Assembly: GCA_033763455.1 (NCBI GenBank)
Contig: JANRKO010000033.1
Span: 64,001-128,000 of the forward strand
Direction: 5' to 3'
Length of the DNA stretch: 64,000 bases
Origin: Polyangiaceae bacterium
GTDB taxonomy: Bacteria; Myxococcota_A; Polyangia; Polyangiales; Polyangiaceae
Shown: positions 1 through 64,000 of the stretch, piece by piece
Layout: every line of letters starts with the position of its first letter
Numbering within the stretch: position 1 is the first letter of the stretch
The notes under the pieces: generated by a model
Told to the model about the DNA's origin: nothing
Seen by the model: the letters and a program-made list of their open reading frames with translations, nothing else
Databases searched by the model: none
Position numbers and translations under genes: made by a program

Positions 1-102
1 TCTTCGGGGCCGGCCCACCGCCCAGTTCTCATCGGTGATGGCCACTCGGGCGAGTTAGGCGGCCCCTCCGCACCCAACCTCCGCTAGTGTAAAGAGAGCT
101 CC

Positions 103-807
103 ATGCGCTTTTCAGCGGGCACCAGCGGCTTCAGCTACTCCGAATGGAAGGGCACTTTTTACCCAAAGGATCTCAAATCGCCTGCCATGCTCCGCTACTA
201 CGCCGGGCGCCTACACTCGGTGGAGATCAACAACACATTTTACCGAATGCCCAGCCCGAGCCTCCTCGAAGGCTGGAAAAGCCAAGTCCCCAGCGATTTT
301 CGCTTCATTCTGAAGGCGCCACGCCGCATCACCCACTCGGAAAAACTCGCGGGCTCCGAACAGAGCCTCGCCCATCTGTTAACGACCGCAGCCGTATTGG
401 GTGAGAGCTTGGGGCCAATTTTGTTTCAGCTTCCACCAACCTTCAAGAAGGACCTGGCTTCGCTCACTTGCTTCCTGAGCTGGCTCCCCCAAACCCAGCC
501 AGCAGCGTTTGAGTTCCGACATCCAAGCTGGTTTTCAGAAGACGTTTACGCGGCGCTTGGTGCGGCCAATGCAGCGTTATGCGGCGGCGACGTGGAGGAG
601 GTTGAAAAATGCCCGCCGCTTGTTCCCACCGCCAACTGGGGATACCTGAGATTGCGAAAGTTGAGCTACACCCCTGCCGCTTTGAGTGCGTGGGCAAAAA
701 TGATTAGCCAACAGCCGTGGGAGTCGGCGTACGCATTTTTCAAGCACGAGACAGAGGGGCCCCTGCTCGCGGAAAAACTCGACCAATTGGTTTCAGGTAA
801 AACGTGA
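103..807 (+). CDS. DUF72 (YecE-like) domain protein
   Basis: GTSGFSY.W.G.FYP, VEINNTFY, FQLPP and FEFRHPSW motifs typical of DUF72. Confidence 0.9.
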   Translation: MRFSAGTSGFSYSEWKGTFYPKDLKSPAMLRYYAGRLHSVEINNTFYRMPSPSLLEGWKSQVPSDFRFILKAPRRITHSEKLAGSEQSLAHLLTTAAVLGESLGPILFQLPPTFKKDLASLTCFLSWLPQTQPAAFEFRHPSWFSEDVYAALGAANAALCGGDVEEVEKCPPLVPTANWGYLRLRKLSYTPAALSAWAKMISQQPWESAYAFFKHETEGPLLAEKLDQLVSGKT

Positions 808-824
808 GTCAATGGGGGCACACG

Positions 825-2753
825 CTAGGAAGCCGGGGTTGGGTTCGCCAATTTCAGGATCAAACGCCTTAGCTCAGAGAGATCAAACGGCTTGGTAAGC
901 GCGGGCACCTCAAGCCCAGCCAAGAAGTCCGTTTGCTCGGACGTAAAAGCTCCACCCGTCATGATCAACATGCGCTTTTCAAGCCCTGGCCAACGTTCCT
1001 TGAGAATCGCAAAAAGGTCGCTGCCTCCCTGACCAGGCATGGTCAGGTCGCAGAGGATAACGTCCGGCCGCTCACCGCTCGACAGCCACTCCACTACGGC
1101 GGAAACCAGGGTGGTGGCGCGCACTTCATGTTCATCTGCCAAGAGCTGCGCGATAAGCTTGCCGATCATAGGTTCGTCGTCGATGACCCAGACGGTAATG
1201 CTGGAGGTTTGCGGAGGAGGGGCTGCTGGTTGCGCTACGGCTGCAGCCACCACTTCAGGCCCCTCAAACTTGGGCAACAGCACCGCAATTTTTGTTCCGC
1301 GCCCTTCCACGCTTTCAACACGGATCTCTCCTCCTTGCGCCATAAGCAGGCTGCGACAAATGCTGAGCCCCAACCCAGTCCCCACGCCTGGCGGCTTGGT
1401 GGTGAAGAGTGGCTCGAAGATCTTTGGCAAGACGGCCGCTGGAATGCCTGATCCCGTATCGCTGATCTCCACACAAATCTGACTTTCTCCGTGCTTCTGG
1501 AGCGACACCATGATGCTGTTCTCATCAGGCGCTCCTGGTGCGATGGCCTGACCAGCGTTCACCAACAGGTTCAGAAAAACGTGCTCAAGGCTCGCAGCAT
1601 TGGCATGCACTCTCGGCACACGGGCAAAATCGCGGACCAGGCGAGCTCGGTAGCGGATCTCGCCGTCCGCGATACGAATCGCCTGCTCCAAGACTTGCTC
1701 CACATCCACGCTGCCCAAGACGAGCTCCTCGGTGCGGGCAAACACACGCAAGTCTTTCACAATGGATGCAGCGCGCCGCACGCCCCCCTCAAGCTCAGCA
1801 ATTTGGGATAGGAACCCATGTGAGTCCGCTCCCAGCAAGGGATGGGCAGCAAGCTCGGCTCGCAACTCTTCGAGGCCAAGCTGCACGTACGTGAGAGGAT
1901 TGTTGATTTCGTGGGCCACTGTTGCCGACAACATGCCCAACGCGGCCATCCGATCGGCCTTGACGAGCTGCGCATCCAGTTGTTTTCGTTCTGTCACGTC
2001 ACGAGCAAAGCCGATAACCGCCGGCTGCCCTTCGTATTCAGCGGGCACGGAAGAAATCTCCACGTAGCGCGTGAAACCGTCTGCGGAATGAAAACTGTAA
2101 ACGGTGGGCTCAAGGCGGCTTTGGCGCGCACCCATTTCCGCCAGACGCGCGCGCGTTCGTGCGGCTTCCGTGGGGTCCAGGAATTGGAGAATGGGCTTGC
2201 CTATCGCCTCTTGCGGGCTTTTCAGATCGAGCAGTGCGGCGGCACGTGGGCTCATGTAAACAACCGTAACGCCCCGCAAGATGACAACGCCATCGGGCCC
2301 ATTTTCTACCAACGCGCGAAAGCGTTGTTCTGATTGGGTCAAAGCAAGCTCACTCTTTATGCGGTCGCTCGCGTCGCGGAGGATAGTGACGGCAAGACGA
2401 CGACCCTCGAAGGCAAGGCCCGTGGTTCCCATTTCGACCTGTACACGCCGACCATCGGGCGTCAGCAGCACGGTTTCGACGGCTTTGCTTTCAGTGGAGC
2501 GGCGGCGCTCTTGAAGAAGCTCTCGCACACGATCGGCCTCTTCCGGTGCAATACATTCGAAAATCGACCCGCTGAGCAGCGCTTCGGCCGACCTCCCCGT
2601 CATGCGGGACACCCCCTCACTCACGTAGATCACGCGAGGCTCTTCGCTCACATCCGTGACCGCGAACCCTACGCCCGCTTGATCCCCCGCAAGCGCTAGT
2701 GCTTGCAACACCCTCCCCACGTCGAGATCGCTCAACTCAATGGGCGACGTCAT
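825..2753 (-). CDS. Cytoplasmic PAS-PAS hybrid sensor histidine kinase with C-terminal receiver domain
   Basis: Two PAS-like repeats; H-box HEINNPL; N-box NLLVNA; G-boxes DTGSG and GTGLGL; receiver with IDDE, CDLTMP and TKP. Confidence 0.92.
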   Translation of the reverse strand: MTSPIELSDLDVGRVLQALALAGDQAGVGFAVTDVSEEPRVIYVSEGVSRMTGRSAEALLSGSIFECIAPEEADRVRELLQERRRSTESKAVETVLLTPDGRRVQVEMGTTGLAFEGRRLAVTILRDASDRIKSELALTQSEQRFRALVENGPDGVVILRGVTVVYMSPRAAALLDLKSPQEAIGKPILQFLDPTEAARTRARLAEMGARQSRLEPTVYSFHSADGFTRYVEISSVPAEYEGQPAVIGFARDVTERKQLDAQLVKADRMAALGMLSATVAHEINNPLTYVQLGLEELRAELAAHPLLGADSHGFLSQIAELEGGVRRAASIVKDLRVFARTEELVLGSVDVEQVLEQAIRIADGEIRYRARLVRDFARVPRVHANAASLEHVFLNLLVNAGQAIAPGAPDENSIMVSLQKHGESQICVEISDTGSGIPAAVLPKIFEPLFTTKPPGVGTGLGLSICRSLLMAQGGEIRVESVEGRGTKIAVLLPKFEGPEVVAAAVAQPAAPPPQTSSITVWVIDDEPMIGKLIAQLLADEHEVRATTLVSAVVEWLSSGERPDVILCDLTMPGQGGSDLFAILKERWPGLEKRMLIMTGGAFTSEQTDFLAGLEVPALTKPFDLSELRRLILKLANPTPAS

Positions 2754-2807
2754 AGAAGCACCGTGAGAGAAGCAAACGTTCGAGGAGACCCCTTTTGGCG
2801 CGTTACG

Positions 2808-3293
2808 CTATGACGCCCGAGCCAGCCCCGGCGTACTCTTTGCCTCCGGTGAGGTTGCATACAGAACACTACCATCCCACGCTAGAAGTGACAGCGACAC
2901 TCCTTTTGAGCTGCTCCCGCTTTCCAGCGCCATCACCGTCGCGGCAAGCTCGCGCTGGGCGCGGCTTCCGGCGGGCTCCGAACAGGTCAGCATGAGCTCG
3001 CCCCCGGGCACCTCCCGGAGGCGCGCTACGAGCCCGCGGATCAAGATGCTTCGCGCAGCCTGGTGGTCTCGGTCTGTCTTGCCGTTGGATACGAAAATCA
3101 TGTGACCCAACTGCCAACCCATATTCTCAACGCGCGTGACCCGATTGGCCACCTGCGCCACCAGGGAAGAGGGGGCGCCAGGGTAGTGTTGAGCCACCAC
3201 AGCGACGTCGCCCGACTGTGACGGATGGAGCCAGCGAGGCCAGCTACCGCCGTATTCGATGACTACTAACGTTGCGCGGTGGTGTTGAGGCAT
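2808..3293 (-). CDS. Hypothetical protein
   Basis: 161 aa ORF co-oriented between ku and the kinase, with GGAG upstream of the ATG; no recognisable motif. Confidence 0.6.
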   Translation of the reverse strand: MPQHHRATLVVIEYGGSWPRWLHPSQSGDVAVVAQHYPGAPSSLVAQVANRVTRVENMGWQLGHMIFVSNGKTDRDHQAARSILIRGLVARLREVPGGELMLTCSEPAGSRAQRELAATVMALESGSSSKGVSLSLLAWDGSVLYATSPEAKSTPGLARAS

Positions 3294-3362
3294 CGGGGGG
3301 CTCCTTCGGGTTACTCACCACCGATAAACCAGGCCCCACCACTGGGCCAAAATTGGGGCTGG

Positions 3363-4238
3363 CTAGGCCGACCCGGATTCGGACTTCTTGGGGACCGGGC
3401 GTTTTCTAGGTTCAGCCTTCTTAAGCGGCGCAGGTTCCGCGTCGCGCGCAAGAGCCGCGGCGTCCCCAGAACTCTTAAGGCTACGCTTCAGGGCTTCAAA
3501 CAAGTCGATGATCTGCGCCTTGGGCTCCTCTGGCGCCACCGTTACTTCGCTGCCAGCCACCTTCTGCTCGACCGCCGCTCGCACCCGATCACTGAAAGAA
3601 TCCCGATAAGGGCTCGCGTCGAACTTATCGGCGCTGAGCTGTTCGATAAGCTTCTTGGCCAGCTCTTGCTCCTTCTCAGAGAAGGTGAAAGTCGCACCCG
3701 TATCGATCTCTTCGAACGCGCGTAGCTCATGTTGATAGTAGAGCTGGTGGAACACCAGGCCATCTTTGCCGTAAGGGCGAATCAAGATGAGCTGTTCTTT
3801 GCCCCGCGCTGACCAGCGCCCAACGGCAACGCGGTCGGTAACGCGCATAGCCTCCCCCAGCAAACGATACGCTTTATCTCCTCCCTTATCCGGACCCAAA
3901 TAATACGAACGTTCAACCTGCAAGAAATCAATGCCGGAGAGCGGCACAAACTCCACAATCTCGATGCTGTTGCTCCGTTCGGCTTCGAGCGACTTCAGCT
4001 CCTCTTCAGTGAACGTTACAAACTGCCCGCGAGCGTACTCAAAGCCCTTCACCGTATCATTGCGGCCGATTATCTCGTTGTCCGTCGGGCAGAAGAGCTG
4101 CTGCTTGATGCGCCCGCCACACTTGGCGTGCAACATGTTGAAGCTCACCTGCTCGGACGAAGCAGCGGTGTACAGCTTGACCGGAATAGAGACGAGCCCA
4201 AAGGAAATTGTACCAGAGCTGATCGCTCGCGCCGCCAT
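3363..4238 (-). CDS. ku: Non-homologous end-joining protein Ku
   Basis: G.ISFGLV.IPVKLY N-terminus, KGFEY, SYYL.PD, IIDLFEALKRSL and a basic C-terminal tail. Confidence 0.96.
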   Translation of the reverse strand: MAARAISSGTISFGLVSIPVKLYTAASSEQVSFNMLHAKCGGRIKQQLFCPTDNEIIGRNDTVKGFEYARGQFVTFTEEELKSLEAERSNSIEIVEFVPLSGIDFLQVERSYYLGPDKGGDKAYRLLGEAMRVTDRVAVGRWSARGKEQLILIRPYGKDGLVFHQLYYQHELRAFEEIDTGATFTFSEKEQELAKKLIEQLSADKFDASPYRDSFSDRVRAAVEQKVAGSEVTVAPEEPKAQIIDLFEALKRSLKSSGDAAALARDAEPAPLKKAEPRKRPVPKKSESGSA

Positions 4239-4269
4239 CGTGGCAATATGTTAGCCCGAGGCGCCCCGC

Positions 4270-6936
4270 GTGACGAAAACTTCAGCAGATAAAAGTGAAT
4301 TGCTGACGAAGCAGGAAGCCGAAGCACGTTCTCAAGAAACAAAAGGTGGGGATCTTGAAGCTTATCGAAGCAAACGCGATCCAACTCGTACCAACGAGCC
4401 CTTCGCCGCTGAACGCAAAGACAGTACACGCGAAACCAAACATGGCCGCTTCGTGGTGCACCTGCACGCGGCCACCCGCACGCATTACGATCTGCGTCTT
4501 CAGATCGGGGGCACGCTCCAGAGCTTCGCGGTACCCAAAGGGCCAAGCTTAGATCCGAATACTAAACACCTTGCCGTTCACACCGAGGACCATCCACTTG
4601 AATATCTGGAGTTCGAAGCGGTAATCCCAGCTGGCAACTATGGCGCCGGCGCCATGATCGTTTGGGATCTGGGAGTTGTGCGCTATCTTGCAACAACCGC
4701 CGAAGAGGGGCTCAAAATTGGCAAGCTCGACTTCGAGCTTTGGGGATTCAAGCTGAAGGGGCGTTTCGCTCTCGTTCACACGGGCAAACGAAAGAATGCC
4801 GGGGAAGAGAACCAGTGGCTTCTCATCAAGAAGGAAGACGCCTTTTGTTCCAAGGCGGACATTACCGAGCAGATCTACAGCGTACTTTCGAGCATTAGCG
4901 TAGCGGACCTTCCCCAAAAGCAAGAGTTGAGCAATCGGCTGATTTTCCAGGCGCAAGCCCTAGGCGCCAAAGAAGCCCGACCCGACTTCAGGACTTTCGA
5001 ACCCATGCTGTGCGCTCTTAGCGGCTCGGGGCTGAGTGACCCCGATCGGCTCTATGAGCTCAAGCTCGACGGCGTTCGCATCGTGGCCCACAAAGATCAC
5101 GACACGGCGACCCTGCGCTATCGCAATGGACGAAGCGCCACCTCAAGTTATCCGGAGGTGGTGCGAGCCATGCGAGCTCTAGCACCAGCAGAGGTGGTTC
5201 TGGACGGCGAAATTGTAACCCTCGATAGCGCTGGGCGCCCAAACTTTCAGCAGCTGGCGCCACGCATTCACGCACGAAAGCCTTTGGATGTTCAGAAGCT
5301 AAGCCTCGAAATTCCAGTGTACTATTGGGTATTCGATATCTTAGCCATTGGCCCCTACAGCCTTCTCGGAGTTCCGTTGAGCGAGCGCAAACGCCTCTTG
5401 GCGCAACTTCTGCCGGGCAGCGGGCGCTTGCGGAGCGTGGACTATTTCTCCGGACAAGGGCAGCTTCTCTTTGATTTTTGTCGCGAGCATGGTCTCGAAG
5501 GAGTGGTGGCCAAACGGACCAACTCTATTTATGTTCCTGGGCCGCGCCGCGGCGAAGATTGGGTAAAGATAAAGTGCGCTAAAGATGAGGATTTCGTTGT
5601 AGTCGGGTGGCTCGGTGGTAAAGGGAGCCGGGGTGAGTTGGGCTCATTGTGCGTGGCCAGCTACCAGGGGGATCGCTTAGTCTTCTGCGGCAGAGTAGGT
5701 AGCGGGCTGGACGCGGCCGCTTTGGCTCTCTTGTTACCTCAGTTGCAGGCCCTAGAAACTCCGCATTTCCCTGCGCACGGTGCGGTGCCCGAGGATCTAG
5801 AGGGGGCCACTTTCACGCTGCCCTCTATCGTTGTGCAGGTGCGTTTCAACAGCTGGACGGATGACGGCCGCTTGCGGGCCCCGGTATTCCTAGGCGTTCG
5901 GACAGATCGTGACCCCACCGAGTGCCAAGCCACTCCGCCGGAGGCTTGGCTTGAACAAGCACCTGAAACCGAAGCGGAAGCTGAAGTCGAAACCCTGGTT
6001 GAAGGTAACCCGGAAGCGGCGGGCGCGCCCGGAAAGAAAGTCGTGGTTTCGAACCGCAACAAGATCTTCTGGCCAGAGGAAGGCTACACCAAGGGCGACT
6101 TGTGTGATTACTACGCGTCGGTAGCCCACGTGATGTTGCCATTCCTGAAAGGGCGCCCTGTCGTTCTGGTGCGCTACCCCGACGGCATTCATGGCAAGAG
6201 CTTTTACCAGTGGAATGTGCCCCAAGGGACCCCCGAATGGATCCGCACGCTTGAACTCACCCGTGAAGAACGCAGCGACGATGGTGACGGCAGGAAGACG
6301 GTCTTCCTGCTCGACCACCTAGCTTCACTCGTACACGTGGCGAACCTCGGGTGCATTCCCTTGCATGTGTTAGCCTGTCGTGAAGAAACTCGAGACGCAT
6401 GCGATTTTCTGACGGTCGACTTCGACGTGGGTGAGCGCCCTTTTGAGGATGCTGTGCGGCTAGCCCTCTCGTTGCGGACCATCTTGAACGACCTCGGGTT
6501 GGTGGGTTTTCCAAAAACTTCCGGCCAAAAAGGCCTCCACGTGCTCGTGCCCCTGGGCCAAGAGGTACCCTTCGACGCCGCCAAGCTGCTGGTGGAACTC
6601 CTTGGCCGTTGGCTCCTCAGCCAACACCCGGATATCGCCACCATGGAGCGCCGCATCTCCAAACGTGGACCCAAGGTGCTCATAGACGTAGGCCAAACAG
6701 GACGCTCTCGCACCATCGTGGCGCCATACTCCGTGCGTGCCTACCGAGGAGCCACCGTCTCGACGCCACTCAACTGGGACGAAGTCCACCTAGCGCTCGA
6801 CCCACGAGCCTTCACCATCTCTTCGGTGCCCTTGCGCCTAGCAGCACTTGGCGACCCTTTCGCGAGCTTCTTTGATAACGCTCCCGACCTCGCAGACGCG
6901 ATGAGTCGCATGGAACGAAAGCTTCGTGGGGGCTAG
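4270..6936 (+). CDS. ligD: DNA ligase D (phosphoesterase-ligase-polymerase order)
   Basis: PE domain H.ATRTHYDLRL...SFAVPKGPS; ligase ELKLDG, LDGE, EGVVAKR, WVKIK; polymerase TKGDL..YY, RYPDG, KTSG.KGLH, APYSVR. Exact start uncertain. Confidence 0.95.
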   Translation: MTKTSADKSELLTKQEAEARSQETKGGDLEAYRSKRDPTRTNEPFAAERKDSTRETKHGRFVVHLHAATRTHYDLRLQIGGTLQSFAVPKGPSLDPNTKHLAVHTEDHPLEYLEFEAVIPAGNYGAGAMIVWDLGVVRYLATTAEEGLKIGKLDFELWGFKLKGRFALVHTGKRKNAGEENQWLLIKKEDAFCSKADITEQIYSVLSSISVADLPQKQELSNRLIFQAQALGAKEARPDFRTFEPMLCALSGSGLSDPDRLYELKLDGVRIVAHKDHDTATLRYRNGRSATSSYPEVVRAMRALAPAEVVLDGEIVTLDSAGRPNFQQLAPRIHARKPLDVQKLSLEIPVYYWVFDILAIGPYSLLGVPLSERKRLLAQLLPGSGRLRSVDYFSGQGQLLFDFCREHGLEGVVAKRTNSIYVPGPRRGEDWVKIKCAKDEDFVVVGWLGGKGSRGELGSLCVASYQGDRLVFCGRVGSGLDAAALALLLPQLQALETPHFPAHGAVPEDLEGATFTLPSIVVQVRFNSWTDDGRLRAPVFLGVRTDRDPTECQATPPEAWLEQAPETEAEAEVETLVEGNPEAAGAPGKKVVVSNRNKIFWPEEGYTKGDLCDYYASVAHVMLPFLKGRPVVLVRYPDGIHGKSFYQWNVPQGTPEWIRTLELTREERSDDGDGRKTVFLLDHLASLVHVANLGCIPLHVLACREETRDACDFLTVDFDVGERPFEDAVRLALSLRTILNDLGLVGFPKTSGQKGLHVLVPLGQEVPFDAAKLLVELLGRWLLSQHPDIATMERRISKRGPKVLIDVGQTGRSRTIVAPYSVRAYRGATVSTPLNWDEVHLALDPRAFTISSVPLRLAALGDPFASFFDNAPDLADAMSRMERKLRGG

Positions 6937-6947
6937 CACATCTCCCC

Positions 6948-7253
6948 TCAGAGCAGGCATCTTTCAAACTGATCCGCATCAGGCGCATTCATAGCGCACC
7001 TGTACGCTGCTTCCGAAACATACTTCGGACACTCAGCAAAAGACGGCGACTTTTGGGCTAAGTCGCGCGCTTCCTTCCGACGCAGCGCAAGCTTCACCGC
7101 CGACGTTTTAGGTGCCTCAGCGCGCACCAGAAACTCCACATAGCGGTCCAGCAAAAACTCGCACTCGGCGCTGGTGGTGCGCCTCTGGCAACCAGAGGCA
7201 GCAAGAACAACAACCGCGGACACAGCCACCCGAACTAGACCAAGATACCGCAC
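6948..7253 (-). CDS. Small Cys-rich lipoprotein (paralog 2)
   Basis: Likely GTG start at 7253, right after the upstream stop; lipobox ASGC; four mature Cys spaced as in the upstream gene. Confidence 0.65.
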   Translation of the reverse strand: MRYLGLVRVAVSAVVVLAASGCQRRTTSAECEFLLDRYVEFLVRAEAPKTSAVKLALRRKEARDLAQKSPSFAECPKYVSEAAYRCAMNAPDADQFERCLL

Positions 7254-7254
7254 T

Positions 7255-7554
7255 CTAATCAAAGCACTTCTCAACCACATCTTTGGAACTGGTCGCTGCT
7301 TGCACACACTTCATAGTGGCCTCGGTGATGCGTTTTCCGACGCAGCGCTCGTCAATGCGTTGTTTCAACAGAACTTTTTCGGTTTGGACCTCGCGATCGA
7401 TGACCTCTTGGTCGCTCATCGGACGCGACTCCTTGATCTGAAGCCTCGCCACGCGATCAACAATCACCTCGCAATCCTGCACCGTCGCAGGTCTCCCGCA
7501 CGAAGAAAGCAGGAACGCCCCGCTCAAAAGCAGCCAGTTTCGAAACATCGCCAT
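7255..7554 (-). CDS. Small Cys-rich lipoprotein (paralog 1)
   Basis: Signal peptide with lipobox LSSC; four mature Cys. Confidence 0.7.
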   Translation of the reverse strand: MAMFRNWLLLSGAFLLSSCGRPATVQDCEVIVDRVARLQIKESRPMSDQEVIDREVQTEKVLLKQRIDERCVGKRITEATMKCVQAATSSKDVVEKCFD

Positions 7555-7630
7555 TCCTTTATCACTCCAGGCTTATGCAAGCGCCGGGGAAAATAGCCGA
7601 AAACTGGACGCCTGTGCAGGTACTGCTAGA

Positions 7631-8497
7631 TTGACCAGGTGGCCCGAGGAGTATTGCCAGAACATGGAACAACGCCAATCAAGCACTCGTGCGGTAAAGT
7701 CCACCAAACAGTTCGTCAAGAAGGCAGTGTACGCTGAGCCCCCCATGACCCGATCGCGCCCAGAGGCCACGGCAACTCCAGAGCTCATGCTGGAGAAGGC
7801 CACCCTTGCGCGCGATTCGGAAGGGCGAGCCAAATACGCTCGCCGGGGCCTGAACGTGAAGGGCGGGATGGATCAGACCACCCGGGCCATGTTGCTTCGG
7901 CAGTTGTATCTGTCCCACATTGAATCTCGGCGTTTTGGTGAGGCGCTTTCGGTTGCGCTTCAAATGGTGGAGACGAGCGTAATGCCGGATGTAGCTCGCC
8001 AGGATGCCGCCCGGGCGTGTTTGGGGCTTGAGCGTCGTCGCGAGGCCATCGAACACCTTCGAATCGCCAGCCGAGTGAGCCCACCTTCGCGCCGAGCCTT
8101 TCACCTGTGGACGCTTGGCAGTGTCCTTTATCTCTCCGGGCAAGAGCGCCATGCCCTGGGGCCCCTCAGTAGAGCGGTGCGCTGGGGCACCAACGATAAG
8201 CCGCTCTATCAGGCGCAAGTGGCGCTGGCTCAGCTCGCCTGTGGCGAAGCGGTGAGTAATGTGGCGGAGCTTCGAGAGCGATTGGCCGATTCGGCGTGCG
8301 GCCGGGGCTACGGGCAGTTCGTGCTCGGGGAGCTAGCCTATTGCGCCGGGGATTTTGCTGCTGCCGAGGAATATCTCACGGCCTTTGTGGAACGCACTGG
8401 GCATGGCCGCATTGCTCAGCAAATAGCCCTGGAGGGAGAATTGCGGCGTTCCCGCGATTTGTTGGCCAGAATGGCCGAAAAGCGCCGCCTCGCCTGA
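7631..8497 (+). CDS. TPR-like helical repeat protein
   Basis: Ala/Leu-rich helical repeats (LG..LY..G....A...L.RA); the true start may be ATG 7664 or 7745. Confidence 0.7.
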   Translation: MTRWPEEYCQNMEQRQSSTRAVKSTKQFVKKAVYAEPPMTRSRPEATATPELMLEKATLARDSEGRAKYARRGLNVKGGMDQTTRAMLLRQLYLSHIESRRFGEALSVALQMVETSVMPDVARQDAARACLGLERRREAIEHLRIASRVSPPSRRAFHLWTLGSVLYLSGQERHALGPLSRAVRWGTNDKPLYQAQVALAQLACGEAVSNVAELRERLADSACGRGYGQFVLGELAYCAGDFAAAEEYLTAFVERTGHGRIAQQIALEGELRRSRDLLARMAEKRRLA

Positions 8498-8527
8498 CCG
8501 AGAATTTCTTCGACCCGAGCGGGTCCA

Positions 8528-9862
8528 TTGGCTAAGAAGTCACACGTGTCCCGGTTTAATTCAACGCGTTGGGTGCTCACCTGCTTGCTTTTGGCTTGGG
8601 TCGGCATGCCCGGCACCGCCATGGCCAATACCGGTTCGCCCGACGCGTTTACATCCGCGCTGGCGCGTGGCCCCGTCTATGCGGCGCTAGCGGCACTAGC
8701 CGGAGGATTCCTGGTGAGCCTCACGCCCTGCGTGTACCCAATGATTGCAGTAACGGTGAGCGTGTTTGGCGCCCGGCAGACCAAGAGTCGCGGCGAAGGA
8801 GCGTTGCTTTCGTTGATGTTCGTGCTCGGCATTACCGCCATGTTCGTGCCACTCGGCGTGGCCGCTGGGCTCTCTGGCACGATGTTCGGTTCCGTGCTCC
8901 AAAATCAATGGGTCGTCGTGGGTATCGCCTTGTTGTTCTTGGCCATGGCCGCGGCGATGTTCGGTGTGTTTGAGTTTGGCTTGCCTTCGGGGCTCACCAA
9001 TCGCCTGGCTCAAATGGGTGGCTTTGGTTACAAGGGCGCTTTCACCCTGGGCCTCGTGTGTGGCCTCATTGCTGCGCCTTGCACTGGGCCTGTTTTGACG
9101 GGCATTTTGACGTGGATAGCGCAGACAAAGAGCGCGCCGCTCGGCGCCGCGGCGATGACCGCATTTTCGTTCGGGCTGGGGGCGCCCTTCTTTGTGGTGG
9201 GAACCTTCGCCGTCCAGTTGCCGAAAAGCGGACGCTGGATGATCTATGTAAAATCGTTGCTTGGCATCGTGCTCATTGTCGTCGCTCTCTATTTCTTGAG
9301 TTCTGCTTTTCCGGGGCTCGCTTCATTCGCAAGCCCTTCCAGCACATTCCTAGCACTCACGCTCGGAGCCAGTGTACTTGGCATCTTGCTGGGCGCCGTG
9401 CATAGAGATTTCACTGATCCTGATTGGACTTCGAAGCTACTCAAAGGCACTGGGGTAGCACTCACCAGTGTGGGCATTTGCTTGGCGATTCTAGGAGCTA
9501 CGAAAGCGTCTGGCACGCTTGCGTGGCAAACAACAGAGCTTGCTACTGCAAGAATCAAAGCTGTCGCCGAGAACCGCCCACTGCTCGTAGATTTTACGGC
9601 GGCGTGGTGCGGTGCCTGCAAAGAGCTCGAAAAGCACACATTTTCAGATCCCAAAGTGGCCGAAGAAGCCTCTCGGTTTTTGGCTGTTCGCGTCGATGCC
9701 ACTCACGACGATGATCCCAAAGTGGAAGAGACACTCGGCTCCCTGAAGGTGGTTGGGCTCCCCACGGTAGTGCTGTTTGATTCGACGGGTAAAGAAGTGC
9801 TCAGGTTCCGTGACTTCGTCCCCCCCCAAGAATTCCTCGCAGCGCTCACAAGCGTTCACTAA
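8528..9862 (+). CDS. dsbD: DsbD/CcdA-type membrane thiol:disulfide interchange protein with C-terminal thioredoxin domain
   Basis: TM-domain Cys motifs LTPCVYPMI and APCTGP; thioredoxin DFTAAWCGAC and GLPT; no N-terminal Ig-like alpha domain. Confidence 0.88.
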   Translation: MAKKSHVSRFNSTRWVLTCLLLAWVGMPGTAMANTGSPDAFTSALARGPVYAALAALAGGFLVSLTPCVYPMIAVTVSVFGARQTKSRGEGALLSLMFVLGITAMFVPLGVAAGLSGTMFGSVLQNQWVVVGIALLFLAMAAAMFGVFEFGLPSGLTNRLAQMGGFGYKGAFTLGLVCGLIAAPCTGPVLTGILTWIAQTKSAPLGAAAMTAFSFGLGAPFFVVGTFAVQLPKSGRWMIYVKSLLGIVLIVVALYFLSSAFPGLASFASPSSTFLALTLGASVLGILLGAVHRDFTDPDWTSKLLKGTGVALTSVGICLAILGATKASGTLAWQTTELATARIKAVAENRPLLVDFTAAWCGACKELEKHTFSDPKVAEEASRFLAVRVDATHDDDPKVEETLGSLKVVGLPTVVLFDSTGKEVLRFRDFVPPQEFLAALTSVH

Positions 9863-10665
9863 TGTAGAGCGCGCGCCAACGCCAAGCAGGCGACAACTCT
9901 GTACCCCGCCTGGTGGAGCACCCGCACGCACCCACCAAACGTGGATCCTGTGGTAACCACGTCATCTATTAGGATCACCGAGGTACTCGGCTGGGAGCCT
10001 AGCCAGCCAAAGCAGCGCTCCCCACTCCGAGCTTTGCGCACCGCAAAGCTTCCCTCTACGTTTACTCGACGTTCCTGGGCGCCTAAACCAGCTTGTTGCT
10101 TCGTTTGGCGCACTCGCTCAAGCAACCTGTAGTCAACGCTTCTGCCGCATCCACGCCCGAGCGCGCCAGCAAGCAACGCCGCCTGATTGTACCCACGCTC
10201 CGCAAGCCTTTCGGCATGCATCGGAACCGGCGTCAGCACGGCTTTTTCATCCAAACAATCGAGTAAGGGCCAGAGCCAGCGCGCGAGCGGCGATGCCAGC
10301 TCTGTGCGCTCCTGATACTTGAACGCCCGGATCGCCAGTGACAGTGGCCCTTCGTAGCTGCTGGCCGAAAGCACGCGTATGCCGTGCAAAATCTCGTCGC
10401 GAGCAACGCGCGGAACACTTGCGCATCGGTCGCACAGTGGCCGACCGAGAGCCCCGCAACCCGGGCATTCGGAAGGCGCGAGAACCTGGAGAAGCTCACG
10501 GCTGACGCCGTATAGGAGTTTGCTGAACGGAAAGCTCACAGCGAACACTCGGCACAGAGCGGCCCCGATTGCGCAATTTTCTAAAAACGAGTGTGGGCCA
10601 CACAAACCCTCATCGATCGCCTGGCGTGCCGCCACACCCCGCCACCTCCCCGCTCCGCGTACCAA
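9859..10665 (-). CDS. comF: ComF family protein (zinc ribbon + phosphoribosyltransferase)
   Basis: CPGC..LCDRC, FKY, PVPMH.ERL.ERGYNQA and LIDDVVTTGST; the true start is probably downstream of 10665. Confidence 0.88.
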   Translation of the reverse strand: MVRGAGRWRGVAARQAIDEGLCGPHSFLENCAIGAALCRVFAVSFPFSKLLYGVSRELLQVLAPSECPGCGALGRPLCDRCASVPRVARDEILHGIRVLSASSYEGPLSLAIRAFKYQERTELASPLARWLWPLLDCLDEKAVLTPVPMHAERLAERGYNQAALLAGALGRGCGRSVDYRLLERVRQTKQQAGLGAQERRVNVEGSFAVRKARSGERCFGWLGSQPSTSVILIDDVVTTGSTFGGCVRVLHQAGYRVVACLALARALH

Positions 10666-10685
10666 GGCAGCGAATGATGGCCCGA

Positions 10686-11087
10686 CTACATGCCGAGCAG
10701 CTGACTCATCGAGGCTTCATCGGCCGGGGTAAACGGATATTTCTCAAAATCGGCACTCTTCACCCAGCGAAATGCGTTCACGTTGAGCTCCTTGGGCCGC
10801 CCCTCGCCCAAGGTGCACTCATACAAGTAGAGTTCCACCGTGTAACGCTCATACGAGTGACTCACAAAGCTCATGAGCCTGCCGGGCTCCACCGTTACGC
10901 CCAAACGGAAAAACACCTCGCGCTTGAGGGCGTCTTCGTCGCTTTCACCAGCCTCTACCCGACCCCCGGGAAACTCCCAGAGGAGGGGCAACACGGCACT
11001 CGGACGGCGCTGGGTGATCAGGTAGCAGAGATCCTGCTCAATCACCGCGGCTGCAACTCGGATCTTGGGGTGGCTCGCGGCTACCAT
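10686..11087 (-). CDS. mutT: MutT/NudG-like Nudix (d)NTP pyrophosphohydrolase
   Basis: WEFPGGRVEAGES..ALKRE Nudix box and FTPAD; the usual REUXEE acidic pair reads REVFFR. Confidence 0.85.
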   Translation of the reverse strand: MVAASHPKIRVAAAVIEQDLCYLITQRRPSAVLPLLWEFPGGRVEAGESDEDALKREVFFRLGVTVEPGRLMSFVSHSYERYTVELYLYECTLGEGRPKELNVNAFRWVKSADFEKYPFTPADEASMSQLLGM

Positions 11088-11112
11088 TATGCGAGGACCC
11101 GTTTAAGGCATG

Positions 11113-12216
11113 TCATGCGTCGATGCGGAAAAGCTGCTGCCCCATCAGGAGCACATCGCCCACCGCCACTTGCTGCTCGCGTTGCAGGCGTACGAAGGTT
11201 CCGTTCGAACTGCCAACATCCGTGAGGTAGACGCGGCCGTCTTCAGCGGGCGCGACGCGACAGTGGAGGCCCGAAACGTAGCCATCCTCGGAGAATAAAA
11301 TATCCCCACGCTCACGACCACAATGCACGCCGCGTTCTGGAATCGGGAAAGCATTGCCCGTGGTGTCACGCCCAATCACCAAGGCTAGACGCCCAATGTA
11401 GCCGGCCGAGGGGCTTCCGAAGCGCGTTACCTTGTCCGACGTGGGAGCCTGGGGCTGAAGTGCCTCGAAGCGCACAATCTCCTGGCCGATTCGGAATACA
11501 TCATTGAAGTTCAGCGGCCAGGGTTCGTTGGGACGCAGCTTCAGGTATACACCGTTGAGTGAGCCTTCATCCTTGATAAACAATTGACCCGCGCGCTGCG
11601 AAAGTGTCGCGTGGCGCGGCGATAGGTAGCTGTCACCGGCGAAAATGCCGCCGGTATCGCGACCAAGCGTCACAGACGGCACATCCGGCAGCGAATAACG
11701 GCCCGCTTCGCTGCCGTCGGCACGCAATGCTACGAGCGTTAAGCCGCTCTGCTGAACGGGGGCGGGCACCGGTGCCGGGGCGGAAGCCGCCGGCGCTGCG
11801 GCAGCAGCAAGCGCGGACAGGTTGTAACCGCAGGAAGCGCAGAAACGATTTCCCGTCGGGTTGGTATGCCCACACTGCGGGCAATCCACAGTGCCCGCCG
11901 CTGCAGGTGGCCCAGAAGCGAAACCTGCGGCTGGGCGAGGAGCTGCAGCCGCGGCTGCAGGGCGAGGCGGTTGGGCAACAGGGGCAACAGGTGCAACAGG
12001 GGCCGCCAGGGGCGCCGACATCTGGGCAGCCGCAAAAGGCGCCGCCATAGGTGCTTGGCCGGCGGCCGGTGGCCGCGCTTCAACCGACTGGCCATGGGGT
12101 GGCGTGTTGGCAACGAACGGCTTGGGCGCGTTATCGCGTGGGAGCTCAGCTCCACAGCCAAGGCAAAACTTGTAGTGATCCTGATTCTCTTTGCCGCACT
12201 TGGGACACGTGATCAC
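11113..12216 (-). CDS. Protein with two double-zinc-ribbon domains and two FHA domains
   Basis: CPKC...CLGC and CPQC...CASC; FHA motifs GR..S.RH..DEGSLNG and GR..S..H..DVGSSNGT; Pro/Ala linkers. Confidence 0.9.
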   Translation of the reverse strand: MITCPKCGKENQDHYKFCLGCGAELPRDNAPKPFVANTPPHGQSVEARPPAAGQAPMAAPFAAAQMSAPLAAPVAPVAPVAQPPRPAAAAAAPRPAAGFASGPPAAAGTVDCPQCGHTNPTGNRFCASCGYNLSALAAAAAPAASAPAPVPAPVQQSGLTLVALRADGSEAGRYSLPDVPSVTLGRDTGGIFAGDSYLSPRHATLSQRAGQLFIKDEGSLNGVYLKLRPNEPWPLNFNDVFRIGQEIVRFEALQPQAPTSDKVTRFGSPSAGYIGRLALVIGRDTTGNAFPIPERGVHCGRERGDILFSEDGYVSGLHCRVAPAEDGRVYLTDVGSSNGTFVRLQREQQVAVGDVLLMGQQLFRIDA

Positions 12217-12382
12217 AGAAGGCCTCCTCTAGACACCGAATAATGAACTCGCGGATTCGCGTAGTTGGGGGCTATGAGCGTCGTCCAAGCCTGCTGCCCG
12301 CCGTAAGTAGTTTGGAAAGTTTGCCGACGCACGGAGAGGCATCCTACAGGGCTCACGCCAGAACAGGTAGGGGGCACTTCCT

Positions 12383-12985
12383 CTATCCCGCCAGGCCCTG
12401 GAGTGCTTCACGAAGTAAGTCGGCAATGGGTGTCATGCCAACCTTCTCACCCAATGCCTTGACCGCCCGTTCAGCTTCAGTAGGGCGGTATCCCATATTC
12501 ACTAGCGCACGGAGAAGCAGCTGCGCGTCCCCCTGGCCGCTCGGATCCGTGCCTTTGCGTTGTGCGACCTCGGGGCCGATACCCGTAAGTTTCTCCTGGA
12601 GCTCCAGAACCAAACGCTCGGCCGTCTTTTTGCCGATCCCGGGCACTTTCGACAACCCTGCCACGTCGGAAGCCTGCACAGCACGGGCGAGCTCGGGCGG
12701 AGGCAGCGCACTCAGCACCCCAAGGGCCGTTTTGGGTCCCACATTGGGCACGCCCAGCAACATCCGAAACACCAGGCGCTCCAGAGCCGAGGCAAACCCG
12801 AAAAGCTGAAGCGTATCTTCCCGCACATGGGTGTGGATCAAAAGGCGGATCCCCTGTGGAACCTTTTCGGCCTTGGCCGTGGTCCCAGCGGGCACGTGCA
12901 CCTCGTAGCCAACGCCGCCCACATCGATCAACACGGGTCCCGAGGACTCATCTGCAACAAGCTTCCCGCTCAGAAGTCCTATCAT
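12383..12985 (-). CDS. ruvA: Holliday junction branch migration protein RuvA
   Basis: MIG.L.G, GVGYEV, HVRED..LFGF, HhH motifs VGPKTAL and VPGIGKKTAERL, ALVNMGY. Confidence 0.97.
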   Translation of the reverse strand: MIGLLSGKLVADESSGPVLIDVGGVGYEVHVPAGTTAKAEKVPQGIRLLIHTHVREDTLQLFGFASALERLVFRMLLGVPNVGPKTALGVLSALPPPELARAVQASDVAGLSKVPGIGKKTAERLVLELQEKLTGIGPEVAQRKGTDPSGQGDAQLLLRALVNMGYRPTEAERAVKALGEKVGMTPIADLLREALQGLAG

Positions 12986-13056
12986 TGTGCCTCACTTCGC
13001 CCCCGACCAAGCTTTGACGTTTCAACCGCGGGGCACGCCATGCTAGCTAATCGCGC

Positions 13057-13359
13057 ATGCGCGTCGTTGCGTCCAGCTGTACGTGGCCCCTTTTCCTGGG
13101 CGCGCTCTTTTCTTGCAGCTTGCTCGCGGGTTGCGGCGGCTCATCAAGCGAAACTCCGCCCCCGCTCCGGCCGGATTTTACCCGGCTGCCTCTCCCCCCA
13201 ACCACCTCGGCGGCCGAACACGGTGCGCCTGAAACGAACAAACCCGCCCCGTTGACGCCGCGGCAAAGCGATGAACAACCAGACGAGGCCCCCGCTACCT
13301 GGGGCACCGAACGTGCGGCGGAAGCTCCAGAAGACGTCAAAATCGACTTGAAAGAGTGA
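13057..13359 (+). CDS. Pro-rich lipoprotein, hypothetical
   Basis: Signal peptide with lipobox LAGC; low-complexity mature part; 3' end overlaps the convergent gene. Confidence 0.55.
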   Translation: MRVVASSCTWPLFLGALFSCSLLAGCGGSSSETPPPLRPDFTRLPLPPTTSAAEHGAPETNKPAPLTPRQSDEQPDEAPATWGTERAAEAPEDVKIDLKE

Positions 13360-14185
13360 ACCCGGCGTAGCCCGGAACGACCACGGGCGTAAAGTGAGAA
13401 CCTGCAACCGATTCAGGTTCGCTAGGAGATAGAAAGTACCACGCGGTCCCCCCGGCAGCGATTACGAGCCCCGCGATGGTAGTAACGCCGCCAATAGTTT
13501 GGCGGCGACGCGCGGCGTTCCCGTCGTCGGCCACTTGCTTGGGACAGTTCGAGCGTGTGGGGCATTGCTTCTCAAGATCTTTGATGTCCGCGCCCGCTCG
13601 AGCCCACACGGCAACCCCGACGAAAGCGATGGCCCCGCCAGAACCTGCTACAATTAAGGGCAATATTGGGCGGTTCCCGGATGACTCCTGCGTCTGAATC
13701 TCGCCTTCGGGCGGCTTTGGTGGTGCGGCTGGGGGCGGGGGCTGGACCGGGGCCGGAGCCGGCTGGGCCGCGGCCTTAGCTTCTTCCACTTGCCGCTTGA
13801 GCACTTCAACGCGACGCGTGATCTGATCGGCGTCCGGGGCGTCCGAGCGGCGCACCAGGTAAGTCTGAAGCGCGGCGATTGCCTGTTCCTTGTTTCCGCT
13901 GAGCTCATAGGCGGTCGCCAGATTCAAGAGCAACGGGTGGGCCGTGCAATCGCGGCGGTAAGCATCTTCCCAGTAAAGGATGGCACGTGCGTAGTCAGCC
14001 TCCTTAAAGGCCGCCTGGCCAGCCTGGAACGCCCCTTTGGCAGCTTGCACGTCGCCATCGGTGGGCTCGCGTGAGCACTCGGGATATGCCTTCACGGCGG
14101 ACTCATCCGCAGAGGCGGGCCTCACGCACAGCCAAAGGCTCAGGCAGAACAGGACCGGCGAAGAAGCGCGAAGAATTCGGAACAT
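13337..14185 (-). CDS. Exported TPR protein with Pro linker and hydrophobic C-terminal region
   Basis: Probable start MFRIL with signal peptide; TPR motifs (F..G..AF...DY..A; LLNLA.AYE..G....A); Gly-rich hydrophobic segments; terminal Phe. Confidence 0.75.
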   Translation of the reverse strand: MFRILRASSPVLFCLSLWLCVRPASADESAVKAYPECSREPTDGDVQAAKGAFQAGQAAFKEADYARAILYWEDAYRRDCTAHPLLLNLATAYELSGNKEQAIAALQTYLVRRSDAPDADQITRRVEVLKRQVEEAKAAAQPAPAPVQPPPPAAPPKPPEGEIQTQESSGNRPILPLIVAGSGGAIAFVGVAVWARAGADIKDLEKQCPTRSNCPKQVADDGNAARRRQTIGGVTTIAGLVIAAGGTAWYFLSPSEPESVAGSHFTPVVVPGYAGFTLSSRF

Positions 14186-14430
14186 TGGGGTTTCAGCGTA
14201 TCCAATTACCGCCCTTAGCATAGTGGAGGCCGCGCAGAACCCCAAATTGTAGGCAGCGGCCCGCGACAGGGCCCTACTACGGGCACCGGCCTACCCCTAT
14301 CCGATCGTCACCCAAGGCCCCAGCCCGCAAGGATGCAGATGGCCCGTCGGGCCCCTAAAGCTCCCGCTGGAACCAGGCCATACGGAGGTGGCTGGCAATC
14401 GGCACCAAAGTGCCGCAGAAACGAGTTCCC

Positions 14431-15864
14431 ATGTTGAGCGAACGCAAGCAAATCCTCGTGGTGGATGACGAACCCAACTTGCGACGTGTCTTGAGCGCAC
14501 AGCTCGGGCGCGATGGGTACGACGTGCACACGGCCGAAGATGGCGAGCAAGCAGCGGAAATGCTTCTCGAGCATCACATCGATTTAGTGATCACCGATCT
14601 TAGGATGCCCAGGCTGGACGGCATGCAGCTTTTGCGACGTGCCCTTGAGATCGACAACAACCTTCCTGTGATCCTACTTACAGCCCACGGCACGGTGGAC
14701 AACGCCGTGGAAGCCCTGAAGACCGGGGCATTCGACTACATCACTAAACCTTTCGACCAAGAAGAAGTACGCGGCATCGTTCGTAAAGCACTGCGCACAC
14801 GCGACCTCTCTGCGCAAGAAGCGTCTGTCAGCTTGCCAAGGACGCCCTCCGACGCTCCATACGGCATCATAGGACAAAGCCAGGCTATCGCAGAGCTCTA
14901 TGCCATCCTGCGCCGCGCCGCCGATTCTCCGAGCACGGTGTTGGTGTCCGGTGAAAGTGGGACCGGAAAGGAGCTCGTCGCTCGCGCTCTTCACGAACAT
15001 TCATCGCGTGCAATGCACCCCTTTATCAAGATCAACTGCGCGGCAATCCCTAAAGACTTGATGGAAAGCGAGCTATTTGGTCACGAGCGCGGAGCGTTTA
15101 CGGGCGCTGTCGGTTCGAAGCCTGGCCGCTTTGAGCTCGCCGATAAGGGGACGTTGTTTCTCGACGAAATTGGGGCCATTCCTGTGGAAATGCAGGTCAA
15201 GCTTCTGCGCGCGCTCCAGGAAAGCGAGTTCGAACGCGTCGGAGGTATCAAGACGATTCGCGTGGATGTGCGCGTGGTGGCTGCCACCAACAGCGAGCTG
15301 AAGAAGGAAATTGGTGCTGGCAACTTCCGAGAAGATCTCTACTACCGGCTGAATGTAGTTCCTATTCGGTTACCGCCGCTGCGGGAGCGTGTGGAGGACA
15401 TCCCGCTGTTGATTCAACACTTTGTGTCCAAATTTAATGCTCGCCTCAACAAGCAAGTGCAAGCGATCTCTCAAGCCGTAGAAAATCACCTCAAGGGCTA
15501 CCATTGGCCCGGAAATATTCGCGAGCTTGAGAATGTGATCGAACGCGCCGTGCTATTCTGCGACGGTACAACGCTGGAGCTCCGCGATCTGCCAAGCGAA
15601 CTCGGCGCCGGTGCACTTCTTGAAGACGCAGATGCACGAGCCCTACCAGAAGCTGTGGGATCCGTTGGATCGGGGGATGGGCTAAAGGAGCAGGTAAAAG
15701 CCGCCACATCCCGGCTGGAGCGAGAGCTCATCGTACAGGCACTCAAGCAAACAAACGGGAACGTCACGCACGCCGCGCGCTTGCTGAAGATTTCCCGGAA
15801 GGGTCTTCAGCTTAAGATGAAAGAGTTGGGGCTCAGGGAACGCGAGGATCGGGTCGAACCGTGA
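14431..15864 (+). CDS. NtrC-family sigma-54-dependent response regulator
   Basis: Receiver ILVVDDE/TDLRMP; AAA+ GESGTGKE, ESELFGHERGAFTGA, FLDEIG, WPGNIREL; Fis HTH. Confidence 0.96.
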   Translation: MLSERKQILVVDDEPNLRRVLSAQLGRDGYDVHTAEDGEQAAEMLLEHHIDLVITDLRMPRLDGMQLLRRALEIDNNLPVILLTAHGTVDNAVEALKTGAFDYITKPFDQEEVRGIVRKALRTRDLSAQEASVSLPRTPSDAPYGIIGQSQAIAELYAILRRAADSPSTVLVSGESGTGKELVARALHEHSSRAMHPFIKINCAAIPKDLMESELFGHERGAFTGAVGSKPGRFELADKGTLFLDEIGAIPVEMQVKLLRALQESEFERVGGIKTIRVDVRVVAATNSELKKEIGAGNFREDLYYRLNVVPIRLPPLRERVEDIPLLIQHFVSKFNARLNKQVQAISQAVENHLKGYHWPGNIRELENVIERAVLFCDGTTLELRDLPSELGAGALLEDADARALPEAVGSVGSGDGLKEQVKAATSRLERELIVQALKQTNGNVTHAARLLKISRKGLQLKMKELGLREREDRVEP

Positions 15865-17042
15865 GGCGCGTGCGGGCATGGGCGCTTGACGCCACGCTCC
15901 TTGTGCTCTTGTTCTCGCCTGGTTGCAGTTCGAAGTCGGGGGAAAAAAGAAACGATGCGTCGCAGGGCACGCCGGAAAGCCTTGGGTTAATGATTGCTCC
16001 GCCCAGGCCCCCCCCAACTCCGAAAAAAGGTATGGTCTGGATCGAACCCGGTGCGCTCGTCGCGGGCACCCCGCCCGAGCGCTGGCCGAGATTGGTGGAT
16101 GAAGAGTTGCCAGGGGAACAAGTGGTGCTCAAAGGATTCTACATTGATGTATTGCCCTACCCGAACGAGGATGGCGCCATTCCGCTGACTAACGTGAACT
16201 TTGCGCAAGCTAAGCGCTTGTGCGAAGAGGAAGATAAGCGCCTTTGTACTGAACTTGAGTGGGAGAGAGCTTGTAAGGGTCCGAATAATTACGTGTACGA
16301 ATATGGCGACCAATACCGAGCCGACCGCTGTGCCACGGGAGTCTCCCCAGGAATGCGACCGAGCGGGTTACTGGTGGGGTGCAAGAGCGACTTCGGCGTG
16401 CGCGATCTCCACGGCGGTGCCTGGGAGTGGACGGCAAGCTTTTGGAATCGCGGGGGCAACACCAACTTAATGACAACGCGGGGTGGAAACGCGCCTGAAG
16501 GTGAGCTCGTTGGGCGCTGTGCCAATGCCAGCGCTCGCCCGCAGGAAACCGTGGCCGGCAACGTTGGCTTCCGATGCTGCGCGGGGCCCGAGAATGCGCT
16601 GCAGGTGTCGCTAGAGGTATCGCGTGCTCCACGGCTATTAGCCGAACGCCTCGTAGACAAGAAGTTGCTGGCCCATTTCATAAGAGCGGTGCCACCCCAA
16701 GCACCAAGCGCACTCCAGGGAATCGACCATTTCGAAGCACTCCAGATGTGGCGCTGGCACCCGGCAGGAAACGACGAACTCACGTTGTTCGGTGGTTGCA
16801 CCACCTCCAAGCTGCCACGCTGCGGAATTCTGTTTGGGCGAGAAACGCGCTCCGAGTTCCTCGGTTGGGCAGCCTCAGGCATCCGCCTACCCACCCTGCA
16901 TACCGCCAAGAGCACAACCGACCTCTGGCTACTGGGCGGCGACGCCAATGGCCCCTTCAGCAGACACGTTCGGTACCAGTGGGGAAGGCTGATTATCTTT
17001 GAACGCGAGCTGCCAGGCAAAGCAAGCAAGCGCTCCCGCTAG
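15861..17042 (+). CDS. Lipoprotein with formylglycine-generating enzyme (SUMF1/FGE-sulfatase) domain
   Basis: KRLCTE.EWERAC, GVRDLHG.AWEW and VGFRCC; GTGA overlap with the upstream regulator. Confidence 0.85.
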   Translation: MRRVRAWALDATLLVLLFSPGCSSKSGEKRNDASQGTPESLGLMIAPPRPPPTPKKGMVWIEPGALVAGTPPERWPRLVDEELPGEQVVLKGFYIDVLPYPNEDGAIPLTNVNFAQAKRLCEEEDKRLCTELEWERACKGPNNYVYEYGDQYRADRCATGVSPGMRPSGLLVGCKSDFGVRDLHGGAWEWTASFWNRGGNTNLMTTRGGNAPEGELVGRCANASARPQETVAGNVGFRCCAGPENALQVSLEVSRAPRLLAERLVDKKLLAHFIRAVPPQAPSALQGIDHFEALQMWRWHPAGNDELTLFGGCTTSKLPRCGILFGRETRSEFLGWAASGIRLPTLHTAKSTTDLWLLGGDANGPFSRHVRYQWGRLIIFERELPGKASKRSR

Positions 17043-17046
17043 GCGC

Positions 17047-17511
17047 TCAATGTGCGGTGCAGCGGGCCTGGAGCTTAGCCACTTGTTGCCCTTCGCTCAC
17101 CTTTAATGCTGCCAGGGCGCCACTTACTCGCTGCATGGCCATAGCGTCCGCAAGCGTGAGGGCCGCTGCGAACTGCCGGCTGAGTGTCCCTGCCTGGGCG
17201 ACCATTTGAGTGTAGCTCTTCACGTCGTCTTGGATACGCTTGTCAGCGAAGGTTGTGGCCGAAAGTGCTTTGGCCAAGGCGTCGTAGCGTGAAGCTATCT
17301 TTTCATAAGTTGCGGGCTGCACGCTCTTCGGATCAGCCTGCCTCAGCTGAGTGATCTCCGAAACGGCCGGACTTATCACCTGAGCCAAGTGATTACACTC
17401 GCTCACCACCTCAAAGCGTTCACAGCCACACGCGAGCGACATCAAGAACAACCCCGCAACCAACAAGAGCCTCATCAAGGGAGGCGTAGCCCAGCCCTTG
17501 GCCGCCTCCAA
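17047..17511 (-). CDS. Helical lipoprotein, hypothetical
   Basis: Hydrophobic signal with LAC/GC lipobox; amphipathic helices; start uncertain. Confidence 0.6.
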   Translation of the reverse strand: MEAAKGWATPPLMRLLLVAGLFLMSLACGCERFEVVSECNHLAQVISPAVSEITQLRQADPKSVQPATYEKIASRYDALAKALSATTFADKRIQDDVKSYTQMVAQAGTLSRQFAAALTLADAMAMQRVSGALAALKVSEGQQVAKLQARCTAH

Positions 17512-17557
17512 CTGAAAAACTTGAGTCTTCCAACGTGTCGCCGCATGATCGCTCGAA

Positions 17558-18817
17558 GTGTGGAGCCCTCGACATTTCTGGCTTGCCGCGAGTTTGGGCG
17601 CTTGCTTTCTGGTAGCCTGCGAAGACAGGCATCCGGACCTCCCGGATCACGAGCCACCAGAGCCTCCGAGTCAGACGGCACGACACCGCCCTTCTGCGCA
17701 GCTCCCCCAAGGCGGTGCCGGTGGGGTGGAGGATGCAAAGGACGAAGCCGAGGCTCACCTATCGGGTTGGCGCATCGCCCATCTGGATCTCGCGCCCAAA
17801 ATTGCTCCGACCACGCGCTTGGCCTTTGGGCGCGGCTGGCTCGCGCAGGTGACGCAACAACGTCTGGCGGTGGTGGAAACAAAGACGTTTCGCACCATCG
17901 TTGAAGTTCCTGTCAACGGACATGCCCAGGTCGTTACGGTTTTTGACGGCGGCTTTCTGGCCGTAGATGATCGCCAACTCTTGCGGCTTTTGCCACGCGA
18001 AGCAAAATTCAGAACTTACGCACGCCCCACGTTCTTCGCTGGTTCACAGTTGATTCCCAACCCGCGCGACTACGAAACCTTCTACGTCTTTCACCACCCA
18101 ACCCCGACCATCTACAGCTACGCACTGGACGACAGGGACGCGCTGAAGTTGGTCGATGCTGGGCTAGCTACCACCACAAGGTACGCAACGTTGCCGATTT
18201 CGCAGACACTTGCACTCGATGGCACGGCGCGCACGCCAGCCGTAGGCTCTACTCCGGTAGAGCGAGCCCGTGCGTTTGCCTTGCTGCGCGACGGATCATT
18301 TGCGGTGGCCTTCAACGAGCAAGTAATCGTCACCACTGTTTCCGGGTGGTCGCACGCCTTCAGCCTAAAAAGCAGCGAATTTGGGATTCAGCGTATGATC
18401 CCGGGGGCTTCGCTCCAGCAAGCCTGGGTAATAACAGGCGACGGAGCGCTAAAGCTCCTTCAGTTTGCTGGCACGCGCGCCAAAGTAGTGGCAAGCGTGC
18501 CCGGACACGCCAGCGTGATCGATCTAGGTGTGGCGGGCAAGCTGCTCTTGAGTTTGGAGCTCGCTCCCCCGGGGACGGGTGTCCGCCACTTTCGAGTGGT
18601 AGCGCGCGGCTTCACAGGGGAAGAACAGTTCAGCGTGGAAGTGGGCGCTTTGTCGAACGCCCGCGGCGTGGACTGGGCGAAGCAAGCTCTGGCCGACAAG
18701 AACTTCGCCGTTTCCCCCTACGAGCCGATTTTCGGGCTGAGCGGCGACGCCTCCCTCCGAGTCTTTTCCTCTAGAACGGGAGCGCTGGTGTTCGATTCGA
18801 CATCCATAAGTCATTGA
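17558..18817 (+). CDS. Lipoprotein, probably beta-rich/beta-propeller, function unknown
   Basis: Lipobox LVAC; alternating beta-strand patterns; long ORF filling the gap. Confidence 0.65.
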   Translation: MWSPRHFWLAASLGACFLVACEDRHPDLPDHEPPEPPSQTARHRPSAQLPQGGAGGVEDAKDEAEAHLSGWRIAHLDLAPKIAPTTRLAFGRGWLAQVTQQRLAVVETKTFRTIVEVPVNGHAQVVTVFDGGFLAVDDRQLLRLLPREAKFRTYARPTFFAGSQLIPNPRDYETFYVFHHPTPTIYSYALDDRDALKLVDAGLATTTRYATLPISQTLALDGTARTPAVGSTPVERARAFALLRDGSFAVAFNEQVIVTTVSGWSHAFSLKSSEFGIQRMIPGASLQQAWVITGDGALKLLQFAGTRAKVVASVPGHASVIDLGVAGKLLLSLELAPPGTGVRHFRVVARGFTGEEQFSVEVGALSNARGVDWAKQALADKNFAVSPYEPIFGLSGDASLRVFSSRTGALVFDSTSISH

Positions 18818-18869
18818 ACGGGGTGGAGTTGCCCGATCCCTTCAGGCCGAACGACGCAGAAGTTGGCCG

Positions 18870-21368
18870 TTGTCGCCGAACCAGGGCACATCCTCTTCAA
18901 TGTCGCTGGGGCGCATCGAACCGGAACTTGCCACCCTGCGCAAATTGGCTCAACAATTGGCCAAACAGCGCGTTGAACCCGTCACGAGCGTGCACTGGCT
19001 GGCAGCCATCAGCCTGCATCCGGGCACCGGCAAAGATCTGCTGGCCGAGCGCCACCTCGATTCTGCACGCATCCTCCAGGCAACCTCCGGACAAGGCGTG
19101 GAAGATCCGGAATTGGTTCGGAGCGCGACGGAGGCTGCGCGTCAGGTTGCCGTCAGTATGGATGCTTCCCACACCGCTGGCCTGCACCTTTTGATTAGCC
19201 TCTTGGGAGATGCAAGCTCGGCGGCCAGAAGAACACTCGCGGCCCTGCGAGTAGACCCGCTGAAGCTCCGCAACTCAGCGATGCAGCTAGGCCTTGGTAG
19301 GCGGGAGCGACCTCAACCGCGTGGCAACGATAACGCCCTGCCTGTCGAGCGTCAGAAAGCACCCGTCGGTCACGCACCCCCGAGGCCGTCGAGCAAGATT
19401 CCCACGAGGCATAGCCCGAGCGCGCGAGCACAAGCCGTGGTGATCCCTATCGTTCCCGCCGCGCAAAGCCCGCGCAAGAAACCACGCGCTGCTGGAGAAG
19501 TGGTGCCAATACGCCCCGTGCGCACCGAGGTGCAGAAGGTTGCAATTGATCGCTCCCTGCCAGATCAAGAACGTTTTGAGCTCCGACCAGCGGATTACCC
19601 AATGCTCAACAGCTTGGGACGCAATCTCACCTTGCAGGCCTTCCGAGGTGAGCTCCCCGAGTTCATTGGGCGCGACGAAGATCTTGAAGAGCTACTAGAT
19701 ATTCTGGCCAAGCAAAGTGGCAATAGCCCGTGTTTGATCGGACCCGCCGGGATCGGCAAATCAGCGCTAGTGCGAGGGCTTGCTCACAGGACAGCTACCA
19801 GTGCGCGAGCTCACAGCCTGGACAACCGCATCATCGTCGAGATTTGCCTCCGAGACCTCCTGAGCGGAAGCCAGCTTCGCGGGACACTAGCGGGGCGCCT
19901 CGCGACGTTGCGTCATGAAGTTGAAAAGTCCGAACGGCGCGTAGTTCTGTTTTTCGACGACTTGCATCGCGTGTTCTCCACCGAAGCCGCGGACGAAGCT
20001 TACACCGAGCTCAAGCTACTCCTTGGGCGCGGGTTCCCCTGTATTGGCACCTCAACGCTCGAAGAGTTCCGACGCTCGGTGGAGAGCGACCGGGCGCTCG
20101 CTCGCCACTTTTCGTTGGTATTGCTCGAAGAGCCTTCTCGCGAGGACGCGTTTCTCATTCTTCGATCCGTTACGAACACATTGGGGCAACACCACAAGAT
20201 CAGTTATTCAGACGAGGCACTGGCACTCAGCGTTGCTTGGTCGCTCCGCTATTTACCCGCGCGTGTCCTTCCCGAAAAGGCCATCGCCATCTTGGACCTA
20301 GCCGGCGCCCGCAGCCGACGCAGGGATTTGACTGAAGTCGGCCCACCCGAGGTGGCGGAGGTGGTGTCCGACATGGCAGATGTTCCGCTCGATCGCCTGC
20401 TACAGAGCGATCACGAACGCATGCTTAACTTGGAGCAATTGCTCGGCGAACGTGTAGTGGGGCATGAGGAAGAGCTACACCGGATCGCCAAGATCTTGCG
20501 CCGAAATGCCGCAGGTCTAGGTTCACGGCGCCCGATTGGCACATTTTTACTCCTCGGCCCAACGGGGGTTGGCAAAACAGAAACAGCCAAAGCCGTAGCC
20601 GAGGTTTTGTTTCAATCCGAAGCCGCCATGACGCGCGTCGATATGTCTGAGTACGGCGAAGCGCACAGTGTGGCTCGCCTCATCGGCTCGCCTCCAGGTT
20701 ACATCGGGCACGATGCAGGCGGTCAATTGACCGAAGCCGTACGAAAGCGTCCCTATCAAGTGGTCTTGCTCGATGAGATCGAAAAGGCCCACCCAGATGT
20801 TCTTACGACGTTTTTGGCGGTCTTTGACGAAGGCCGCCTCACCGATGGTCGCGGCCGAACAGTAGATTTCACCAATGTTGTGCTGATGCTCACCAGCAAC
20901 ATCGGGTCACGGGAAACCGAGGCGGGCCCGCGCCGCGTTGGTTTTGGCACTCACGCCCACGATGCGAGCCGGGAGTATGAAGCACGCGTCACCAAGGCCG
21001 CCCGAGATTCGTTGCTTCCGGAGCTCTACAATCGCATCGACGAGGTTCTTGCCTTTCGCCCACTGAGCCGCGACCGCGTGCGAGTGATCGCTACTCGGCT
21101 TCTCAAGAAGCTCGCGCTGGATCTCAGCGTGCGGCATCAAGTGAGCTTAGAGTTCGACACCTCGGTGGTAGAGCGCCTCCTAGATCTGGGCGGCTACGAT
21201 CCGGACCTCGGGGCTCGGCCGCTCAAACGCGCCATTGCCAGGCACATCGAAGCACCTGTCGCTGAAGAGTTGCTCAAACACACCCTTTCCCCTGGCGACG
21301 CCATCCTTCTGCATGCAGAAGAGGGCGGCATCGGCCTCGACACGGTGAGCGCGTCCGCTGCAGAATAG
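18870..21368 (+). CDS. ClpA/ClpC-family AAA+ ATPase (Clp protease ATP-binding subunit) with degenerate first ATPase module
   Basis: Clp-N repeats; NBD1 GPAGIGKS; NBD2 GPTGVGKT, PPGYIGHD, LLDEIEKAH, GARPLKR; VGF loop; start uncertain (ATG 18900 possible). Confidence 0.9.
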   Translation: MSPNQGTSSSMSLGRIEPELATLRKLAQQLAKQRVEPVTSVHWLAAISLHPGTGKDLLAERHLDSARILQATSGQGVEDPELVRSATEAARQVAVSMDASHTAGLHLLISLLGDASSAARRTLAALRVDPLKLRNSAMQLGLGRRERPQPRGNDNALPVERQKAPVGHAPPRPSSKIPTRHSPSARAQAVVIPIVPAAQSPRKKPRAAGEVVPIRPVRTEVQKVAIDRSLPDQERFELRPADYPMLNSLGRNLTLQAFRGELPEFIGRDEDLEELLDILAKQSGNSPCLIGPAGIGKSALVRGLAHRTATSARAHSLDNRIIVEICLRDLLSGSQLRGTLAGRLATLRHEVEKSERRVVLFFDDLHRVFSTEAADEAYTELKLLLGRGFPCIGTSTLEEFRRSVESDRALARHFSLVLLEEPSREDAFLILRSVTNTLGQHHKISYSDEALALSVAWSLRYLPARVLPEKAIAILDLAGARSRRRDLTEVGPPEVAEVVSDMADVPLDRLLQSDHERMLNLEQLLGERVVGHEEELHRIAKILRRNAAGLGSRRPIGTFLLLGPTGVGKTETAKAVAEVLFQSEAAMTRVDMSEYGEAHSVARLIGSPPGYIGHDAGGQLTEAVRKRPYQVVLLDEIEKAHPDVLTTFLAVFDEGRLTDGRGRTVDFTNVVLMLTSNIGSRETEAGPRRVGFGTHAHDASREYEARVTKAARDSLLPELYNRIDEVLAFRPLSRDRVRVIATRLLKKLALDLSVRHQVSLEFDTSVVERLLDLGGYDPDLGARPLKRAIARHIEAPVAEELLKHTLSPGDAILLHAEEGGIGLDTVSASAAE

Positions 21369-21442
21369 CAGCTGGGGCAAAGTGCTGCGCGGGACGGTTG
21401 CCCGCACCGAAGTTCGTGCCATCCCCGCCCCCCCTTAGCGGC

Positions 21443-22081
21443 TTACTTGTTGGGTTGTGGCGTCATCCGCAGGTAGGGTCGCACCACTGTGTGGCCCTTG
21501 GGAAAACGCTGCGCGATCTCGACCGGGTCTTGAAGTGCAGGAACAATCACCACGTCATCACCGTCTTTCCAATCAGCGGGAGTAGCTACCTTGTGGCTGT
21601 CCGTTAGCTGAAGAGAATCGATAACACGAAGGATCTCCGTAAAATTCCTACCCGTGCTGGCTGGATAGGTGATCATCGCGCGGATCTTCTTACTTGCGTC
21701 GATCAAGAACACCGATCGCACCGTCAGGGTGTCGTTCGCCTCCGGGTGAATCATGTCGTAAAGCGTGGCCACTTTGCGGTCCGAGTCGGCCAAGATCGGA
21801 AAGTTCATCTTCGCGTTCTGCGTCTCTTCGATGTCCGGAATCCAGCGCGAATGCTCCTCCAGGCCGTCCACACTTACGGCGATCATCTTGATATTGCGCT
21901 TGTCGAACTCACCCTTGAGATTCGCCGCGCGCCCGAGCTCGGTGGTGCAAACGGGGGTAAAGTCCCTCGGATGCGAAAAGAGGATGCCCCAGCTACTGCC
22001 AAGCCACTCGTGAAACTTGATTCTGCCCGTGCTTGAGTCCTGCTCAAAGTCCGGGGCGATGCTGCCAATGTGAAGACCCAT
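21443..22081 (-). CDS. 1-Cys peroxiredoxin (Prx6 family)
   Basis: LFSHPRDFTPVCTTE, YPASTGRNF.EILR..DSLQ and ATPADW. Confidence 0.95.
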   Translation of the reverse strand: MGLHIGSIAPDFEQDSSTGRIKFHEWLGSSWGILFSHPRDFTPVCTTELGRAANLKGEFDKRNIKMIAVSVDGLEEHSRWIPDIEETQNAKMNFPILADSDRKVATLYDMIHPEANDTLTVRSVFLIDASKKIRAMITYPASTGRNFTEILRVIDSLQLTDSHKVATPADWKDGDDVVIVPALQDPVEIAQRFPKGHTVVRPYLRMTPQPNK

Positions 22082-22392
22082 TGAGGTGCTCCTAGGGTTA
22101 GAGAGAGGCGGGAACCCTAAGGCTAGGCTCCCGGGGCAGCAAGCGTCAGGCCTGAGGCGGGGCTCACAAGCCGAGCGTTCCTGGGTGGCCCTCCGGGACC
22201 CGCCAAGCTCTCACCGGCACCTCCAACTATCCCTGATCGGCGCAATGCGCTTCAATGTTGAGAGTCGGCAGCCAGGTGCTCGGCATTGACTTTGTGAGCC
22301 CCAACGGCATTCTCCCGATCAACCACCCGGGCGGCCCGAGACACACGGTCGGTCCGCTGAACTTAGTTTTCGAGTATTTTTGGGAGCAAATC

Positions 22393-23244
22393 ATGAGCCT
22401 CGTAGCGCGATCACACAAGTCCGTCCTTCACACTCTTCTCCGAGCAACCGCAAGCGCAGGTCTACTGGCCGTAAGTCTTCCCGCGACCCTGGCGGGTTGT
22501 TCCTCGTCCGATAGCGGCAACGGCGGCAATGGCGGCGGCGGTGGTGCTGACCCTGGCACGGGAGACAAGACCGGTCTGCAGGTCTATCTCAAGCTTGACG
22601 AGAGCAGTATCGGGGCAGGACCGAAAGATACCGCCGGCAAGGTGACAGCCACGTATGGCGCGGTTAAGCCGACGGTCAGCGTGACGGCCGCCACGGTGAC
22701 TTTTGCTAATCCAGCGGCTCTAGAGTTCAAGGGCACGGAAACCGTAGAAATCCCGGCGTCTGACAACCTGAAGTGGACAGGCACCGAGAGCTACTCAATG
22801 TCGCTGTGGGCATTCCCTAAGGCTATGCCGCCCGCCAATAATTTCGCCGCTCTTCTGTCCAACAATCCCGGCGGAGAAAACGGCAACTACTGTGGTATCT
22901 ATATCCATAGCGCGGGCACCTGGTCCTTTGAGTCCAACGGTTACTTCCGACCCAACCCGGAGGTCCTCAGCGCGTCGCCGGTTGTCCTCAACAAGTGGCA
23001 GCATATCGTGATCGTGAACAACGCCATGGCTGGTAGCCAAACCATCTACGTGGATGGGGTGCCCGGATCTACCGTGCTCGCTCGGGCGAACGCCAACTGT
23101 GAGAGCTCCGCCACCTTCAGCATCGGCGCCAAAGACGGCGATGGCTATGTAGGCCTCATCGACGACGTACGTATCTACGGCCAAGCGCTCACCGAAGCTC
23201 AGGTGAAGGAGCTGAAGGACGGAGCCGAGAACATCACGCCGTAA
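22393..23244 (+). CDS. Lipoprotein with LamG/concanavalin A-like lectin domain
   Basis: GGGAG before ATG 22393; lipobox LAGC; Gly linker; YSMSLW, WQHIVIV, IYVDG and GLIDDVRIY..ALT. Confidence 0.88.
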   Translation: MSLVARSHKSVLHTLLRATASAGLLAVSLPATLAGCSSSDSGNGGNGGGGGADPGTGDKTGLQVYLKLDESSIGAGPKDTAGKVTATYGAVKPTVSVTAATVTFANPAALEFKGTETVEIPASDNLKWTGTESYSMSLWAFPKAMPPANNFAALLSNNPGGENGNYCGIYIHSAGTWSFESNGYFRPNPEVLSASPVVLNKWQHIVIVNNAMAGSQTIYVDGVPGSTVLARANANCESSATFSIGAKDGDGYVGLIDDVRIYGQALTEAQVKELKDGAENITP

Positions 23245-23320
23245 CCCGCCCGGCGGCACCTGTCCTCACGCCGCGCAGTTGCGTGTCGGTTCAATCGCGT
23301 TGCCGTCCATTTGATCAGTC

Positions 23321-23362
23321 CGGCAGTACCTCGGTGCACTTTATGGCACCGAGGTATTGTCG
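23321..23362. terminator. 17-bp stem-loop between convergent genes (terminator or part of a structured RNA)
   Basis: cggcagtacctcggtgc / gcaccgaggtattgtcg with 2 G-U pairs on the + strand and an 8-nt loop. Confidence 0.55.
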
Positions 23363-23533
23363 TATTTGGAGTAAGGGTACAGCTAGAGGTGAGTGCACCC
23401 TGCCATTGGGAGAACGTGGTTGCGCGACGCAGTGCCGAAATCGATCGCACAAAATGCCGCAGCCGGTAGCCAAGCAGAGTGCGATCCGGGGTGGCTGTGC
23501 GGTAGGCCACCTCGGACGGCACACACCCACGCG

Positions 23534-24535
23534 CTAGCGCAAACGCTCAACGAGTGCGGCAAACCAAGTGGCTCCCATGATTTCGTACCCTACGTCGTTT
23601 GGGTGGTAGTCATCGACCATGGTTTCAGCGCTTGGTCTGCCGGCGAGGGCAGCGTTCATATTCACGTACGCGATGTGCATCCCGGAGGCTGCGCGAGAGG
23701 CCACAAGGTTTGGGATCGCTTCGTTGTAGGCGGCGATCCCGGCCTGAAGCCCCGCGTCCGGGTTCGTGAGCGGAATGATCTGTGCCACTAGGATGAACGC
23801 CTCGGGTGCTTGGGCTGAGATCTGATCGATAAGCCCAGAAAGGTCGCTCGGCCTGGGCCGATCTGTCTGCTGCTCCTCAGCATCATTGGTCCCGATATGC
23901 AGGAGAATAACATGAGGCTTGTTGGCCTGGAGGGAGGCGCTTGTCAGGGCTTGAAGCTGAGCGATGGTGTAGCCGCTGTGACCTTCGTGCGCTTGGGGGA
24001 AAGGGACGGAATCAACAGTGCTTGGACCATTTGGCTCCCCAGATCCAACGAACGTTATTGCCTTGCCGGCTTCGGTGGCAGCGCGAAAAAGAGAGAGCCT
24101 ATAGCCGGCTTTGTGAGTCGACCCGACTCCAAACGTTATAGAATCCCCGAGCGGCAGGACCCTGCATGGAAGCCCGGCGCCGGGGCACGCCTGATAAGCC
24201 GAAGCACCACCCACAACTCCCTCGGAGCCCCCGCTTCCGCCAAGGCTCGCTCCACCGCCACTTCCAGTTCCTCCGGCACCCAGCGTCCCGGATGGAACTC
24301 CTCCCGTTCCTACTCTACCCGTCTGCACCTGTGCGCTTCCACCGAAACCAACGGATGCAGAGCCCCCTGCACCGCCGCTCGCGGCTATCGGCGCGTTCCC
24401 ACCCAGCCCGAGAGAAGACCCTCCCCCCTGCTGGCTCTGCGTGAGCGCAAGGCGAGGTGTGGCCGTTGGATCCCCGCAGCCCATGAGCAGCTGAACCAGG
24501 AGGAACATTGCCGCGATGGAGCGTGACCACGCCAA
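23534..24535 (-). CDS. SGNH/GDSL hydrolase lipoprotein (CE3-like carbohydrate esterase)
   Basis: Lipobox LMGC; Gly/Ser linker; blocks PLGDSIT, HEGHSG, HIGTND and DDYHP. Confidence 0.9.
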   Translation of the reverse strand: MAWSRSIAAMFLLVQLLMGCGDPTATPRLALTQSQQGGGSSLGLGGNAPIAASGGAGGSASVGFGGSAQVQTGRVGTGGVPSGTLGAGGTGSGGGASLGGSGGSEGVVGGASAYQACPGAGLPCRVLPLGDSITFGVGSTHKAGYRLSLFRAATEAGKAITFVGSGEPNGPSTVDSVPFPQAHEGHSGYTIAQLQALTSASLQANKPHVILLHIGTNDAEEQQTDRPRPSDLSGLIDQISAQAPEAFILVAQIIPLTNPDAGLQAGIAAYNEAIPNLVASRAASGMHIAYVNMNAALAGRPSAETMVDDYHPNDVGYEIMGATWFAALVERLR

Positions 24536-24552
24536 CGAAGAGAAGCAGGTGG

Positions 24553-26001
24553 TTACGACAAGAGCTCCGGCAGGGGGCCCTTACTCGGAACCATAAAGCC
24601 CTGCCCATCGGCATGCACGCCAAAGCCTGCTGACGGCGCACCAAGACCTTGGCCCATAGCGAGCAGCGCATCTTGAAAGCCAATCTCTGCGGAGCCTGGG
24701 TAGCGAATGTAGCGACCATCAAGCTTAAGACCCCCGGCCTTGCCAACCAGCACAAATGGCATGCGCAAGTGGCGAGAATGATGCGTCTCCCCATTGTCAC
24801 TCACGAGCATCGCCAACGCGTTGTCGAACAAGGTGCCATTGCCCGACGGGATGGTCTTGAGAGCGTCAAGTGTTGCGGCAACCATGCCGCTCATCCAAGC
24901 ATACACGCCGGCAATTACGGGTCCGTTGATCGGCTGATCCATGTGCCCAACATCACCAAGGCTTGTGCCATCCATACCATCGAGCGGCGTGCCGACGCGG
25001 AGCTTCGCTAGATCTGGCCCAAAATCGTGAGAATCTCCGCATCCGATATCGACCCCCATCACATTCGTCATGCCGCAGGTAAGCGCAATGCTCGCCATGG
25101 CGTTGAGCGCCTCGAGGCCGGCCACAGGTTCACCGGCTGCTCCAGCTGTGGGTGCGGTACCGCCTGTGCACGTGAGGTTTGCAGCGGCACTAAGGCTCTT
25201 TTCCTGTGCTTCAACCACGGCAAGGTACTTATCTAATTTCGCGCGCTCCTCACCCGCAAAATTCACCTTCAACCGATCCAAATCGTAGCGCAAGCCTTCA
25301 AAGATCAACCGATTCTTGACCGACGGTGTTCCCATCCCCGAAGCCTGCGTCATCGCCGTACCAAACAAGTCCTTGTAGAGCAGGGCTGGGCTCTGAAAGG
25401 AATCGATAGGCTGATTGGGACCACCAGCAAAGAGCATGGGCTTCATGTCTTTATCGACGTGGCTTGAAACACCGATAAGCACTGACTTTCTCGGTGTTCC
25501 CGCACCGATAGTATTGGCCAAATGCTGATCGTAGGTGATCCCGCCTGGCGTTACATTGTCGGGATCGGAGCCAGGCACGCAACTTAACGCCATATAGCCT
25601 AGACCGTGGCCCCCATCTTCACCCTTCCTTGGGTGGTTGCGGAGGCCATCCACCATCACCAACTGATTCCGGTAGGAGGCCTCCAGAGGTTTGAATGCAG
25701 CCGGCAGCGTGTATTCGGAAGAAGTCGCACTGATAAGTTTCGAGTTCGACGGCGACCCGGGCTCCTGCTGATTTTCTGGGGTCGGCTCGGGAAATTCCTT
25801 AGGTGTGAAGACCCAATAGGGGTTGATGCCATTGCAGGCCATCCAGAACATTGCAAGCTTCCTCGGTGCGTCTTGGCCACGAGCTTCACGAATGAGGTTG
25901 GAGGCGAGCGGAGCTAAGAGCGCAGCGCCCATTCCGAGCCCCATTTTCTCTACGAAAGACCGACGGCTGAAGGCGACTGACCTGCGGGAATTATCGATCA
26001 T
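24553..26001 (-). CDS. DUF1552 family protein, Tat-exported (cassette 1)
   Basis: SRRSF Tat motif; NG, T.DQ.LA, P..LY..LFG, KLD.YL, AL.CG.TNV, TLFDN and P.VL.G..GG features. Confidence 0.85.
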   Translation of the reverse strand: MIDNSRRSVAFSRRSFVEKMGLGMGAALLAPLASNLIREARGQDAPRKLAMFWMACNGINPYWVFTPKEFPEPTPENQQEPGSPSNSKLISATSSEYTLPAAFKPLEASYRNQLVMVDGLRNHPRKGEDGGHGLGYMALSCVPGSDPDNVTPGGITYDQHLANTIGAGTPRKSVLIGVSSHVDKDMKPMLFAGGPNQPIDSFQSPALLYKDLFGTAMTQASGMGTPSVKNRLIFEGLRYDLDRLKVNFAGEERAKLDKYLAVVEAQEKSLSAAANLTCTGGTAPTAGAAGEPVAGLEALNAMASIALTCGMTNVMGVDIGCGDSHDFGPDLAKLRVGTPLDGMDGTSLGDVGHMDQPINGPVIAGVYAWMSGMVAATLDALKTIPSGNGTLFDNALAMLVSDNGETHHSRHLRMPFVLVGKAGGLKLDGRYIRYPGSAEIGFQDALLAMGQGLGAPSAGFGVHADGQGFMVPSKGPLPELLS

Positions 26002-26013
26002 GGTAACGCTCCT

Positions 26014-27831
26014 TTAGTAGCTCCGCTTGAGGAAGGAATCGGAGGCCAGAAGCTCCGCAACGAACTCCAAATAACTTCCAGCTGGCACATACGCATCTTG
26101 GGCTTTCTTGAGGCTGCAGCTATCAAACGCCGTGGCAGAACGCCCCGAAAAGTACTGAAAGCCGTTAACCATCACGCACTGCTCAACGCGCTTACTGCCT
26201 CCCAACAAAGCCGAAAGCTCCACCGCATCCTTGAACTTTCCTGAAGCATCCCCAACGTCCACCAGAGTGCCGCTGCCATCAATGGGCTTGCCCTTGTCTA
26301 CCGTTCGGTAGGTGCCGATGGTGTCGTATATCTCGAATGCGAGCCCTGCTTCGTCGAGATTCGCGTGGCACGGCTTGCAGGACGTGTTTGCTTGGGCGTG
26401 AACCGCAAGGCGCTCGCGCATCGTGAGGGTCGTAGTATCTCCGAGTGGCGGCACGCCCTCAATTGGGACCGCTGGCACACCTCGGCACAGTATCTCAGTA
26501 TTCACAAACTTACCGCGACGCACGGGCAACGTGTCATCTCGCTTGGCCAACGCACCCATCAGCGCGGGGTGAGTAAGAAAACCCGATCGCTGCCCAGCAG
26601 GAGCCGCAGCCTTCATGTAGGGTTGCCCCTCTTGGGGACCGCCGGTCTGTCCGAACACAGCGGCCGTTGAGCAGTCGAAGAAAGTATCCGTTGTCGTGAA
26701 CAATGACCGAACAAACCCATTCGAGCCATTCGAAGCATACACACTGTCCACCAATGCCTGCGCCTGCGGAATTAGCTGCATCCGATTGTAGTGGCACGTA
26801 GCCACTTCGCCGGGCAGGATCATATCCGCCGCCTTTGGCACCGCCTGGATGCTCGGCAACTCAAAGTACTCCATCACGAAATTCCTTGCGTTAACCGAGG
26901 ACGGTGCCGACAACAGACGCTGGGCCTGTTGTTTGATCTGATCTGGGGTGCCAAGGGTACCATTGGTAGCTGCATCCCAGAGTGGCTGATCGGGCGGACC
27001 TCCGGTGAGCGCATAAGCCATGGAGGTGGCTGTTTCGAAGGGGGTGAGCACGGCCACTCCGGCCGTCGGCGTTGTCGCCCCGATCTCTGGGCGGAACAGG
27101 AACTGGGGAGCTAATAACATGCTCTGAAACGCCAACGCCAATGCACCGTCCGCGCCCAGCTCAGCGACGGCGGCCGCATCGGTCGCAAACTTGGTCACGT
27201 AGTGATCCTTCTCCTCCTGCGTAAGTGGCCTACGAAATAGGATCGCACCGCGATCGGCGAGCACCGTTGCCGCACATGCGGCAGAATTATCAGTGGCCCA
27301 GCAACTCCCGGGTTTCACTCGCGCGACGAGGGCTTGCGCCGAATCCCACGCGGCGGGAAGAGCCGCCCGGAACTCGGATTCACCGATGCTCAAGACGCCC
27401 GACTCAGTACTGTATTTACCCCCGGCAGGCTGCAGCGGCACCTTGAGTTCCGGCGGAAGGGCGGGAATCAGTACACTCGCATCTGCCGGTCGCCCATTGA
27501 GCGCCGCGGATACAGAAGCCGCGTACTGAGCTGGATTCAGCCTCCAAACGCGACGGGGCGGTGGTGCCTCAGCGGAAGTACTGCAGGCAAAGGGGTTGTC
27601 TATGGTGAGCGGGGGAACGACTGCCGGAGCTCCACCTGTACCTGGGGTGCTGATGCTGCCACCACTGCTCACTGATGCGCCGCCCACCGCGCTATTAGTC
27701 GACTGAGTGCCGCCTGCCGCGTCACCTCCGTTGCTTGCCGTATTAGACCGGGTACCACCCGCCCTTTCCACGCTGGAGGTGCAGGCTCCGGATAGCAAGG
27801 CGACACAAAACGTAGTTAGCAGATGACGCAT
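26014..27831 (-). CDS. DUF1592/DUF1588-family (PSD/PSCyt-type) lipoprotein with one CxxCH heme motif (cassette 1)
   Basis: Lipobox SGAC; RLN..QY, FRRPLT, P.FLFR.E, PPD, PVRRG.F, T.RERL..H, CKPCH and YD.IG.YR. Confidence 0.88.
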   Translation of the reverse strand: MRHLLTTFCVALLSGACTSSVERAGGTRSNTASNGGDAAGGTQSTNSAVGGASVSSGGSISTPGTGGAPAVVPPLTIDNPFACSTSAEAPPPRRVWRLNPAQYAASVSAALNGRPADASVLIPALPPELKVPLQPAGGKYSTESGVLSIGESEFRAALPAAWDSAQALVARVKPGSCWATDNSAACAATVLADRGAILFRRPLTQEEKDHYVTKFATDAAAVAELGADGALALAFQSMLLAPQFLFRPEIGATTPTAGVAVLTPFETATSMAYALTGGPPDQPLWDAATNGTLGTPDQIKQQAQRLLSAPSSVNARNFVMEYFELPSIQAVPKAADMILPGEVATCHYNRMQLIPQAQALVDSVYASNGSNGFVRSLFTTTDTFFDCSTAAVFGQTGGPQEGQPYMKAAAPAGQRSGFLTHPALMGALAKRDDTLPVRRGKFVNTEILCRGVPAVPIEGVPPLGDTTTLTMRERLAVHAQANTSCKPCHANLDEAGLAFEIYDTIGTYRTVDKGKPIDGSGTLVDVGDASGKFKDAVELSALLGGSKRVEQCVMVNGFQYFSGRSATAFDSCSLKKAQDAYVPAGSYLEFVAELLASDSFLKRSY

Positions 27832-27919
27832 AATATTACCGCCCTTGGCACAGCAAGCATTCGCCCGCTCCTAGCAACTGTGGGTACGCGTCAGATTAGC
27901 ATTCTCCGATTGCACCCGA

Positions 27920-27936
27920 CCTTACAAGCCACGCGC
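27920..27936 (-). promoter_or_regulatory. Putative regulator site GCGCGT-ggct-TGTAAGG (copy 1)
   Basis: About 90 bp upstream of the cassette 1 ATG; matches three other copies in this block. Confidence 0.55.
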
Positions 27937-27987
27937 CTATTCGGGCCGTACTTAATACTCGGATTTACGCAGCGGATCGCTGTCTGT

Positions 27988-29724
27988 TCAAGAGCGAGGA
28001 GGCGGAGTCATTTCAGAGAACGCCGTGTCGGCCACTGCATAAGCAATGCCTCGGCCTTTGCGCTCGATGCGACAAATACCATCCGAAACCAGCTGCTGGA
28101 GCGCCGCTTGCACCGTCCGCAATGGAATGGAAGTAGCTTTGGAGGCCGTTAACGCAGAGATTACACCCATCCGCGAGATTACCGCCAACACCGCAGTGGA
28201 GAGTGGCTGTGAGCAACGGGCATCGGGTACCACCAAGAGATCCGCGGTAAGTTGCAGCTTCAACGAGTTACCTAGTCTAACAACCTCGCCACGCGCACCG
28301 AGCTCTTGTCGCACGCGGTGCACCAATACATCCAAGGCCCCCTGGTGGCGCGCCGCTGAGAATGCGAAGCCGTGCACTACGCGAAAGAAATCCTCGCGTG
28401 AAAGACCATCTTTGTCGGCCAGCGAAAGCGCGGCGATGGCGGCGCGAGTGCGCCCGCCTCGGCGTTTTGTGTCAGCCATTACGGGCTCAAATGCCGAGAG
28501 CTCCGTCAGCGCATCGGGGCCGAAGAGGGGCAGCCCACGACGCAGCAAGCGCTGCGGCTTCCGAGCTCTTCCCGCGATTACAATCGCGAAGGGACCTGCG
28601 CTAGGCTCCTCCGTCGTGCACACCCCGTGAAGGCCCGCTGGCGGCAGAGAAATCTCTCCCGCCAGCCAGGGCTTGGCTTCAGCCACAGGCAGTGCCGCGG
28701 GATCCATCAACGAAAGCAGCAGACACGCCTCGCGGTGACCCGGCTGAAAGCCAGAGGTAAAGGTGAGCATTGCGTGGACAGCCGCATCGAAGGCAGCGCG
28801 TGCGCCAACGCTGGCACTTTCGAGTGCGTTGTTGAGAGATATCGCAGCCTGGGTACTGCGAGAACCAGCTTCGCCGCTCAGGCGCTGAAGCATGCCGCTG
28901 GCCATTTCCGGGCCACCCGCCAAGAGTAGCTCCCACCCGAGCCAAGGGCCGAGTGCCTGAGGAGCGACGCCCGAAAGGGCAATAAGGATGCGGGAAGCGG
29001 CGTACGGTTTATCAGCATAACGACGAAACCGGGCGAGCACGAGATTGGCGAGACATACCCAATAGGGGAGGCCTTCAGAGGTGGCCATCAGCGACGCTCG
29101 ACGCGCAAAGCCGTGTGCTTCGGTCACCGCACCGAGCTCCAAAGCTACCAGCGCTCGAAGCGCCGTGACCTCTATGACCAGTGGCCCTGCCCCCTGTGCC
29201 GACACGAGCGCAAAAAGCGCCTTGAGCTCCTCCTCCAGCCCGGCAGTTTCGCCGCGCATGAACCTCAGCCACACCTGTGCGACGCTCAACCAGGAGGCTA
29301 GACTTGGCTCAGACAGGTGGCCGTGAAACTTCACCCAGCGTTCGAGGGCGATATCATCGAACGCAAGCACTGCCGAACGCTCGGCGAGCATTGCCATATG
29401 TGAGTACCCGAGCCGCACGTCCGCGTCTTCTGATACGGGGAAAGCATCCGGCTCGGAAGCAGCAACTTCACGGGGATAGCTGGCGAAGAGCCAGGCGCTA
29501 TGCTTCAGGTTCTTCTGCCACAGCGAGGCGGCAACGCTCCCATCTGCTTCTAACTCCTGGCACAGCGCGGAGACTTCAGTTGAATCGCCGGCACGAATCT
29601 TCCCGAGAACCTCAAGGATTCGGAGAGTAAGGGCTTCAGAAGGCGGCACACGTGTTACGCTGCAGGATAGCCGCGGCGCAGTGCGAAGACCAGCGTCCCG
29701 AGATACACTCTTGGTTGCCCCCAT
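27988..29724 (-). CDS. Putative transcriptional regulator: helical/TPR-like N-terminus and two C-terminal winged-helix domains
   Basis: LSREDFFRVVHG...ALDVLVHRVRQELG resembles OmpR/Trans_reg_C; ISALTASKATSIPLRTVQAALQQLVSDG.C.IERKGRGIAY is a second wHTH; start uncertain. Confidence 0.7.
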   Translation of the reverse strand: MGATKSVSRDAGLRTAPRLSCSVTRVPPSEALTLRILEVLGKIRAGDSTEVSALCQELEADGSVAASLWQKNLKHSAWLFASYPREVAASEPDAFPVSEDADVRLGYSHMAMLAERSAVLAFDDIALERWVKFHGHLSEPSLASWLSVAQVWLRFMRGETAGLEEELKALFALVSAQGAGPLVIEVTALRALVALELGAVTEAHGFARRASLMATSEGLPYWVCLANLVLARFRRYADKPYAASRILIALSGVAPQALGPWLGWELLLAGGPEMASGMLQRLSGEAGSRSTQAAISLNNALESASVGARAAFDAAVHAMLTFTSGFQPGHREACLLLSLMDPAALPVAEAKPWLAGEISLPPAGLHGVCTTEEPSAGPFAIVIAGRARKPQRLLRRGLPLFGPDALTELSAFEPVMADTKRRGGRTRAAIAALSLADKDGLSREDFFRVVHGFAFSAARHQGALDVLVHRVRQELGARGEVVRLGNSLKLQLTADLLVVPDARCSQPLSTAVLAVISRMGVISALTASKATSIPLRTVQAALQQLVSDGICRIERKGRGIAYAVADTAFSEMTPPPRS

Positions 29725-31999
29725 GTCTGGCCCTTCGCTGGCGAAAGCTCAAAACATCTCGCCCTACGTACCGCTCGCCAACCTCGCCGCCGGTGGCATG
29801 GCGGAGGTAACGCTTTGCGTGAAGCGCGATGGGCGCTTTGAGCGTTTGTACGCGCTCAAACGACCATTGCCTCAGTTTCGGCTCGACCCGGGCTTCCGGG
29901 AAATGTTCCTCGACGAAGCGCGGGTGGCTGGAGTTGTTCACCATGCCAATGCCGTAGGTGTTGTTGATTTCGGGGAGGATCAGGACGGGCTCTTTCTGGC
30001 CATGGACTTCGTCGAAGGAGTCTCAGTGGCTCATTTGCTCTCGGCAGTAATGCCCAAAACGAGCCTTCTGCCTGTCCAAGCTTGCGTGACGATTGCCTCT
30101 CAGGCAGCCCGCGGCTTGCACGCAGCCCACGAAGCGAAAACTGCCGATGGCCACCCCCTACATATCGTTCACCGGGATGTATCACCTAGGAATATACTTG
30201 TTGGCTACGATGGGGTTGTTCGAGTGGCCGATTTTGGGATTGCGAAGGCACTCGGTAACGCGTTTCGCACCTCTACTGGGATCCTTAAGGGCAGCCTCGG
30301 GTACATGTCGCCAGAGCTCCTCAAATTCCAAACGCCCGATAGGCGCTCGGATCTTTTCTCCCTCGGGATCGTCCTTTTTGAATTATTAACCCGTGAGCGC
30401 CTCTACACGCATACCGAATCCGCGATCGCTCCGCACCGAATTCTGAACGAAGCGCCGCCCGATGCCGGAGAATTTCGCGAAGATCTTCCCCCAGAGCTGG
30501 TGGAGCTGCTCTTCGAAATGCTGGCTAAAAACCCTGATGATCGCCCTCCAACCGCGGAACAGGTTGCTCAACGCTTGGAGAGTATTCTTCATCTGCTTGC
30601 AGCCGAGGAGGGCGCTTTCGATCTTTCTAGCTTTCTTGCCGAGCAATTTGGCGAAGAACGGGAAAAGCTTCGTTCCGATATCCAACGGCAGCTCGCGTCG
30701 CTGCGCGAAGCCCCCAACCAGTCCCGGGAAGAAGCGCGCCCCGAACAACTGGACGCCGTATCGCAGGTGTCCTTGCACCGACGAAGCTGGGCAAAGCCAT
30801 TTATCGGGATAGTCGCCCTCTCCCTCGTCGGGGTGGTCGCGTGGGGCGAGATGGGCGATAAAGGAAAGCCCATAGAGGGAGCTACTCAGCGAGCAATGGC
30901 TCCAGCAAGCAAGCCGAGGAACCCCGAGGCGCGCGGAGTGCAGAACGTTTGGGCGGGCGCCTGGCATTCCTGTGCCACCCGTCAAGAGCAGTTGTTTTGT
31001 TGGGGCAAAAATGGAGATGGCCAGCTTGGAGAAGGAACCTATGGGGATCGAGGAGAACCGTACCCGGTGCCGCTGCACGATGTGAGCATGGCTTCGGGCG
31101 GCAACTTCCACACTTGTGCCGTTAAGCAAGGTGGGCAGTTGTACTGCTGGGGGCGAAACACCGAGGGGCAGCTGGGGTTGGACCCAGCAAAGGTACCCAG
31201 CGCTCCCCAGCCAACCCCTTTGCCAACGATGACCGACGTCATCGCCTTCGATGCGGGGGACTTCGCGAGCTGCGCCGTACGACGCGACGGCAGCGTTTGG
31301 TGTTGGGGTAAACTATTACCGGAGGGCCAACCCCCGCCACCGGCATTCTCGCCGCGCGGCGCTCCTCGTCGCATGCCAGGACTCGATGACGCCATAGCGG
31401 TCAGCGTGAGCGAATCACATGCTTGCGCGCTTCTGCGGGCGGGCACGGTGCTGTGCTGGGGCTCCAACACGCACGGGGAGTTGGGGAGTACACAGCAGAA
31501 CTTCTCGCCCACCCCGCTCGCGGTGCCGGGGGTAAGTGGGGTAATCCAAGTGGGCACGGGAGCTGGTTTTACCTGCACGCTCTCCTCACGGAATCGGGTG
31601 TCCTGCTGGGGCGACAATTCGACTGGCCAGCTGGGGATCGGAGCGGCTACCCGTGTAGCGCGAGAGCCTCGTACGATCGAACACCTCGATGGGGTCAGCC
31701 AGATCTCCGTCAGCGACGCCTGGGCATGCGCACGGCACGCTTCAGACCAAGTCAAATGTTGGGGCAACGGGACTTGGGGCAATCTAGGGAACGGCGGGCT
31801 GGACATGCAGTACACACCCGTGAGGGTTCAGCAACTAGAGGACGCTATTTGGCTCACCACGGGCAGTCAGCACGCATGCGTCCGTCGCAAGACCGGAGCA
31901 TTGGCGTGTTGGGGGCTCAACTCCAGCGGACAGCTGGGGGACGCAAGCGGAGAGTCGCGCACGATTCCAGTGAGCCCCACGACGCCGCCGCCGCTTTGA
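29723..31999 (+). CDS. Membrane Ser/Thr protein kinase with extracytoplasmic RCC1/BLIP-II repeats
   Basis: GGMAEV, ALKR, HRDVSPRN, DFG, YMSPE, SDLFSLG; TM segment FIGIVALSLVGVVAW; seven H.CA...CWG.N..GQLG-type repeats. Confidence 0.93.
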   Translation: MSGPSLAKAQNISPYVPLANLAAGGMAEVTLCVKRDGRFERLYALKRPLPQFRLDPGFREMFLDEARVAGVVHHANAVGVVDFGEDQDGLFLAMDFVEGVSVAHLLSAVMPKTSLLPVQACVTIASQAARGLHAAHEAKTADGHPLHIVHRDVSPRNILVGYDGVVRVADFGIAKALGNAFRTSTGILKGSLGYMSPELLKFQTPDRRSDLFSLGIVLFELLTRERLYTHTESAIAPHRILNEAPPDAGEFREDLPPELVELLFEMLAKNPDDRPPTAEQVAQRLESILHLLAAEEGAFDLSSFLAEQFGEEREKLRSDIQRQLASLREAPNQSREEARPEQLDAVSQVSLHRRSWAKPFIGIVALSLVGVVAWGEMGDKGKPIEGATQRAMAPASKPRNPEARGVQNVWAGAWHSCATRQEQLFCWGKNGDGQLGEGTYGDRGEPYPVPLHDVSMASGGNFHTCAVKQGGQLYCWGRNTEGQLGLDPAKVPSAPQPTPLPTMTDVIAFDAGDFASCAVRRDGSVWCWGKLLPEGQPPPPAFSPRGAPRRMPGLDDAIAVSVSESHACALLRAGTVLCWGSNTHGELGSTQQNFSPTPLAVPGVSGVIQVGTGAGFTCTLSSRNRVSCWGDNSTGQLGIGAATRVAREPRTIEHLDGVSQISVSDAWACARHASDQVKCWGNGTWGNLGNGGLDMQYTPVRVQQLEDAIWLTTGSQHACVRRKTGALACWGLNSSGQLGDASGESRTIPVSPTTPPPL

Positions 32000-32081
32000 G
32001 CAACTCAAGGTTCACGTTTATCTGCCTTTCCTCGGCGTATGCGAAAAGCCTACGCAGGCCGCCCAGCATATGAGGCGAGAA

Positions 32082-33539
32082 TCAGGCCAAAAGCGCCCCT
32101 AACGGGCCTTGATTGTATTCCGGCAACCCGAACGTTGTTGCCCCAACATCGTACGCATTCAAGATCGTAACCAAAAGATCGTTCACTTTTCTGGTCTTGT
32201 CCGCAATAGGGTCCGCCACTCGAACATGGCGACCTGTTTTGAATGTCGCATTCACATTCCCCAAGGTGAGCAGGGGGATATTCACGCTATTGTGGTTTTG
32301 TGCGTTCCCCATACTCTGCGTGTAGAGAACCAGTGTGTTATCAAAGGCACCAAAATCTTTGAGCCTTTGCGCTAAAAGAGCATACTGCTCAATGTTCCAG
32401 GTGGAGACCTTAATATACTGCTCTGCCCAATCGATCCAGACGGCATCTGCTGGGCCGGTGGTTGGTGCAAGGTGAGATAGGTCGTGCCAAGCACCCTTGT
32501 TCCCGAGCCATGGGAAAGGAAGATTATTGCCCTCTACAGCCATTTGAAAGCTGGCAACCCTAGTGAGATCACAAGCTAACGCCATTGCAAGCAACTCGAA
32601 CTGGGTAGCAACCAGCTGCGGCATGATATCCAGCAGCGTCTGCTCGGACCCTTCAGCCACGCGGCGCCCGGCGACACAATCCGAAGGAGTTGAACCACAC
32701 TGGATCGGCTCGGCAGGCTTCTGGCACCCCACTGCGGCGATCCGCGAAATGGACTGCTCAACTGCGCGGAACGATGTGAGATACTGATCGAGCTTTTGCT
32801 GGTCATTTTGACCCAGCCGGGTTCTTAGGGAACCCGCCTGCTGGAGTGCGAAATCCAAGACCGAGGCATCTTCCTGCCGAAGCGCATCGGCTTGGCTAGC
32901 ATCGCCGCTGATCCCGGCAAACAGTTGTTCCCATACCAAGTGCGGGACGTCCTGCGCGGGTGCTGCCTGAAGCGGACCAGACCAAGAGCACGCTCCGTGT
33001 GCGCCAGTACCAGGCTGGGTAAATACGCCGAGCTGGATGGATGGATACCGCGTGTCTTTGCTAATGTACTTGGCAAGCTCATGGTCAATGGAGATGCCGT
33101 TGCCCATGAGGGGATCGTCATCCGACCCAGTCACGGGGTTGATGGGCGGCATTCCGGTGAGCATTGAAGCGTAGGCTGGATGATTGCCGAACGCATTCTC
33201 AAGCCCTTCGATCACGAGCAGATCACTCCGCCATGCCTCCAGCGGTTTCAGGATGGGTGAGAATTGAAAATTGGGGTCATCAAGCGGTGTCCGCCCGGAG
33301 TACGGATACTTCATCATCTGCCCGGCGCTGAAATCAAACGCGGGCATCCCTGGCCAGAACGCTTCCCCTAACGTGGCAAAAGGCTGAGCAAACGCGACGA
33401 ACCGGGGTGGCGCTGTTACCGCCTGCCCTCGCCCCAGGCTTTCGAACAAAGGAAGAGAAATCACGCACCCGGCGCCGCCCATCAAGAGGGCACGTCGTGA
33501 AACAGTTCGAGACATCGACGGTCTTACTATTCTCATCAT
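32082..33539 (-). CDS. DUF1552 family protein, Tat-exported (cassette 2)
   Basis: SRRALL Tat motif; SPIL.PL, SIDHELA, SVLD, KLDQYL, ALACDLTRVAS and WHDLSH. Confidence 0.9.
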   Translation of the reverse strand: MMRIVRPSMSRTVSRRALLMGGAGCVISLPLFESLGRGQAVTAPPRFVAFAQPFATLGEAFWPGMPAFDFSAGQMMKYPYSGRTPLDDPNFQFSPILKPLEAWRSDLLVIEGLENAFGNHPAYASMLTGMPPINPVTGSDDDPLMGNGISIDHELAKYISKDTRYPSIQLGVFTQPGTGAHGACSWSGPLQAAPAQDVPHLVWEQLFAGISGDASQADALRQEDASVLDFALQQAGSLRTRLGQNDQQKLDQYLTSFRAVEQSISRIAAVGCQKPAEPIQCGSTPSDCVAGRRVAEGSEQTLLDIMPQLVATQFELLAMALACDLTRVASFQMAVEGNNLPFPWLGNKGAWHDLSHLAPTTGPADAVWIDWAEQYIKVSTWNIEQYALLAQRLKDFGAFDNTLVLYTQSMGNAQNHNSVNIPLLTLGNVNATFKTGRHVRVADPIADKTRKVNDLLVTILNAYDVGATTFGLPEYNQGPLGALLA

Positions 33540-35248
33540 AGGGACCCCTTGGGTCGGTACACAAACTCATCAAGAACAACGAGCCGACGCAGCAGGCTCT
33601 TGTAGTCACCACCGGTGGCCGCAACGCCAGTAGCAAGCGCTTGTACTGACGGGAAACGTTCCACACTCGGGGAGCGGCCAAATGCGAACCGGTACCACTG
33701 TTGAGCGAAACACTGTTGCGCCTGGGAGCTTGCCGCGTACTTCTGCCCCAACTCCACCGCTCCCTTAAAGTCCCCAATGTCGCTCTGGTAGGCGGCCCCG
33801 GTGTCGTCGACGGTGACGCCGTTTTCCGTCTCGCGGTATTGCCCTATCGCATCGTAACGCTCAAGTCCAAAGCCGAGAGGATCCAGCAGCTGGTGGCACG
33901 GAGCGCACCCGGGGGCGTTGGTGTGTGCCGTAACGCGTTCCCGCACCGTACTCGCGCCAGATACATCGTTAGCAAGCAGCGGCACGTCTTTCGGTGGAGG
34001 CGGCGGATCTTGGCATAAGAGCTGCCTCCTAATAAACGCAGCTCGTCGAACAGGGGAAGTCCGATCAAAGCCCTCGAAAGCGAGGAATCCGGCCCTGGAA
34101 AAGAGCCCCGATCGCGTGGAAGCATCCAGTGTCACGGGTTCAAACGCCGCCCCGGCGGGCCCACTCACTCCATAGAAGCGCGCAAGCTCTGCATTGGCGA
34201 AATCACTATTGCTGGTGAAGAGGTCCTCAAACCCGCGCGAGCTCTCCCACGCAGCATGGTCTACGAATAGCTCAAGCTCCTTTCGAAAGGCATCTCGCAT
34301 CTCGATCTTCCAAGTGGGAAAGGCCGAGGGATCCTTATTCAGGGAGTCCGTACGGCTGAACTCCAGCCATTGCCCATGAAAGAGAGCAACGCTTTCACGC
34401 GCTCGCGGATCGCTGAGCAACCGCTCAAACTCGGAGTTTACCTGTTCGGGCGATTTAAGTGCGTCCGCAGTCGCAAGGGCGAGTAATTGCGGATCTGGGG
34501 TTGAGTTCCACGCCAAGTATGACAGGCGCGAGGCCATCTCAAAAGACGTTGGGCGGGCCAGACCCGGCTTCCCTGCGATCTCGACGCCATCACCGAATTC
34601 CACGCGATAAAAGAAAGGGGCCGAAATGAATAGGGCTTCGACCACCAGCTCAACGCCCCTTGCAAAACTACGCTTATTGCCAGTTTGAAAGACCGCGGCA
34701 AGCCCAGCGGATTCTTCGGCAGTCACCGGTCGGCGTAAGACGCTCTTGCCAAAGGAATCGATGAACTGTTGTGCACATGCCGCATCCGGCGCGACTGCCG
34801 CGCACGGAACATACTGGCTCAAGTTGTTGCCCACACGTGCCGCAATTTGTTTCGAAGCGGCCAGCGCTTTCTCCGCGAGGAGCGGCGGAAAGGTGAGCGC
34901 AAACGCGTTGTTCGTAAACCCGCGAACTACCTCCTCCCCGGGAAAATTGTAGGCAAGGCCAAGGTCGATGTTCAAAATATCGCGGACGCTGTGATCGTAC
35001 TCACTTCGCGTAAGGCGGCGCATGACCACCGGCTCATCAGCAAACTGAGTGCCAGGCTCAGCCGCCGACCCAGGGTTCATGCCAACAAAAGTTGGTACTT
35101 GTGGAACCGACGTGGGCTCAGAGATCGGTTCGGGGGCGGCGCCTCCTGAGCCACGGCGTGCACCCTCAATATTCCCCTGGCAGCCCAACGCCGCGAGGAA
35201 AAGCGCGTGGCCAAGAGTTGCGAAACGGAATCGTTGATAGCAAGGCAT
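33536..35248 (-). CDS. DUF1587/1595/1592/1588/1585-type lipoprotein with CxxCH (cassette 2)
   Basis: Probable start MPCYQ with lipobox ALGC (the ORF is open to 35479); RRLT..EY, RRP, ASRLSY..W...PD, TSPVRR, CAPCH and LGFGLE.YDAIG.YR. Confidence 0.9.
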   Translation of the reverse strand: MPCYQRFRFATLGHALFLAALGCQGNIEGARRGSGGAAPEPISEPTSVPQVPTFVGMNPGSAAEPGTQFADEPVVMRRLTRSEYDHSVRDILNIDLGLAYNFPGEEVVRGFTNNAFALTFPPLLAEKALAASKQIAARVGNNLSQYVPCAAVAPDAACAQQFIDSFGKSVLRRPVTAEESAGLAAVFQTGNKRSFARGVELVVEALFISAPFFYRVEFGDGVEIAGKPGLARPTSFEMASRLSYLAWNSTPDPQLLALATADALKSPEQVNSEFERLLSDPRARESVALFHGQWLEFSRTDSLNKDPSAFPTWKIEMRDAFRKELELFVDHAAWESSRGFEDLFTSNSDFANAELARFYGVSGPAGAAFEPVTLDASTRSGLFSRAGFLAFEGFDRTSPVRRAAFIRRQLLCQDPPPPPKDVPLLANDVSGASTVRERVTAHTNAPGCAPCHQLLDPLGFGLERYDAIGQYRETENGVTVDDTGAAYQSDIGDFKGAVELGQKYAASSQAQQCFAQQWYRFAFGRSPSVERFPSVQALATGVAATGGDYKSLLRRLVVLDEFVYRPKGSL

Positions 35249-35372
35249 AGCACTTACACTCACGTACCCAACAAGCAGAGGGGTGTGGCGCCTCCACACG
35301 AACACGCGGAGGAAGCGCGTGGAATGAGAGAGTAGCATTGCTAGGTCCTCGTATCGGTAGGGCCGTGAGTAT

Positions 35373-35389
35373 ACGCAACGAATGTAAGC
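35373..35389 (+). promoter_or_regulatory. Putative regulator site ACGCAA-cgaa-TGTAAGC (copy 2, more degenerate)
   Basis: In the divergent region between cassette 2 and the beta-helix gene. Confidence 0.4.
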
Positions 35390-35542
35390 TCTCGCGGTTG
35401 CAAGAATCTCGCAAAGCAGGAAAGCGGCGCCGCCCGGCTTCGGTACTTTCGAGCTATTGAGGTTGTTCCCGAGCTCCACCCCGAGTTGACACCACCAGGA
35501 AGGGGCACCGAATGCTAAGGCTCAAATGAAGGTTGCTGTCGG

Positions 35543-37495
35543 ATGAATCGAACACTGCTCCTGCTAATCTGCTTGTGCCTGGTCTCCTGTTCTTTGCCCC
35601 CTCCTGTGCCCAAAGATGGCGCGTGGCGAGTGGGCCGGGCTGAGCAACCGCCACACACCGCTTCCCCCGTTGCCATGGAAGGCGCTGAGCAGGCGCGTGA
35701 TGTGCTGTTCCCGGCTGATTCCAACGTGGTGAACGTGCGCCTCCCCCCCTATTTTGCGAAGGGCGATGGCGTCACGGACGACACGCGCGCGATCCAAAAG
35801 GCCCTTTCGGACCACCCCAATCAGGACAGCATCATCTACCTGCCAGCCGGTACTTACCTGATAAGTGATACCTTGCGCTGGGGCTCAGGAAAGCACGGAG
35901 GAGAAGCCCAGAAGCGAACCATCCTACAGGGTCAAGGAGCGCATCGGACGCGGCTCCAACTTGCCGATAATTCCCCGCGCTTTCGAGCCTTGGAGCGGGC
36001 GCCAAACGGGGATGCCCAATCCAAAGCCATGATCTGGACGGGGGAACGGCCCGCACAACGTTTTCGCAACGGGATTCGCGACATTACCGTTGATATCGGG
36101 CTCGGCAACCCGGCGGCCACAGGTATCCAATATATTGCCAACAATCAAGGAAGCCTCAGAAATGTGGTGGTGCGTTCACGAAGCGGTGGGTTTGTGGGGC
36201 TCGATCTCGGCTACACGGACGAGCAAGGGCCGTGCCTCATCAAGAATGTCGAAGTCATAGGTTTTGCCACAGGCGTTCGCACTCGATTCGCGGTGGACAG
36301 TGTGACGCTTCAGCAGATCCGCGTTCAGAACCAGTCGGAAGTGGGCTTTCTGAACGACGGCCAGTCCATCAGTTTGGAGTCCTTCAGTAGCACGAACTCA
36401 GTGCCAGCCATCAAGAACATGAGCCGATCGAGCCTTCTGGTACTTATCGGTGCCGAGCTCGATGGCCAGGGCAGCCGTGGCCCCGGCATCGAAAACTCGG
36501 GCTACGCACTCCTACGCGACGTGCGTTCAACGGGCTACGATGCAACGCTCAAGGATAAAGGCAGTAGCACGACGCTCCGAGGCAACATCCGAGAGTGGTT
36601 GAGCCATCCGGCAGACAAGCTGTTTGCAGATTCACCCAAGGAAACGCTCAGGCTTCCCATCCGTCAGACGCCGCTCCGGCCTGATATCCCACTCAGCGAA
36701 TGGGCGTCTCCTTTGGAGTTTGGTGCGATTGCGAACGACAACAAGGACGACACCGAGGCTCTTCAGCGTGCCGTGGATTCAGGAAAGCGTGTCGTCTATC
36801 TGCCCCGAAACGGGCTAACTCTAGACGGGACACTGCACATCCGGGGTAACGTCGAGGTCTTCGATGGCTTGGAGGCGCTGCTGCTGGGCACAGGCACGCT
36901 TTCCTTTGAGCCCACCGCCGGACGAACGCAGTTCTTCGAACGAACCGATCTTCGTTACGAGAAGGTCAACATCATTCATGCTGGGCAAGGAGAGCTGGTG
37001 ATGAGCAGTGTCACCTCAGACGGCGGGAGGTTCGATTACCGAGGGCGGGGTGCACTTTTTCTTGAGGACGTCGTCATGGGAGATCTGCTCGTTCCGAAGG
37101 GAGGCCAGGTATGGGCTCGGCAGCTGAACATCGAATCCCATGGGAGCACCCGGCTAAGGAACGACGGCGGCAGCGTGTGGGTTTTGGGGTACAAAACCGA
37201 ACAGCATGGGATTGTGGCCGAAACGCTGCACGGTGGAACCACAGAAATTCTTGGTGGCCTCGTCTACTCGCAGGGCCAGCCCAAAGACACTCCCATGTTC
37301 GTGATCGACAACGCGGCATTCTCGGCTTCCATCGCTGAGGTTTCGTGGAACTTTCAGCGTCAGGGCTATCACACCTTAGCTCGTGAAACGCGCGGCCCGG
37401 TTACACGAGAGCTCGCAGGCGGCGCGCGCGCGGGGCGCCTTTGGCATGCGAACGACGCATCTATGGTCCTGCTCTACTCGGCCTATTCACGCTAA
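35543..37495 (+). CDS. Lipoprotein with tandem pectate-lyase-3-type beta-helix domains (GH55-like architecture)
   Basis: Lipobox LVSC; AKGDGVTDDT.AIQ.A...IYLPAGTYLIS; second GAIAND.KDDT.ALQ.A..VYLP; RQLN.E and LG.KTE. Confidence 0.88.
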   Translation: MNRTLLLLICLCLVSCSLPPPVPKDGAWRVGRAEQPPHTASPVAMEGAEQARDVLFPADSNVVNVRLPPYFAKGDGVTDDTRAIQKALSDHPNQDSIIYLPAGTYLISDTLRWGSGKHGGEAQKRTILQGQGAHRTRLQLADNSPRFRALERAPNGDAQSKAMIWTGERPAQRFRNGIRDITVDIGLGNPAATGIQYIANNQGSLRNVVVRSRSGGFVGLDLGYTDEQGPCLIKNVEVIGFATGVRTRFAVDSVTLQQIRVQNQSEVGFLNDGQSISLESFSSTNSVPAIKNMSRSSLLVLIGAELDGQGSRGPGIENSGYALLRDVRSTGYDATLKDKGSSTTLRGNIREWLSHPADKLFADSPKETLRLPIRQTPLRPDIPLSEWASPLEFGAIANDNKDDTEALQRAVDSGKRVVYLPRNGLTLDGTLHIRGNVEVFDGLEALLLGTGTLSFEPTAGRTQFFERTDLRYEKVNIIHAGQGELVMSSVTSDGGRFDYRGRGALFLEDVVMGDLLVPKGGQVWARQLNIESHGSTRLRNDGGSVWVLGYKTEQHGIVAETLHGGTTEILGGLVYSQGQPKDTPMFVIDNAAFSASIAEVSWNFQRQGYHTLARETRGPVTRELAGGARAGRLWHANDASMVLLYSAYSR

Positions 37496-37565
37496 CACTT
37501 AACGTAACGCGGCCTCGCGAGGTTGAAGCGCGAGCCCCGGCCCCCCGGGCGCGAACAAATAGAGG

Positions 37566-38915
37566 CTAAGCTAGCTCCGGCAAGAGCTTGGTTCCGTAGA
37601 CTCCAAACTTCGTGGCGGGCACACCGACAATATTGAGAATGGTAAGCAGCAGATCGTCGTAATTGGCGCGCTGGGCGGATGCATACCGAACATGCTGACC
37701 AAGCTTGAGCTTGCCACCAGCGTGCCCAGCCACAATCACCGGAACATTGGAGAAATCATGGGAGACGCCCAAGCCGCACTCGCTAGCGAAGAACACCAAT
37801 GAATTGTCGAGTAGGTTCGTGGCACCCTGCATCGCCGCCTTCATTAGGCGCAAACCGTACGCAAACTGCTCCATTTCGTCGACAACAATCTTGGTTTGCG
37901 CTTCTATCCCCTCTGGGGATTCAAGGTGGGAGATACCATGGTGGCCATCCAGCTCATCCACCAAATTCAGCCATGGAAACTGGCGCTTATTGCCTCGGCT
38001 GGCCAGCATGAAGCTGCCCACGCGGGTGAACCCACACGCGAACGCCATCACCTGCAGACGGATCAAGAGCTGAGCGTGCTCGTTTGAGTAGGCCCCCGAC
38101 ATGTTGTCAATGTCAGGTGCCGACCCTCCGAGCCGACCATCGAAGGTCATCTCGCTGTTGCATTCGGCAGTGCTAGTAATCGGCAAGGCCAGCCGAGCCT
38201 CCAGTTCTCGGACAGAAGTGAGGTATTCGTCCAGCCTGTGCTTGTCAGCGTGGCTTATCTGCGCGCTCAAATCCGTGACATCCACCCTCACGTAGTCCAA
38301 GACGCTTTGACGATAGTCCGCAACCCCAACTGCCGGTTTTCCGAAAAGCTTCTCAAACAAGACGGCCGCGTCACGCTCCGCAGGCACCGGAGTAGCTCCG
38401 GATTGCCAGGAGATCTGGTCGGCAACTTCCCCACGCAAGCCGCCGAGTGCCACCGGGAGTGACTTGAAGCGACTCATCTTCCCAAGCTCGCCAGCTGCCA
38501 CTTGATCCATCGATGCGAACTCAACAGTGGTGGCACTTGCGAGCGAACCTCCTGTGGCGAAAGATGCATGCCCACGCTGATGAGCATCGTTGTTGATGCT
38601 CTGATTTCTCAACGCCTCCTGCTTGCGCAGGCCCTGGATGATACTGAAATCCTGTCTGAATTCGGCTATTGGCACCAGGCTTCGGGTGAGCTCATAGGCG
38701 CTCCCGGTGGCCACCGGCCACCACGCATCAGGGACTACGCCGTTTGGGATAAAGAATGTTAATAGGTTAACCGGAATATTCGTCTGGCCGTGAGCCGTTC
38801 GCAGCAGGCCATTGTCCGTCAACATGGCATCCAGAATGGGCAGCCCGAGGCACACGCTACTTCCGGCGCCAAAACCTCGGAGCAAATGTCGGCGCGAAAC
38901 GCGAATCGGCTTCAT
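37566..38915 (-). CDS. DUF1552 family protein, Tat-exported (cassette 3)
   Basis: SRRHLLRG Tat motif; LP.LDAM, PNG, SMDQ..A, SVLD, RLDEYLTSVRELE, HHGISH and LLDNS. Confidence 0.92.
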   Translation of the reverse strand: MKPIRVSRRHLLRGFGAGSSVCLGLPILDAMLTDNGLLRTAHGQTNIPVNLLTFFIPNGVVPDAWWPVATGSAYELTRSLVPIAEFRQDFSIIQGLRKQEALRNQSINNDAHQRGHASFATGGSLASATTVEFASMDQVAAGELGKMSRFKSLPVALGGLRGEVADQISWQSGATPVPAERDAAVLFEKLFGKPAVGVADYRQSVLDYVRVDVTDLSAQISHADKHRLDEYLTSVRELEARLALPITSTAECNSEMTFDGRLGGSAPDIDNMSGAYSNEHAQLLIRLQVMAFACGFTRVGSFMLASRGNKRQFPWLNLVDELDGHHGISHLESPEGIEAQTKIVVDEMEQFAYGLRLMKAAMQGATNLLDNSLVFFASECGLGVSHDFSNVPVIVAGHAGGKLKLGQHVRYASAQRANYDDLLLTILNIVGVPATKFGVYGTKLLPELA

Positions 38916-40624
38916 GGCTGCACCGCCGTGGCCGCGGAAGTGAACCGGAAAGCATCGCTCGTTACCATAGTCAAAATCATGTCCTTCAGGTTGAAGTTGG
39001 TGGTTTTGAGCGCTGTGCTCGCCTGCGCTACAGAACAGGCGTCTTGCGCACTGACCTCCCTTCCATAGGCAAATTGAAAAGCCTTCGTGGCGACGCAGTC
39101 CGCAACTTCGGGCGCGGCTTGGAGTAGAGCAGCGAGCTCTTTGGGCCCCACGAAGCCTGGATCCCCCCCAAGCCCGTACGCTTGCCCGGCACCCGTCAGC
39201 GCCTCCCCACGACTGCCCGTCGCATGAAATCGACCAATCTCGTCATACTGCTCAAGACCAAACCCCAAGGGCTCAAGGAGCTGGTGACACGCTGCACACT
39301 CCGCCGAACTTCGGTGGCTTGCCAAGCGTTCCCTCACCGTCAAACTGGGATCATTGGATACCGCCGGGATCATCGCGGGTGGACCTGGAACCGGGATCGT
39401 ACAAAGAAACGCATTCCTTAAGAACTTGCCACGCAGAATCGGGGTCACCGTCTCAGAGGCCCCCGGCACACTTGCCGTAAGGAAGCCCGGTTGGGTTAAG
39501 AGCCCTGTTCGCTCTTCCGGGAGCTCAATTTTTGCCAGGTCCTTACCTGTAGGCGGCAACCCGTATATAGGCGCCAGGTTATCGTCTACGTAGGAGTAGC
39601 GAGCGCTCAGTGCATCCAGAAGATTCGCGCCCGCCGGTACCCAAAAATCCCTCAGAAATAGGTTTACCTCAGCGATCGCCGAGGCCTTTTTGGCGTCCGA
39701 CCACTCTGGGAATTGCGTTAAGGGCCTCGGTACCACCTTCACCTCATCGAGCTCCAGCCATTTGCTCAGGAGGCGCCCCAGCCCTTCACTGGCACGCGGA
39801 TCCTCCAGCATCGCGCGCGCGGCCCCTTGCACCTGGGCGATGTCGCCCAACTTGTCCTCGAGGGCGAGCTCGGTGAGGTAGGCGTCTGGGTTGGTCCCCC
39901 AAATCAGGAACGACAAGCGCGTCGCAATCTCGGCACTGCTGAGCTTGTTCCAGGTGGCAAGCTTACCAGGCAAAGTCCCATCTTCGACACGAAAGAGAAA
40001 GCGAGAAGACGAAAGGATGCCCGCTATTATCAGCTTCGCGGGACGGTAGAGATCCGGCTCCGGCCCAAGCGGAGTTGAAGCCAACGCGTCTAGATTGTCG
40101 ATTTCGTTCTTGCTGAGTGCCTGACGATAGAGCGCAGTTCCAACAGAACTCGCAAGAAACTTGTAGCAAGACTCTTTAGCAAGATCACAGAGGGCGAGCG
40201 CGGCTCGGCGCTCTGGAGTGCTGACCGCGACATCCGCCACGTAGAACGCCGCCTTCATGTACTTCTCAAGATGGGTGGCCGACACCACGCCGGGGGGCGC
40301 AAGGATCCTCGATTCACCCTCCGGTTCAAGCAGGGCCAAGGCCTGTTCAGCCTCCGAGTCAGCCAGGTGCAGCACATCTCGAACAGACCGCATAAACTCT
40401 TGGTTGCTGAGACGCCGTAGGCCACTCGGCCCCGGCGTGATCGCGCCGCCACACGCCGGTACCTGCATCGGCGGTGAGGTGTCTGTGTCTCGAGGTACCT
40501 GAGCGGCCTCCCCCTTAGATCCCGCCGCACCACCGCCTGAACCGCTGCAGCCAAGGCTCAGTGCGCCAAGTAGCCAGGCGGCACTGCCAACACGCGTTAA
40601 CCCGAGCCTCTGTCGGTAATCCAT
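38912..40624 (-). CDS. DUF1592/DUF1588-family lipoprotein with CxxCH (cassette 3)
   Basis: Lipobox SLGC; LRRLSN.E, FLFRVE, ATRLSF.IW...PD, R.GLLT, PILRG, CAACH and LGFGLEQYD.IG. Confidence 0.9.
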   Translation of the reverse strand: MDYRQRLGLTRVGSAAWLLGALSLGCSGSGGGAAGSKGEAAQVPRDTDTSPPMQVPACGGAITPGPSGLRRLSNQEFMRSVRDVLHLADSEAEQALALLEPEGESRILAPPGVVSATHLEKYMKAAFYVADVAVSTPERRAALALCDLAKESCYKFLASSVGTALYRQALSKNEIDNLDALASTPLGPEPDLYRPAKLIIAGILSSSRFLFRVEDGTLPGKLATWNKLSSAEIATRLSFLIWGTNPDAYLTELALEDKLGDIAQVQGAARAMLEDPRASEGLGRLLSKWLELDEVKVVPRPLTQFPEWSDAKKASAIAEVNLFLRDFWVPAGANLLDALSARYSYVDDNLAPIYGLPPTGKDLAKIELPEERTGLLTQPGFLTASVPGASETVTPILRGKFLRNAFLCTIPVPGPPAMIPAVSNDPSLTVRERLASHRSSAECAACHQLLEPLGFGLEQYDEIGRFHATGSRGEALTGAGQAYGLGGDPGFVGPKELAALLQAAPEVADCVATKAFQFAYGREVSAQDACSVAQASTALKTTNFNLKDMILTMVTSDAFRFTSAATAVQP

Positions 40625-40831
40625 AGTGTTCCTTTCTGAGACTATTCCCGAGCGGTGCGCGGGCGGGCGTCGACCGTTGTGTGCAGCCTATCCCTTTTGT
40701 CTAACTTCGAGAATGGACAATACGATTTCAGCTTCAAGCTCGCGACAGTCGACGAGCACGTCAATCCACAACAAATACAGCTTCACATTGTATTTAAGGT
40801 TTCATTTACCCGCCACCCAGCAACTCCGTGT

Positions 40832-40848
40832 GCGCATGATCTGTAAGG
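40832..40848 (+). promoter_or_regulatory. Putative regulator site GCGCAT-gatc-TGTAAGG (copy 3)
   Basis: In the divergent region between cassette 3 and the DUF2341 remnant, about 90 bp before ATG 40939. Confidence 0.55.
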
Positions 40849-40938
40849 CCAAAGTGGCTGATCTTCGATTGCCAGTGACTGTATCTTTCGTTCGCGTCCT
40901 CGACGAGGAACACTCCATCTCGCCGCTCTGGTAATTCT

Positions 40939-41481
40939 ATGGAGGGTGGGATGTCCCCGAGCACAGGCGGTGGCACCGGCGGCGCGGAGCTGGTGGAACT
41001 CTCAATGGAAACGCCGACGCGCCATCGTTGTAAGCGGTCCGCAGCACGAACCGCTTAGCGACTTTCCCGTACCGGTGCGCCTCACCACGGCCAATTTTGA
41101 CTTCCAAGCCGCCGACCCCAACGGTGCGGACGTCGTTACCTTCTCCGGCTGGGTGAAGCCACGTGCGGGAGCGGACGAACAAAACGGCATCATCGCGATC
41201 GGAGGAGACCTTCGCTTCGACTCCGCGGGGCACCCAGGGTTCTCCATAGGCTTCGATGGGCCCAATTTGGTAATGATGGCGTTTCCTATGCGCGGCCAAC
41301 CTACCTCTCTCACGCTTCCGCACTAGGCTCGGACTGCGTGGGGGGCCACGATTTCGCGGAGGCGACCTTCGATGAATTCAGACTTCAAAAGACCAGTCGC
41401 TCGGCAGCTTGGTTTGAAACCGAGTTCACATCCATGAGCTCCCCCACCTTCGCGGTGGTGGGCCCAGTCGAAGTTCCCTAA
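40939..41481 (+). pseudogene. Fragmented DUF2341/LamG gene
   Basis: Gly linker (MEGGMSPSTGGGTGGA) in one frame; WWNSQWKRRRAI...L.DFPV.VRL....DF......GAD then TFSGWVK in a second frame; C-terminal FDEFRLQKTSRSAAWFETEF...PTFAVVGPVEVP back in the first frame; most of the middle is missing. Confidence 0.7.
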
Positions 41482-41503
41482 GCTTCGCAGAAGGGGCACC
41501 AGC

Positions 41504-42580
41504 TCAGGGCCCGCCGCCCGCGCCGCCCGCGCCCGCGCCGCCCATGGCGAGCGGAGGGCAGGTAGGACTGGTCGGCTTTACCGGCACTGCGCTCACCAAA
41601 GCGCTCGCTGGCACGGTTGCAAAAGTGTTCTCGGAAGGCAGCGTCCAACGGATCTCCCAATGATCAACACCCAAGTTAGCTCGATGAAAGAAGTCAAAAT
41701 AGTAAAGATTATCTTTAATCATCGGCACCGCTTGGGATTTTTGCCCGGGAACGTTAAATGTGTCAGGTGACGTGTAGTAATCAACCGCAACCACAGCGCG
41801 CGCCTGGGTTCTGACTGAAACATTTTGCCCCGGCGGCACCACGGTGCTGATGTACAACTCGCCACCGTTTGAAGAAGTTAACCAAAAAATGAAATTGCCG
41901 GTTGCTGGTGCCTTGATAAACCCACGCACGCGTTCTCCATAGTTGTCGCCGTAATCGGTTGGGATCAGGGGGTCCTCAGGCGAGTGGCTCTTTAGACCAT
42001 TGACCATTTGGCCAACCAGCGTGGGGTTGTCGGGGAAGTTGGGAGAGAAGGCACAGTTGGTAAAGGAAGCTACTTGGTCGTGGTTGCCCATGTAGCCAGG
42101 CAGAGGTACATCCGCCCAGAATTCGCGGAGAGCTGTTCCCGGCGAACCCAAGCCCACCACACCACCACACCCCAATTCAGGCCCACATCCGTTCTCTCCA
42201 CTATCACGCCTCGTCAGGTTCACATTTCCAGGATCGGGTAGAGTGCCTCCCGAAGAACTCCCTCCTGACAAGGTTCCACCAACTCCACCGACGCCGCCCT
42301 GTGCAGGAGCACCTCCCAACGAAGCGCCACCCACCGATGCCCCTCCAGAGCCACCGCTTGGAGCGGCTCCCCCAACTCCTGTTTGATCGCCCCGACCCCC
42401 AACGCCGGCCGCAGGCGCCCCGCCGGAAGCTACCGTTTGGCTCCCACCGCTCCCGCCTTGCCCCTCAGAGGGATTCAGGCCCCCGTAGCGCGAGCCGTTG
42501 CTCGCCGACGGATCAGCACACGCATACACCACTGCAACGGCCATCGATCCACCAACCAACAACTTGAATGCGCGCGCCAT
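41504..42580 (-). CDS. Gly-rich lipoprotein with PA14 domain
   Basis: Lipobox VYAC; DNYGERVRGFIKAPATGNFIFWLTS..GGELYIS and W..P......VP...L. Confidence 0.82.
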   Translation of the reverse strand: MARAFKLLVGGSMAVAVVYACADPSASNGSRYGGLNPSEGQGGSGGSQTVASGGAPAAGVGGRGDQTGVGGAAPSGGSGGASVGGASLGGAPAQGGVGGVGGTLSGGSSSGGTLPDPGNVNLTRRDSGENGCGPELGCGGVVGLGSPGTALREFWADVPLPGYMGNHDQVASFTNCAFSPNFPDNPTLVGQMVNGLKSHSPEDPLIPTDYGDNYGERVRGFIKAPATGNFIFWLTSSNGGELYISTVVPPGQNVSVRTQARAVVAVDYYTSPDTFNVPGQKSQAVPMIKDNLYYFDFFHRANLGVDHWEIRWTLPSENTFATVPASALVSAVPVKPTSPTCPPLAMGGAGAGGAGGGP

Positions 42581-42662
42581 GTTACCGCCAAGGTATGCTT
42601 CGGACTGTCGGGCGAGGCTGGCCCCGCCGCTTTCGACTATTGCTCAAACCACCACACGCGTC

Positions 42663-42679
42663 CCTTACAAGAGATGCGC
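42663..42679 (-). promoter_or_regulatory. Putative regulator site GCGCAT-ctct-TGTAAGG (copy 4)
   Basis: About 83 bp upstream of the PA14 gene ATG. Confidence 0.55.
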
Positions 42680-42805
42680 TGATTTGTGGCAAGAGTTGCC
42701 CGCCCATGATCCAACGGTAAGGCGTGATCGGCATGCGCAAGTGATCGGAAATTGCTCCATCGATGTTTGGATAATGGACGTCACCGAATGGGTTGGATGC
42801 CCTCC

Positions 42806-42832
42806 CAAGCTGCCGCTTTGCGCGGCAGCTTG
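42806..42832 (-). terminator. Perfect 11-bp hairpin downstream of the SDR gene
   Basis: caagctgccgc-tttgc-gcggcagcttg; no U-tract. Confidence 0.4.
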
Positions 42833-42942
42833 CCCCTCACCAAGCGTCTCCCTGCGCGGGAGCCGCGGGCGGGGCTGGGTGCCATCGCGCTCGCCTCAGA
42901 AAGTCGAATCCTCTTACACGCTCTCGAACGAGGAGCAAGCCG

Positions 42943-43713
42943 TCAGCGTGCAGTAAACCCACCGTCGATAAGTAGCGTCGCACCCGTAATCATAGCGGCG
43001 AGGGGTGATGCCAAAAATACTACGGCTCCCGCCACATCCGTGGGCTCGCCCACGCGCCCGAGTGGGATGTTAGCCAAGAGCTCCTGCCGGAAGCTCTCAT
43101 TTTCAAGCCACTTAACGGTACCTGGGGTGCGAATAAACGTGGGAGCCACCGCGTTCACATGGATGTTGTGTTTGCCCCACTCAACGGCCAAACAACGGGT
43201 AAGATGGGAAATGGCGGCCTTAGTCATGCAATAAACAGATTCGGTGGGCAGCCCCACAAATCCTGCTTGCGAGCTCAGATTGATGATGCGCCCGCTCCCT
43301 GCTTGGATCATGTGGCGGCCCACCTCTTGGCTCACGAAAAATGTTCCCTTCAGATTCACGCCAATTGTGAGATCGAAGTCAGCTTCCGTAACGGATTCGG
43401 CAGGGTTCGGCGGGCCAAGGCCCGCGTTGTTCACCAAAATATCAATCCTACCGAAATGCTCAACGGCTTGCTTGACCGCACTTCTGATTTGATCCAGATG
43501 CAGCACATCCATCTGAAGCGGCAAGGTACGGCGCCCTAGAGCTGTGATGGCATCCACCAGCGCTCCGCCGGAATCTAGGTCACGCAAGCCAAGCGCGACA
43601 TCCGCCCCAGCCTCGGCTAGTGCGAGGGCACAAGCCTGCCCAATGCCCCGCGCAGCTCCCGTTACCAAAGCGACCTGGCCGCTGAGATCAATGCCTGAAA
43701 TACTGGATGTCAT
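42943..43713 (-). CDS. Short-chain dehydrogenase/reductase (FabG/KduD-like)
   Basis: TGAARGIG, NNAG, YCMTK and IDGG. Confidence 0.93.
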   Translation of the reverse strand: MTSSISGIDLSGQVALVTGAARGIGQACALALAEAGADVALGLRDLDSGGALVDAITALGRRTLPLQMDVLHLDQIRSAVKQAVEHFGRIDILVNNAGLGPPNPAESVTEADFDLTIGVNLKGTFFVSQEVGRHMIQAGSGRIINLSSQAGFVGLPTESVYCMTKAAISHLTRCLAVEWGKHNIHVNAVAPTFIRTPGTVKWLENESFRQELLANIPLGRVGEPTDVAGAVVFLASPLAAMITGATLLIDGGFTAR

Positions 43714-43725
43714 GGTTTGGTTGTT

Positions 43726-46170
43726 CTAACGCGGAGCCGCTTCCAGTGCGCGCCGATAGCGTTCACGGCGAGATGGGTCACTGAGAATTTCGTGCGCTTC
43801 TTCTAGCACTTCCAAGATGCTGTCCACGGATGAACGCAAGTCGAGCGTCTTGGGGGTGAGAACGGCTTCTGGCTCGAACTGCTTGCGAAGCTCAAGGTAG
43901 GCTTTTTGGATATCGTAGCTTGTGGCGCTACGGCCCACCCCAAGGACCGCGAAATAGTCTCCCTGCTCTACTAGGGCTAAGCGTGAGAGGACGCGCGCGC
44001 GCAATACTTCAGCGTCGAGGGCATCTTCCCGGACGGGTTCCGAGGGCACTACCTTCCTGAACACACGCTGGACATTGGCAATTGGTTGTTCACCTGTGGC
44101 TGAGATAACTCCGAGAGCTTTCAAGGCGTACAGAGCGGATGCCGCATCAGCCCCCGTGCGTTCAAGGAAATCTCCCAGGCGGATCCGTTCGAGTTGGCGA
44201 AGCTCGCTCTGCAAGGGTTCTTCAAGGGCGCACTCGCCAAGCAAATGCCACTCTGGGCCTCTTTCGAGCGTAACACCTGGACCGCCTAGCTGCGCCAACG
44301 CTCGCTTAGGCTCCACTGCGCGGCGCACGAGCTCGACCAAAACTTCAGCGCCTGTAGCGCCACCGAAGACAGCTGGTTCTTCCCGCAAACGCTCCGCAAC
44401 ATTCGCCTCTAGAGTGAGCTTGCACGAGCCCATTCCGATCAGACCAATCAGAAGCCACTCAGCGTGCGCCCGGAGGGCACTCCAAAGTTCGTCCTGCCTC
44501 AGATGCCCATGCGCAATCAGCGCCGCGCCCGCATGACGGCCAAAATGTGGCAAGCGGTGCCCCACTTGAAGCGCGGACTCAGGCGAAATCGAACCCCGCT
44601 GGACGAGGAAAGCGACCAATGACTCGCTCTGAGCGGCCGAGGCCACAATGACCAAATCTCCCTCACGGAACACGACTCTTCGAAGCCCGGTACCCGGATC
44701 CAAAGCGAGCGCTCCCGTGTATCGTGTTTGAATGAGGTGGCCCAAAGTTCCGATGAGATCTTGAGGTGCCACGCTGCTTTTCGCAGATTCGGAGCCACGC
44801 ATGGCAGGAACAGAACGCGACCTCGGAGAGCCAGTGACGTGCCGGGGTGTGTCGGGCATCTCGGTGGGGTGAGGCGCCGGGGTGTCCGCCGGCCACTTCG
44901 ACGAAACGCCCGTAGCGGTAACGCTCTGGCGGCGCGGCGGCGTGGTGGAAGTTGCCTCGTCGCGACGCGCTTCAGGTGGATGGAGGCGCGATGCAGGCGA
45001 CGAATCCGTACGTGCCGTCTGCTTGGGTGTCACGCTTTCCCAGGCGACGGAGGCCACCGGGCCTGAGTTCTGTTCGATAGCAGTGCGACCTTCGCTCAGT
45101 GGGATTTCAGAGGCCAACTTGCGATTCTCGAGGAGCCCCAAATCCGAAAGCCTTTGAGGGGGAGGCGTAGTCACGGCTTTTCGTGGATCTGGAGCTTCCG
45201 GTTCACGCCGGCCAGGAACCGGCGCCGGCGTTCCAGCGTCCGAACGACCCGCGTTCGAACCATCCGATTCGAGGGCTGCAGGAACTTCCGACACGGCCTG
45301 CTCTTCCCGCACCGAACCTCTGCCGTCGGAAGTGCCGTGAAGATGACCTGTAGTGATGGGGTTGGCGAAGCCGCCATCTTCGTCGAGATCTAAGCCCTCA
45401 TCGAGCCCGGCCAAGATGTCAGCGGGAAGCACCGCATCCACCTCCGCCTCGGGCTGAAGCCGCCGGGTACGGGTAACCAATGCCGGTGGCAATTCACCGA
45501 GGCGTGCCTCAGCTTCTGCCAAGAGCTCAACGAGCTGTTCGCTCATTTCGGACTCAGGAATAAATGCCAACGCATCCTTGGCTGGACGCTCCGCTCCTGC
45601 TGCGGGTGGAGTGACTGAGCGAGGTGATTTTGGCCCCATGAATGCGGGCGGTGTGCTCGCGTGGAGCACCTCCGACCCGCCTTCATAGCGGTACGGCTTT
45701 CGTGCCGACGCCACGAGTACGGGTGAACGCGAAAGAGCGTGGGGAGGTGCGGCTGAAACGCGCGCTTGCGGGGGACCCACCAGCGCCTCCACTTTGCGCA
45801 ACAATGACGGCACATCCACAGGACGCACGAAAGCTCCGCTTGCTTCGTGAAACAGGGCGTCCGCCTGAGCGTCCAACGTTCGCCCAGGCTCACCGATGAA
45901 AATCACTTCCACGCTCTCGCCTCCCCTCACCTCGCGTAAGCGCGCGATCGTGTCCAGCGCATCCGTCGCGTCGACGTCACAAAGGATCAGCGCTGGACGC
46001 TGCGCCGCCAGGCGCCCGATCAAAAGGCCCAGCGGAACATCCACCACCTGATAGCCGCGCTGCCGCAAGGCCTCCGTGAAACGCTCCGCTTCCGCGGACG
46101 CATCGCTGACGAAGATCGGCGCATCACCGCCGGGCTTGCCGCTCAGCTCGGAGGCGGGAACTTCGGACAT
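43726..46170 (-). CDS. Atypical receiver domain + disordered linker + DUF4388-like domain + J-like domain
   Basis: N-terminal REC fold (LILCD, FVRPVD..LL..V); long P/S/E-rich linker; TG.L......R.V.F..G; DYFAVLGV..SAT..DI..AY...EA.EILSDP.RRERY. Confidence 0.8.
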   Translation of the reverse strand: MSEVPASELSGKPGGDAPIFVSDASAEAERFTEALRQRGYQVVDVPLGLLIGRLAAQRPALILCDVDATDALDTIARLREVRGGESVEVIFIGEPGRTLDAQADALFHEASGAFVRPVDVPSLLRKVEALVGPPQARVSAAPPHALSRSPVLVASARKPYRYEGGSEVLHASTPPAFMGPKSPRSVTPPAAGAERPAKDALAFIPESEMSEQLVELLAEAEARLGELPPALVTRTRRLQPEAEVDAVLPADILAGLDEGLDLDEDGGFANPITTGHLHGTSDGRGSVREEQAVSEVPAALESDGSNAGRSDAGTPAPVPGRREPEAPDPRKAVTTPPPQRLSDLGLLENRKLASEIPLSEGRTAIEQNSGPVASVAWESVTPKQTARTDSSPASRLHPPEARRDEATSTTPPRRQSVTATGVSSKWPADTPAPHPTEMPDTPRHVTGSPRSRSVPAMRGSESAKSSVAPQDLIGTLGHLIQTRYTGALALDPGTGLRRVVFREGDLVIVASAAQSESLVAFLVQRGSISPESALQVGHRLPHFGRHAGAALIAHGHLRQDELWSALRAHAEWLLIGLIGMGSCKLTLEANVAERLREEPAVFGGATGAEVLVELVRRAVEPKRALAQLGGPGVTLERGPEWHLLGECALEEPLQSELRQLERIRLGDFLERTGADAASALYALKALGVISATGEQPIANVQRVFRKVVPSEPVREDALDAEVLRARVLSRLALVEQGDYFAVLGVGRSATSYDIQKAYLELRKQFEPEAVLTPKTLDLRSSVDSILEVLEEAHEILSDPSRRERYRRALEAAPR

Positions 46171-46387
46171 GCGGGAAGGTTAATCAATTGCTAACCTGGC
46201 CGGCTACCAATTCGGCACGCCGCACCTCAGCGGCCGCCCCAAAACCGACCCACGGCACGGCCGAGGCGCTCCCAGAGCGGCACGGAAAACACCGCGAACA
46301 GCATGAAGCCGACCACTATCAACTCGCCCCGGGTAAACTGGAACATGACCTCAGACAGAGCCTAGCCTAAGGTGGGGTGCCCTCCAC

Positions 46388-46894
46388 ATGCCCGACCGCG
46401 ATTTTGTTCTAGGCCTCGGCACCAACTTGGGGAATCGCACCTTGAACCTCGTCCAGGCCGTTCAAGCAGTGGCCCCGCTCGGGACCCTTCTGAAGGCATC
46501 GGGGCTTTTTGAAACGCCCCCGGTCGGGCCCCCTCAGCCGGATTACCTGAACGCAGCGCTGCTTTTTCGATCCGGTCTCGGGCCCGGGGTGTTGATGGAA
46601 GGCCTGCTGGGGGTGGAGGTTGCGTTGGGACGCGTCCGCAACGAGCGCTGGGGTCCTCGAGTGATCGACTTGGATCTGCTCTGGTCGCCCGGTTTGGTGT
46701 TGTCCGAGTCAAACTTGGTCCTGCCGCACCCCGCCTTGTGTGAAAGGCCATTCGCTTTGCAGCCACTCCTGGAGGTCGCGCCCGATGCTTCGGACCCTCT
46801 GAGCGGGCGGACCTACCGCGACATTCTGGGCTCGCTGGGAGCCGCTCCACTTTACCCCTTGGCTGGAACCGAATTTGGGGCGTGGATTCGCTAG
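46388..46894 (+). CDS. folK: 2-amino-4-hydroxy-6-hydroxymethyldihydropteridine diphosphokinase
   Basis: LGLGTNLG, ETPP.G..QPDYLN, RWGPRVIDLDLL and LPHP...R.F.L.PL. Confidence 0.96.
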   Translation: MPDRDFVLGLGTNLGNRTLNLVQAVQAVAPLGTLLKASGLFETPPVGPPQPDYLNAALLFRSGLGPGVLMEGLLGVEVALGRVRNERWGPRVIDLDLLWSPGLVLSESNLVLPHPALCERPFALQPLLEVAPDASDPLSGRTYRDILGSLGAAPLYPLAGTEFGAWIR

Positions 46895-46984
46895 ACCACC
46901 GCACCTCGGGGTGATAGGAGGCGCTCCGCTTGCTGCGGGTTTTGCATCTGCGGCAACTGAGTTGAAGGCAGGAAAACCAAGGAC

Positions 46985-47488
46985 ATGGGCCTGATGAGCG
47001 TTGATCTGAGCAGCTTGAAAATCGGCTTCGTGGGGCACGTCGTCGGTGCCGGCGGTGTCACGGTGGATTTCGACCGAACCGTGCTGGTGCAAATGGTTCT
47101 CTTCACGCTGCTGCTGCTCGTGTTGGAGCCCTTGCTGTTCCGACCGATGCTGAAAGTGTTTGCCCTACGGGAGGCGAAGACAGAGGGAGCGCGCGACGAG
47201 GCTCGTGAGCTTCAGGAACGCGCAGGTGAGCTTCTGCGGAAGTACGAAAGCGAACTGCTCCGCGTCAACCAGGTTGCCACCGAAGAGCGCGAGCGCCTCC
47301 GCGCCGAAACCACCAAGCTGGAAGCCCAAATCCTCGAAGAGGGGCGCCAGAGCACCGCTAAGCTGATTGAGGAGGGGCGAGCCCGCGTGCGACAGGAGAT
47401 CGATCGAATTCAGTTCGATTTGGGGCGCCAAACCGAACAAATCAGTCGCCAAGTCGCGGCTCAGGTTCTCGGCCGGGAGGTCAACTAA
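46985..47488 (+). CDS. atpF: ATP synthase F0 subunit b'
   Basis: D.T...Q...F..L...L..LLF.P......RE TM segment plus coiled coil ending VLGREV; first gene of the atp cluster. Confidence 0.88.
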   Translation: MGLMSVDLSSLKIGFVGHVVGAGGVTVDFDRTVLVQMVLFTLLLLVLEPLLFRPMLKVFALREAKTEGARDEARELQERAGELLRKYESELLRVNQVATEERERLRAETTKLEAQILEEGRQSTAKLIEEGRARVRQEIDRIQFDLGRQTEQISRQVAAQVLGREVN

Positions 47489-47489
47489 A

Positions 47490-48233
47490 ATGGCTCTACT
47501 TCGGCACATTGCGCTCGCGGGCCTGCTTCTTAGCCTTGCGCCATTCAACGTGCGCTCGGCGTACGCGGATGAAGCAGCTGCTGAGGGCGAACACGCGGCG
47601 GGCGAACACGGCGCCTCCGAACACGGCGAAGGACATCACGCTCCGAGCTTTGACGACGTAAACTGGTTCTACGGCTTCATCGGCGAAGACGCGGACGTTG
47701 AGCCCAACTTGCTGTGGCGCAAGCCAGGAATGCCCATTCCCGTGGGAGTCCTCGTGCTCAACACCGGGATCCTGTTCTTCTTGATCTACAAATTTGGCAA
47801 GCAACCCATCGCAAAAGCGCTGAAAGATCGCCGTGCCGGTATCGTCAAAGGTATCGAGGAAGCTGCCAAGATGAAGGCCGAAGCCGAAGCATCGTTCTTG
47901 GCCTACGAGCAAAAGCTGCAGCAGATTGACGCGCAGATCGAGCGCGTCCGCCGCGAGATGCGCGAAATGGGCGAAGCCGAACGCGAGCGCATCCTTGAAG
48001 AGGCGCGTGAACGCCGGCAGCGGATGGAGCGTGAAGCTAAAGTGCTGATTGATCAGGAAATCAAGGCAGCTCGCGAGCGGCTTCACCGTGAAGTTGTTGA
48101 AAATGCCTTCCGCACGGCACTCACAACTCTCGAGAAGCAGGTCACCAGTGCGGATCACCAGCGCATCGGCCAAGCCTACATCACCACCGTGGCGCAAGCC
48201 TCCGCGGTGTTCTCGAAAGGAGGCCAATCATGA
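47490..48233 (+). CDS. atpF: ATP synthase F0 subunit b with N-terminal signal peptide and His/Glu-rich extension
   Basis: GGAGG before ATG 47490; LN..IL...I.KFGK.PI...L..R...I...I plus coiled coil. Confidence 0.88.
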   Translation: MALLRHIALAGLLLSLAPFNVRSAYADEAAAEGEHAAGEHGASEHGEGHHAPSFDDVNWFYGFIGEDADVEPNLLWRKPGMPIPVGVLVLNTGILFFLIYKFGKQPIAKALKDRRAGIVKGIEEAAKMKAEAEASFLAYEQKLQQIDAQIERVRREMREMGEAERERILEEARERRQRMEREAKVLIDQEIKAARERLHREVVENAFRTALTTLEKQVTSADHQRIGQAYITTVAQASAVFSKGGQS

Positions 48234-48775
48234 GCCTCTCTAAAGTCGCTGACCGCTACGCCCAAGCCATCTTCGACCTGGGCCAAGAGCGCGGGCAACT
48301 CCCGCAAATGACGCGGGAACTTCGCAGTTTTTCAGATGCATTCATGCAGAGCGAGAGCCTCCGGGCCACGCTTGCGAACCCGCTTGTAACCGCAGCCCAG
48401 CGCCAATCCGTGTTGGTAACGCTCGCCGCAAAGCTGGGGCTAAGCCAGCTGACGTTGAACGCGATTCGAGTGGTCGCGCTGCGGCACCGGCTAGACGCGC
48501 TCGACGACATTGCGCAGCGCCTGGAACAACTCGCTGACACGCAAGCGGGCATCGTTCGCGCGACGGTCACCAGTGCGGCGGCGCTTGCTCCTGATTTCTT
48601 GGCTCAGCTTACCCGAGCCTTGGAAACCTCAACGGGCAAGAAAGTGCTCGTCGAAAGCCACGTTGACCCGAGCCTGATCGCCGGAATCACGACCCGAATC
48701 CGCGATAACACCATCGATGGCAGCCTCAAGGGGCGCCTATCCGATCTTCAGAAAAAGCTACTTCAGGCGTCCTAA
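48230..48775 (+). CDS. atpH: ATP synthase F1 subunit delta
   Basis: A.RYA.A, L.NP, V.SA..L, VDPSLIAG and IDGSL...L. Confidence 0.95.
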   Translation: MSLSKVADRYAQAIFDLGQERGQLPQMTRELRSFSDAFMQSESLRATLANPLVTAAQRQSVLVTLAAKLGLSQLTLNAIRVVALRHRLDALDDIAQRLEQLADTQAGIVRATVTSAAALAPDFLAQLTRALETSTGKKVLVESHVDPSLIAGITTRIRDNTIDGSLKGRLSDLQKKLLQAS

Positions 48776-48805
48776 CCGCGCCCCCAACCTACCGGAATAC
48801 TTATC

Positions 48806-50485
48806 ATGCAGCTCAGCGCCGACGAAATCTCATCGATCATCAAGCAACAGATCCAAAACTTCGATCAGACCGCTCTGGTCACCGAAACGGGCACGGTGCT
48901 CACCAGCGGTGACGGTATCGCACGCGTACACGGCTTGAGTGCCGCTATGGCTGGTGAGCTTGTGGAGTTCGCTGGGGGTATCTACGGGCTTGTGCTCAAC
49001 CTTGAGCAGGACAACGTGGGCGTTGCAGTGCTCGGTGAGTCTCGCGAAATCAAAGAGGGCGACCCAGTCAAGCGTACGGGACGCATCGCTGACATCGCGG
49101 TTGGCGATGCCATTTTGGGTCGCGTTGTGAACGCGCTCGGGCAGCCCATTGATGGCAAGGGCCCTATCGAAAGCAAGGATCGCCGACGCATCGAGGTAAA
49201 GGCTCCGGGCATCATCGCTCGCCAGTCTGTGAAAGAGCCGATGCAAACCGGGTTGAAAGCCATCGACGCAATGATTCCCGTGGGTCGCGGGCAGCGCGAG
49301 CTCATCATTGGGGACCGCCAAACCGGCAAAACGGCTATCGCCATCGACACCATTATCAATCAGAAGGGCAAAGGCGTTTACTGCGTCTATGTCGCCATCG
49401 GGCAAAAGGCCTCCACCGTAGCTCAGCTCGTCGATAAGCTGCGCGCGGCAGGAGCGCTTGAGTACACCACGGTCGTTGTCGCAACGGCCACCGAAACCGC
49501 GCCGCTGCAATTCCTGGCTCCGTACACCGGCGTCACGATCGGCGAATTTTTCCGAGACACAGGGCGCCACGCGCTTTGCATCTACGACGATCTCTCCAAG
49601 CAAGCCGTCGCTTATCGCCAGCTCTCGTTGCTACTGCGACGTCCCCCGGGTCGCGAAGCTTACCCCGGTGACGTTTTCTACATTCACTCCCGCCTGCTTG
49701 AGCGCGCCGCCAAGATGGCTGAGCGCTGGTTCGTGGTGGCTAAGGGCACGAGCGTAAAGGCCGGAGATCCGGACTTCGTAGGCGTAGACGGCAAAGCGCA
49801 CATTGGCAGCGAAGGCAAAGAAGGCGCCGAGAAAGCCCTCGCAGCACGGGCAGATAAGGACAACCTAGAGGTCGCCAAAGATCCGTTCTCTGGTGGTTCA
49901 CTTACAGCGCTGCCGATTGTTGAAACCCAGGCCGGCGACGTTTCAGCCTACATCCCCACCAACGTAATCTCGATCACGGACGGACAGATCTTCCTGGAAA
50001 GCGACCTTTTTTACTCGGGCGTGCGTCCCGCGATTAACGTGGGCATTTCCGTAAGCCGCGTGGGTGGCAACGCCCAAATCAAGGCCATGAAGAAGATCTC
50101 GGGCACCCTTCGCCTCGATCTCGCTCAGTACCGCGAAAAAGCAGCTTTTGCTCAGTTCGCGAGCGACCTCGATGCGGCTACGCGAGCGCAGTTGGAACGC
50201 GGGCAAAGGCTCGTCGAGTTGCTGAAGCAGGGGCAGTACCAGCCGCTCTCGATCGAGAAGCAGGTAGTAATCATCTACGCAGGTACTCAAGGGTTCGTGG
50301 ACAAAGTGCCGGTTGAAGCCCTTCGAGCGTACGAAGCCGAGCTCTACCTCTACCTCGAAGAGAAGCACTCAAGCGTGCTCCCTAGCATCGCCGACAAACG
50401 CGAAATCACCGATAGCATTAAGAAAGACCTCGACGCCGCGCTCAAGGCGTTCACCGAAAACTTCGTCGCCAGCCGGAAAGCGTAA
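48806..50485 (+). CDS. atpA: ATP synthase F1 subunit alpha (with internal insertion)
   Basis: [38 protein letters not shown] and [11 protein letters not shown]. Confidence 0.98.
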
Positions 50486-50487
50486 TC

Positions 50488-51405
50488 GTGGCAAATCTTA
50501 AGGACATTCGCCGTCGCATCGCCAGCGTCAAATCGACGCAGAAGATCACACGCGCCATGAAAATGGTGGCTGGTGCTCGCTTGAATCGGGCACAGCAGCG
50601 CATCAGTGCGATACGTCCTTACGCGGTTGCAACGGGAAAAGTTCTTGCTGAAGTCACCAACCGTAGCGCCAGCGATGACGACACTTCGGCGACGGATGTC
50701 GATCATCCGCTCTTGGCTCGCCGTCCCGAAAAGAGCCTGCTCTTTGTCGTCATCACGAGCGATCGCGGTCTGTGCGGCGCCTTCAACTCGAGCATTCTGC
50801 GCCACGCCGAGCGCCTCTGGCACGAGAACGAAGCCCGCGGCGTTAAAGTGCAATTCGCGGTCATTGGACGCAAAGGGCGCGAGTACCTCTCTCGCAGAGG
50901 AGCGCCCATCCTCCAGGTGTTTGAGAAGGTGTGGGATGATCTTTCGCTTGAACAGGCGCGAAATGTTGGACGCGTAGTTCTCCGCCCGCTAGTGAGCGGC
51001 GAGGTGGACGCGGTGTACCTGGTGTACAACGAATTCAAGAGCGCAATGACTCAACGGGTGACCGCTGAAGCGCTGTTCCCTCTGGCTCAAGATACGAGCG
51101 CCTCGCCAAGCGCTCCCGACGGCCATGGTGAAGCACCTCCGGAGCTGGATTTCCTGTTCGAGCCCAACAAGGAAGCTTTGCTTGAGCGTTTGGTCCCCAT
51201 GTACGTGGAGATCACCCTACTGCGAGCCCTTCTGGAATCGATGGCTTCCGAACTGGGAGCCCGCATGACGGCGATGGATTCAGCGACCAAAAACGCCGCT
51301 GACATGATCGCCAAGCTTACGCTCAAATACAACCGAGCTCGCCAGGCCGCCATCACCACAGAGCTCATGGAAATCATCGGCGGCGCCGAAGCTCTGAATT
51401 CTTAG
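50488..51405 (+). CDS. atpG: ATP synthase F1 subunit gamma
   Basis: RI.SV.STQKITRAMKMV, SDRGLCG.FN, SE..ARM.AM..AT.NA and RQAAITTEL.EI..GA.AL. Confidence 0.98.
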   Translation: MANLKDIRRRIASVKSTQKITRAMKMVAGARLNRAQQRISAIRPYAVATGKVLAEVTNRSASDDDTSATDVDHPLLARRPEKSLLFVVITSDRGLCGAFNSSILRHAERLWHENEARGVKVQFAVIGRKGREYLSRRGAPILQVFEKVWDDLSLEQARNVGRVVLRPLVSGEVDAVYLVYNEFKSAMTQRVTAEALFPLAQDTSASPSAPDGHGEAPPELDFLFEPNKEALLERLVPMYVEITLLRALLESMASELGARMTAMDSATKNAADMIAKLTLKYNRARQAAITTELMEIIGGAEALNS

Positions 51406-51546
51406 GTGTTATAGCGCCTCTCTGGTGGGGCAAAGTGCCTCGCTGAGGCGATAAGGAAGCGCGAGCACCTGCGACACAGGTCTGCGCGCAGCACTTTATG
51501 AAAGCGGCACAAGGCCGTCATCTAGCGTCGCTACGGTTCGCGACTT

Positions 51547-52602
51547 ATGGGTCGAGCGATGTATCGACGCTCACACGCGACTCTTGCTGTGCTGGTCGCC
51601 TTGGGACTGCTCGCGTGGACGTTCCGGCATGCCCAACTCGATCAAATAGCTGCGCTTTTGGCGCGGCTCCATCCAGCTGCCCTTCCACTCGTTCTAGTTC
51701 CGTACGCTCTTGCAGTAAGCAGTGAGGCATCTGGCTGGCGAAGCGCCATCCTCCGTCTGGGACATAGAGTGCCATTTTGGAGGCTTTTGGGAGTCCGTCT
51801 GAAGACGGAGGCTCTTTCACTCACTCTGCCGCTGGGACAGCTCGTGTGCGATTCTGCCACACCCGCCTTACTCCAACGCGAAGGGCTCCCGCTTGCGGCC
51901 GGAGTTGCTGCAGTGGGGGTCCGCAAGTACCTCCTCGCGCTATCGCAGGCGTTGTTTTTATTGTTCGCATTTTTTCTCGGTCATTCAGCACTAACAAGAG
52001 CATCGCAGAAGCTTGTAGGTTCGGCTGTTTTGCAGTGGTTGCCACTCCTGGCCGCCTTAATGCTGGGAGCTGTGGCCATTGTGTTGGGTTCGGCGCTGAG
52101 CCGAGGTGCGCTCGCTACTTTCACCCTGAGGGTGTTGTTGCGAGTTCCGAGTGAAGCTTTTCGACGCGTTCTATTCCCCGCTTCGCCGCATTTCTCTGAA
52201 ACCGACAGTACTCTGCAGCTATTCTTCCGTCGCCGAGTCAGCCCAACCCAGGTGGCACGCATTATGCTTGTGGGGGTTATGGAGTCCGTTGAGACCTGGG
52301 TGATCTTGAGCCTTCTCAATGCTGACTTGAGCTTATCGGACGTGATCGGCTTCGAGGTTCTCCTCAGCTTCATGCGCAGCCTCGTTATCCTAGTTCCGGC
52401 GGGGCTTGGCATTCAGGACCTGGGTTATCTCGCCTTCTTCAGGGCACTCGGCGTAGCCGATCCCGTCTCCACAGCCGCTGCCTTTAGCCTACTGAAGCGA
52501 GGCAAGGAGCTTTTCTGGGCCGGCATTGGTTACGGGCTTTTTGCACTGCGACGCCCTTTCCCGTTAACGCCCTCCAACTTTAGGACCAACTCGACCTTAT
52601 GA
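51547..52602 (+). CDS. Lysylphosphatidylglycerol-synthase TM region (MprF-N/HpnL-like) flippase-type membrane protein
   Basis: Multiple TM segments; VPAGLGIQD.G and A.SLL.R..EL.W motifs. Confidence 0.8.
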   Translation: MGRAMYRRSHATLAVLVALGLLAWTFRHAQLDQIAALLARLHPAALPLVLVPYALAVSSEASGWRSAILRLGHRVPFWRLLGVRLKTEALSLTLPLGQLVCDSATPALLQREGLPLAAGVAAVGVRKYLLALSQALFLLFAFFLGHSALTRASQKLVGSAVLQWLPLLAALMLGAVAIVLGSALSRGALATFTLRVLLRVPSEAFRRVLFPASPHFSETDSTLQLFFRRRVSPTQVARIMLVGVMESVETWVILSLLNADLSLSDVIGFEVLLSFMRSLVILVPAGLGIQDLGYLAFFRALGVADPVSTAAAFSLLKRGKELFWAGIGYGLFALRRPFPLTPSNFRTNSTL

Positions 52603-53588
52603 CCCTCCGCGTTCTTTACATCTGCGGCTCCCCCAACCAGACCACGCAAATGCACCAAATATCGAGCTTTTTGCCCGAAGCGGAAGCCAATTTTACACCC
52701 TATTATGGCGGCCCAATCCTAGATTTCGCCAAGAAGGCGCGGTTGTGCGAGTTTTCCATCGCGGGCACCAAGCTGACGCGGCGATGCCTCGACTACCTTG
52801 AGGCCCACTCGCTTAAGCTGGACATTGGAGGTCGCAGGGGGCCGTATGATCTGGTCCTCACTTGTTCAGACGTTGTGGTGCCAGACAACATTCTCGGGGT
52901 ACCCATCGTGCTAGTGCAGGAAGGGATCCTGGATCCGAATAACGTGCTGGGAGAATTAGTGCGAAAATTCCCAGTGCTTCCACGCTGGATCGCGGGAACC
53001 TCCACCACCGGCATGAGCCGCGCATATTCGCGCTTCTGCGTCGCGAGTGCAGGCTATAAGCGCTACTTCGCAAGGCGCGGTGCCCCGGAAGAGCGTCTGG
53101 TTGTTACCGGCATCCCCAACTTCGACAACTGCGCGCGTTACCTCACCAATGACTTTCCACATCGTGGCTATGCATTGGTGTGCACGTCGGATGCACGGGA
53201 GACGCTGAAGCTCGACAAACGACGTGAATTTGTGGAGTGGGCAGTTGAAAAGGCGGGAGGGCGGCCACTGATCTTCAAACTCCACCCGAACGAAAATCTT
53301 CGGCGTGCAACCCGGGAGCTCAAACGCTGGGTGCCCGATGCGCTCGTTTTCGAAAGCGGCGACACCAACGCCATGATTGCCAACGCGGAGGTCCTGATTA
53401 CCCAGTATTCTACCGTCGTGTTCGTGGGCCTGGCGCTCGGGAAGGAGTGTTATTCGTACCACCCTATGGAGGAATTAGTGGAGCTCGTGCCGGAGCAAAA
53501 CGGTGAGGCCGCCAAACGGATTGCCGACGTTTGCCGAGACCTTATGGCGGCAAGAGGCGCTGACTTGCGCGACGGAGTTGCCGCGTGA
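52599..53588 (+). CDS. GT-B-like transferase (sialyl-/CDP-glycerol-transferase or UDP-GlcNAc 2-epimerase-like fold)
   Basis: QEG, VVTG.P.FD, FKLHPNE and LITQYSTV...GL.LGK. Confidence 0.65.
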   Translation: MTLRVLYICGSPNQTTQMHQISSFLPEAEANFTPYYGGPILDFAKKARLCEFSIAGTKLTRRCLDYLEAHSLKLDIGGRRGPYDLVLTCSDVVVPDNILGVPIVLVQEGILDPNNVLGELVRKFPVLPRWIAGTSTTGMSRAYSRFCVASAGYKRYFARRGAPEERLVVTGIPNFDNCARYLTNDFPHRGYALVCTSDARETLKLDKRREFVEWAVEKAGGRPLIFKLHPNENLRRATRELKRWVPDALVFESGDTNAMIANAEVLITQYSTVVFVGLALGKECYSYHPMEELVELVPEQNGEAAKRIADVCRDLMAARGADLRDGVAA

Positions 53589-54412
53589 GGACCCTCGTGA
53601 TCGTACAGGCCCGGCTCGGGTCCTCTCGCCTGCCAGGGAAAGTGCTGTTACCACTCCTCGGGGAGCCAGTCTTGATTCGAATGTTGGACCGGATTCGAGC
53701 GGCTAAAAGCGCATTCGACGTACTGGTTGCTACCACTTTGGAACCCGAAGACGCGGCCATCGTGAGCCTGTGCCAAGAACGCAAAATTGCCGTATTTCGC
53801 GGCAATACCGCAGATCTTTTGGATCGTCACTATCGCGCAGCTTTGCAATTCCAGGCCGAGCTCGTCGTTAAGATCCCGTCCGACTGTCCACTGGTAGATC
53901 CGGCAGCACTTGATTGCGTGCTTGGGTACTTTCTAGAGCACAAGCGCGAGTTCGACTTCGTCAGCAACCTCCAACCCCAGAGCTGGCCCGACGGCAACGA
54001 CGTTGAGATCATGACGTTCGAAGCCCTTAGGACCGCATGGCTCGAAGCCGGGAGGCCGTTTGAGCGCGAACACACGACTCCCTTCATTTGGGATAATCCG
54101 GAGCGCTTTCGTATCGGAAATGTGCTCTACCCGGGCGGGCGAGACTACTCGGCAAGCCACCGTTTCGTATTAGATTACGAAGCCGACTACCAGTTCATCC
54201 AAGCTATTTTTGAGCGTCTTCTCCCGGAGTTTGGCCCCGCGTTTTCATTGTTACAGATCTTAGATTTGCTGAAGCGAGAGCCCGACCTTCTGGCGCTCAA
54301 CCAAGCCCATCTCGGCGTGTGTTGGCAACAAAAGCACCGGCAAGAACTCAAAACTCTCCACGCCGTTCAATCGAGTCCATCGAGCACAGGAACACGCCAT
54401 GCCGCCGGCTAA
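53585..54412 (+). CDS. spsF: SpsF-like cytidylyltransferase
   Basis: IVQARLGSSRLPGKVL, D.L.R, DCPL.D, P.G.DVE, REH.T and LDY..D. Confidence 0.9.
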   Translation: MRTLVIVQARLGSSRLPGKVLLPLLGEPVLIRMLDRIRAAKSAFDVLVATTLEPEDAAIVSLCQERKIAVFRGNTADLLDRHYRAALQFQAELVVKIPSDCPLVDPAALDCVLGYFLEHKREFDFVSNLQPQSWPDGNDVEIMTFEALRTAWLEAGRPFEREHTTPFIWDNPERFRIGNVLYPGGRDYSASHRFVLDYEADYQFIQAIFERLLPEFGPAFSLLQILDLLKREPDLLALNQAHLGVCWQQKHRQELKTLHAVQSSPSSTGTRHAAG

Positions 54413-55700
54413 CGAACTCGCTTTACCTCAAATCTCCGAGTCCAACGCCTGGTATGCGCGAGCTCGCGCAGTAATCCCCGGGGCGACACAAACGCTGGCC
54501 AAAGGAGCCTCTCAGTATGTGGATGGCGTGGCGCCCAAGTTCCTACAACGAGGAAAAGGCTGTCGGGTGTGGGATGTTGATGGCAACGAATTCATCGATC
54601 TCACGATGGCCGTGGGGCCCCTTTCCCTTGGCTACTGTTACGACAAAGTGGACGAAGCAATCCGTCGTCAGCTCGAAGATGGTATCACCTTCTCCCTCGT
54701 CCATCCCTTGGAGGTGGAGGTGGCTGAGCTTCTTAAAGGTCACATTCCAGGCGCCGAAATGGTGCGGTTCAGCAAAACGGGCTGCGACGTGACGAGTGCG
54801 GCGGTAAGGCTTGCGCGGGCCTTCACCGGCAGAAAAGTGGTCGCGTGTTCGGGCTACCACGGTTGGCATGACTGGTACATCGGCACCACCCCGCGAAACC
54901 TCGGAGTGCCGAGCGAGGTGCAAGCTCTCACACGCAAGTTTGCTTACAACGATCTCTCTTCCGTCAGGGCTATTCTGGACCAAGATGTTGCGGCCATCAT
55001 TCTTGAGCCAGTGCTGTTTGAGGAACCGCGGGACGGATTTCTGCAGGAGCTTCGCCAACTCTGCACGCAGAACGGAACACTGCTCGTCTTCGACGAAATG
55101 TGGACAGGCTTCCGCTTAGGCCTTGGAGGGGCTCAGGCATACTTCGATGTCGGAGCGGACCTAGCTTGTTTCTCCAAGGCAGTCGCCAATGGCATGCCCT
55201 TGAGCGTTCTCAGCGGTCGCCGAGAGATAATGAGTTTGCTAGAAAATGATGTTTTCTTCTACACCACGTTTGGCGGCGAAGCACTTTCGCTGGCGGCAGC
55301 AAAAGCAACTCTGCAGGAGCTCAGGGACCAACGTGTACCTCTGCACCTCGCTGAGATGGGCGCTAAGCTGCAGCAAGGTTACAATCAACTTGCAGAGAAG
55401 CACGAGCTACCATTCACACGCTGCGTAGGATTGCCCTGTCGAACACTTGTTACGTTCGATGAAAAAGTCGTCGACCCGCTGCTTGCCAAATCTCTGCTCC
55501 AGCAAGAACTTATCCGCCATGGGGTGTTGTGGACCGGGTTTCACAACATGAGCTTTTCTCACCAGCACTCCGATGTAGAACGCATTCTCGCCGGCTACGA
55601 CTCCGCCCTTCCGGTGCTCGCCCGCGCCGTCCAAAAGAACACGCTGCGGAGTGAAATCCAAGGCACGCCGGTGCAGCCGGTATTTCGGAAAACCCAATAA
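54399..55700 (+). CDS. Class III PLP aminotransferase (glutamate-1-semialdehyde aminomutase-like sugar aminotransferase)
   Basis: G.GC.VWDVDGNE.ID, RF.KTG, YHGWHDW, FDEMWTGFR, FSKAVANG and TFGG. Confidence 0.9.
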   Translation: MPPANELALPQISESNAWYARARAVIPGATQTLAKGASQYVDGVAPKFLQRGKGCRVWDVDGNEFIDLTMAVGPLSLGYCYDKVDEAIRRQLEDGITFSLVHPLEVEVAELLKGHIPGAEMVRFSKTGCDVTSAAVRLARAFTGRKVVACSGYHGWHDWYIGTTPRNLGVPSEVQALTRKFAYNDLSSVRAILDQDVAAIILEPVLFEEPRDGFLQELRQLCTQNGTLLVFDEMWTGFRLGLGGAQAYFDVGADLACFSKAVANGMPLSVLSGRREIMSLLENDVFFYTTFGGEALSLAAAKATLQELRDQRVPLHLAEMGAKLQQGYNQLAEKHELPFTRCVGLPCRTLVTFDEKVVDPLLAKSLLQQELIRHGVLWTGFHNMSFSHQHSDVERILAGYDSALPVLARAVQKNTLRSEIQGTPVQPVFRKTQ

Positions 55701-55770
55701 CACTGTCGCAAGAGGTTTCGCCGCTCTGTCACCCAAGTCCGAGCAGGTCGTAACGAGTCTGTCATCAGCC

Positions 55771-56580
55771 ATGTTTGATCTCACACACAAGATCGCCGTA
55801 GTCACCGGAGCCCTCGGGCTACTTGGGCGCGAGCACTGTTTGGCCCTCTTGAGCAACGGGGCCACGGTAGTTGTTGCCGATTTGGACGGCGCCGCGGCCC
55901 GCAGCCTTGCTGGAGAACTGGCAGAAGACTCTGAAGGCCGCGTCCTTGGCCTTGGCGTGGACGTGGGGGCAAAAGCATCTGTTGATGAAATGACGCGTGA
56001 AATCCTCGGGCGTTTCCAACGAGTTGACGTGCTGGTGAACAACGCAGCCGTTGACGACAAGGTGGAATCCCCGGCGCTGGCACTAGAGCAAAGCCGCTTC
56101 GAGAATTATCCGCTTGAGTCCTGGGAACGTCTCATCCGCGTGAACCTGACGGGAGCCTTCCTATGCGCTCAAAGTCTTGCTCCCGCGATGGCTCGCCGCG
56201 GTAGCGGGAGCATCATCAACGTGGCTTCCACTTATGGAATCGTGGCTCCCAATCAAGATCTTTACGTCGATCAACAAGGCCGACAGCAGTTCTTCAAGTC
56301 ACCGGCCTACCCGGTGTCAAAAGCCGGCCTTTTGCACCTCACGCGCTACCTCGCAGCCTACTATGGGCAATCTGGAGTGCGGGCGAACTCGCTTTCCCCG
56401 GGGGGCGTAGCGAACGGACAAAGCTCGGACTTTCAATCCGAATATGCCAGCCGAGTGCCCCTTAGGCGCATGGCGAACAAGTCAGACTACCGAGGCGCGT
56501 TGGTATTCCTCGCCAGCGATGAATCCGCCTATATGACCGGCGCAAACTTGGTAGTGGACGGTGGTTGGACAGCATGGTGA
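55771..56580 (+). CDS. SDR oxidoreductase (PtmA-like sugar dehydrogenase)
   Basis: TGALGLLG, NNAA, S.YGIVAP...Y, YPVSK, SPGG and VDGG.TAW. Confidence 0.9.
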   Translation: MFDLTHKIAVVTGALGLLGREHCLALLSNGATVVVADLDGAAARSLAGELAEDSEGRVLGLGVDVGAKASVDEMTREILGRFQRVDVLVNNAAVDDKVESPALALEQSRFENYPLESWERLIRVNLTGAFLCAQSLAPAMARRGSGSIINVASTYGIVAPNQDLYVDQQGRQQFFKSPAYPVSKAGLLHLTRYLAAYYGQSGVRANSLSPGGVANGQSSDFQSEYASRVPLRRMANKSDYRGALVFLASDESAYMTGANLVVDGGWTAW

Positions 56581-57098
56581 GAACGCTCCCACAAGTTCAA
56601 TTGAGCGAACGCGCTCGCAGAATTCGCCTACTAGTGAGTGACGTAGATGGCGTACTCACGCCAGCACAAGTTTACTACAGCGAACGCGGCGAAGAGCTCA
56701 AGCGATTCAGCCTCCGCGACGGAATGGGTACTGAGCTCCTACGCGTGGCGGGCATAGAAACGGCCTATTTTACGCGTGAAAACTGCCCAATTGCGCTCCG
56801 GCGGGCGCAGAAGCTGAAGCTTGCCCACCTGTGGCTCGGTGTGCACGACAAGGCTCGCGCGTTGCCGGAGCTTCTGCTTTCAGCGCGCTACCGACTCGGC
56901 GAAGTGGCCTACATGGGCGACGACGTGAATGATCTTGAAGCCATGGAGCTCGTGGGTGAAGTGGGGCTCACGGGAGCTCCGAGCGACGCCGTGGCTAGCG
57001 TGTTGGCCGCAGCTCACAAGGTAACAGCAAAAAGTGGCGGCCAAGGCTGTTTCCGAGAGTTCGCGGACTGGATTTTAGCCACTCGCCAGGAGGCATAG
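56574..57098 (+). CDS. kdsC: KdsC/YrbI-family HAD phosphatase (KDO-8-P/KDN-9-P phosphatase)
   Basis: DVDGVLT, K.F..RDG.G, YMGDDVND and GG.G.FRE. Confidence 0.9.
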   Translation: MVRTLPQVQLSERARRIRLLVSDVDGVLTPAQVYYSERGEELKRFSLRDGMGTELLRVAGIETAYFTRENCPIALRRAQKLKLAHLWLGVHDKARALPELLLSARYRLGEVAYMGDDVNDLEAMELVGEVGLTGAPSDAVASVLAAAHKVTAKSGGQGCFREFADWILATRQEA

Positions 57099-57102
57099 AC
57101 TT

Positions 57103-58065
57103 ATGACAACGCACCCAATGTTCGATGAAATGACACGACATTCCACGCTGATGACGCGTTTACCGGAAACCGGAGACACGCAAGCTCGAGTAAAAATCGG
57201 CAACCGCGATGTCGGTGAGGGGGAGCCCGTCTATTTGATTGCGGAGATCGGCATTAATCACAACGGCGACCTCGATATCGCCAAACGCCTCATTTCTGGC
57301 GCCAAGCGCGCCGGTTGCGACGCCGTCAAGTTCCAGAAGCGAACCCCGGAAATCTGCGTACCCAAAAGCCAGTGGGATCTGATGCGAGATACGCCCTGGG
57401 GGCGCCTAACGTACATCGATTACAAGCGACGCATCGAGTTCGGCGAAGCGGAATACCGGGAGATCGACCGATTTTGCCGACGAGAAGGCATCGATTGGTT
57501 TGCCTCCTGTTGGGACCCGGAGTCTGTAGAGTTTATCGAGAAATTTGAGCCCCCATGTTACAAGATCGCATCGGCCTCAATAACGGACATTGAACTTCTG
57601 CAGAAGCTCAAGTCCATAGGTCGCCCCGCGATACTTTCCACTGGTATGTCCACCTCGGCCGAAGTGCACACTGCAGTTCAAACTCTGGGCATGGAGGGCC
57701 TCTTGATCGCGCACGCAACCTCCACGTACCCGTGCCCGCTAGAAGAGCTCAATCTACGAATGATTCAGACTCTGAAGCTCCGCTACCCGAACTGTCCGGT
57801 GGGGTACTCGGGGCATGAAACAGGGCTTGCTCCTACGTGGGCTGCGGTGGCTATGGGGGCCACGTTTGTCGAACGTCACATCACGCTCGACCGTGCCATG
57901 TGGGGAACAGACCACGCGGCGTCCGTAGAGCTGAGCGGCCTTCAAAGGTTGGTTGCTCAGGTGCGAGACATCGAAAAAGCTTTCGGCGATGGCATCAAGT
58001 GCGTTTACCCGAGTGAGGTTCCCTACCGCGAGAAATTGCGACGAGTAGCCTCCACGGAAGCCTGA
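57103..58065 (+). CDS. neuB: NeuB/SpsE-family nonulosonate (-9-phosphate) synthase, TIM barrel only
   Basis: IAEIGINHNG, DAVKFQKR, KIASA, STGM, GYSGHE and ERHITL...GTDH; ends without the antifreeze-like domain. Confidence 0.92.
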   Translation: MTTHPMFDEMTRHSTLMTRLPETGDTQARVKIGNRDVGEGEPVYLIAEIGINHNGDLDIAKRLISGAKRAGCDAVKFQKRTPEICVPKSQWDLMRDTPWGRLTYIDYKRRIEFGEAEYREIDRFCRREGIDWFASCWDPESVEFIEKFEPPCYKIASASITDIELLQKLKSIGRPAILSTGMSTSAEVHTAVQTLGMEGLLIAHATSTYPCPLEELNLRMIQTLKLRYPNCPVGYSGHETGLAPTWAAVAMGATFVERHITLDRAMWGTDHAASVELSGLQRLVAQVRDIEKAFGDGIKCVYPSEVPYREKLRRVASTEA

Positions 58066-58078
58066 AAAGAGAAAGTGG

Positions 58079-58873
58079 GTGAGCTCTACGGCCTTCATCA
58101 CATTCGGCTCGATCACGCTAGGCGCAGCGCTTCTCGTCGGGTTGGAGCGTTTTCGCCCGTACGAGCCGAGGCAACGTTTCTTAAGGCCGGGCCTCGGAAC
58201 GGACCTCTTCTTGTATGCGATCGCGCAAAGCTATGTCTTGAGTTTGGTCATTGCCGGCATCATCGCTGGGATCAGCGCGAACGTGAGCTGGTTCGACGGA
58301 GGTTTGGTGAACTCGTGGCCTCTCTGGGTGCAGCTCGCTTTCTTCTTCGTGGTGCACGATTTCTATATTTACTGGTTTCACCGGCTGCAACACAAATCGG
58401 ACACTCTCTGGCGCCTTCACGAAGCGCACCATTCTGTGAAAGATGTGGATTGGCTCTCCGGGGCACGCTCCCACGCACTCGAGATCTTGATCAATCAAAC
58501 GATAGAATTTGCCCCGATGCTTCTTTTGGGGGCAGCGCCAGAAGTCATTGTAGCGAAAGGCGTCCTGGACGCCCTTTGGGGGATGTACATTCATTCAAAC
58601 ATCGACGTACGATCCGGCGTGCTGCAGTACGTTATTAACGGCCCGGAAATGCACCGCTGGCATCACGCTCGGGAAATTAAAGCGCCGGGCATGAACTTCG
58701 GCACCAAGTTGGCGATCTGGGATTGGCTCTTCGGAACGGCTTTCTTGCCGCCGGAAAAGCCCCAAGCTTATGGCCTGCCCGACATTGACTACCCAAAAGA
58801 AGGCTGGGCCGCCTACTTCTTGCACCATGTGCACTCGTTCCGGCGTTCGACGCCTCCCCAGCTACCGCCCTAA
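58079..58873 (+). CDS. Sterol desaturase/fatty-acid hydroxylase family membrane diiron enzyme
   Basis: His boxes HRLQH, HEAHH, HSN and HRWHH; NFG....WD.LFGT. Confidence 0.92.
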   Translation: MSSTAFITFGSITLGAALLVGLERFRPYEPRQRFLRPGLGTDLFLYAIAQSYVLSLVIAGIIAGISANVSWFDGGLVNSWPLWVQLAFFFVVHDFYIYWFHRLQHKSDTLWRLHEAHHSVKDVDWLSGARSHALEILINQTIEFAPMLLLGAAPEVIVAKGVLDALWGMYIHSNIDVRSGVLQYVINGPEMHRWHHAREIKAPGMNFGTKLAIWDWLFGTAFLPPEKPQAYGLPDIDYPKEGWAAYFLHHVHSFRRSTPPQLPP

Positions 58874-60802
58874 AGCACTTCGAACACGCTGAACGAGATT
58901 CGCGGCGTCGAGACCGTGATGCTGCAATACTTCCTGATTTCGACCACACGCGGGCACGGATTCAATCCCGATGTTGTGCACCCGAACCGCGTCCAAGCCG
59001 AGGGCCGCCACGGTGGCTCCTATTAGCTGCCCCTGACCGCCCAATACATAGTGATTATCAAGCGTAAAGACATGTCGACGAGAACCCACGACGCGGGCGA
59101 GCCAAGCTTCATCGATGCGGTTCAGCCACGGTAGCGATACGACTCCCACCTGAAGCCCATGCTGAGCCTCTAGCGCCAGCGACGCATTCCAAGCTTCCGC
59201 GAGAAGTACTGGTCCGTAGGCAATGATCACGGCGTCCGCCCCTTCGCGAAGTTCGGTGCCTTTGCCCAATTCGAGCGCACTTTCGGGCAACTGGAACGGG
59301 ATTTCACAAGGAATGCTCACGAGGCGTAGCCACACGCTCGACGGTGCTCGCTCAATCGCCCACTCCAACGCACGGGCCACCTCCGCTTCCGTGGACGGCT
59401 CAAGCAAAATGAGCCCCGGGATAGCACCCACAGCAGAGATATCCCGCACAGATTGGTGGGAGTGCCCAGGGCCAGCCGGCAAGAGCCCCGCGAGCGATGC
59501 TGTGTAGATAACTCGCGAGTGTTCGGTGGCGTTGTTGTAAATCTGCTCATTGGCTCGAGTGGAGAGAAAACACGCGAAGGAATGGCAAATCGGTAGAAAG
59601 CCCTCACGTGCGAGGCTTCCAGCCTGGCTCACCATGTCCATCTCGGCGATGCCGCATTCTATGAAGCGTTCAGGGTACGCGTCGCGTGCCGGTAACTGTC
59701 CCGTATCCACCAGCAGATCCGCATCCATCACCACTAAGTTGGGAACCTTGCCCATCTGGGAAAGCAGCGCTCGCGAGTAGGCCCCGATCAAGCTCTCCTT
59801 GGGCCCAGTCGTAGGGACCGCGGCACTCTCTTGTGATTCAAAATGTAAGCGAGAAACCCCTAGAGCGTCGCATTGGCGATGAAGGCTTGCGATGAGCTCC
59901 TCTGCGGCACGTTGGTAATTTTCGGAGTCAGGTGCCCCAGAATGAAAGCGATAAAATGACACATCTGAGTCGAGGCTCGTGTGCTCCATGAACGAGACAC
60001 CGCGGCCCTTGATCGTGTGCGCTATGATTACCTGAGGTCTATCGGTTACGGCACGAGCGGCCGCTAGTATCTCGCCGAGCGACCAGTAATCGTGCCCATC
60101 CACCGAAAAGACGGCCCAACCGAAAGCCTCGAACTTTTTGACAAGATCACCAAGCTCGCTCGTCTTCGCGACGAAGGTGTCGCTTTGAAGCTTATTGTGG
60201 TCGACAATAACAGTAATCTCGGAAAGCTTGTGGTTCGCTGCCGACACCAACGATTCCCAGATCTGCCCCTCCTGAAGCTCGCCATCTCCCGTTAACACGT
60301 AGATCCTCCCTGATCGCTCCTTTTGACGGCGCGCCCAAGCCATGCCCTTGGCCTTGGAAATGCCCATCCCGAGGGATCCAGTATTGGCCACCATCCCCGG
60401 TGTTCCAACGTCTGGATGGCCTGGCAAACCTTTGAGTACCCTCAACTGGTGCAACAAGGCGAAGGGCAACAACCCGAGGCCAAGCCGCACGGCGTACAGA
60501 CCAGGGGCGTCATGACCCTTGGAAGAAAAGTAGACGTTCGCATTTGGCGCCGGGATACCAGTAGGGCTGAGTTCTAACTCATTCAGATGGAGCCAGGTGA
60601 CGATATCAAGGCTTGAGAAAGAACTGCCCAGATGCCCCGAGCCGGCTCGGGCTATCATGTACAGCACGTTCAGGCGGCAAGCATCCGCGAACAACTGCGC
60701 GCGCCGCTCGGGCTCAATCTTGAGGCTCAAAATCTGCTCAAATTGTGCCAACGGAACCCAAACTAGGTTACCGGCAACAACTTCACCCACTAGGTCGCCC
60801 AT
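58862..60802 (-). CDS. Transketolase-family ThDP enzyme (single chain)
   Basis: SGH.G.S.S, SKGH, L.GHP, TGSLG.G, GDGELQEG...N, HT.KG.G, GIAE..M and GHSHQ. Confidence 0.92.
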   Translation of the reverse strand: MGDLVGEVVAGNLVWVPLAQFEQILSLKIEPERRAQLFADACRLNVLYMIARAGSGHLGSSFSSLDIVTWLHLNELELSPTGIPAPNANVYFSSKGHDAPGLYAVRLGLGLLPFALLHQLRVLKGLPGHPDVGTPGMVANTGSLGMGISKAKGMAWARRQKERSGRIYVLTGDGELQEGQIWESLVSAANHKLSEITVIVDHNKLQSDTFVAKTSELGDLVKKFEAFGWAVFSVDGHDYWSLGEILAAARAVTDRPQVIIAHTIKGRGVSFMEHTSLDSDVSFYRFHSGAPDSENYQRAAEELIASLHRQCDALGVSRLHFESQESAAVPTTGPKESLIGAYSRALLSQMGKVPNLVVMDADLLVDTGQLPARDAYPERFIECGIAEMDMVSQAGSLAREGFLPICHSFACFLSTRANEQIYNNATEHSRVIYTASLAGLLPAGPGHSHQSVRDISAVGAIPGLILLEPSTEAEVARALEWAIERAPSSVWLRLVSIPCEIPFQLPESALELGKGTELREGADAVIIAYGPVLLAEAWNASLALEAQHGLQVGVVSLPWLNRIDEAWLARVVGSRRHVFTLDNHYVLGGQGQLIGATVAALGLDAVRVHNIGIESVPACGRNQEVLQHHGLDAANLVQRVRSALGR

Positions 60803-61046
60803 AGTTCTAACGGTTACTCCACAACAACGTTGTTGATGCGGCGCCAGCGCTGTGGCGATTGGGCAACGCAGTGAGCTGGCGTACTTGGAGCTTGCGCTGA
60901 GGAAGCATCTACGGAGGAGAGTCGCACCTAGCTGGGGTCATTACCGTCACGGTTCGGTCACTTCGACGGAGCGTGAACAAGCCGGAGACCCGGGCGCAGT
61001 CGGGCGATAACGCCGCCTGATGCAAGTCCGCAAGAATTGTACGTTT

Positions 61047-61062
61047 TGGCACGACTACTGCT
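61047..61062 (+). promoter_or_regulatory. Sigma-54 (-24/-12) promoter
   Basis: TGGCACGactaCTGCT, GG-N10-GC, about 75 bp before ATG 61136. Confidence 0.65.
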
Positions 61063-61135
61063 AATCGGCGAGGAGGCTCCGGCTTGGCCCCACCGCCCGA
61101 GCTACTCGTTCGGTGAGCCAAAGGCTCCCGTATCT

Positions 61136-61585
61136 ATGACTTTGCTACTGCTCCTTCCGCTCTTTTTGCAGGCGCTGGCAATGTTCTTCGACGAGTTCGT
61201 ATTTCATCGGGCGCGCGGGTTGCCAAGGTGGGAGCGTCTGGGGCACCCGCTTGATACTTTGACAGTGGCTGTTTGCTATGGATGGCTCGTGTCAACGCCG
61301 CCGACGCGTGCCCACGCCGTTGCGGTGTACGTTGTACTTTGTGCCTTTTCGTGCCTGTTCATTACGAAAGACGAGTTCGTGCACGCGCGCCTATGCAAGC
61401 CCGCCGAGGCGTGGCTTCACGCGGTATTGTTTGTACTTCATCCAGCGGTATTCTTGGCCCTTGGAATTATCTGGATGCGCGGAGGCAACGAGTGGATTCC
61501 AAAGGCCGTGCTTGGTGCAACGTTGGCTATGATGATGTACCAGCTCATTTACTGGAGCCCGCGCTGGCACTGGGGTGACAAGTGA
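61136..61585 (+). CDS. Small multi-TM membrane protein with conserved DE..H motifs
   Basis: FDEF.FH..R.LP.WER.GHPLD, KDE.VH...C...E.WLH..LF..HP; several hydrophobic segments. Confidence 0.75.
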   Translation: MTLLLLLPLFLQALAMFFDEFVFHRARGLPRWERLGHPLDTLTVAVCYGWLVSTPPTRAHAVAVYVVLCAFSCLFITKDEFVHARLCKPAEAWLHAVLFVLHPAVFLALGIIWMRGGNEWIPKAVLGATLAMMMYQLIYWSPRWHWGDK

Positions 61586-61624
61586 GAATGTCTTGCTTGG
61601 CGTGAGTGTTTCACGCGCCACCAC

Positions 61625-61654
61625 GCCTCAGTCGCGCTGATTTGCCTCAGTCGC
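61625..61654. repeat. Direct repeat gcctcagtcgc x2 (19-bp period), candidate enhancer (UAS)
   Basis: Copies at 61625-61635 and 61644-61654, about 105-135 bp upstream of the second sigma-54 promoter. Confidence 0.45.
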
Positions 61655-61757
61655 CCCAATATCCACACCCGTCATCGTTTGCCGAGGGTGCCTACGCCAC
61701 TCTGTTTTCCCTTCCTCCCCCGCTAACAAACCGTTGTGCGCGGCCAGGCCAGCATGA

Positions 61758-61773
61758 GGGCACGTAAGTTGCA
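61758..61773 (+). promoter_or_regulatory. Sigma-54 (-24/-12) promoter
   Basis: GGGCACGtaagTTGCA, GG-N10-GC, 50 bp before the PKS ATG. Confidence 0.65.
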
Positions 61774-61823
61774 GCAACATTCGCAGAAGCGCGCCCCGCG
61801 CCCCGCGTCGCGACTAGCTCACC

Positions 61824-62993
61824 ATGCTCACCCTAACCAATTTCTCAATGCAGTCACCGCGTTTCCAAATTTCTCAGGAACGAGCGCTCGCTTGGCTCAC
61901 CGACGTGCACGCTCAGTCCGAATCCACGAAGCGAACGCTGTCTTCCGAGCAAAGGGCCGATTTCGCAGCTCGATTCAGTAAACTGGTGAAGCGTTGCGCC
62001 TGCGGCCCAGACAAGATTGGTGCGCGCGGTCACTCGGTCGATCTCGCCTCGAAGGAGTCCGAAGATCACGCGCTTTACGACGTGGGTCGCCACCCGCAGG
62101 GGCTTGGAACGGTAGCGCGATCGCGTCTTTTCGCCGAGGTCGTCGATTCGTACTTCGAGACCGAGTACGCGGAAGAATCGACGGCGCCGAGCGAACTCAT
62201 TCATGTCACTTGTACCGGTTACGTGGCACCCAGCGGCGCGCAGCGGTTAGTCGCTAAAAAAGACTGGGGCAGTGCTACACGTGTAACGCATGCGTACCAT
62301 ATGGGTTGCTATGCCGCTCTCCCAGCTATCCGAATCGCGGCGGGCAGCTTGGGTTTACCGGCTGCGCTAGGTCCGGACAACGTTCTCCGACGCGCAGACA
62401 TCGTGCACACCGAGCTCTGCACGCTCCACCTCGATCCGAGTGATCATTCCATGGAGCAGTGCGTTGTCCAGAGCCTCTTCGGTGACGGGTTTATTCGCTA
62501 CTCGGTGTTCGACGGGAGCCACATCCCTGGGCTCTCTATCCTATCCCTGAGCGAAGACACACTCCCGGATTCGACAGGCTCCATGGGCTGGAGCGTGGGA
62601 GATTTTGGCATGCGCATGACGTTAGCACGCGACGTGCCTGAGAAGATCGCGGCCTCGCTACGTCCATTCGTCACCGCTCTGTTCCGCAAAGCCAACATCA
62701 GCGTTGCCGATAATCTTGGCAGCACTGTGTTCGCTGTGCATCCGGGTGGCCCCAAAATTATTGATCACGTTCGCGACACGCTTGCGCTAAGGAACGAACA
62801 ACTTCAGACGAGTAGGAACGTGCTGTTCGAACACGGCAATATGTCTTCAGCCACCTTGCCGCATGTATGGATGCGGATCGTTGGCGCCCCCGAAATCAGC
62901 GTGGGCACTTTGGTGCTAAGCCTCGCATTTGGGCCAGGCCTTACCGTGTGCGGTGGTCTGTTTCGCAAAACCAGAGGCAGCACCGCGCCTTAA
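61824..62993 (+). CDS. Type III polyketide synthase (chalcone synthase-like)
   Basis: VTCTG, catalytic Cys HMGCYAA, ELC, LFGDG, His VHPGG, Asn GNMSS and AFGPGLT. Confidence 0.95.
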   Translation: MLTLTNFSMQSPRFQISQERALAWLTDVHAQSESTKRTLSSEQRADFAARFSKLVKRCACGPDKIGARGHSVDLASKESEDHALYDVGRHPQGLGTVARSRLFAEVVDSYFETEYAEESTAPSELIHVTCTGYVAPSGAQRLVAKKDWGSATRVTHAYHMGCYAALPAIRIAAGSLGLPAALGPDNVLRRADIVHTELCTLHLDPSDHSMEQCVVQSLFGDGFIRYSVFDGSHIPGLSILSLSEDTLPDSTGSMGWSVGDFGMRMTLARDVPEKIAASLRPFVTALFRKANISVADNLGSTVFAVHPGGPKIIDHVRDTLALRNEQLQTSRNVLFEHGNMSSATLPHVWMRIVGAPEISVGTLVLSLAFGPGLTVCGGLFRKTRGSTAP

Positions 62994-63005
62994 GATGCTA
63001 GCAAC

Positions 63006-63779
63006 ATGACCGAAAATCCGACGCACCTAACGCCCGTGAACAACGACATCTACGCTACCCTCGGAGAGCGTTGGTACAGCGCCGAAGATGACCCTGTGGC
63101 GCTCTTGCGGGCGGAATCAAGGCTGCGCAACCCGTGGGTGGCCCAAGAAATCCGGCGCAAGCTTGGCGTCTCTTCCGCGGATATTTTGGACATCGGTTGC
63201 GGTGGCGGGTTCCTTGCTAATTACCTCGGCTCACTGGGTCATCGCGTCACCGGCCTAGACGCTTCGAACGATGCGCTGGCGGTGGCTGCCAGCCATGATT
63301 CCGGACAGACTGTTCACTACCAACAAGGTGACGCCCTACGCCTTCCCTTTGCCGACGCAACTTTTGACGTGGTATGCGCCATGGATTTTCTGGAGCACGT
63401 GGAAAACCCTGAGCAGGCGATCGCAGAGGCCGCGCGCGTACTCAGGCCGTCAGGCTTGTTCTTCTTTCATACATTCAACCGCAACCTGCTGTGCTGGCTC
63501 GTAGTGATCAAAGGGGTTGAGTGGTTTGTACGCAACACTCCCCAACGCATGCACATTTTGCGACTATTTTTGAAACCTGCAGAGGTTATTGCCTGGTGCG
63601 CCGAGCGCGGCCTCCACTCCGTTCAGGTCCGAGGGACACGGCCACAGTTTGGCTGGGCATTCTTTAGGATGTTGTTCACGCGGCGAGTTTCCGCAGAATT
63701 TAGCTTCGCTTTCACGCCTTCAACTCGACTTGGATATAGCGGAGTTGCAACGAAAACCTCAGCGGAGCCGGACGCGTGA
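63006..63779 (+). CDS. ubiG: UbiG-like SAM-dependent O-methyltransferase
   Basis: LDIGCGGG.L, DFLEHV, L.P.G..F..T.NR and H....F.KP.E. Confidence 0.8.
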   Translation: MTENPTHLTPVNNDIYATLGERWYSAEDDPVALLRAESRLRNPWVAQEIRRKLGVSSADILDIGCGGGFLANYLGSLGHRVTGLDASNDALAVAASHDSGQTVHYQQGDALRLPFADATFDVVCAMDFLEHVENPEQAIAEAARVLRPSGLFFFHTFNRNLLCWLVVIKGVEWFVRNTPQRMHILRLFLKPAEVIAWCAERGLHSVQVRGTRPQFGWAFFRMLFTRRVSAEFSFAFTPSTRLGYSGVATKTSAEPDA

Positions 63780-64000
63780 ACATGCAGGCAACGCGCGGGG
63801 TCGAAAGTACCCTTTCGGGAGGCCCGACGTCTGCTGCGCGCCGGGGTATTTGTGGGAGGCTCCCGGGCCCGATCGAGCGGCACCCCACCCAAACTCCTTG
63901 AAACTCGGGCTTATGCTGCCCTGCGCGCCGTCACCCAGGGGGAAGTCGAAATTACGCTTTCCAGCAAAGCTGCATGCTGCCGGGTGACCTAGATGCGCTC

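Follow-up and report, generated by a model that had tools for sequence, protein, structure and literature searches.

Described relatives

Gene pairs in which a DUF1592-type gene (A) adjoins a DUF1552 gene (B), and the idea that such pairs have to do with carbohydrates, are already in print (PMC5615132). The passages of He 2017 (PMC5615132) on Group III 'planctomycete-specific cytochrome' genes describe PSCyt3 (PF07627) genes with PSD2-5 domains next to DUF1552 (PF07586), report CBM (LamG, PA14) fusions and suggest carbohydrate degradation. The pairs in our window, meaning the whole stretch of 64,000 nucleotides analysed, have the domains and adjacency given in those passages, but their A proteins are short lipoproteins with one predicted haem and lack PSCyt1 and CBM, the glycan modules are neighbours and not fusions, and there are about 75 pairs per genome across the genus, many with an adjacent AraC/XylR gene. 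PSCyt2/PSD1 and DUF1501 modules, as treated in part of PMC3542564, are a parallel pairing of a cytochrome with a Tat protein, but their Pfam families differ from those of the window pairs. The DUF1592-type/DUF1552 family is very common in environmental bacteria and has no known function.

Cbp2D of Cellvibrio japonicus (CBM2-X158-FN3-X183-DUF1587-X132) has the same PSD3/PSD5/PSD4/PSCyt3 body with one CxxCH as the window A proteins, and in Cellvibrio the gene after a Cbp2D-like gene encodes DUF1552, as in the window pairs. The relevant passages of PMC12542752 count cbp2D among six genes needed for cellulose use in C. japonicus, which requires Cbp2D for insoluble cellulose, and state that E. coli with the six-gene set did not grow on filter paper. 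Compared with Cbp2D and Teredinibacter TERTU_2913 and TERTU_3803, as presented in parts of PMC8981238, PMC10916295 and PMC12542752, the window A proteins are predicted lipoproteins without CBM2, YceI, FN3 or X183; the passages of these papers on the Cbp2D and TERTU proteins make no mention of a DUF1552 partner. In the open-access literature we found no paper joining DUF1552 with Cbp2D or X132, and none naming CJA_2617 in its main text. The cellulose phenotype of Cbp2D might come from its other domains.

PULs (SusC/SusD) combine a TonB-dependent transporter with a glycan-capture lipoprotein. Like the PULs of Bacteroidota, the window pairs belong to a set of many paralogous cores of two genes, which often come with an AraC-type regulator of their own and with glycan genes close by; unlike in PULs, the pair core has no outer-membrane transporter or glycan-capture fold, and the block described below is not a conserved unit.

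The 22393..42679 block

Three A/B pairs lie between positions 22393 and 42679, all on the minus strand and in the order A then B, with ATGA overlaps in pairs 2 and 3 and a 12-bp gap in pair 1, as the preliminary description had them. Every A protein has a single CxxCH and every B protein an RRx[FL] twin-arginine motif. Pfam searches bore out the proposed domains, with the PSD/PSCyt3 set in A, PF07586 in B, and LamG, SGNH, kinase, RCC1 and beta-helix matches above cut-offs; the PA14 and regulator HTH assignments fell below them. Matches to PSCyt3, PSD4, PSD5 and PSD2 are common to A1, A2 and A3, the PSD5 score of A3 being under the curated cut-off, and PSD3 is matched in A2 and A3 and not in A1.

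Pair 1 comprises the lipoprotein A1 (26014-27831, minus; DUF1595/1592/1588/1585) and the Tat-motif protein B1 (24553-26001, minus; PF07586 E 7e-25; SRRSFVEK), which has no His at position 283 (B3 mature numbering). An SGNH/GDSL esterase gene (23534..24535, minus; PF13472 E 2e-20), encoding a lipobox and a Gly-rich linker, follows B1 on the same strand at a distance of 17 bp. Next to it is a LamG (Laminin_G_3) lipoprotein gene (22393..23244, plus; PF13385 E 1e-22; frame open from 22255) with an orthologue in the same place in three congeners (49-51% identity), which marks it as the ancestral resident of the prx..dnaJ-like interval. In the middle of the block, as reported, are a gene for a helical protein of 578 aa that resembles a regulator and has a weak HTH at its C-terminus (27988..29724, minus; HTH_41 E 0.0008), with A1 directly downstream on the same strand, and one for a Ser/Thr kinase joined to RCC1 repeats (29681..31999, plus; PF00069 E 1e-35, PF00415 E 4e-41) by one membrane span, a hydrophobic stretch near residue 355 of the called gene.

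Pair 2 is formed by A2 (33536-35248, minus; DUF1587/1595/1592/1588/1585), a lipoprotein whose frame is open to 35479 and whose likely start at 35248 was inferred by the lipobox, and B2 (32082-33539, minus; PF07586 E 5e-65), in which Ser replaces the acidic ligand 336. The gene at 35543..37495 (plus; PF12708 E 4e-27) encodes an exported, pectate-lyase-like beta-helix protein with weak likeness to GH55 beta-1,3-glucanases (PDB 5m5z, 3eqn; E about 1e-9, over short stretches). Pair 3 consists of the lipoprotein A3 (38912-40624, minus; DUF1587/1595/1592/1588/1585; CxxCH at 443-447) and B3 (37566-38915, minus), which carries the full set His112/His326/His330/Glu379/His386 in full-length numbering. 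The segment at 40946..41472 (plus), earlier called a DUF2341/LamG remnant, is indeed a pseudogene: intact paralogues match it in tblastn in three pieces and two frames, and so it fits internal deletions. The last gene (41504..42580, minus; PF07691 E 0.004) encodes a PA14-like exported protein with a Gly-rich linker, from a seven-member paralogue family in which one member matches PA14 at E 5e-7. Every pair thus has a glycan-type neighbour by Pfam (SGNH, beta-helix, LamG, weak PA14; substrates putative). No TonB-dependent transporter or glycan-capture lipoprotein was detected in the block by Pfam, no terminal repeats were seen at it, and there was no Rfam match. GC and GC3 are at genome level, with no sign of a recent foreign origin.

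Profile searches of the genome, with gene calls and families from a custom gene caller and BLAST clustering, gave 83 PF07586 and 82 PF07627 matches and 75 adjacent pairs, 73 of them in A-to-B order. Neighbouring pairs within 8 genes number 18 against 7.3 expected (0 of 2000 simulations reached 18), there are two cases of three pairs within 8 genes where 0.33 would be expected (p 0.053), and a run on contig C45 is denser than the block; the triple is mild clustering and no unique locus. The four genomes of the genus each have 86-98 first-look candidates, against 0-29 in 37 other relatives. Tandem duplication of the three pairs was rejected because they are 22-28% identical to one another and the nearest paralogue of each lies elsewhere.

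The preliminary description had proposed a single co-regulated, PUL-like system across the 20 kb, with the pairs in place of SusC/D; in such a locus the RCC1 kinase would sense a glycan and the regulator would turn on the three cassettes. Such an arrangement would agree with the glycan-type neighbour of each pair and with the position of A1 behind the regulator. Some congener loci also recall it: in two congeners, G001 and G003, a LamG gene is convergent with a B gene, and a B1-like pair there has a beta-helix gene beside it. As a unit, however, the block was not found in the three congeners: orthologues of pair 2 lie at another location, divergently arranged, with different neighbours, a GH42 gene among them, and the best matches of pair 3 are orthologues of another paralogue. 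The kinase and regulator genes form a head-to-head unit of their own; outside the genus, 7 of 9 homologous loci have the regulator head-to-head with a close kinase, and 8 of 9 are without pairs in the fetched flanks, some of which end at contig ends, the exception (L178) having a pair 6-7 kb away. There is no enrichment of kinases close to pairs (6/431 vs 79/4768), and the regions upstream of A1-A3 have no common motif beyond chance in what is a weak test. The kinase, regulator and RCC1 repeats are likely an independent signalling unit. With about 75 pairs in the genome, 22-28% identity among the three, an unconserved block and an independent kinase/regulator, the single locus is not supported at block level and we regard it as very improbable. 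The replacement of SusC/D fails: a transporter is missing from the block, and the fold of B is that of an enzyme, not of a binding or transport protein. The block looks like a variable insertion site, a patchwork of separately inserted modules; as such it is ordinary, and the interest lies in the family.

The two proteins and their predicted partnership

The CxxCH is invariant in 79 of 79 aligned A proteins and cytochrome c assembly genes are present in the genome, from which we infer that A is a lipid-anchored mono-haem c protein. With the A3 model (pLDDT 92.6) Foldseek gave nothing at E 0.001, and the best Z was 5.0, but the search used the undivided 515-residue model and the absence of a match leaves a new fold unproven; an Atlas search with A3 gave no outside match. 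By sequence, A3 matches a starch-binding protein of Pseudoalteromonas Bsw20308 (E 4e-35) with Pfam domains CBM26, GSDH, cytochrome c, PSD3/5/4 and PSCyt3, whose gene is followed by a DUF1552 gene; the CAZy-style list in PMC8981238 includes a CBM26x4-X183-X132 protein from this strain. Three Cellvibrio loci (L148, L149, L150) have the gene order CBM2-YceI, CBM2-YceI-...-PSD3/5/4/PSCyt3, then DUF1552, with the His set kept in the DUF1552 protein, and the window A proteins match the Cbp2D-like protein of L148 at E 7e-43 to 6e-26. Homology to the Bsw20308 and Cellvibrio proteins gives the window A proteins DUF1587 then X132 with one CxxCH; Pfam found no N-terminal CBM2, YceI (X158), FN3 or X183 in them, and the CxxCH is single. 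By this homology A is the C-terminal DUF1587-X132 part of Cbp2D as a protein in its own right, and the window proteins are homologous to that part and not themselves Cbp2Ds. The long fused homologues that a search retrieved were 7 proteins, about 1300 aa in length and all without a CBM.

Structure searches with the B3 model (pLDDT 88.8) retrieved sulfatases, NPPs and alkaline phosphatases (Z up to 17.3, rmsd 3.7, 268 residues aligned; Foldseek E 6e-6), and the top 50 rows of the search all belong to the alkaline phosphatase superfamily. DUF1552 thus has the fold of sulfatases and alkaline phosphatases, with a site that is rich in His and rewired. With this superfamily (S1 sulfatases, NPP/PDE, PafA, phosphoethanolamine transferases) B has in common the alpha/beta/alpha core and the C-terminal metal-ligand positions; it differs in its 9-16% identity, in the absence of CxPxR and of the first-strand Asp, in a His probably at the nucleophile position, and in an added helical insertion predicted to bind the haem partner. 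Among 79 B paralogues, H69 is conserved in 68, D94 in 78, H283 in 73, H287 in 78, E/D336 in 70 and H343 in 71; B1 and B2 each miss one proposed ligand. In an HHalign comparison with a sulfatase-like family, only the ligands toward the C-terminus were supported and the N-terminal half was misaligned; the mapping of the conserved His to the nucleophile position relies on the order of secondary-structure elements and on a sulfatase motif. S1 sulfatases carry a C/S-x-P-x-R nucleophile motif. In B, [CS]xPxR occurs anywhere in only 7 of 79 paralogues, and neither it nor a first-strand Asp-Asp is among the conserved columns; B was accordingly rejected as a formylglycine (S1) sulfatase. PDB sequence searches with the A and B alignments gave no significant match and no solved homologue of either chain. 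Atlas model features for B3 gave leads below 0.9, the nearest named look-alike being DUF1501 clusters at 0.83, a likeness that is a lead only.

The A and B proteins co-diversify: similarities among the A proteins mirror those among the B proteins (r 0.78 over 72 pairs, where 2000 permutations gave at most 0.16). Co-diversification is also expected from joint duplication. An interaction of the two families had been suggested, and complex prediction on the cognate A3 and B3 gave a score of 0.80, against 0.00 for the best of 3 controls; 116 of 157 solved complexes score at least this high, as do 2 of 215 mismatched pairs. At least 83% of contacts recur between runs, partner pLDDT is 82 or higher, and A3 and B3 are predicted to bind. 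Binding would use the N-terminal DUF1587/DUF1595 region of A and the helical insertion of B. The predicted interface includes no residue of the A haem motif and none of the B His set, and hence gives no short haem-to-metal path.

Proposed function and alternatives

Regulators of the AraC/XylR/LacI family make up 25 of 158 immediate neighbours of pairs, against 26 of 5041 other genes (p 2e-25) and 0 of 113 controls; they occur within 3 genes of 28 of the 75 pairs and include XylR- and cupin-type AraC proteins. No AraC/XylR regulator is close to the three block pairs. Genome-wide, glycan-active genes are modestly enriched among immediate neighbours (17/146 vs 3/113 controls, p 0.005), but not significantly with a liberal control count (6/113, p 0.058). 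The Pfam scan covered distance-1 neighbours, 127 of 153 outside the window, and omitted 19 AraC-family genes, counted as non-glycan in the 146, and 7 short genes; 1 of the 127 is a TonB receptor. LamG genes are not clearly tied to pairs (3/15 within 3 genes vs 8% background).

Our best explanation, to which we give an even chance, is that the block is a variable insertion site holding three old, unrelated two-gene copies, each likely an exported heterodimeric redox enzyme acting on sugars or glycans. The earlier idea of oxidative glycan processing thus survives for the gene family and not for the block. For the family, an exported haem-plus-metal redox enzyme acting on sugars is suggested by the predicted A3/B3 binding, the co-diversification, the glycan-neighbour enrichment and the CBM2, CBM26, GH5 or sugar dehydrogenase carried by fused relatives. 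A would be the lipid-anchored mono-haem c protein. B would fold with its metal in the cytoplasm, bound by His69, His283, His287, Glu/Asp336 and His343 (mature B3 numbering), and then leave by Tat; on its alkaline-phosphatase scaffold a His would take the place of the hydrolytic nucleophile. The metal site would oxidise or oxidatively cleave a carbohydrate-type substrate, single electrons passing through the haem, and the extra cytochrome, YceI quinone-binding and PQQ-dehydrogenase-type domains of fused relatives would be the rest of the electron wire. Each copy likely has its own substrate, and often its own AraC/XylR regulator would switch it on.

B may instead be a metal-dependent hydrolase or transferase that removes sulfate, phosphate or acyl groups from glycans, with A an anchor or redox-sensing subunit and not an electron wire. 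The top fold matches are without exception hydrolases or transferases, the metal ligands near the C-terminus line up with a sulfatase-like family and the predicted interface omits the haem motif; yet B has no FGly motif or N-terminal Asp pair and, on the inferred mapping, a conserved His where the nucleophile would sit, while the invariant CxxCH partner and the fusions to extra cytochromes, YceI and GSDH also speak against this reading, which we consider unlikely. A little less probable still is that the pair serves as a general redox platform, exported and used on many small molecules (aromatics, steroids, sugars), in which case the glycan link in this genome would stem only from an accessory gene pool rich in glycan genes. 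In Sphingobium a copy is surrounded by AraC, TonB receptor, cytochrome, SDR, VOC, flavin monooxygenase and Rieske genes, of which the last four point to non-glycan substrates; moreover, a glycan domain is absent from 129 of the 146 immediate neighbours, and the pair 2 orthologues have different neighbours in congeners. Against it stand the CBM2, CBM26, GH5 and GSDH fusions, the cbp2D phenotype, the XylR- and cupin-type AraC neighbours and the GH42 gene beside the pair 2 orthologues in congeners.

That the pair does no more than supply other enzymes, such as LPMOs, with electrons, B being a scaffold or metal store, seems the least probable of all. Electron supply to LPMOs was the role first proposed for Cbp2D. 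The X183 cytochrome of Cbp2D reduces LPMOs slowly in vitro, according to PMC8981238. However, no AA10 LPMO was found in this 93.7%-complete genome with 75 pairs, and the stand-alone A has no X183; Teredinibacter results given in part of PMC10916295 are inconsistent with a donor role, and in the passages of PMC12542752 losing cbp2D or cbp2E is worse than losing the LPMO.

Returning to the redox enzyme, we tentatively extend it to a further possibility, less probable than not, that the pairs are an unrecognised class of carbohydrate-oxidising enzymes, that the DUF1552 protein encoded downstream of cbp2D (predicted CJA_2617) is a missing catalytic subunit, and that the genus holds a library of such enzymes. 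In that class, a haem c subunit of unmatched fold may be wired to an alkaline-phosphatase scaffold with redox chemistry at a four-His metal site. From the gene order in L148-L150, CJA_2617, co-induced on cellulose, is predicted to be the DUF1552 gene after cbp2D, and the six-gene set would seem to omit it. If this is true, a DUF1552 subunit lies behind the unexplained Cbp2D/E cellulose phenotype, and the genus has about 75-95 substrate-specific versions. For the family, this analysis adds a predicted complex, a candidate metal site and a relative amenable to genetics, and A3/B3, short and CBM-free, is a simple construct for biochemistry.

The block at window 22393..42679 and its conservation

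On re-reading the sequence, the preliminary description was borne out as to ORFs, strands and junctions, and so were the single CxxCH and the twin-arginine motifs; its gene-level observation is correct. In this part of the source assembly (6.56 Mb, 59% GC), three pairs of genes, each encoding a DUF1592-type (PSCyt3) lipoprotein (A) and a DUF1552 protein (B), are found among LamG, SGNH, beta-helix, DUF2341/LamG and PA14-like genes, with an RCC1 kinase and regulator. Gene content and the taxa of Atlas clusters would place the source genome among the myxobacteria. Pfam supported most of the domain assignments, but PA14 and the regulator HTH scored under the cut-off. The DUF2341/LamG piece is a remnant, as had been suggested, and carries internal deletions.

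The interval from the peroxiredoxin gene to the DnaJ-domain gene was compared in three congeners. It holds the LamG ortholog and one other small gene, and in one congener (G001) a different pair in addition. Orthologs of pair 2 occur in all three congeners at other sites, with other neighbors and with A and B divergent; the best congener matches to pair 3 are members of another paralog, and pairs resembling that of B1 are present at several other sites. One local theme recurs in the congeners, a LamG gene convergent with a B gene, in one instance with a beta-helix gene at the opposite flank. We interpret the block as a variable site with patchwork content. The single co-regulated locus proposed earlier is not supported, because the block is not kept as a unit in the congeners, the upstream regions of A1, A2 and A3 share no motif beyond chance, and a genome-wide count found no enrichment of kinases near pairs.

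Several smaller features of these regions were observed. The opposite-strand A and B genes of the pair 2 orthologs (L117 11622-15150; L118; L119; 3/3 congeners) are a rare exception to the A-to-B operon order. The gene adjoining LamG in the congeners (L113:7825-8865) has a weak match to 'copper acquisition factor BIM1-like' (E 8e-7). Just beyond the block, an SDR gene (window 42943-43713) is likewise absent from this site in the congeners, and thus the inserted block reaches to about 43720. Between them, at window 42700-42885, lies an intergenic repeat of about 180 bp with an internal hairpin (11-bp stem), which has 26 matches in the source genome and many in the congeners. It had zero matches in Rfam and a fold z of -1.0, and is probably a REP- or MITE-like element.

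Homologs of the regulator were found in 11 of 151 genomes searched. Outside the genus (nine loci in seven genomes), a close relative of the kinase stands head-to-head with the regulator homolog in 7/9, a separate gene with RCC1 repeats occurs nearby in 4/9, and the fetched flank includes a pair in one. We read kinase, regulator and RCC1 repeats as a unit independent of the pairs. The head-to-head arrangement of Ser/Thr kinase and 570-aa helical regulator is conserved (window 27988-31999; L177-L185), often with RCC1-repeat genes alongside; the repeats are fused to the kinase in the window and form a separate gene in relatives.

Number and neighbors of the pairs

A profile search of the source genome gave 83 DUF1552 and 82 PSCyt3 matches, which form 75 adjacent pairs, 73 of them in the same gene order. 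Each congener has 91-98 candidates and 37 other relatives have 0-29, all of these being first-look candidates and not copy numbers. Clustering of pairs in the source genome exceeds random placement; triples within 8 genes are borderline (2 seen vs 0.33 expected, p 0.053). The mutual identity of the three pairs in the window is 22-28%, and the nearest paralog of each lies elsewhere in the genome.

Genes of the AraC/XylR/LacI family make up 25/158 immediate pair neighbors vs 26/5041 other genes and occur within three genes of 28 of the 75 pairs; the one closest to the block is 113 genes off. Glycan-type domains were found in 17/146 immediate neighbors (window excluded) vs 3/113 random controls not matched for accessory regions (p 0.005); when lysozyme, transglycosylase and sulfatase were counted as well, the controls gave 6/113 and p 0.058. 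Against a background of 8%, 3/7 PF12708 beta-helix genes and 3/15 LamG genes lie within three genes of a pair.

Genome-wide, the vicinity of pairs is enriched in ECF sigma factors as well (10/431 vs 16/4768). A five-member exported protein family without a Pfam match, each encoded no more than three genes from a pair (L004:8005-8733, L019:1436-2311, L030:7479-8141 and L042:3100-3981 among them), is a candidate third component. Genes of the ADP-ribosylglycohydrolase family occur repeatedly near pairs (L005:2259-3740, L117:7528-9009, L120:11445-12809).

Predicted complex and candidate metal site

The similarity patterns of A and B mirror one another (r 0.78), which joint duplication alone could explain. 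Complex prediction for A3-B3 scored 0.80, and the best of three controls 0.00; 116/157 solved complexes and 2/215 mismatched pairs reach the 0.80 mark, rates that apply only roughly to A3-B3. Contact agreement between runs was at least 83% and partner pLDDT at least 82. The predicted interface sets A residues 11-162 against a helical insertion in B, and the contact list includes neither the A haem motif nor the B histidines. The A3 model is confident and had no fold match among solved structures.

Structure comparison assigns the B3 model to the alkaline-phosphatase/sulfatase fold. H69, D94, H283, H287, E/D336 and H343 (mature B3 numbering) and a Cys pair are conserved in the paralog alignment. 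When aligned by HHalign with six sulfatase-like proteins of the same genome (probability 84%), H283/H287, E336 and H343 fall on metal-ligand motifs, while the N-terminal half of DUF1552 is misaligned. H69 presumably occupies the nucleophile position, as mapped by secondary-structure order and the sulfatase motif. B1 and B2 each lack one proposed ligand.

Relationship to Cbp2D and possible function

He et al. 2017 (PMC5615132) have already described the pairing as well as fusions to CBM, and raised a role in carbohydrate use as a possibility; Kamneva et al. 2012 (PMC3542564) did likewise for the sister DUF1501 module. Branch et al. 2021 (PMC8981238) annotate Cbp2D of Cellvibrio japonicus as CBM2-X158-FN3-X183-DUF1587-X132 and list a CBM26x4-X183-X132 protein for Pseudoalteromonas Bsw20308. 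Our A3 search matched the starch-binding protein of Bsw20308, in which Pfam finds CBM26, a sugar-dehydrogenase domain, a cytochrome and then the PSD body; a DUF1552 gene follows. In five genomes reached via Cellvibrio, Colwellia and Algibacillus loci, a DUF1552 match lies just downstream of 16/16 PSCyt3 matches. The order in L148-L150 is cbp2E-like, cbp2D-like, DUF1552, and the His set of these DUF1552 proteins is complete. In C. japonicus, cbp2E is CJA_2615 and cbp2D CJA_2616; both are needed for insoluble cellulose, by a mechanism proposed there to be an unknown one, and hypothetical CJA_2617 is induced on cellulose with them (log2 fold change 2.2 and 2.0; PMC12542752). From gene order, we infer that CJA_2617 is the DUF1552 protein. 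A Teredinibacter study (PMC10916295) terms X132 uncharacterised, and the available portions of PMC6004670 and PMC2754498 simply list family members, including one Cellvibrio CBM2-bearing DUF1592 protein.

We give about an even chance to the pair being a putative exported haem-plus-metal redox heterodimer that acts on carbohydrate-type substrates. A hydrolase, for which the fold of B would be suited, is unlikely; the sulfatase nucleophile motif is absent from the conserved residues of the DUF1552 alignment. Slightly less likely again is action on a broad range of substrates, which is favored by a Sphingobium copy of the pair among oxygenase-type genes; this copy counts against a glycan-only role.

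The co-regulated PUL of the preliminary description is improbable, as its locus-level story is not supported; the oxidative processing of glycans that it also proposed is plausible for the gene family, and partly in print already. Least probable is that the pair serves as donor to an LPMO; a search of the source genome for an AA10 LPMO found none. Candidate membrane electron links are a DUF2214-like membrane protein encoded upstream of the Cellvibrio cbp2E/cbp2D-like genes (L148:12627-13235, L149:4748-5356) and a cytochrome b561 encoded after other copies (L151, L157). CJA_2614 is cellulose-induced too (PMC12542752). Fusions of GH5-YceI-CBM2 and GH5-cytochrome-PSD type (L152:10773-13637 and L156:6852-11801) bring a cellulase domain into the haem protein or next to it.

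Follow-up and report, generated by a model that had tools for sequence, protein, structure and literature searches.

Introduction

One-to-one wiring between cognate partners is regarded as a hallmark of His-Asp two-component systems. Comparable kinase/transcription-factor systems are PknH-EmbR, encoded by the neighbouring genes pknH and embR, and AfsK-AfsR of Streptomyces. In EmbR and other SARPs the winged helix (wHTH) is N-terminal and precedes a BTAD, and EmbR uses an FHA domain to dock to its kinase. The RRNPP proteins (Rap, NprR, PlcR) and AimR combine an N-terminal XRE-type HTH, which Rap lacks, with binding of secreted peptides. MalT contains a STAND NTPase as well as a LuxR HTH. No RRNPP protein, AimR or MalT is known to pair with a Hanks kinase. 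According to a review (PMC4601284), the usual description of Hanks kinases in bacteria is that they are pleiotropic and have few dedicated partners. In the same review, the receptor Hanks kinase PknH of M. tuberculosis phosphorylates on Thr a transcription factor with an OmpR-type wHTH and a TPR-like helical domain, and this factor, EmbR, is phosphorylated by several kinases.

The pair described here lies head to head in a 64,000-nt stretch of DNA from a Polyangiaceae bacterium (the window, to which all coordinates refer). We rate it as a PknH-EmbR-like kinase/transcription-factor pair whose linkage is unusually strict and one-to-one. Like PknH-EmbR, it joins a receptor-type Hanks kinase to a putative transcription factor with a TPR-like helical domain and a wHTH that is probably OmpR-like; unlike EmbR, which several kinases phosphorylate, the window regulator has a dedicated clade kinase with which it is co-inherited one-to-one. 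The domain order also differs from that of EmbR and the other SARPs, as the AlphaFold model runs from a TPR solenoid through an OmpR-like and a MarR/ArsR-like wHTH to a conserved Thr-rich tail. Compared with classical two-component systems, histidine kinase and receiver phospho-acceptor Asp are both missing, and the chemistry would be Ser/Thr phosphorylation. Since the two genes are inherited together across one Myxococcota class, their products probably form a dedicated signalling pair of a non-histidine kind.

Results

Both genes are real. The kinase CDS (29723..31999, plus strand, stop included) encodes 758 aa from its ATG within an ORF spanning 29681-31999, and its N-terminus agrees with those of the clade kinases. 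On the minus strand the regulator ORF spans 27988-29724, and the CATG at 29722-29725, in which the original prediction saw the nearest ATGs of both genes overlap, is present in the sequence. For the regulator, the most likely start codon is the GTG at 29649, which gives a CDS of 553 aa (27988..29649, minus strand, stop codon 27988-27990), and the longer ATG start at 29724 with its 25-codon extension is unlikely: P0001, an orthologue with 92% identity, begins at V26 of the window regulator, that is the GTG at 29647-29649, and the family profile alignment begins only at this position. The claim that there is little or no intergenic space is thus probably wrong, and the genes are likely separated by a shared divergent promoter region of ~73 nt (29650..29722). 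A -10-like TACACT for the kinase at 29705-29710, inside the supposed regulator extension, and the palindrome ACACGTGT at 29648-29655 were both picked out by eye, without statistical support. Similar spacing recurs in head-to-head loci elsewhere: of the 24 that could be measured, most have 67-240 nt between the first aligned residues (outliers are L077 with 1 nt and L089 with 460 nt), and a search of the 24 head-to-head intergenic regions for a shared operator motif yielded no word enriched over shuffles.

The Hanks-type kinase domain (29780..30571, plus strand) matches Pkinase (PF00069) with E 1e-35 and 123.8 bits at a cut-off of 31.7. Its catalytic motifs are intact, as had been read from the sequence: K46, HRD150-152, DFG170-172 and P197-E198 (ATG numbering) are invariant in the 36 clade kinases aligned. 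In agreement with the single TM helix claimed for the protein, a hydropathy scan predicts one hydrophobic helix, WAKPFIGIVALSLVGVVAWG, at residues 356-375 (30788..30847), and in 27 of the 37 partner kinases such a helix is predicted at the same relative place. The C-terminal part is indeed an RCC1 beta-propeller (30974..31996), matched by WD40_RLD (PF25390; E 1.3e-69, 235.7 bits, cut-off 150) and, in six stretches each, by RCC1 (PF00415; 3.6e-41) and RCC1_2 (PF13540; 3.3e-42); judging from the TM helix, the propeller would be extracytoplasmic.

For the regulator no Pfam family scored above cut-off, and a literature search for papers on its family, which comprises 714 representative clusters (50% identity, E<=1e-3), found none. 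The AlphaFold (AF2) model of the regulator has a pLDDT of 93 (93.2). Its N-terminus is helical as anticipated, the model being all-alpha over residues 1-345 (28615..29649, minus strand), where 18 helices, beginning at residue 3, form a TPR-like alpha-solenoid that is predicted to serve as a sensor or docking domain. By VIA the solenoid resembles Rap (Z 20.8, 308 residues aligned, rmsd 4.2), MalT domain III (Z 19.6), AimR (Z 18.2), NprR (Z 14.4) and PlcR (Z 14.1), and Foldseek matched the regulator to Rap, NprR and MalT with E 7e-4 to 9e-3. The N-terminal 326 residues superpose on the RRNPP proteins, AimR and MalT domain III, with an identity of only 6-11%. The putative DNA-binding part follows the solenoid, an order shared with MalT, but neither the NTPase nor the LuxR HTH of a MalT/LAL-type STAND protein was matched. 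The regulator also differs from RRNPP proteins and AimR, as its DNA-binding-type domains are C-terminal winged helices instead of an N-terminal XRE-type HTH. As anticipated, neither a receiver domain nor a P-loop was matched: Response_reg, which an OmpR/PhoB regulator with a receiver would carry, had no match at E<=0.1. The same holds for BTAD and FHA in Pfam, where no recognised phospho-binding domain, FHA included, was found. An assignment to the SARPs of EmbR/AfsR type was rejected, since the order is reversed, with the solenoid (1-345) before the wHTH (398-475), and BTAD is not matched.

Downstream of the solenoid the model places a beta-hairpin (residues 355-369), then a pair of short helices and, after these, two dissimilar winged-helix units, so that in the model the C-terminus does fold as wHTH. 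The first unit (residues 398-475; 28225..28458, minus strand) consists of three helices and a beta-hairpin wing. Its proposed OmpR-like, or OmpR/PhoB-like, nature has moderate support: against eight Trans_reg_C domains of its own genome hhalign gave P 0.0023 and a probability of 12% over 49 columns, in the correct alpha2-alpha3 register, and the DNA-binding domain of SaeR was matched by Foldseek with E 8.5e-3 (TMt 0.56, rmsd 2.5) and by profile with E 0.07, while Pfam Trans_reg_C itself had no match in the regulator at E<=0.1. The second unit (residues 483-539; 28033..28203, minus strand) is different, as predicted, and clearly MarR/ArsR-like. Its profile matches the ArsR-family structure 6uvu in the PDB with E 8.5e-7, and VIA superposes it on MarR/ArsR structures with Z 10-11 and rmsd 1.0-2.6 over ~60 residues (AntR, Z 10.5; MarR-family chains, Z 9-10, rmsd 1-2.6, 57-65 residues). 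A PF12802 match is precomputed for two homologues, a single-domain match of a regulator winged helix to AspA has an rmsd of 1.0-1.4, and the recognition-helix motif PLRTVQ is conserved in the second unit, including R511, T512 and Q514. The protein is not one of the small MarR/ArsR-type regulators of ~100-150 aa with their own dimerisation helices or metal sites, since it has 553 aa and this wHTH is its fourth module.

The translation ends in ...DTAFSEMTPPPRS, which contains the TAFSEMT already seen at the C-terminus. The conserved tail, DTAFSEMT (residues 541-548; 28006..28029, minus strand), has the family consensus DTTFxEPT, and D-T-[TVA]-F is present in all window-type regulators. Among 88 sequences, S/T occurs at T542 in 95% and at T548 in 94%, no other S/T column of the protein being as conserved as these, and at position 543 in 85%. 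In the L002-type and L003-type paralogue lineages (G000-G003), which have no clade kinase, the tail is missing. The tail is a candidate phospho-acceptor or docking peptide; it could instead be structural, capping the wing.

Linkage of homologues to kinases, proposed as a check of the original prediction, was assessed in 40 loci with regulator family members, fetched from other genomes. With ORF calls of our own that are crude, and in loci that are not independent (several per genus, e.g. L080, L082 and L083, and 3-4 from some genomes), a clade kinase lies within 6 kb of the regulator in 38 of 40. Compared with the kinase domain of the window, the kinase scores 238-345 bits (E<1e-50) in 37 of them, and the 38th, in L062, is cut by the contig end (124 bits); within 6 kb none was found in L056 and L072. 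The head-to-head arrangement of the window recurs in 25 of the 40, and in ~13 loci the genes are co-directional, convergent or 3-6 kb apart. In a FastTree phylogeny of 112 kinase domains (the 37 partners, the window kinase, 72 others of its genome and 2 others from the loci), the partners and the window kinase form one monophyletic clade of 38 tips without intruder and with support 1.0; the best paralogue in the window's own genome reaches 197 bits. The Pkinase background amounts to 80 matches in this 6.56 Mb genome and at least 115-140 in four relatives. RCC1 is found at 16 of 40 loci, fused to the kinase in 4 and as a separate nearby protein in 12, compared with a total of 10 RCC1 ORFs in the window's genome (6.56 Mb).

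Co-inheritance was followed in 301 genomes of one Myxococcota class, with regulators called at E<=1e-30. A clade-level kinase was found in 25 of the 25 regulator genomes but in only 1 of 276 without a regulator (G319), where clade level means at least 261 bits and at least 49% identity, or the truncated 56% match of G235, a threshold chosen once it had been seen that no score fell between 261 and 240 bits, with G061 (240 bits, 45% identity) just below it. Within one genus, G013 and G019 carry both genes and three genomes have neither (no kinase above 203 bits). Kinase and regulator distance matrices are correlated (Mantel test, r=0.726, 35 pairs), and none of 5000 within-genome re-pairings reached the observed value (mean 0.609, maximum 0.725). 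The two genes therefore carry the signature of a cognate pair, namely co-localisation, co-inheritance and co-divergence, and the idea of a functional signalling pair gains from the dedicated kinase clade, the near-perfect joint presence and absence and the two unlike wHTH folds of the model. Homologues without a link to kinases would have refuted the original prediction, which passes this check.

Discussion

As the most likely mechanism, held with slightly more confidence than doubt, we propose that in a dedicated module co-inherited across one Myxococcota class the RCC1 receptor kinase phosphorylates its cognate double-wHTH regulator. A single-pass Ser/Thr kinase of a distinct clade would sense something outside the cytoplasm via its RCC1 propeller, which is fused to the kinase in the window and elsewhere may be supplied by the separate product of a nearby gene, probably a lipoprotein. 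The kinase would bind and phosphorylate the divergently transcribed cytoplasmic protein, a putative transcription factor. The tail DTTFxEPT, which follows immediately on the wing of the second wHTH, is the best candidate for the phospho-site, and its phosphorylation would alter DNA binding. The target genes would probably include at least those at the shared 70-100 nt promoter, resulting in autoregulation.

A less probable but serious reading makes the regulator a transcription factor of local scope: its solenoid would sense a cytoplasmic ligand or peptide, like those of MalT, Rap/NprR and AimR, it would control its own gene and that of the divergent kinase, and the kinase, of which it is no substrate, would act on other proteins. 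Head-to-head genes with a short shared promoter, as in 25 of 40 loci, are the classic regulator-target layout, and conserved divergent pairing is equally expected of a regulator of the kinase gene that is no substrate. The N-terminal domain is most like the ligand or peptide sensor domains of transcription factors (Z 18-21), and the FHA domain is absent from the regulator. However, co-inheritance is strict even in the 13 loci with a separation of 3-6 kb or a co-directional or convergent arrangement, and the pair-specific co-divergence together with the link between tail and clade kinase points to protein-protein coupling beyond promoter control alone. This role and that of a kinase substrate do not exclude each other.

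More speculative, and in our judgement unlikely, is an elaboration in which the pair is the Ser/Thr equivalent of a two-component system and switches by means of a tethered peptide. The regulator's own tail DTTFxEPT would sit in the Rap/AimR/MalT-like solenoid groove, much as RRNPP and AimR receptors take up free signalling peptides, and phosphorylation of the tail threonines by the kinase would release or lock the tail and re-orient the unlike winged helices, so that a monomer reads a composite asymmetric operator. In plasmid Rep initiators two WH domains read two halves of an iteron, a precedent that would fit the earlier idea that a single monomer recognises two unlike half-sites; among the matches listed for the regulator there was no Rep initiator. 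Such a switch, if true, would give one-to-one kinase-to-factor specificity, unusual for Hanks kinases.

Also unlikely is a regulator that does not bind DNA but serves as a scaffold or adaptor of the kinase, its winged helices making protein contacts that recruit substrates or localise the kinase. Two consecutive winged helices per chain are shared with ScpB, ESCRT-II and RPC34/TFIIIC, and tandem winged helices are known in ScpB, ESCRT-II and PCI proteins, which do not bind DNA. Foldseek aligned the whole model to PCI proteins of the proteasome lid and COP9, which also join a solenoid to a winged helix; the C-terminal half of the model was aligned to ScpB and ESCRT-II, which have tandem WH domains (E 2e-5 to 6e-4). 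These alignments are loose, though, with an rmsd of 14-22 A (14-16 A for ScpB and ESCRT-II) and TM 0.2-0.3, whereas the matches to DNA-binding wHTH proteins, AspA as well as MarR/ArsR, are much tighter, the second wHTH matches ArsR by profile, and its recognition helix keeps the conserved R/T/Q residues. That two unrelated genes are adjacent by coincidence in a kinase-rich genome (Myxococcota have many kinases, and two paralogues of the regulator in the window's genome have no adjacent kinase) is already refuted and has next to no probability, given that 38 of 40 loci have a kinase from a single clade and that the profiles agree in 25 of 26 genomes among the 301 sampled.

A large unnamed family thus shows the genomic signature of a cognate partner to one kinase clade. 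If the kinase phosphorylates the regulator, the pair would offer a simple genetic handle on the specificity of Ser/Thr kinases, on the extracellular signals sensed by bacterial RCC1 propellers, and on how DNA is read by two unlike winged helices in one chain, and hundreds of Myxococcota 'hypothetical proteins' could be annotated.

The divergent gene pair and its start codons

Two long open reading frames diverge in the window, one on the minus strand (27988–29724) and one on the plus strand (29681–31999). From its ATG, the plus-strand gene (29723–31999) encodes a receptor kinase of 758 aa, a Hanks-type Ser/Thr kinase (Pfam Pkinase, E 1e-35) with an RCC1-like propeller C-terminal to the kinase domain (WD40_RLD, E 1.3e-69; RCC1 and RCC1_2, six stretches each). 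The catalytic motifs had been called intact, and K46, HRD150–152, DFG170–172 and P197-E198 (ATG numbering) are indeed all there and are invariant across an alignment of 36 related kinases. Since a single hydrophobic helix (residues 356–375, nt 30788–30847, plus strand) sits between kinase domain and propeller, the propeller is predicted to lie outside the cytoplasm, in agreement with the one TM helix and external RCC1 propeller of the original prediction.

The two genes had been proposed to start with overlapping ATGs in one CATG and to share little or no intergenic space. The CATG is present at 29722–29725, but as the start of the regulator it is probably wrong. The start of P0001, a 92% identical regulator orthologue, corresponds to V26 of the window's reading frame, a GTG at 29647–29649, and the family profile aligns from this residue onward only. 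In addition, a −10-like TACACT recognized by eye (29705–29710), 12 nt upstream of the kinase ATG, lies within the supposed 25-codon extension of the regulator. We therefore take the GTG as the probable start, which gives a regulator of 553 aa (27988–29649, minus strand) and leaves ∼73 nt between the two coding regions, so that the claim of a missing intergenic space is probably wrong. In most of the 24 head-to-head loci of other genomes in which it could be measured, the first aligned residues of both proteins are 67–240 nt apart (window, 110 nt); the outliers are L077 with 1 nt and L089 with 460 nt.

Family and predicted fold of the regulator

Searches of the regulator against Pfam and NCBIfam yielded a single match, to HTH_41 near the C-terminus, and this one stays under the cut-off. 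An exhaustive HMMER search placed the protein in a large family: 714 representative clusters match at E≤1e-3, and 417 at the stricter E≤1e-30, with a usual length of ∼540 aa. The nearest clusters in the ESM Atlas are labelled 'hypothetical protein' and are mostly from Myxococcota. A related-locus search of genome contigs with the single protein as query found no relative. The AlphaFold2 model, built on an 88-sequence alignment (pLDDT 93.2, pTM 0.93), places 18 helices in residues 1–345, followed by a beta-hairpin (355–369) and two short helices, a first winged helix of three helices and a hairpin (398–475), a second three-helix-plus-hairpin unit (483–539) and a tail (540–553). The helical N-terminus inferred from sequence is thus borne out by the model, and the description of a protein with neither receiver domain nor P-loop holds after the family searches and the modelling.

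In the predicted model, the N-terminal solenoid can be superposed on domains with which transcription factors sense ligands or peptides, namely phage Rap (Z 20.8; 308 residues, rmsd 4.2), MalT domain III (Z 19.6), AimR (Z 18.2), NprR (Z 14.4) and PlcR (Z 14.1). As the usual best Z of helical models is ∼14 according to the note of the comparison tool, the first three matches of the model are above this baseline. The regulator could accordingly be a local ligand-sensing controller of the kinase gene and not a substrate of the kinase, a reading that we consider rather unlikely. The likeness to RRNPP, AimR and MalT sensors is limited to the fold. The most conserved Ser/Thr columns of the family lie in the tail, directly C-terminal to the second wing. 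The share of sequences with Ser or Thr is 95% at T542, 94% at T548 and 85% at position 543. Where the family consensus reads DTTFxEPT, the window has DTAFSEMT, which contains the TAFSEMT ending noticed earlier. D-T-[TVA]-F occurs in every window-type member, and the DTTFxEPT tail is missing from all eight paralogue-type sequences, which represent only two independent lineages. Two such diverged paralogues (the L002/L003 set) are encoded outside the window in the same genome, on contigs C11 (G000:C11:16574–18277, plus strand) and C33 (G000:C33:140805–142109, minus strand). Searched with the family profile, they reach 386 and 342 bits, and neither adjoins a kinase.

The C-terminal part had been described as an OmpR-like wHTH followed by a second, different one, and both units appear in the models, including a separate model of residues 348–553 (pLDDT 90.6). 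The label of the first unit is probable, with moderate support only. Profile–profile comparison with eight Trans_reg_C domains of the same genome gave P 0.0023 (49 columns), in an alignment that pairs GLSREDFF...HRVRQELG with the alpha2–alpha3 signature of OmpR-type domains, and the SaeR DNA-binding domain was found at a profile E of 0.07 and by Foldseek over 74 columns (TMt 0.56, rmsd 2.5); a single-sequence PDB search with this unit gave no match. The second unit resembles MarR and ArsR proteins: MarR, ArsR, IclR and ROK domains reached Z 9–10.8, all on residues 135–197 of the 348–553 model, and an ArsR-family repressor was matched by sequence profile (E 8.5e-7). It is improbable that the regulator is a scaffold that does not bind DNA. 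The tandem matches of residues 348–553 to ScpB and ESCRT-II are loose (E 2e-5 to 6e-4, rmsd 14–16 Å), and the tight match is to a single DNA-binding winged helix, that of AspA (rmsd 1.0–1.4 over ∼60 columns).

Linkage and co-inheritance of kinase and regulator

A 301-genome sample of the class was searched with the regulator family profile, which matched 25 genomes. We then examined 40 loci, each including at most 6 kb of flanking sequence per side, and scanned all ORFs by phmmer with the kinase domain of the window. A kinase was found at 238–345 bits (E 1e-71 to 1e-104) in 37 of the 40 loci, and a further one, cut by the contig end, in L062; L056 and L072 contained no such kinase. For comparison, the best other kinase of the window's genome, which has ∼80 Pkinase matches in 6.56 Mb, reached 197 bits. 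A tree of 112 kinase domains unites the window kinase and the 37 partner kinases in a single 38-member clade (support 1.0), which contains no intruder and excludes 72 kinases of the window's genome. The arrangement is head-to-head as in the window in 25 loci, co-directional in six (L023, L084, L085, L051, L087, L062), divergent at a distance of ∼3.4 kb in four (L060, L080, L082, L083) and convergent at 4–6 kb in three (L061, L065, L076). Thus, the pairing is conserved, and the linkage of homologues to kinases, named in the original prediction as a test, was found; adjacency by chance is effectively refuted.

In the kinase-domain search of the same 301 genomes, the scores drop from 261 bits (≥49% identity) straight to 240 bits (≤46%); this gap was taken as the clade-kinase threshold post hoc, once it had become visible. 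The 26 genomes above it, counting G235 with a truncated match of 56% identity, are all 25 regulator-positive genomes and G319. Two regulator-carrying genomes from the same family also have a clade kinase next to the regulator. Three genomes of the window's genus have neither a window-type regulator nor a clade kinase (best 203 bits), and orthologues of the C11 and C33 paralogues occur in them. The three are G001–G003 (94–95% complete); as the whole pair (27988–31999) was not found in them, it seems to belong to the variable part of the gene content of this genus. Across the phylum, 5 of 301 sampled genomes had the regulator family, all from the order of the window.

The distance matrices of kinases and regulators correlate with r=0.726 (35 pairs). 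When partners were re-paired within the six multi-pair genomes, none of 5000 trials reached this value (mean 0.609, maximum 0.725), indicating that the pairs duplicate and diverge as units, beyond species phylogeny alone.

A TM helix is predicted 46–75 residues past the kinase domain in 27 of the 37 partner kinases. Four of the 40 loci carry RCC1 as a fusion with the kinase, and a further 12 contain it as an ORF of its own; for comparison, 10 RCC1 ORFs occur in the window's entire genome of 6.56 Mb. Of these 12 stand-alone RCC1 proteins, 10 start, as judged by eye, with a lipoprotein-like hydrophobic stretch ending in Cys. The occurrence of the propeller as a fused domain in some loci and a separate protein in others suggests that it is the external sensor of the module.

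Shared promoter region and neighbouring genes

TAnAnT-type −10-like hexamers were seen by eye ∼6–14 nt upstream of the likely kinase starts in the window (29705–29710) and in eight loci (L054, L055, L057, L059, L067, L070, L071, L078). Their position so near to the starts suggests that the kinase mRNAs may be leaderless or have a very short leader. In the original prediction, the two dissimilar winged helices could read two dissimilar half-sites. The intergenic regions of 24 head-to-head loci contained no 8-mer (one mismatch allowed) that was enriched relative to dinucleotide shuffles, strands being counted twice in real regions and shuffles alike. Palindromes of the ACACGTGT/CACGCGTG type are found within or close to the shared promoter of the window, L053, L066, L068, L070 and L086 without enrichment over shuffles; the copy of ACACGTGT at 29648–29655, which overlaps the GTG start of the regulator, is without statistical support. 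For CACACGTGTG-like palindromes, noticed by eye in the same six regions, 20 were found in the window against 27 expected. A repeat search of 24000–42000 gave chance-level repeats only. One 16-nt direct repeat (15/16 bases) connects the kinase promoter region (29703–29718) with the 5' part of a DUF1592-type gene (40392–40407), which by a rough estimate is about the chance expectation in 18 kb.

Three tandem pairs of a DUF1592/DUF1588/DUF1595-type gene followed by a DUF1552 (HXXSHH) gene are located on the minus strand at 24553–27831, 32082–35479 and 37566–40624, and two of them flank the kinase–regulator pair. These families also directly adjoin regulator-family members in L064, L080, L082, L083 and L087; they could be regulator targets or merely abundant in these genomes. 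A Laminin_G_3 (concanavalin-like) protein is encoded a few genes from the pair (22255–23244, plus strand), and a similar one of 343 aa directly downstream of the regulator in L059 (1740–2771). A convergent gene for a short TPR protein (∼250–290 aa) is found just downstream of the regulator in L074, L077, L080, L082 and L083, at least three of which come from closely related genomes.

A probable dedicated receptor-kinase/transcription-factor pair

A literature search with subscription journals outside its scope found no paper on the regulator family or its pairing with a kinase. The closest functional precedent is PknH–EmbR: EmbR, a factor that combines an OmpR-type wHTH with a TPR-like BTA domain, docks through its FHA domain and is phosphorylated by PknH, a receptor Hanks kinase (PMC4601284). 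In the regulator of the window, however, the domain order is reversed, Pfam gives no BTAD or FHA match, and the protein has in addition a conserved tail and another winged helix, which is of a different class. Furthermore, the kinase belongs to a dedicated, co-inherited clade, whereas several kinases act on EmbR. The proposed logic is that of a two-component system, but both defining features are absent, as there is neither a His kinase nor a receiver.

What the original prediction described holds for the most part, the exceptions being the start codon and the intergenic space, and its interpretation is partly supported. Linkage, co-inheritance and co-divergence of the two genes, together with the predicted folds, make a dedicated receptor-kinase/transcription-factor pair the best-supported explanation, for which we infer contact between kinase and regulator, phosphorylation and its site, DNA binding and a regulon. 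We propose that an external signal would be perceived by the RCC1 propeller and activate the kinase, which in turn would act on its cognate regulator, most likely by phosphorylating Thr residues, for which the C-terminal tail is the best candidate. The two winged helices would then bind DNA differently, at least at the shared promoter. The coupling of kinase and regulator itself is strongly supported.

Follow-up and report, generated by a model that had tools for sequence, protein, structure and literature searches.

The window, a stretch of 64,000 nucleotides from a Polyangiaceae bacterium, carries from position 51547 onwards a run of genes which raises the question of which sugar is made here and on which molecule it is placed. 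According to the original prediction, an aminated ulosonic acid is attached to a lipid and not to an O-antigen. Synteny supports this, and separate evidence points to ceramide as the lipid. The cassette probably makes a CMP-activated amino-ulosonate from a KDN-type precursor and puts it on a lipid, most likely ceramide, which would yield a ganglioside-like zwitterionic glycolipid. The following genes were identified:

51547..52602, + strand: LPG_synthase_TM/HpnL-like membrane protein, predicted lipid flippase (PF03706, E 2e-24)
52599..53588, + strand: GT-B protein of an unnamed family, predicted CMP-ulosonate:lipid (ceramide) transferase (GT-B fold; only weak Pfam matches)
53585..54412, + strand: SpsF-type cytidylyltransferase, predicted CMP-ulosonate synthetase (PF02348, CTP_transf_3)
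54399..55700, + strand: class III (GSA-aminomutase-like) PLP aminotransferase (PF00202, Aminotran_3)
55771..56580, + strand: SDR of the PtmA/ElaC type, predicted C8 oxidoreductase of a (CMP-)nonulosonate (best NCBIfam PRK09186)
56574..57098, + strand: KdsC-type HAD phosphatase, predicted ulosonate-phosphate phosphatase (TIGR01670 above cut-off)
57103..58065, + strand: short NeuB without SAF domain, predicted PEP + sugar-phosphate synthase of the KDN-9-P type (PF03102)
58079..58873, + strand: diiron enzyme of the FA_hydroxylase superfamily (OlsE-like), predicted lipid hydroxylase (PF04116; His boxes)
58862..60802, - strand: dedicated transketolase-like ThDP enzyme, cassette member

All eight ORFs of the + strand are present and, as first described, mostly tightly coupled: four junctions overlap by 4-14 nt and the gaps are 4, 13 and 70 nt. 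The predicted extent holds for these eight genes but missed a ninth core gene, the transketolase, which is convergent to the other eight and lies within a duplicated block. The nine genes likely form a self-contained cassette which ends at 60802. The reported absence of DegT-type aminotransferases, dehydratases, acetyltransferases, Wzx and Wzy was borne out, as no such family matched in the eight proteins. A scan for promoters and terminators gave results at chance level (2 vs 3.3 and 10 vs 10.4).

The nine-gene block is found a second time in the same genome, on contig C62, where 9,337 bp align with 80% nucleotide identity. Of 80 GTDB loci that carry the GT-B gene, 41 have the operon, and these span five phyla; the remaining 39 loci lie outside this context. 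The gene order is conserved in Myxococcota, in Bacteroidota/Ignavibacteria/Chlorobiales, in Acidobacteriota, in Gemmatimonadota and on one gammaproteobacterial plasmid. Carriers in culture include Sorangium So ce strains, Chloroherpeton and Methylomagnum ishizawai RS11D-Pr. Since the block recurs on C62 and in other phyla, its arrangement is not due to chance. Synteny of the hydroxylase and the flippase, named beforehand as a refuting test of the prediction, was checked and did not refute it: the hydroxylase is present in 27 of the 29 evaluable operon loci. Of the 41 operon loci, 19 have the flippase immediately before the transferase and 22 lack it. The transketolase occurs in all evaluable operon loci (38/38). 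A literature search of titles and abstract openings, which covered few subscription papers, returned nothing on the cassette or the transferase family and no published pathway for a bacterial lipid of this ganglioside-like kind.

The synthase, the phosphatase and the cytidylyltransferase follow the logic of the CMP-KDN pathway of B. thetaiotaomicron, which consists of a synthase, a HAD phosphatase and a CMP-transferase. In contrast to that pathway, the window phosphatase stays below the cut-off of the KDN-9-P phosphatase family NF058599 (126 bits, cut-off 180; KdsC is nearly tied with 124.5), the cytidylyltransferase is of the SpsF type (closest solved relative 6OEW, E 2e-38), and tailoring, transferase and lipid genes are added. 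Matches of the NeuB protein end near residue 300-314, with no match to a SAF domain. In its clade, 39 of 41 members have Lys-Arg behind the conserved K-x-Q, compared to 0 of 4 outgroup NeuBs, and the protein is 65-69% identical to the NeuB of Chlorobiales, whose gene adjoins a HAD gene. From the lack of a SAF domain, the Lys-Arg loop and the HAD linkage, we infer that NeuB would use PEP and a non-acetylated sugar phosphate, probably mannose-6-phosphate. The HAD enzyme would then strip the phosphate.

The SDR scores below the cut-offs of both of its nearest families (PRK09186, 178 vs 255; PtmA, 130 vs 350). It has an S-T-Y motif and a long loop before the catalytic Tyr, and the strict pattern occurs in 27 of 34 related SDRs. 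An S-x-Y motif and an elongated loop are also described for ElaC (PMC13656337), where the ElaABC enzymes of Acinetobacter epimerise C8 of CMP-legionaminic acid and the SDR acts on the C8 keto group. No chain named ElaC was among the 17 PDB matches of the window SDR. Unlike ElaABC, the window has no Gfo/Idh/MocA partner and carries a transketolase and an aminotransferase instead. Gfo/Idh/MocA and SDR genes lie beside the GT-B transferase in some related loci (L063, L073, L074 and L083). The best NCBIfam of the aminotransferase is PRK06209 (401 bits, cut-off 486), and its matches include aminoglycoside C-6' aminotransferases.

For the amination, KdnAB of Shewanella had been cited as a dehydrogenase with a class III aminotransferase. 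This description is wrong: KdnB is an iron-containing alcohol dehydrogenase (Fe-ADH; PMC5125639), and KdnA (PDB 5K8B) was found together with DegT-type enzymes in our search. The window aminotransferase belongs to class III (PF00202), and KdnA is not among the matches listed for it (60 of 76). A KdnA-like gene was found only in the module of the Chlorobiaceae, where a KdnA homologue (E 2.5e-75) adjoins the transferase copies. With the Fe-ADH of the Chlorobiaceae as a query, no match at E 1e-25 was obtained in the genome of the window, which has the SDR. The oxidise-then-transaminate logic on an ulosonate, as it is predicted for the window, is nevertheless that of KdnA/KdnB, which make Kdo8N on LPS with a DegT-type enzyme and an Fe-ADH in place of class III and SDR enzymes.

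In transketolases, an Arg, a His and a second Arg bind the phosphate of the acceptor and an Asp binds its 2-OH group. The cassette enzyme keeps the ThDP-binding motif and the catalytic His and Glu, and in the window type these canonical acceptor residues are replaced. In all 27 split-type enzymes the Asp is changed to Asn, the phosphate His to Val or Ile and the first His to Phe; the first Arg site is poorly aligned in them. The subfamily seems to act on a substrate that carries no phosphate. Supply of fructose-6-phosphate was considered as a role and set lower, since a separate housekeeping TktA is encoded on contig C19 and the phosphate residues are lost. A sphingoid route without SPT, formed by transketolase and aminotransferase, was set lower because the genome has an SPT-like gene. 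Rif15 of the rifamycin pathway performs glycolyl transfer; by analogy, the cassette enzyme might do the same, which we also set lower.

For the tailoring steps, the ElaC/PtmA-like SDR would oxidise C8. The resulting 8-oxo-9-hydroxy end would be a donor for the transketolase, which would remove C8-C9 and leave a C7 aldehyde; amination of this aldehyde by the class III aminotransferase would give 7-amino-heptulosonate. We put this route forward as a tentative proposal and prefer it because the three tailoring enzymes then act one after another and every step has its enzyme. 8-amino-KDN is a somewhat doubtful product, as is any other product outside these three, and neuraminic acid itself seems unlikely. 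The SpsF-type enzyme would convert the sugar to its CMP form and the GT-B enzyme would transfer it to the lipid. The flippase would then move the product, and the hydroxylase may add an oxygen-dependent decoration to the lipid.

Ceramide as the acceptor is suggested by the GT-B loci outside the operon, 24 of 39 of which adjoin spt-, bCerS- or cerR-like genes. In this ceramide-linked clade, Asp198 is replaced by Pro in 22 of 24 members and a true NeuB occurs in only 9 of 30 genomes, and therefore the clade may use another donor. No ceramide genes were found within about 10 kb of the 41 operon loci. The genome of the window itself has spt-, bCerS- and cerR-like candidates in a row on contig C43 (SPT 457 bits, cut-off 640; the bCerS label is putative). 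A bCerS-like gene is present in 36 of the 41 operon genomes and missing in five, four of which were searched for SPT and gave no strong match. Among 61 relatives, 60 have bCerS-like genes; their presence is therefore not discriminating in this order. Hydroxylation of the lipid, part of the original prediction, turned out not to be required, as no hydroxylase orthologue turned up in the 4/4 tested genomes of the Chlorobiaceae type (two without a match, two with matches of only 30-35%).

Green sulfur bacteria share the flippase, the transferase, the HAD enzyme and NeuB with the window. The flippase is directly upstream of the transferase in 16/16 Chlorobiales regions, and in 14/14 loci of the Chlorobiaceae type the next genes after this pair are those of a NeuA-like protein, an Fe-ADH and a KdnA-like aminotransferase. 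The window has an SDR, a transketolase, a class III aminotransferase, an SpsF-type enzyme and a hydroxylase instead. With Fe-ADH and KdnA-like enzymes in the Chlorobiaceae, amination is thus kept through a non-homologous module. The transferase is single-copy and near-universal in Chlorobiales (118/138). Both transferase and NeuB were found in 114 of these 138 genomes, neither in 17 and only one in 7; in those genomes that were inspected, the two genes do not share a locus, and the 17 double-negatives may be one clade. Strong SPT-like and bCerS-like genes are present in 5/5 Chlorobiales genomes searched for them. L065, whose NCBI label Prosthecochloris is doubtful because the genome measures 3.6 Mb, belongs to a 5-genome family and gave no SPT match, was not counted as a green sulfur bacterium. 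The transferase is recorded under the names Chlorobium limicola, Chlorobaculum thiosulfatiphilum and Cba. tepidum (AAM72387.1 in Chlorobaculum tepidum). Chlorobaculum tepidum is genetically tractable. A lipid from Chlorobium reportedly consists of ceramide and neuraminic acid. It was described as an aminoglycosphingolipid, with an amino sugar on a sphingolipid, from Chlorobium limicola (Jensen, Knudsen, Olson 1991, doi 10.1007/BF00262993; cited in PMC11762602). Our literature searches found no genes assigned to it.

The AF2 model of the GT-B protein (pLDDT 90) shows a GT-B fold in the structure comparison, and the family has at least 5,992 homologues. The protein could be a divergent hydrolysing UDP-GlcNAc 2-epimerase (NeuC) which feeds NeuB, leaving the operon without its own transferase. 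We regard this as highly improbable, even though the best fold match is the NeuC/UDP-GlcNAc 2-epimerase 5ZLR (Z 18.1, rmsd 3.8, 275 aligned), ahead of the polysialyltransferase 5WC6 (Z 13.3, rmsd 4.6, 257 aligned), the UniRef name of the family is epimerase, and 21 of 25 members match PF02350 weakly (12 bits, cut-off 30.6). No sialyltransferase Pfam family matched in the 25 members at E 0.1, the remote links being drawn from folds and Pfam, and when the transferase alignment was run as a profile against the PDB, the sole match was weak and TagF-like. The conserved motifs of NeuC/WecB have substrate-binding or catalytic roles. Compared to the epimerase of the same genome, these motifs are replaced: the His of H-R-x-E-N is Ser or Asp, the D-S-G-G...E motif is replaced, and in the N-terminal half, which was compared by eye, the Arg and the Lys are missing. 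Further against an epimerase, relatives with 52-59% identity belong to clusters of ceramide genes, and most of their genomes have no NeuB; the product of NeuC needs no oxidation or amination modules, and the window NeuB has no SAF domain. Q107-E108-G109, H229-P230 and S271 are unchanged in 98/98 family members, and by sequence these motifs look like those of sialyltransferases and not of NeuC. Bacterial sialyltransferases carry D/E-D/E-G and HP motifs (PMC2169525), and those of GT38, GT52 and GT80 share with the window protein the GT-B fold, the HP and Ser motifs, an adjoining CMP-sugar synthetase and, as a putative counterpart, the acidic-Gly motif. At the sequence level, Q-E-G keeps the second acid and the Gly of the first motif but differs in its first residue. 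The window protein also differs in having no Pfam match to those families and in its predicted acceptor, a lipid in contrast to a glycan.

If the protein is a transferase, its acceptor has to be considered. The same amino-ulosonate might sit on another lipid, such as a diacylglycerol, an alkylglycerol ether or a hydroxylated aminolipid of the ornithine type. Alternatively, OlsB/OlsA-like enzymes might acylate the amine of the sugar and so form a new aminolipid. Three Acidobacteriota (G070, G072, G081) fit such a lipid, having the operon with no bCerS-like gene, strong SPT or PF13444 match. So does the hydroxylase, whose best NCBIfam is OlsE (127 bits, cut-off 475), and OlsB-like acyltransferase genes adjoin the operon in L053, L061, L070 and L194; the one in L194 is co-directional with lplT and an OlsA-like gene. 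However, PF13444 of the ornithine-lipid pathway has no match in the genome of the window (G000) or in 3/4 Chlorobiales genomes (the fourth is marginal, E 3.5e-4), all of which have SPT- and bCerS-like genes, and the sister clade is located in ceramide gene clusters. Another lipid is an unlikely acceptor; the acceptor may also vary with the lineage. It is very unlikely that genes outside the cassette place the sugar on LPS, on a protein glycan or on some other surface glycan. Among KdnA-type systems, the single one characterised produces a sugar of LPS (PMC5125639), and clusters for surface glycans are known to contain enzymes of the SpsF and PtmA/ElaC types (PMC13656337); a GT9 gene also lies about 3 kb ahead of one locus. 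On the other hand, the cassette has one transferase only and is linked to a flippase and a lipid hydroxylase, and 90 flanking ORFs from 28 loci contained no Wzx, Wzy or export family. The near-universal single-copy transferase of Chlorobiales is unlike variable antigen genes. The cassette is also carried by three Sorangium genomes (L029, L030, L035), and S. cellulosum So ce56, a different strain from these, is said to have no LPS.

A ceramide carrying an amino-ulosonate remains the preferred product. More speculatively, and with rather low confidence, the unnamed family with its thousands of members may be a 'ganglioside synthase' family that puts amino-ulosonates on ceramide and is served by two unrelated amination modules. 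In the window, a transketolase without the phosphate site would clip 8-oxo-KDN on the way to 7-amino-heptulosonate, a new sugar, and the product would be a zwitterionic sphingolipid free of phosphorus; in green sulfur bacteria, a KdnAB-like pair would lead to the lipid of 1991. The analysis provides candidate genes for this orphan lipid. If the proposal is true, a new family of CMP-ulosonate transferases would be gained from proteins now labelled hypothetical or epimerase, and lipidomics would have a head group to seek. De novo synthesis of sialic-acid-like sphingolipids, which is mostly associated with animals, would then occur in bacteria of several phyla.

The eight-gene run described in the original prediction is present at 51547-58873 on the + strand, its genes mostly joined by short overlaps and their labels in agreement with Pfam and NCBIfam matches. 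The operon is real and conserved, but it is larger than eight genes, since a transketolase gene had been left out. All nine cassette genes are repeated on C62, another contig of the host genome G000, with 77-94% amino-acid identity.

58862-60802, - strand: transketolase, 12-nt overlap with the 3' end of the hydroxylase gene
G000, C62, 35431-44745: second complete nine-gene cassette, 80% nucleotide identity, flanks unlike those of the window

The DNA match between the window and C62 (9,337 bp at 80%) stops at the cassette edges and thereby defines the module limits. The C62 transferase is 89% identical to that of the window, compared with 74-75% for same-genus copies. Because C62 has only three further long matches elsewhere in the genome, its cassette looks like a paralogous or acquired copy and not a doubled bin. 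Divergent from the transketolase gene, the window encodes a small membrane protein, a type III polyketide synthase and a UbiG-like methyltransferase (61037-63779, +), a group absent from the C62 copy. On the other side (46388-51405, +), translations reveal a folK-like gene followed by ATP synthase b/b', delta, alpha and gamma genes; this run ends 141 nt ahead of the cassette, and beta and epsilon are not next in line.

The GT-B gene (52599-53588) is present in 9 of 61 related genomes. A GTDB scan with this gene confirmed 588 stretches, of which the best 80 were retained: 41 were classed as window-type operons and 39 as other loci. The usual operon order is [flippase]-GT-CTP transferase-transketolase-aminotransferase-SDR-HAD-NeuB-hydroxylase, with the transketolase in 38/38 evaluable operon loci, the hydroxylase in 27/29 reaching past NeuB and the flippase in 19/41. 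Flanking ORFs from 28 loci (90 of 117 candidates scanned) did not match Wzx or Wzy, nor any export family; a single ORF encodes a GT9. No description of the cassette was found in the literature searched. One operon (L194, NZ_AP019784.1) lies on a plasmid of the cultured methanotroph Methylomagnum ishizawai; it shows no hydroxylase or flippase match and is followed by lplT and OlsB- and OlsA-like acyltransferase genes.

The GT-B protein gave a confident structure model (pLDDT 90) with a GT-B fold. It could be read as a NeuC-type UDP-GlcNAc 2-epimerase, as such epimerases are its best fold matches (Z 18.1, before TagF with 14.9 and a polysialyltransferase with 13.3) and databases often name the family so. 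However, in a comparison with the host's own epimerase (N-terminal half by eye), other residues stand in place of the C-terminal His and of the D-S-G-G...E motif, and the protein is not counted as a NeuC. Q107-E108-G109, H229-P230 and S271 are invariant in 98/98 transferase sequences. The first two resemble the D/E-D/E-G and HP motifs, with which bacterial sialyltransferases bind the CMP-sugar and carry out catalysis, according to an excerpt of PMC2169525. We infer that the protein is a CMP-ulosonate transferase from a family without a name, likened to GT38/52/80 without assignment to them.

The cassette logic resembles a CMP-KDN route joined to KdnAB-type amination and a sialyltransferase, but the cassette does not belong to KdnAB. 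NeuB has no SAF domain and carries a Lys-Arg loop (39/41 clade members; read with a passage on this loop in PMC8208679), so that a non-acetylated sugar phosphate would fit as substrate. The SDR shows S-x-Y and a long loop as in ElaC, modelled as C8-keto reductase of CMP-nonulosonate in a section of PMC13656337. Relatives of the class III aminotransferase include sugar C-6' aminotransferases. Oxidising KDN at C8 would give it a ketol end, the donor group of transketolases; the transketolase would clip the 8-oxo end to a C7 aldehyde, the fate of the two-carbon unit lying outside the scheme, and the aminotransferase would aminate this aldehyde. No gene beyond the cassette would be needed. Alternatively, the sugar may be 8-amino-KDN or neuraminic acid.

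Most operon loci among the best 80 of 588 have a split transketolase with only ~30% identity to the fused type of the window, which argues that the activity is retained through gene replacement. Fused-type matches above 60% occur in 5 of 61 relatives, all five with the transferase; housekeeping TktA is a separate host gene. Both types keep the ThDP residues, and the positions which we take to bind the acceptor phosphate and 2-OH are replaced.

In the order of genome G107 (Chlorobiales by the label of L047), 118 of 138 genomes carry the transferase, two as fragments. Fourteen of 16 fetched regions read flippase-GT-NeuA-like-Fe-ADH-DegT aminotransferase; one has window-type genes and one flippase-GT alone. 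The aminotransferase has Shewanella KdnA as top PDB match (E 2.5e-75), and the Fe-ADH shows no specific closeness to KdnB. Across the order, transferase and NeuB occur together in 114 genomes, 17 have neither (one of these deduced from the tally) and 7 have only one of the two, counts from kin that are not independent. Five of five genomes checked have a separate HAD-NeuB pair (65-69% identical to the window NeuB) and strong SPT- and bCerS-like genes; a hydroxylase orthologue was found in just one of the five, the genome that carries the window-type module. The aminoglycosphingolipid of Chlorobium limicola reportedly carries neuraminic acid. This lipid is cited in a part of PMC11762602, and transferase sequences are recorded under the names C. 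limicola, Cba. thiosulfatiphilum and Cba. tepidum. Flippase, transferase, CMP-synthetase, HAD and NeuB make up the shared core, to which exchangeable tailoring modules are added. Gfo/Idh/MocA and SDR genes lie near the transferase in four loci (L063, L073, L074, L083; three labelled Poribacteria), some also with a NeuA-HAD fusion, NeuB and PAP2; this third module is ElaABC-like, perhaps with 8-epi-KDN as product, and no bCerS-like gene was found in the four genomes.

It is reasonably probable that the product of the cassette is a lipid bearing an amino-ulosonic acid, with ceramide as the likeliest acceptor. Among the 39 non-operon loci (from the best 80 of 588), 24 lie within ~10 kb of spt-like (15), bCerS-like (21) or cerR-like (19) genes, with a bCerS profile built partly from five of these 24. 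The bCerS-like label is a putative one, taken from cluster position and a GNAT match. According to an excerpt of PMC11334938, spt, bCerS and cerR make up the ceramide pathway known from bacteria and tend to occur in clusters. The host has candidates for all three on a further contig:

G000, C43, 155702-159595: spt-like, bCerS-like and cerR-like genes, consecutive

The bCerS-like gene was detected in 36/41 operon genomes (operons from the best 80 of 588). Against ceramide, it was not found in the other five, four of which were searched for SPT with no strong match, and it is near-universal among relatives. One window-type operon (L065) belongs to a 3.6 Mb genome (G092) of a five-genome family; this genome gave no SPT match, and its NCBI label Prosthecochloris vibrioformis does not fit. 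The ceramide-linked transferase clade bears on the acceptor and not the donor, because it differs at Asp198 of the operon type, with Pro in 22 of 24, and only 9/30 of its genomes have NeuB. Sister-clade loci in Planctomycetota and Betaproteobacteria (L028, L031, L037, L043, L089 and others), with Pro for Asp198, are compact clusters that also encode a FAAL-ACP-SPT-like fusion, an ABC transporter and bCerS/CerR-like proteins; Desulfobacterota versions (L069, L077) adjoin genes for a type I PKS and a radical SAM protein. OlsB-like genes adjoin four operon loci, and none was found in the host genome.

Ppx/GppA, CHAD, histidine phosphatase, metallophosphoesterase or GDPD genes lie beside seven operons (L012, L013, L017, L036, L054, L056, L068), a possible link to phosphate limitation. 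Genes for phosphate scavenging or for aminolipids are neighbours of about 10 loci, a hint that the cassette may serve in making a phosphorus-free lipid.
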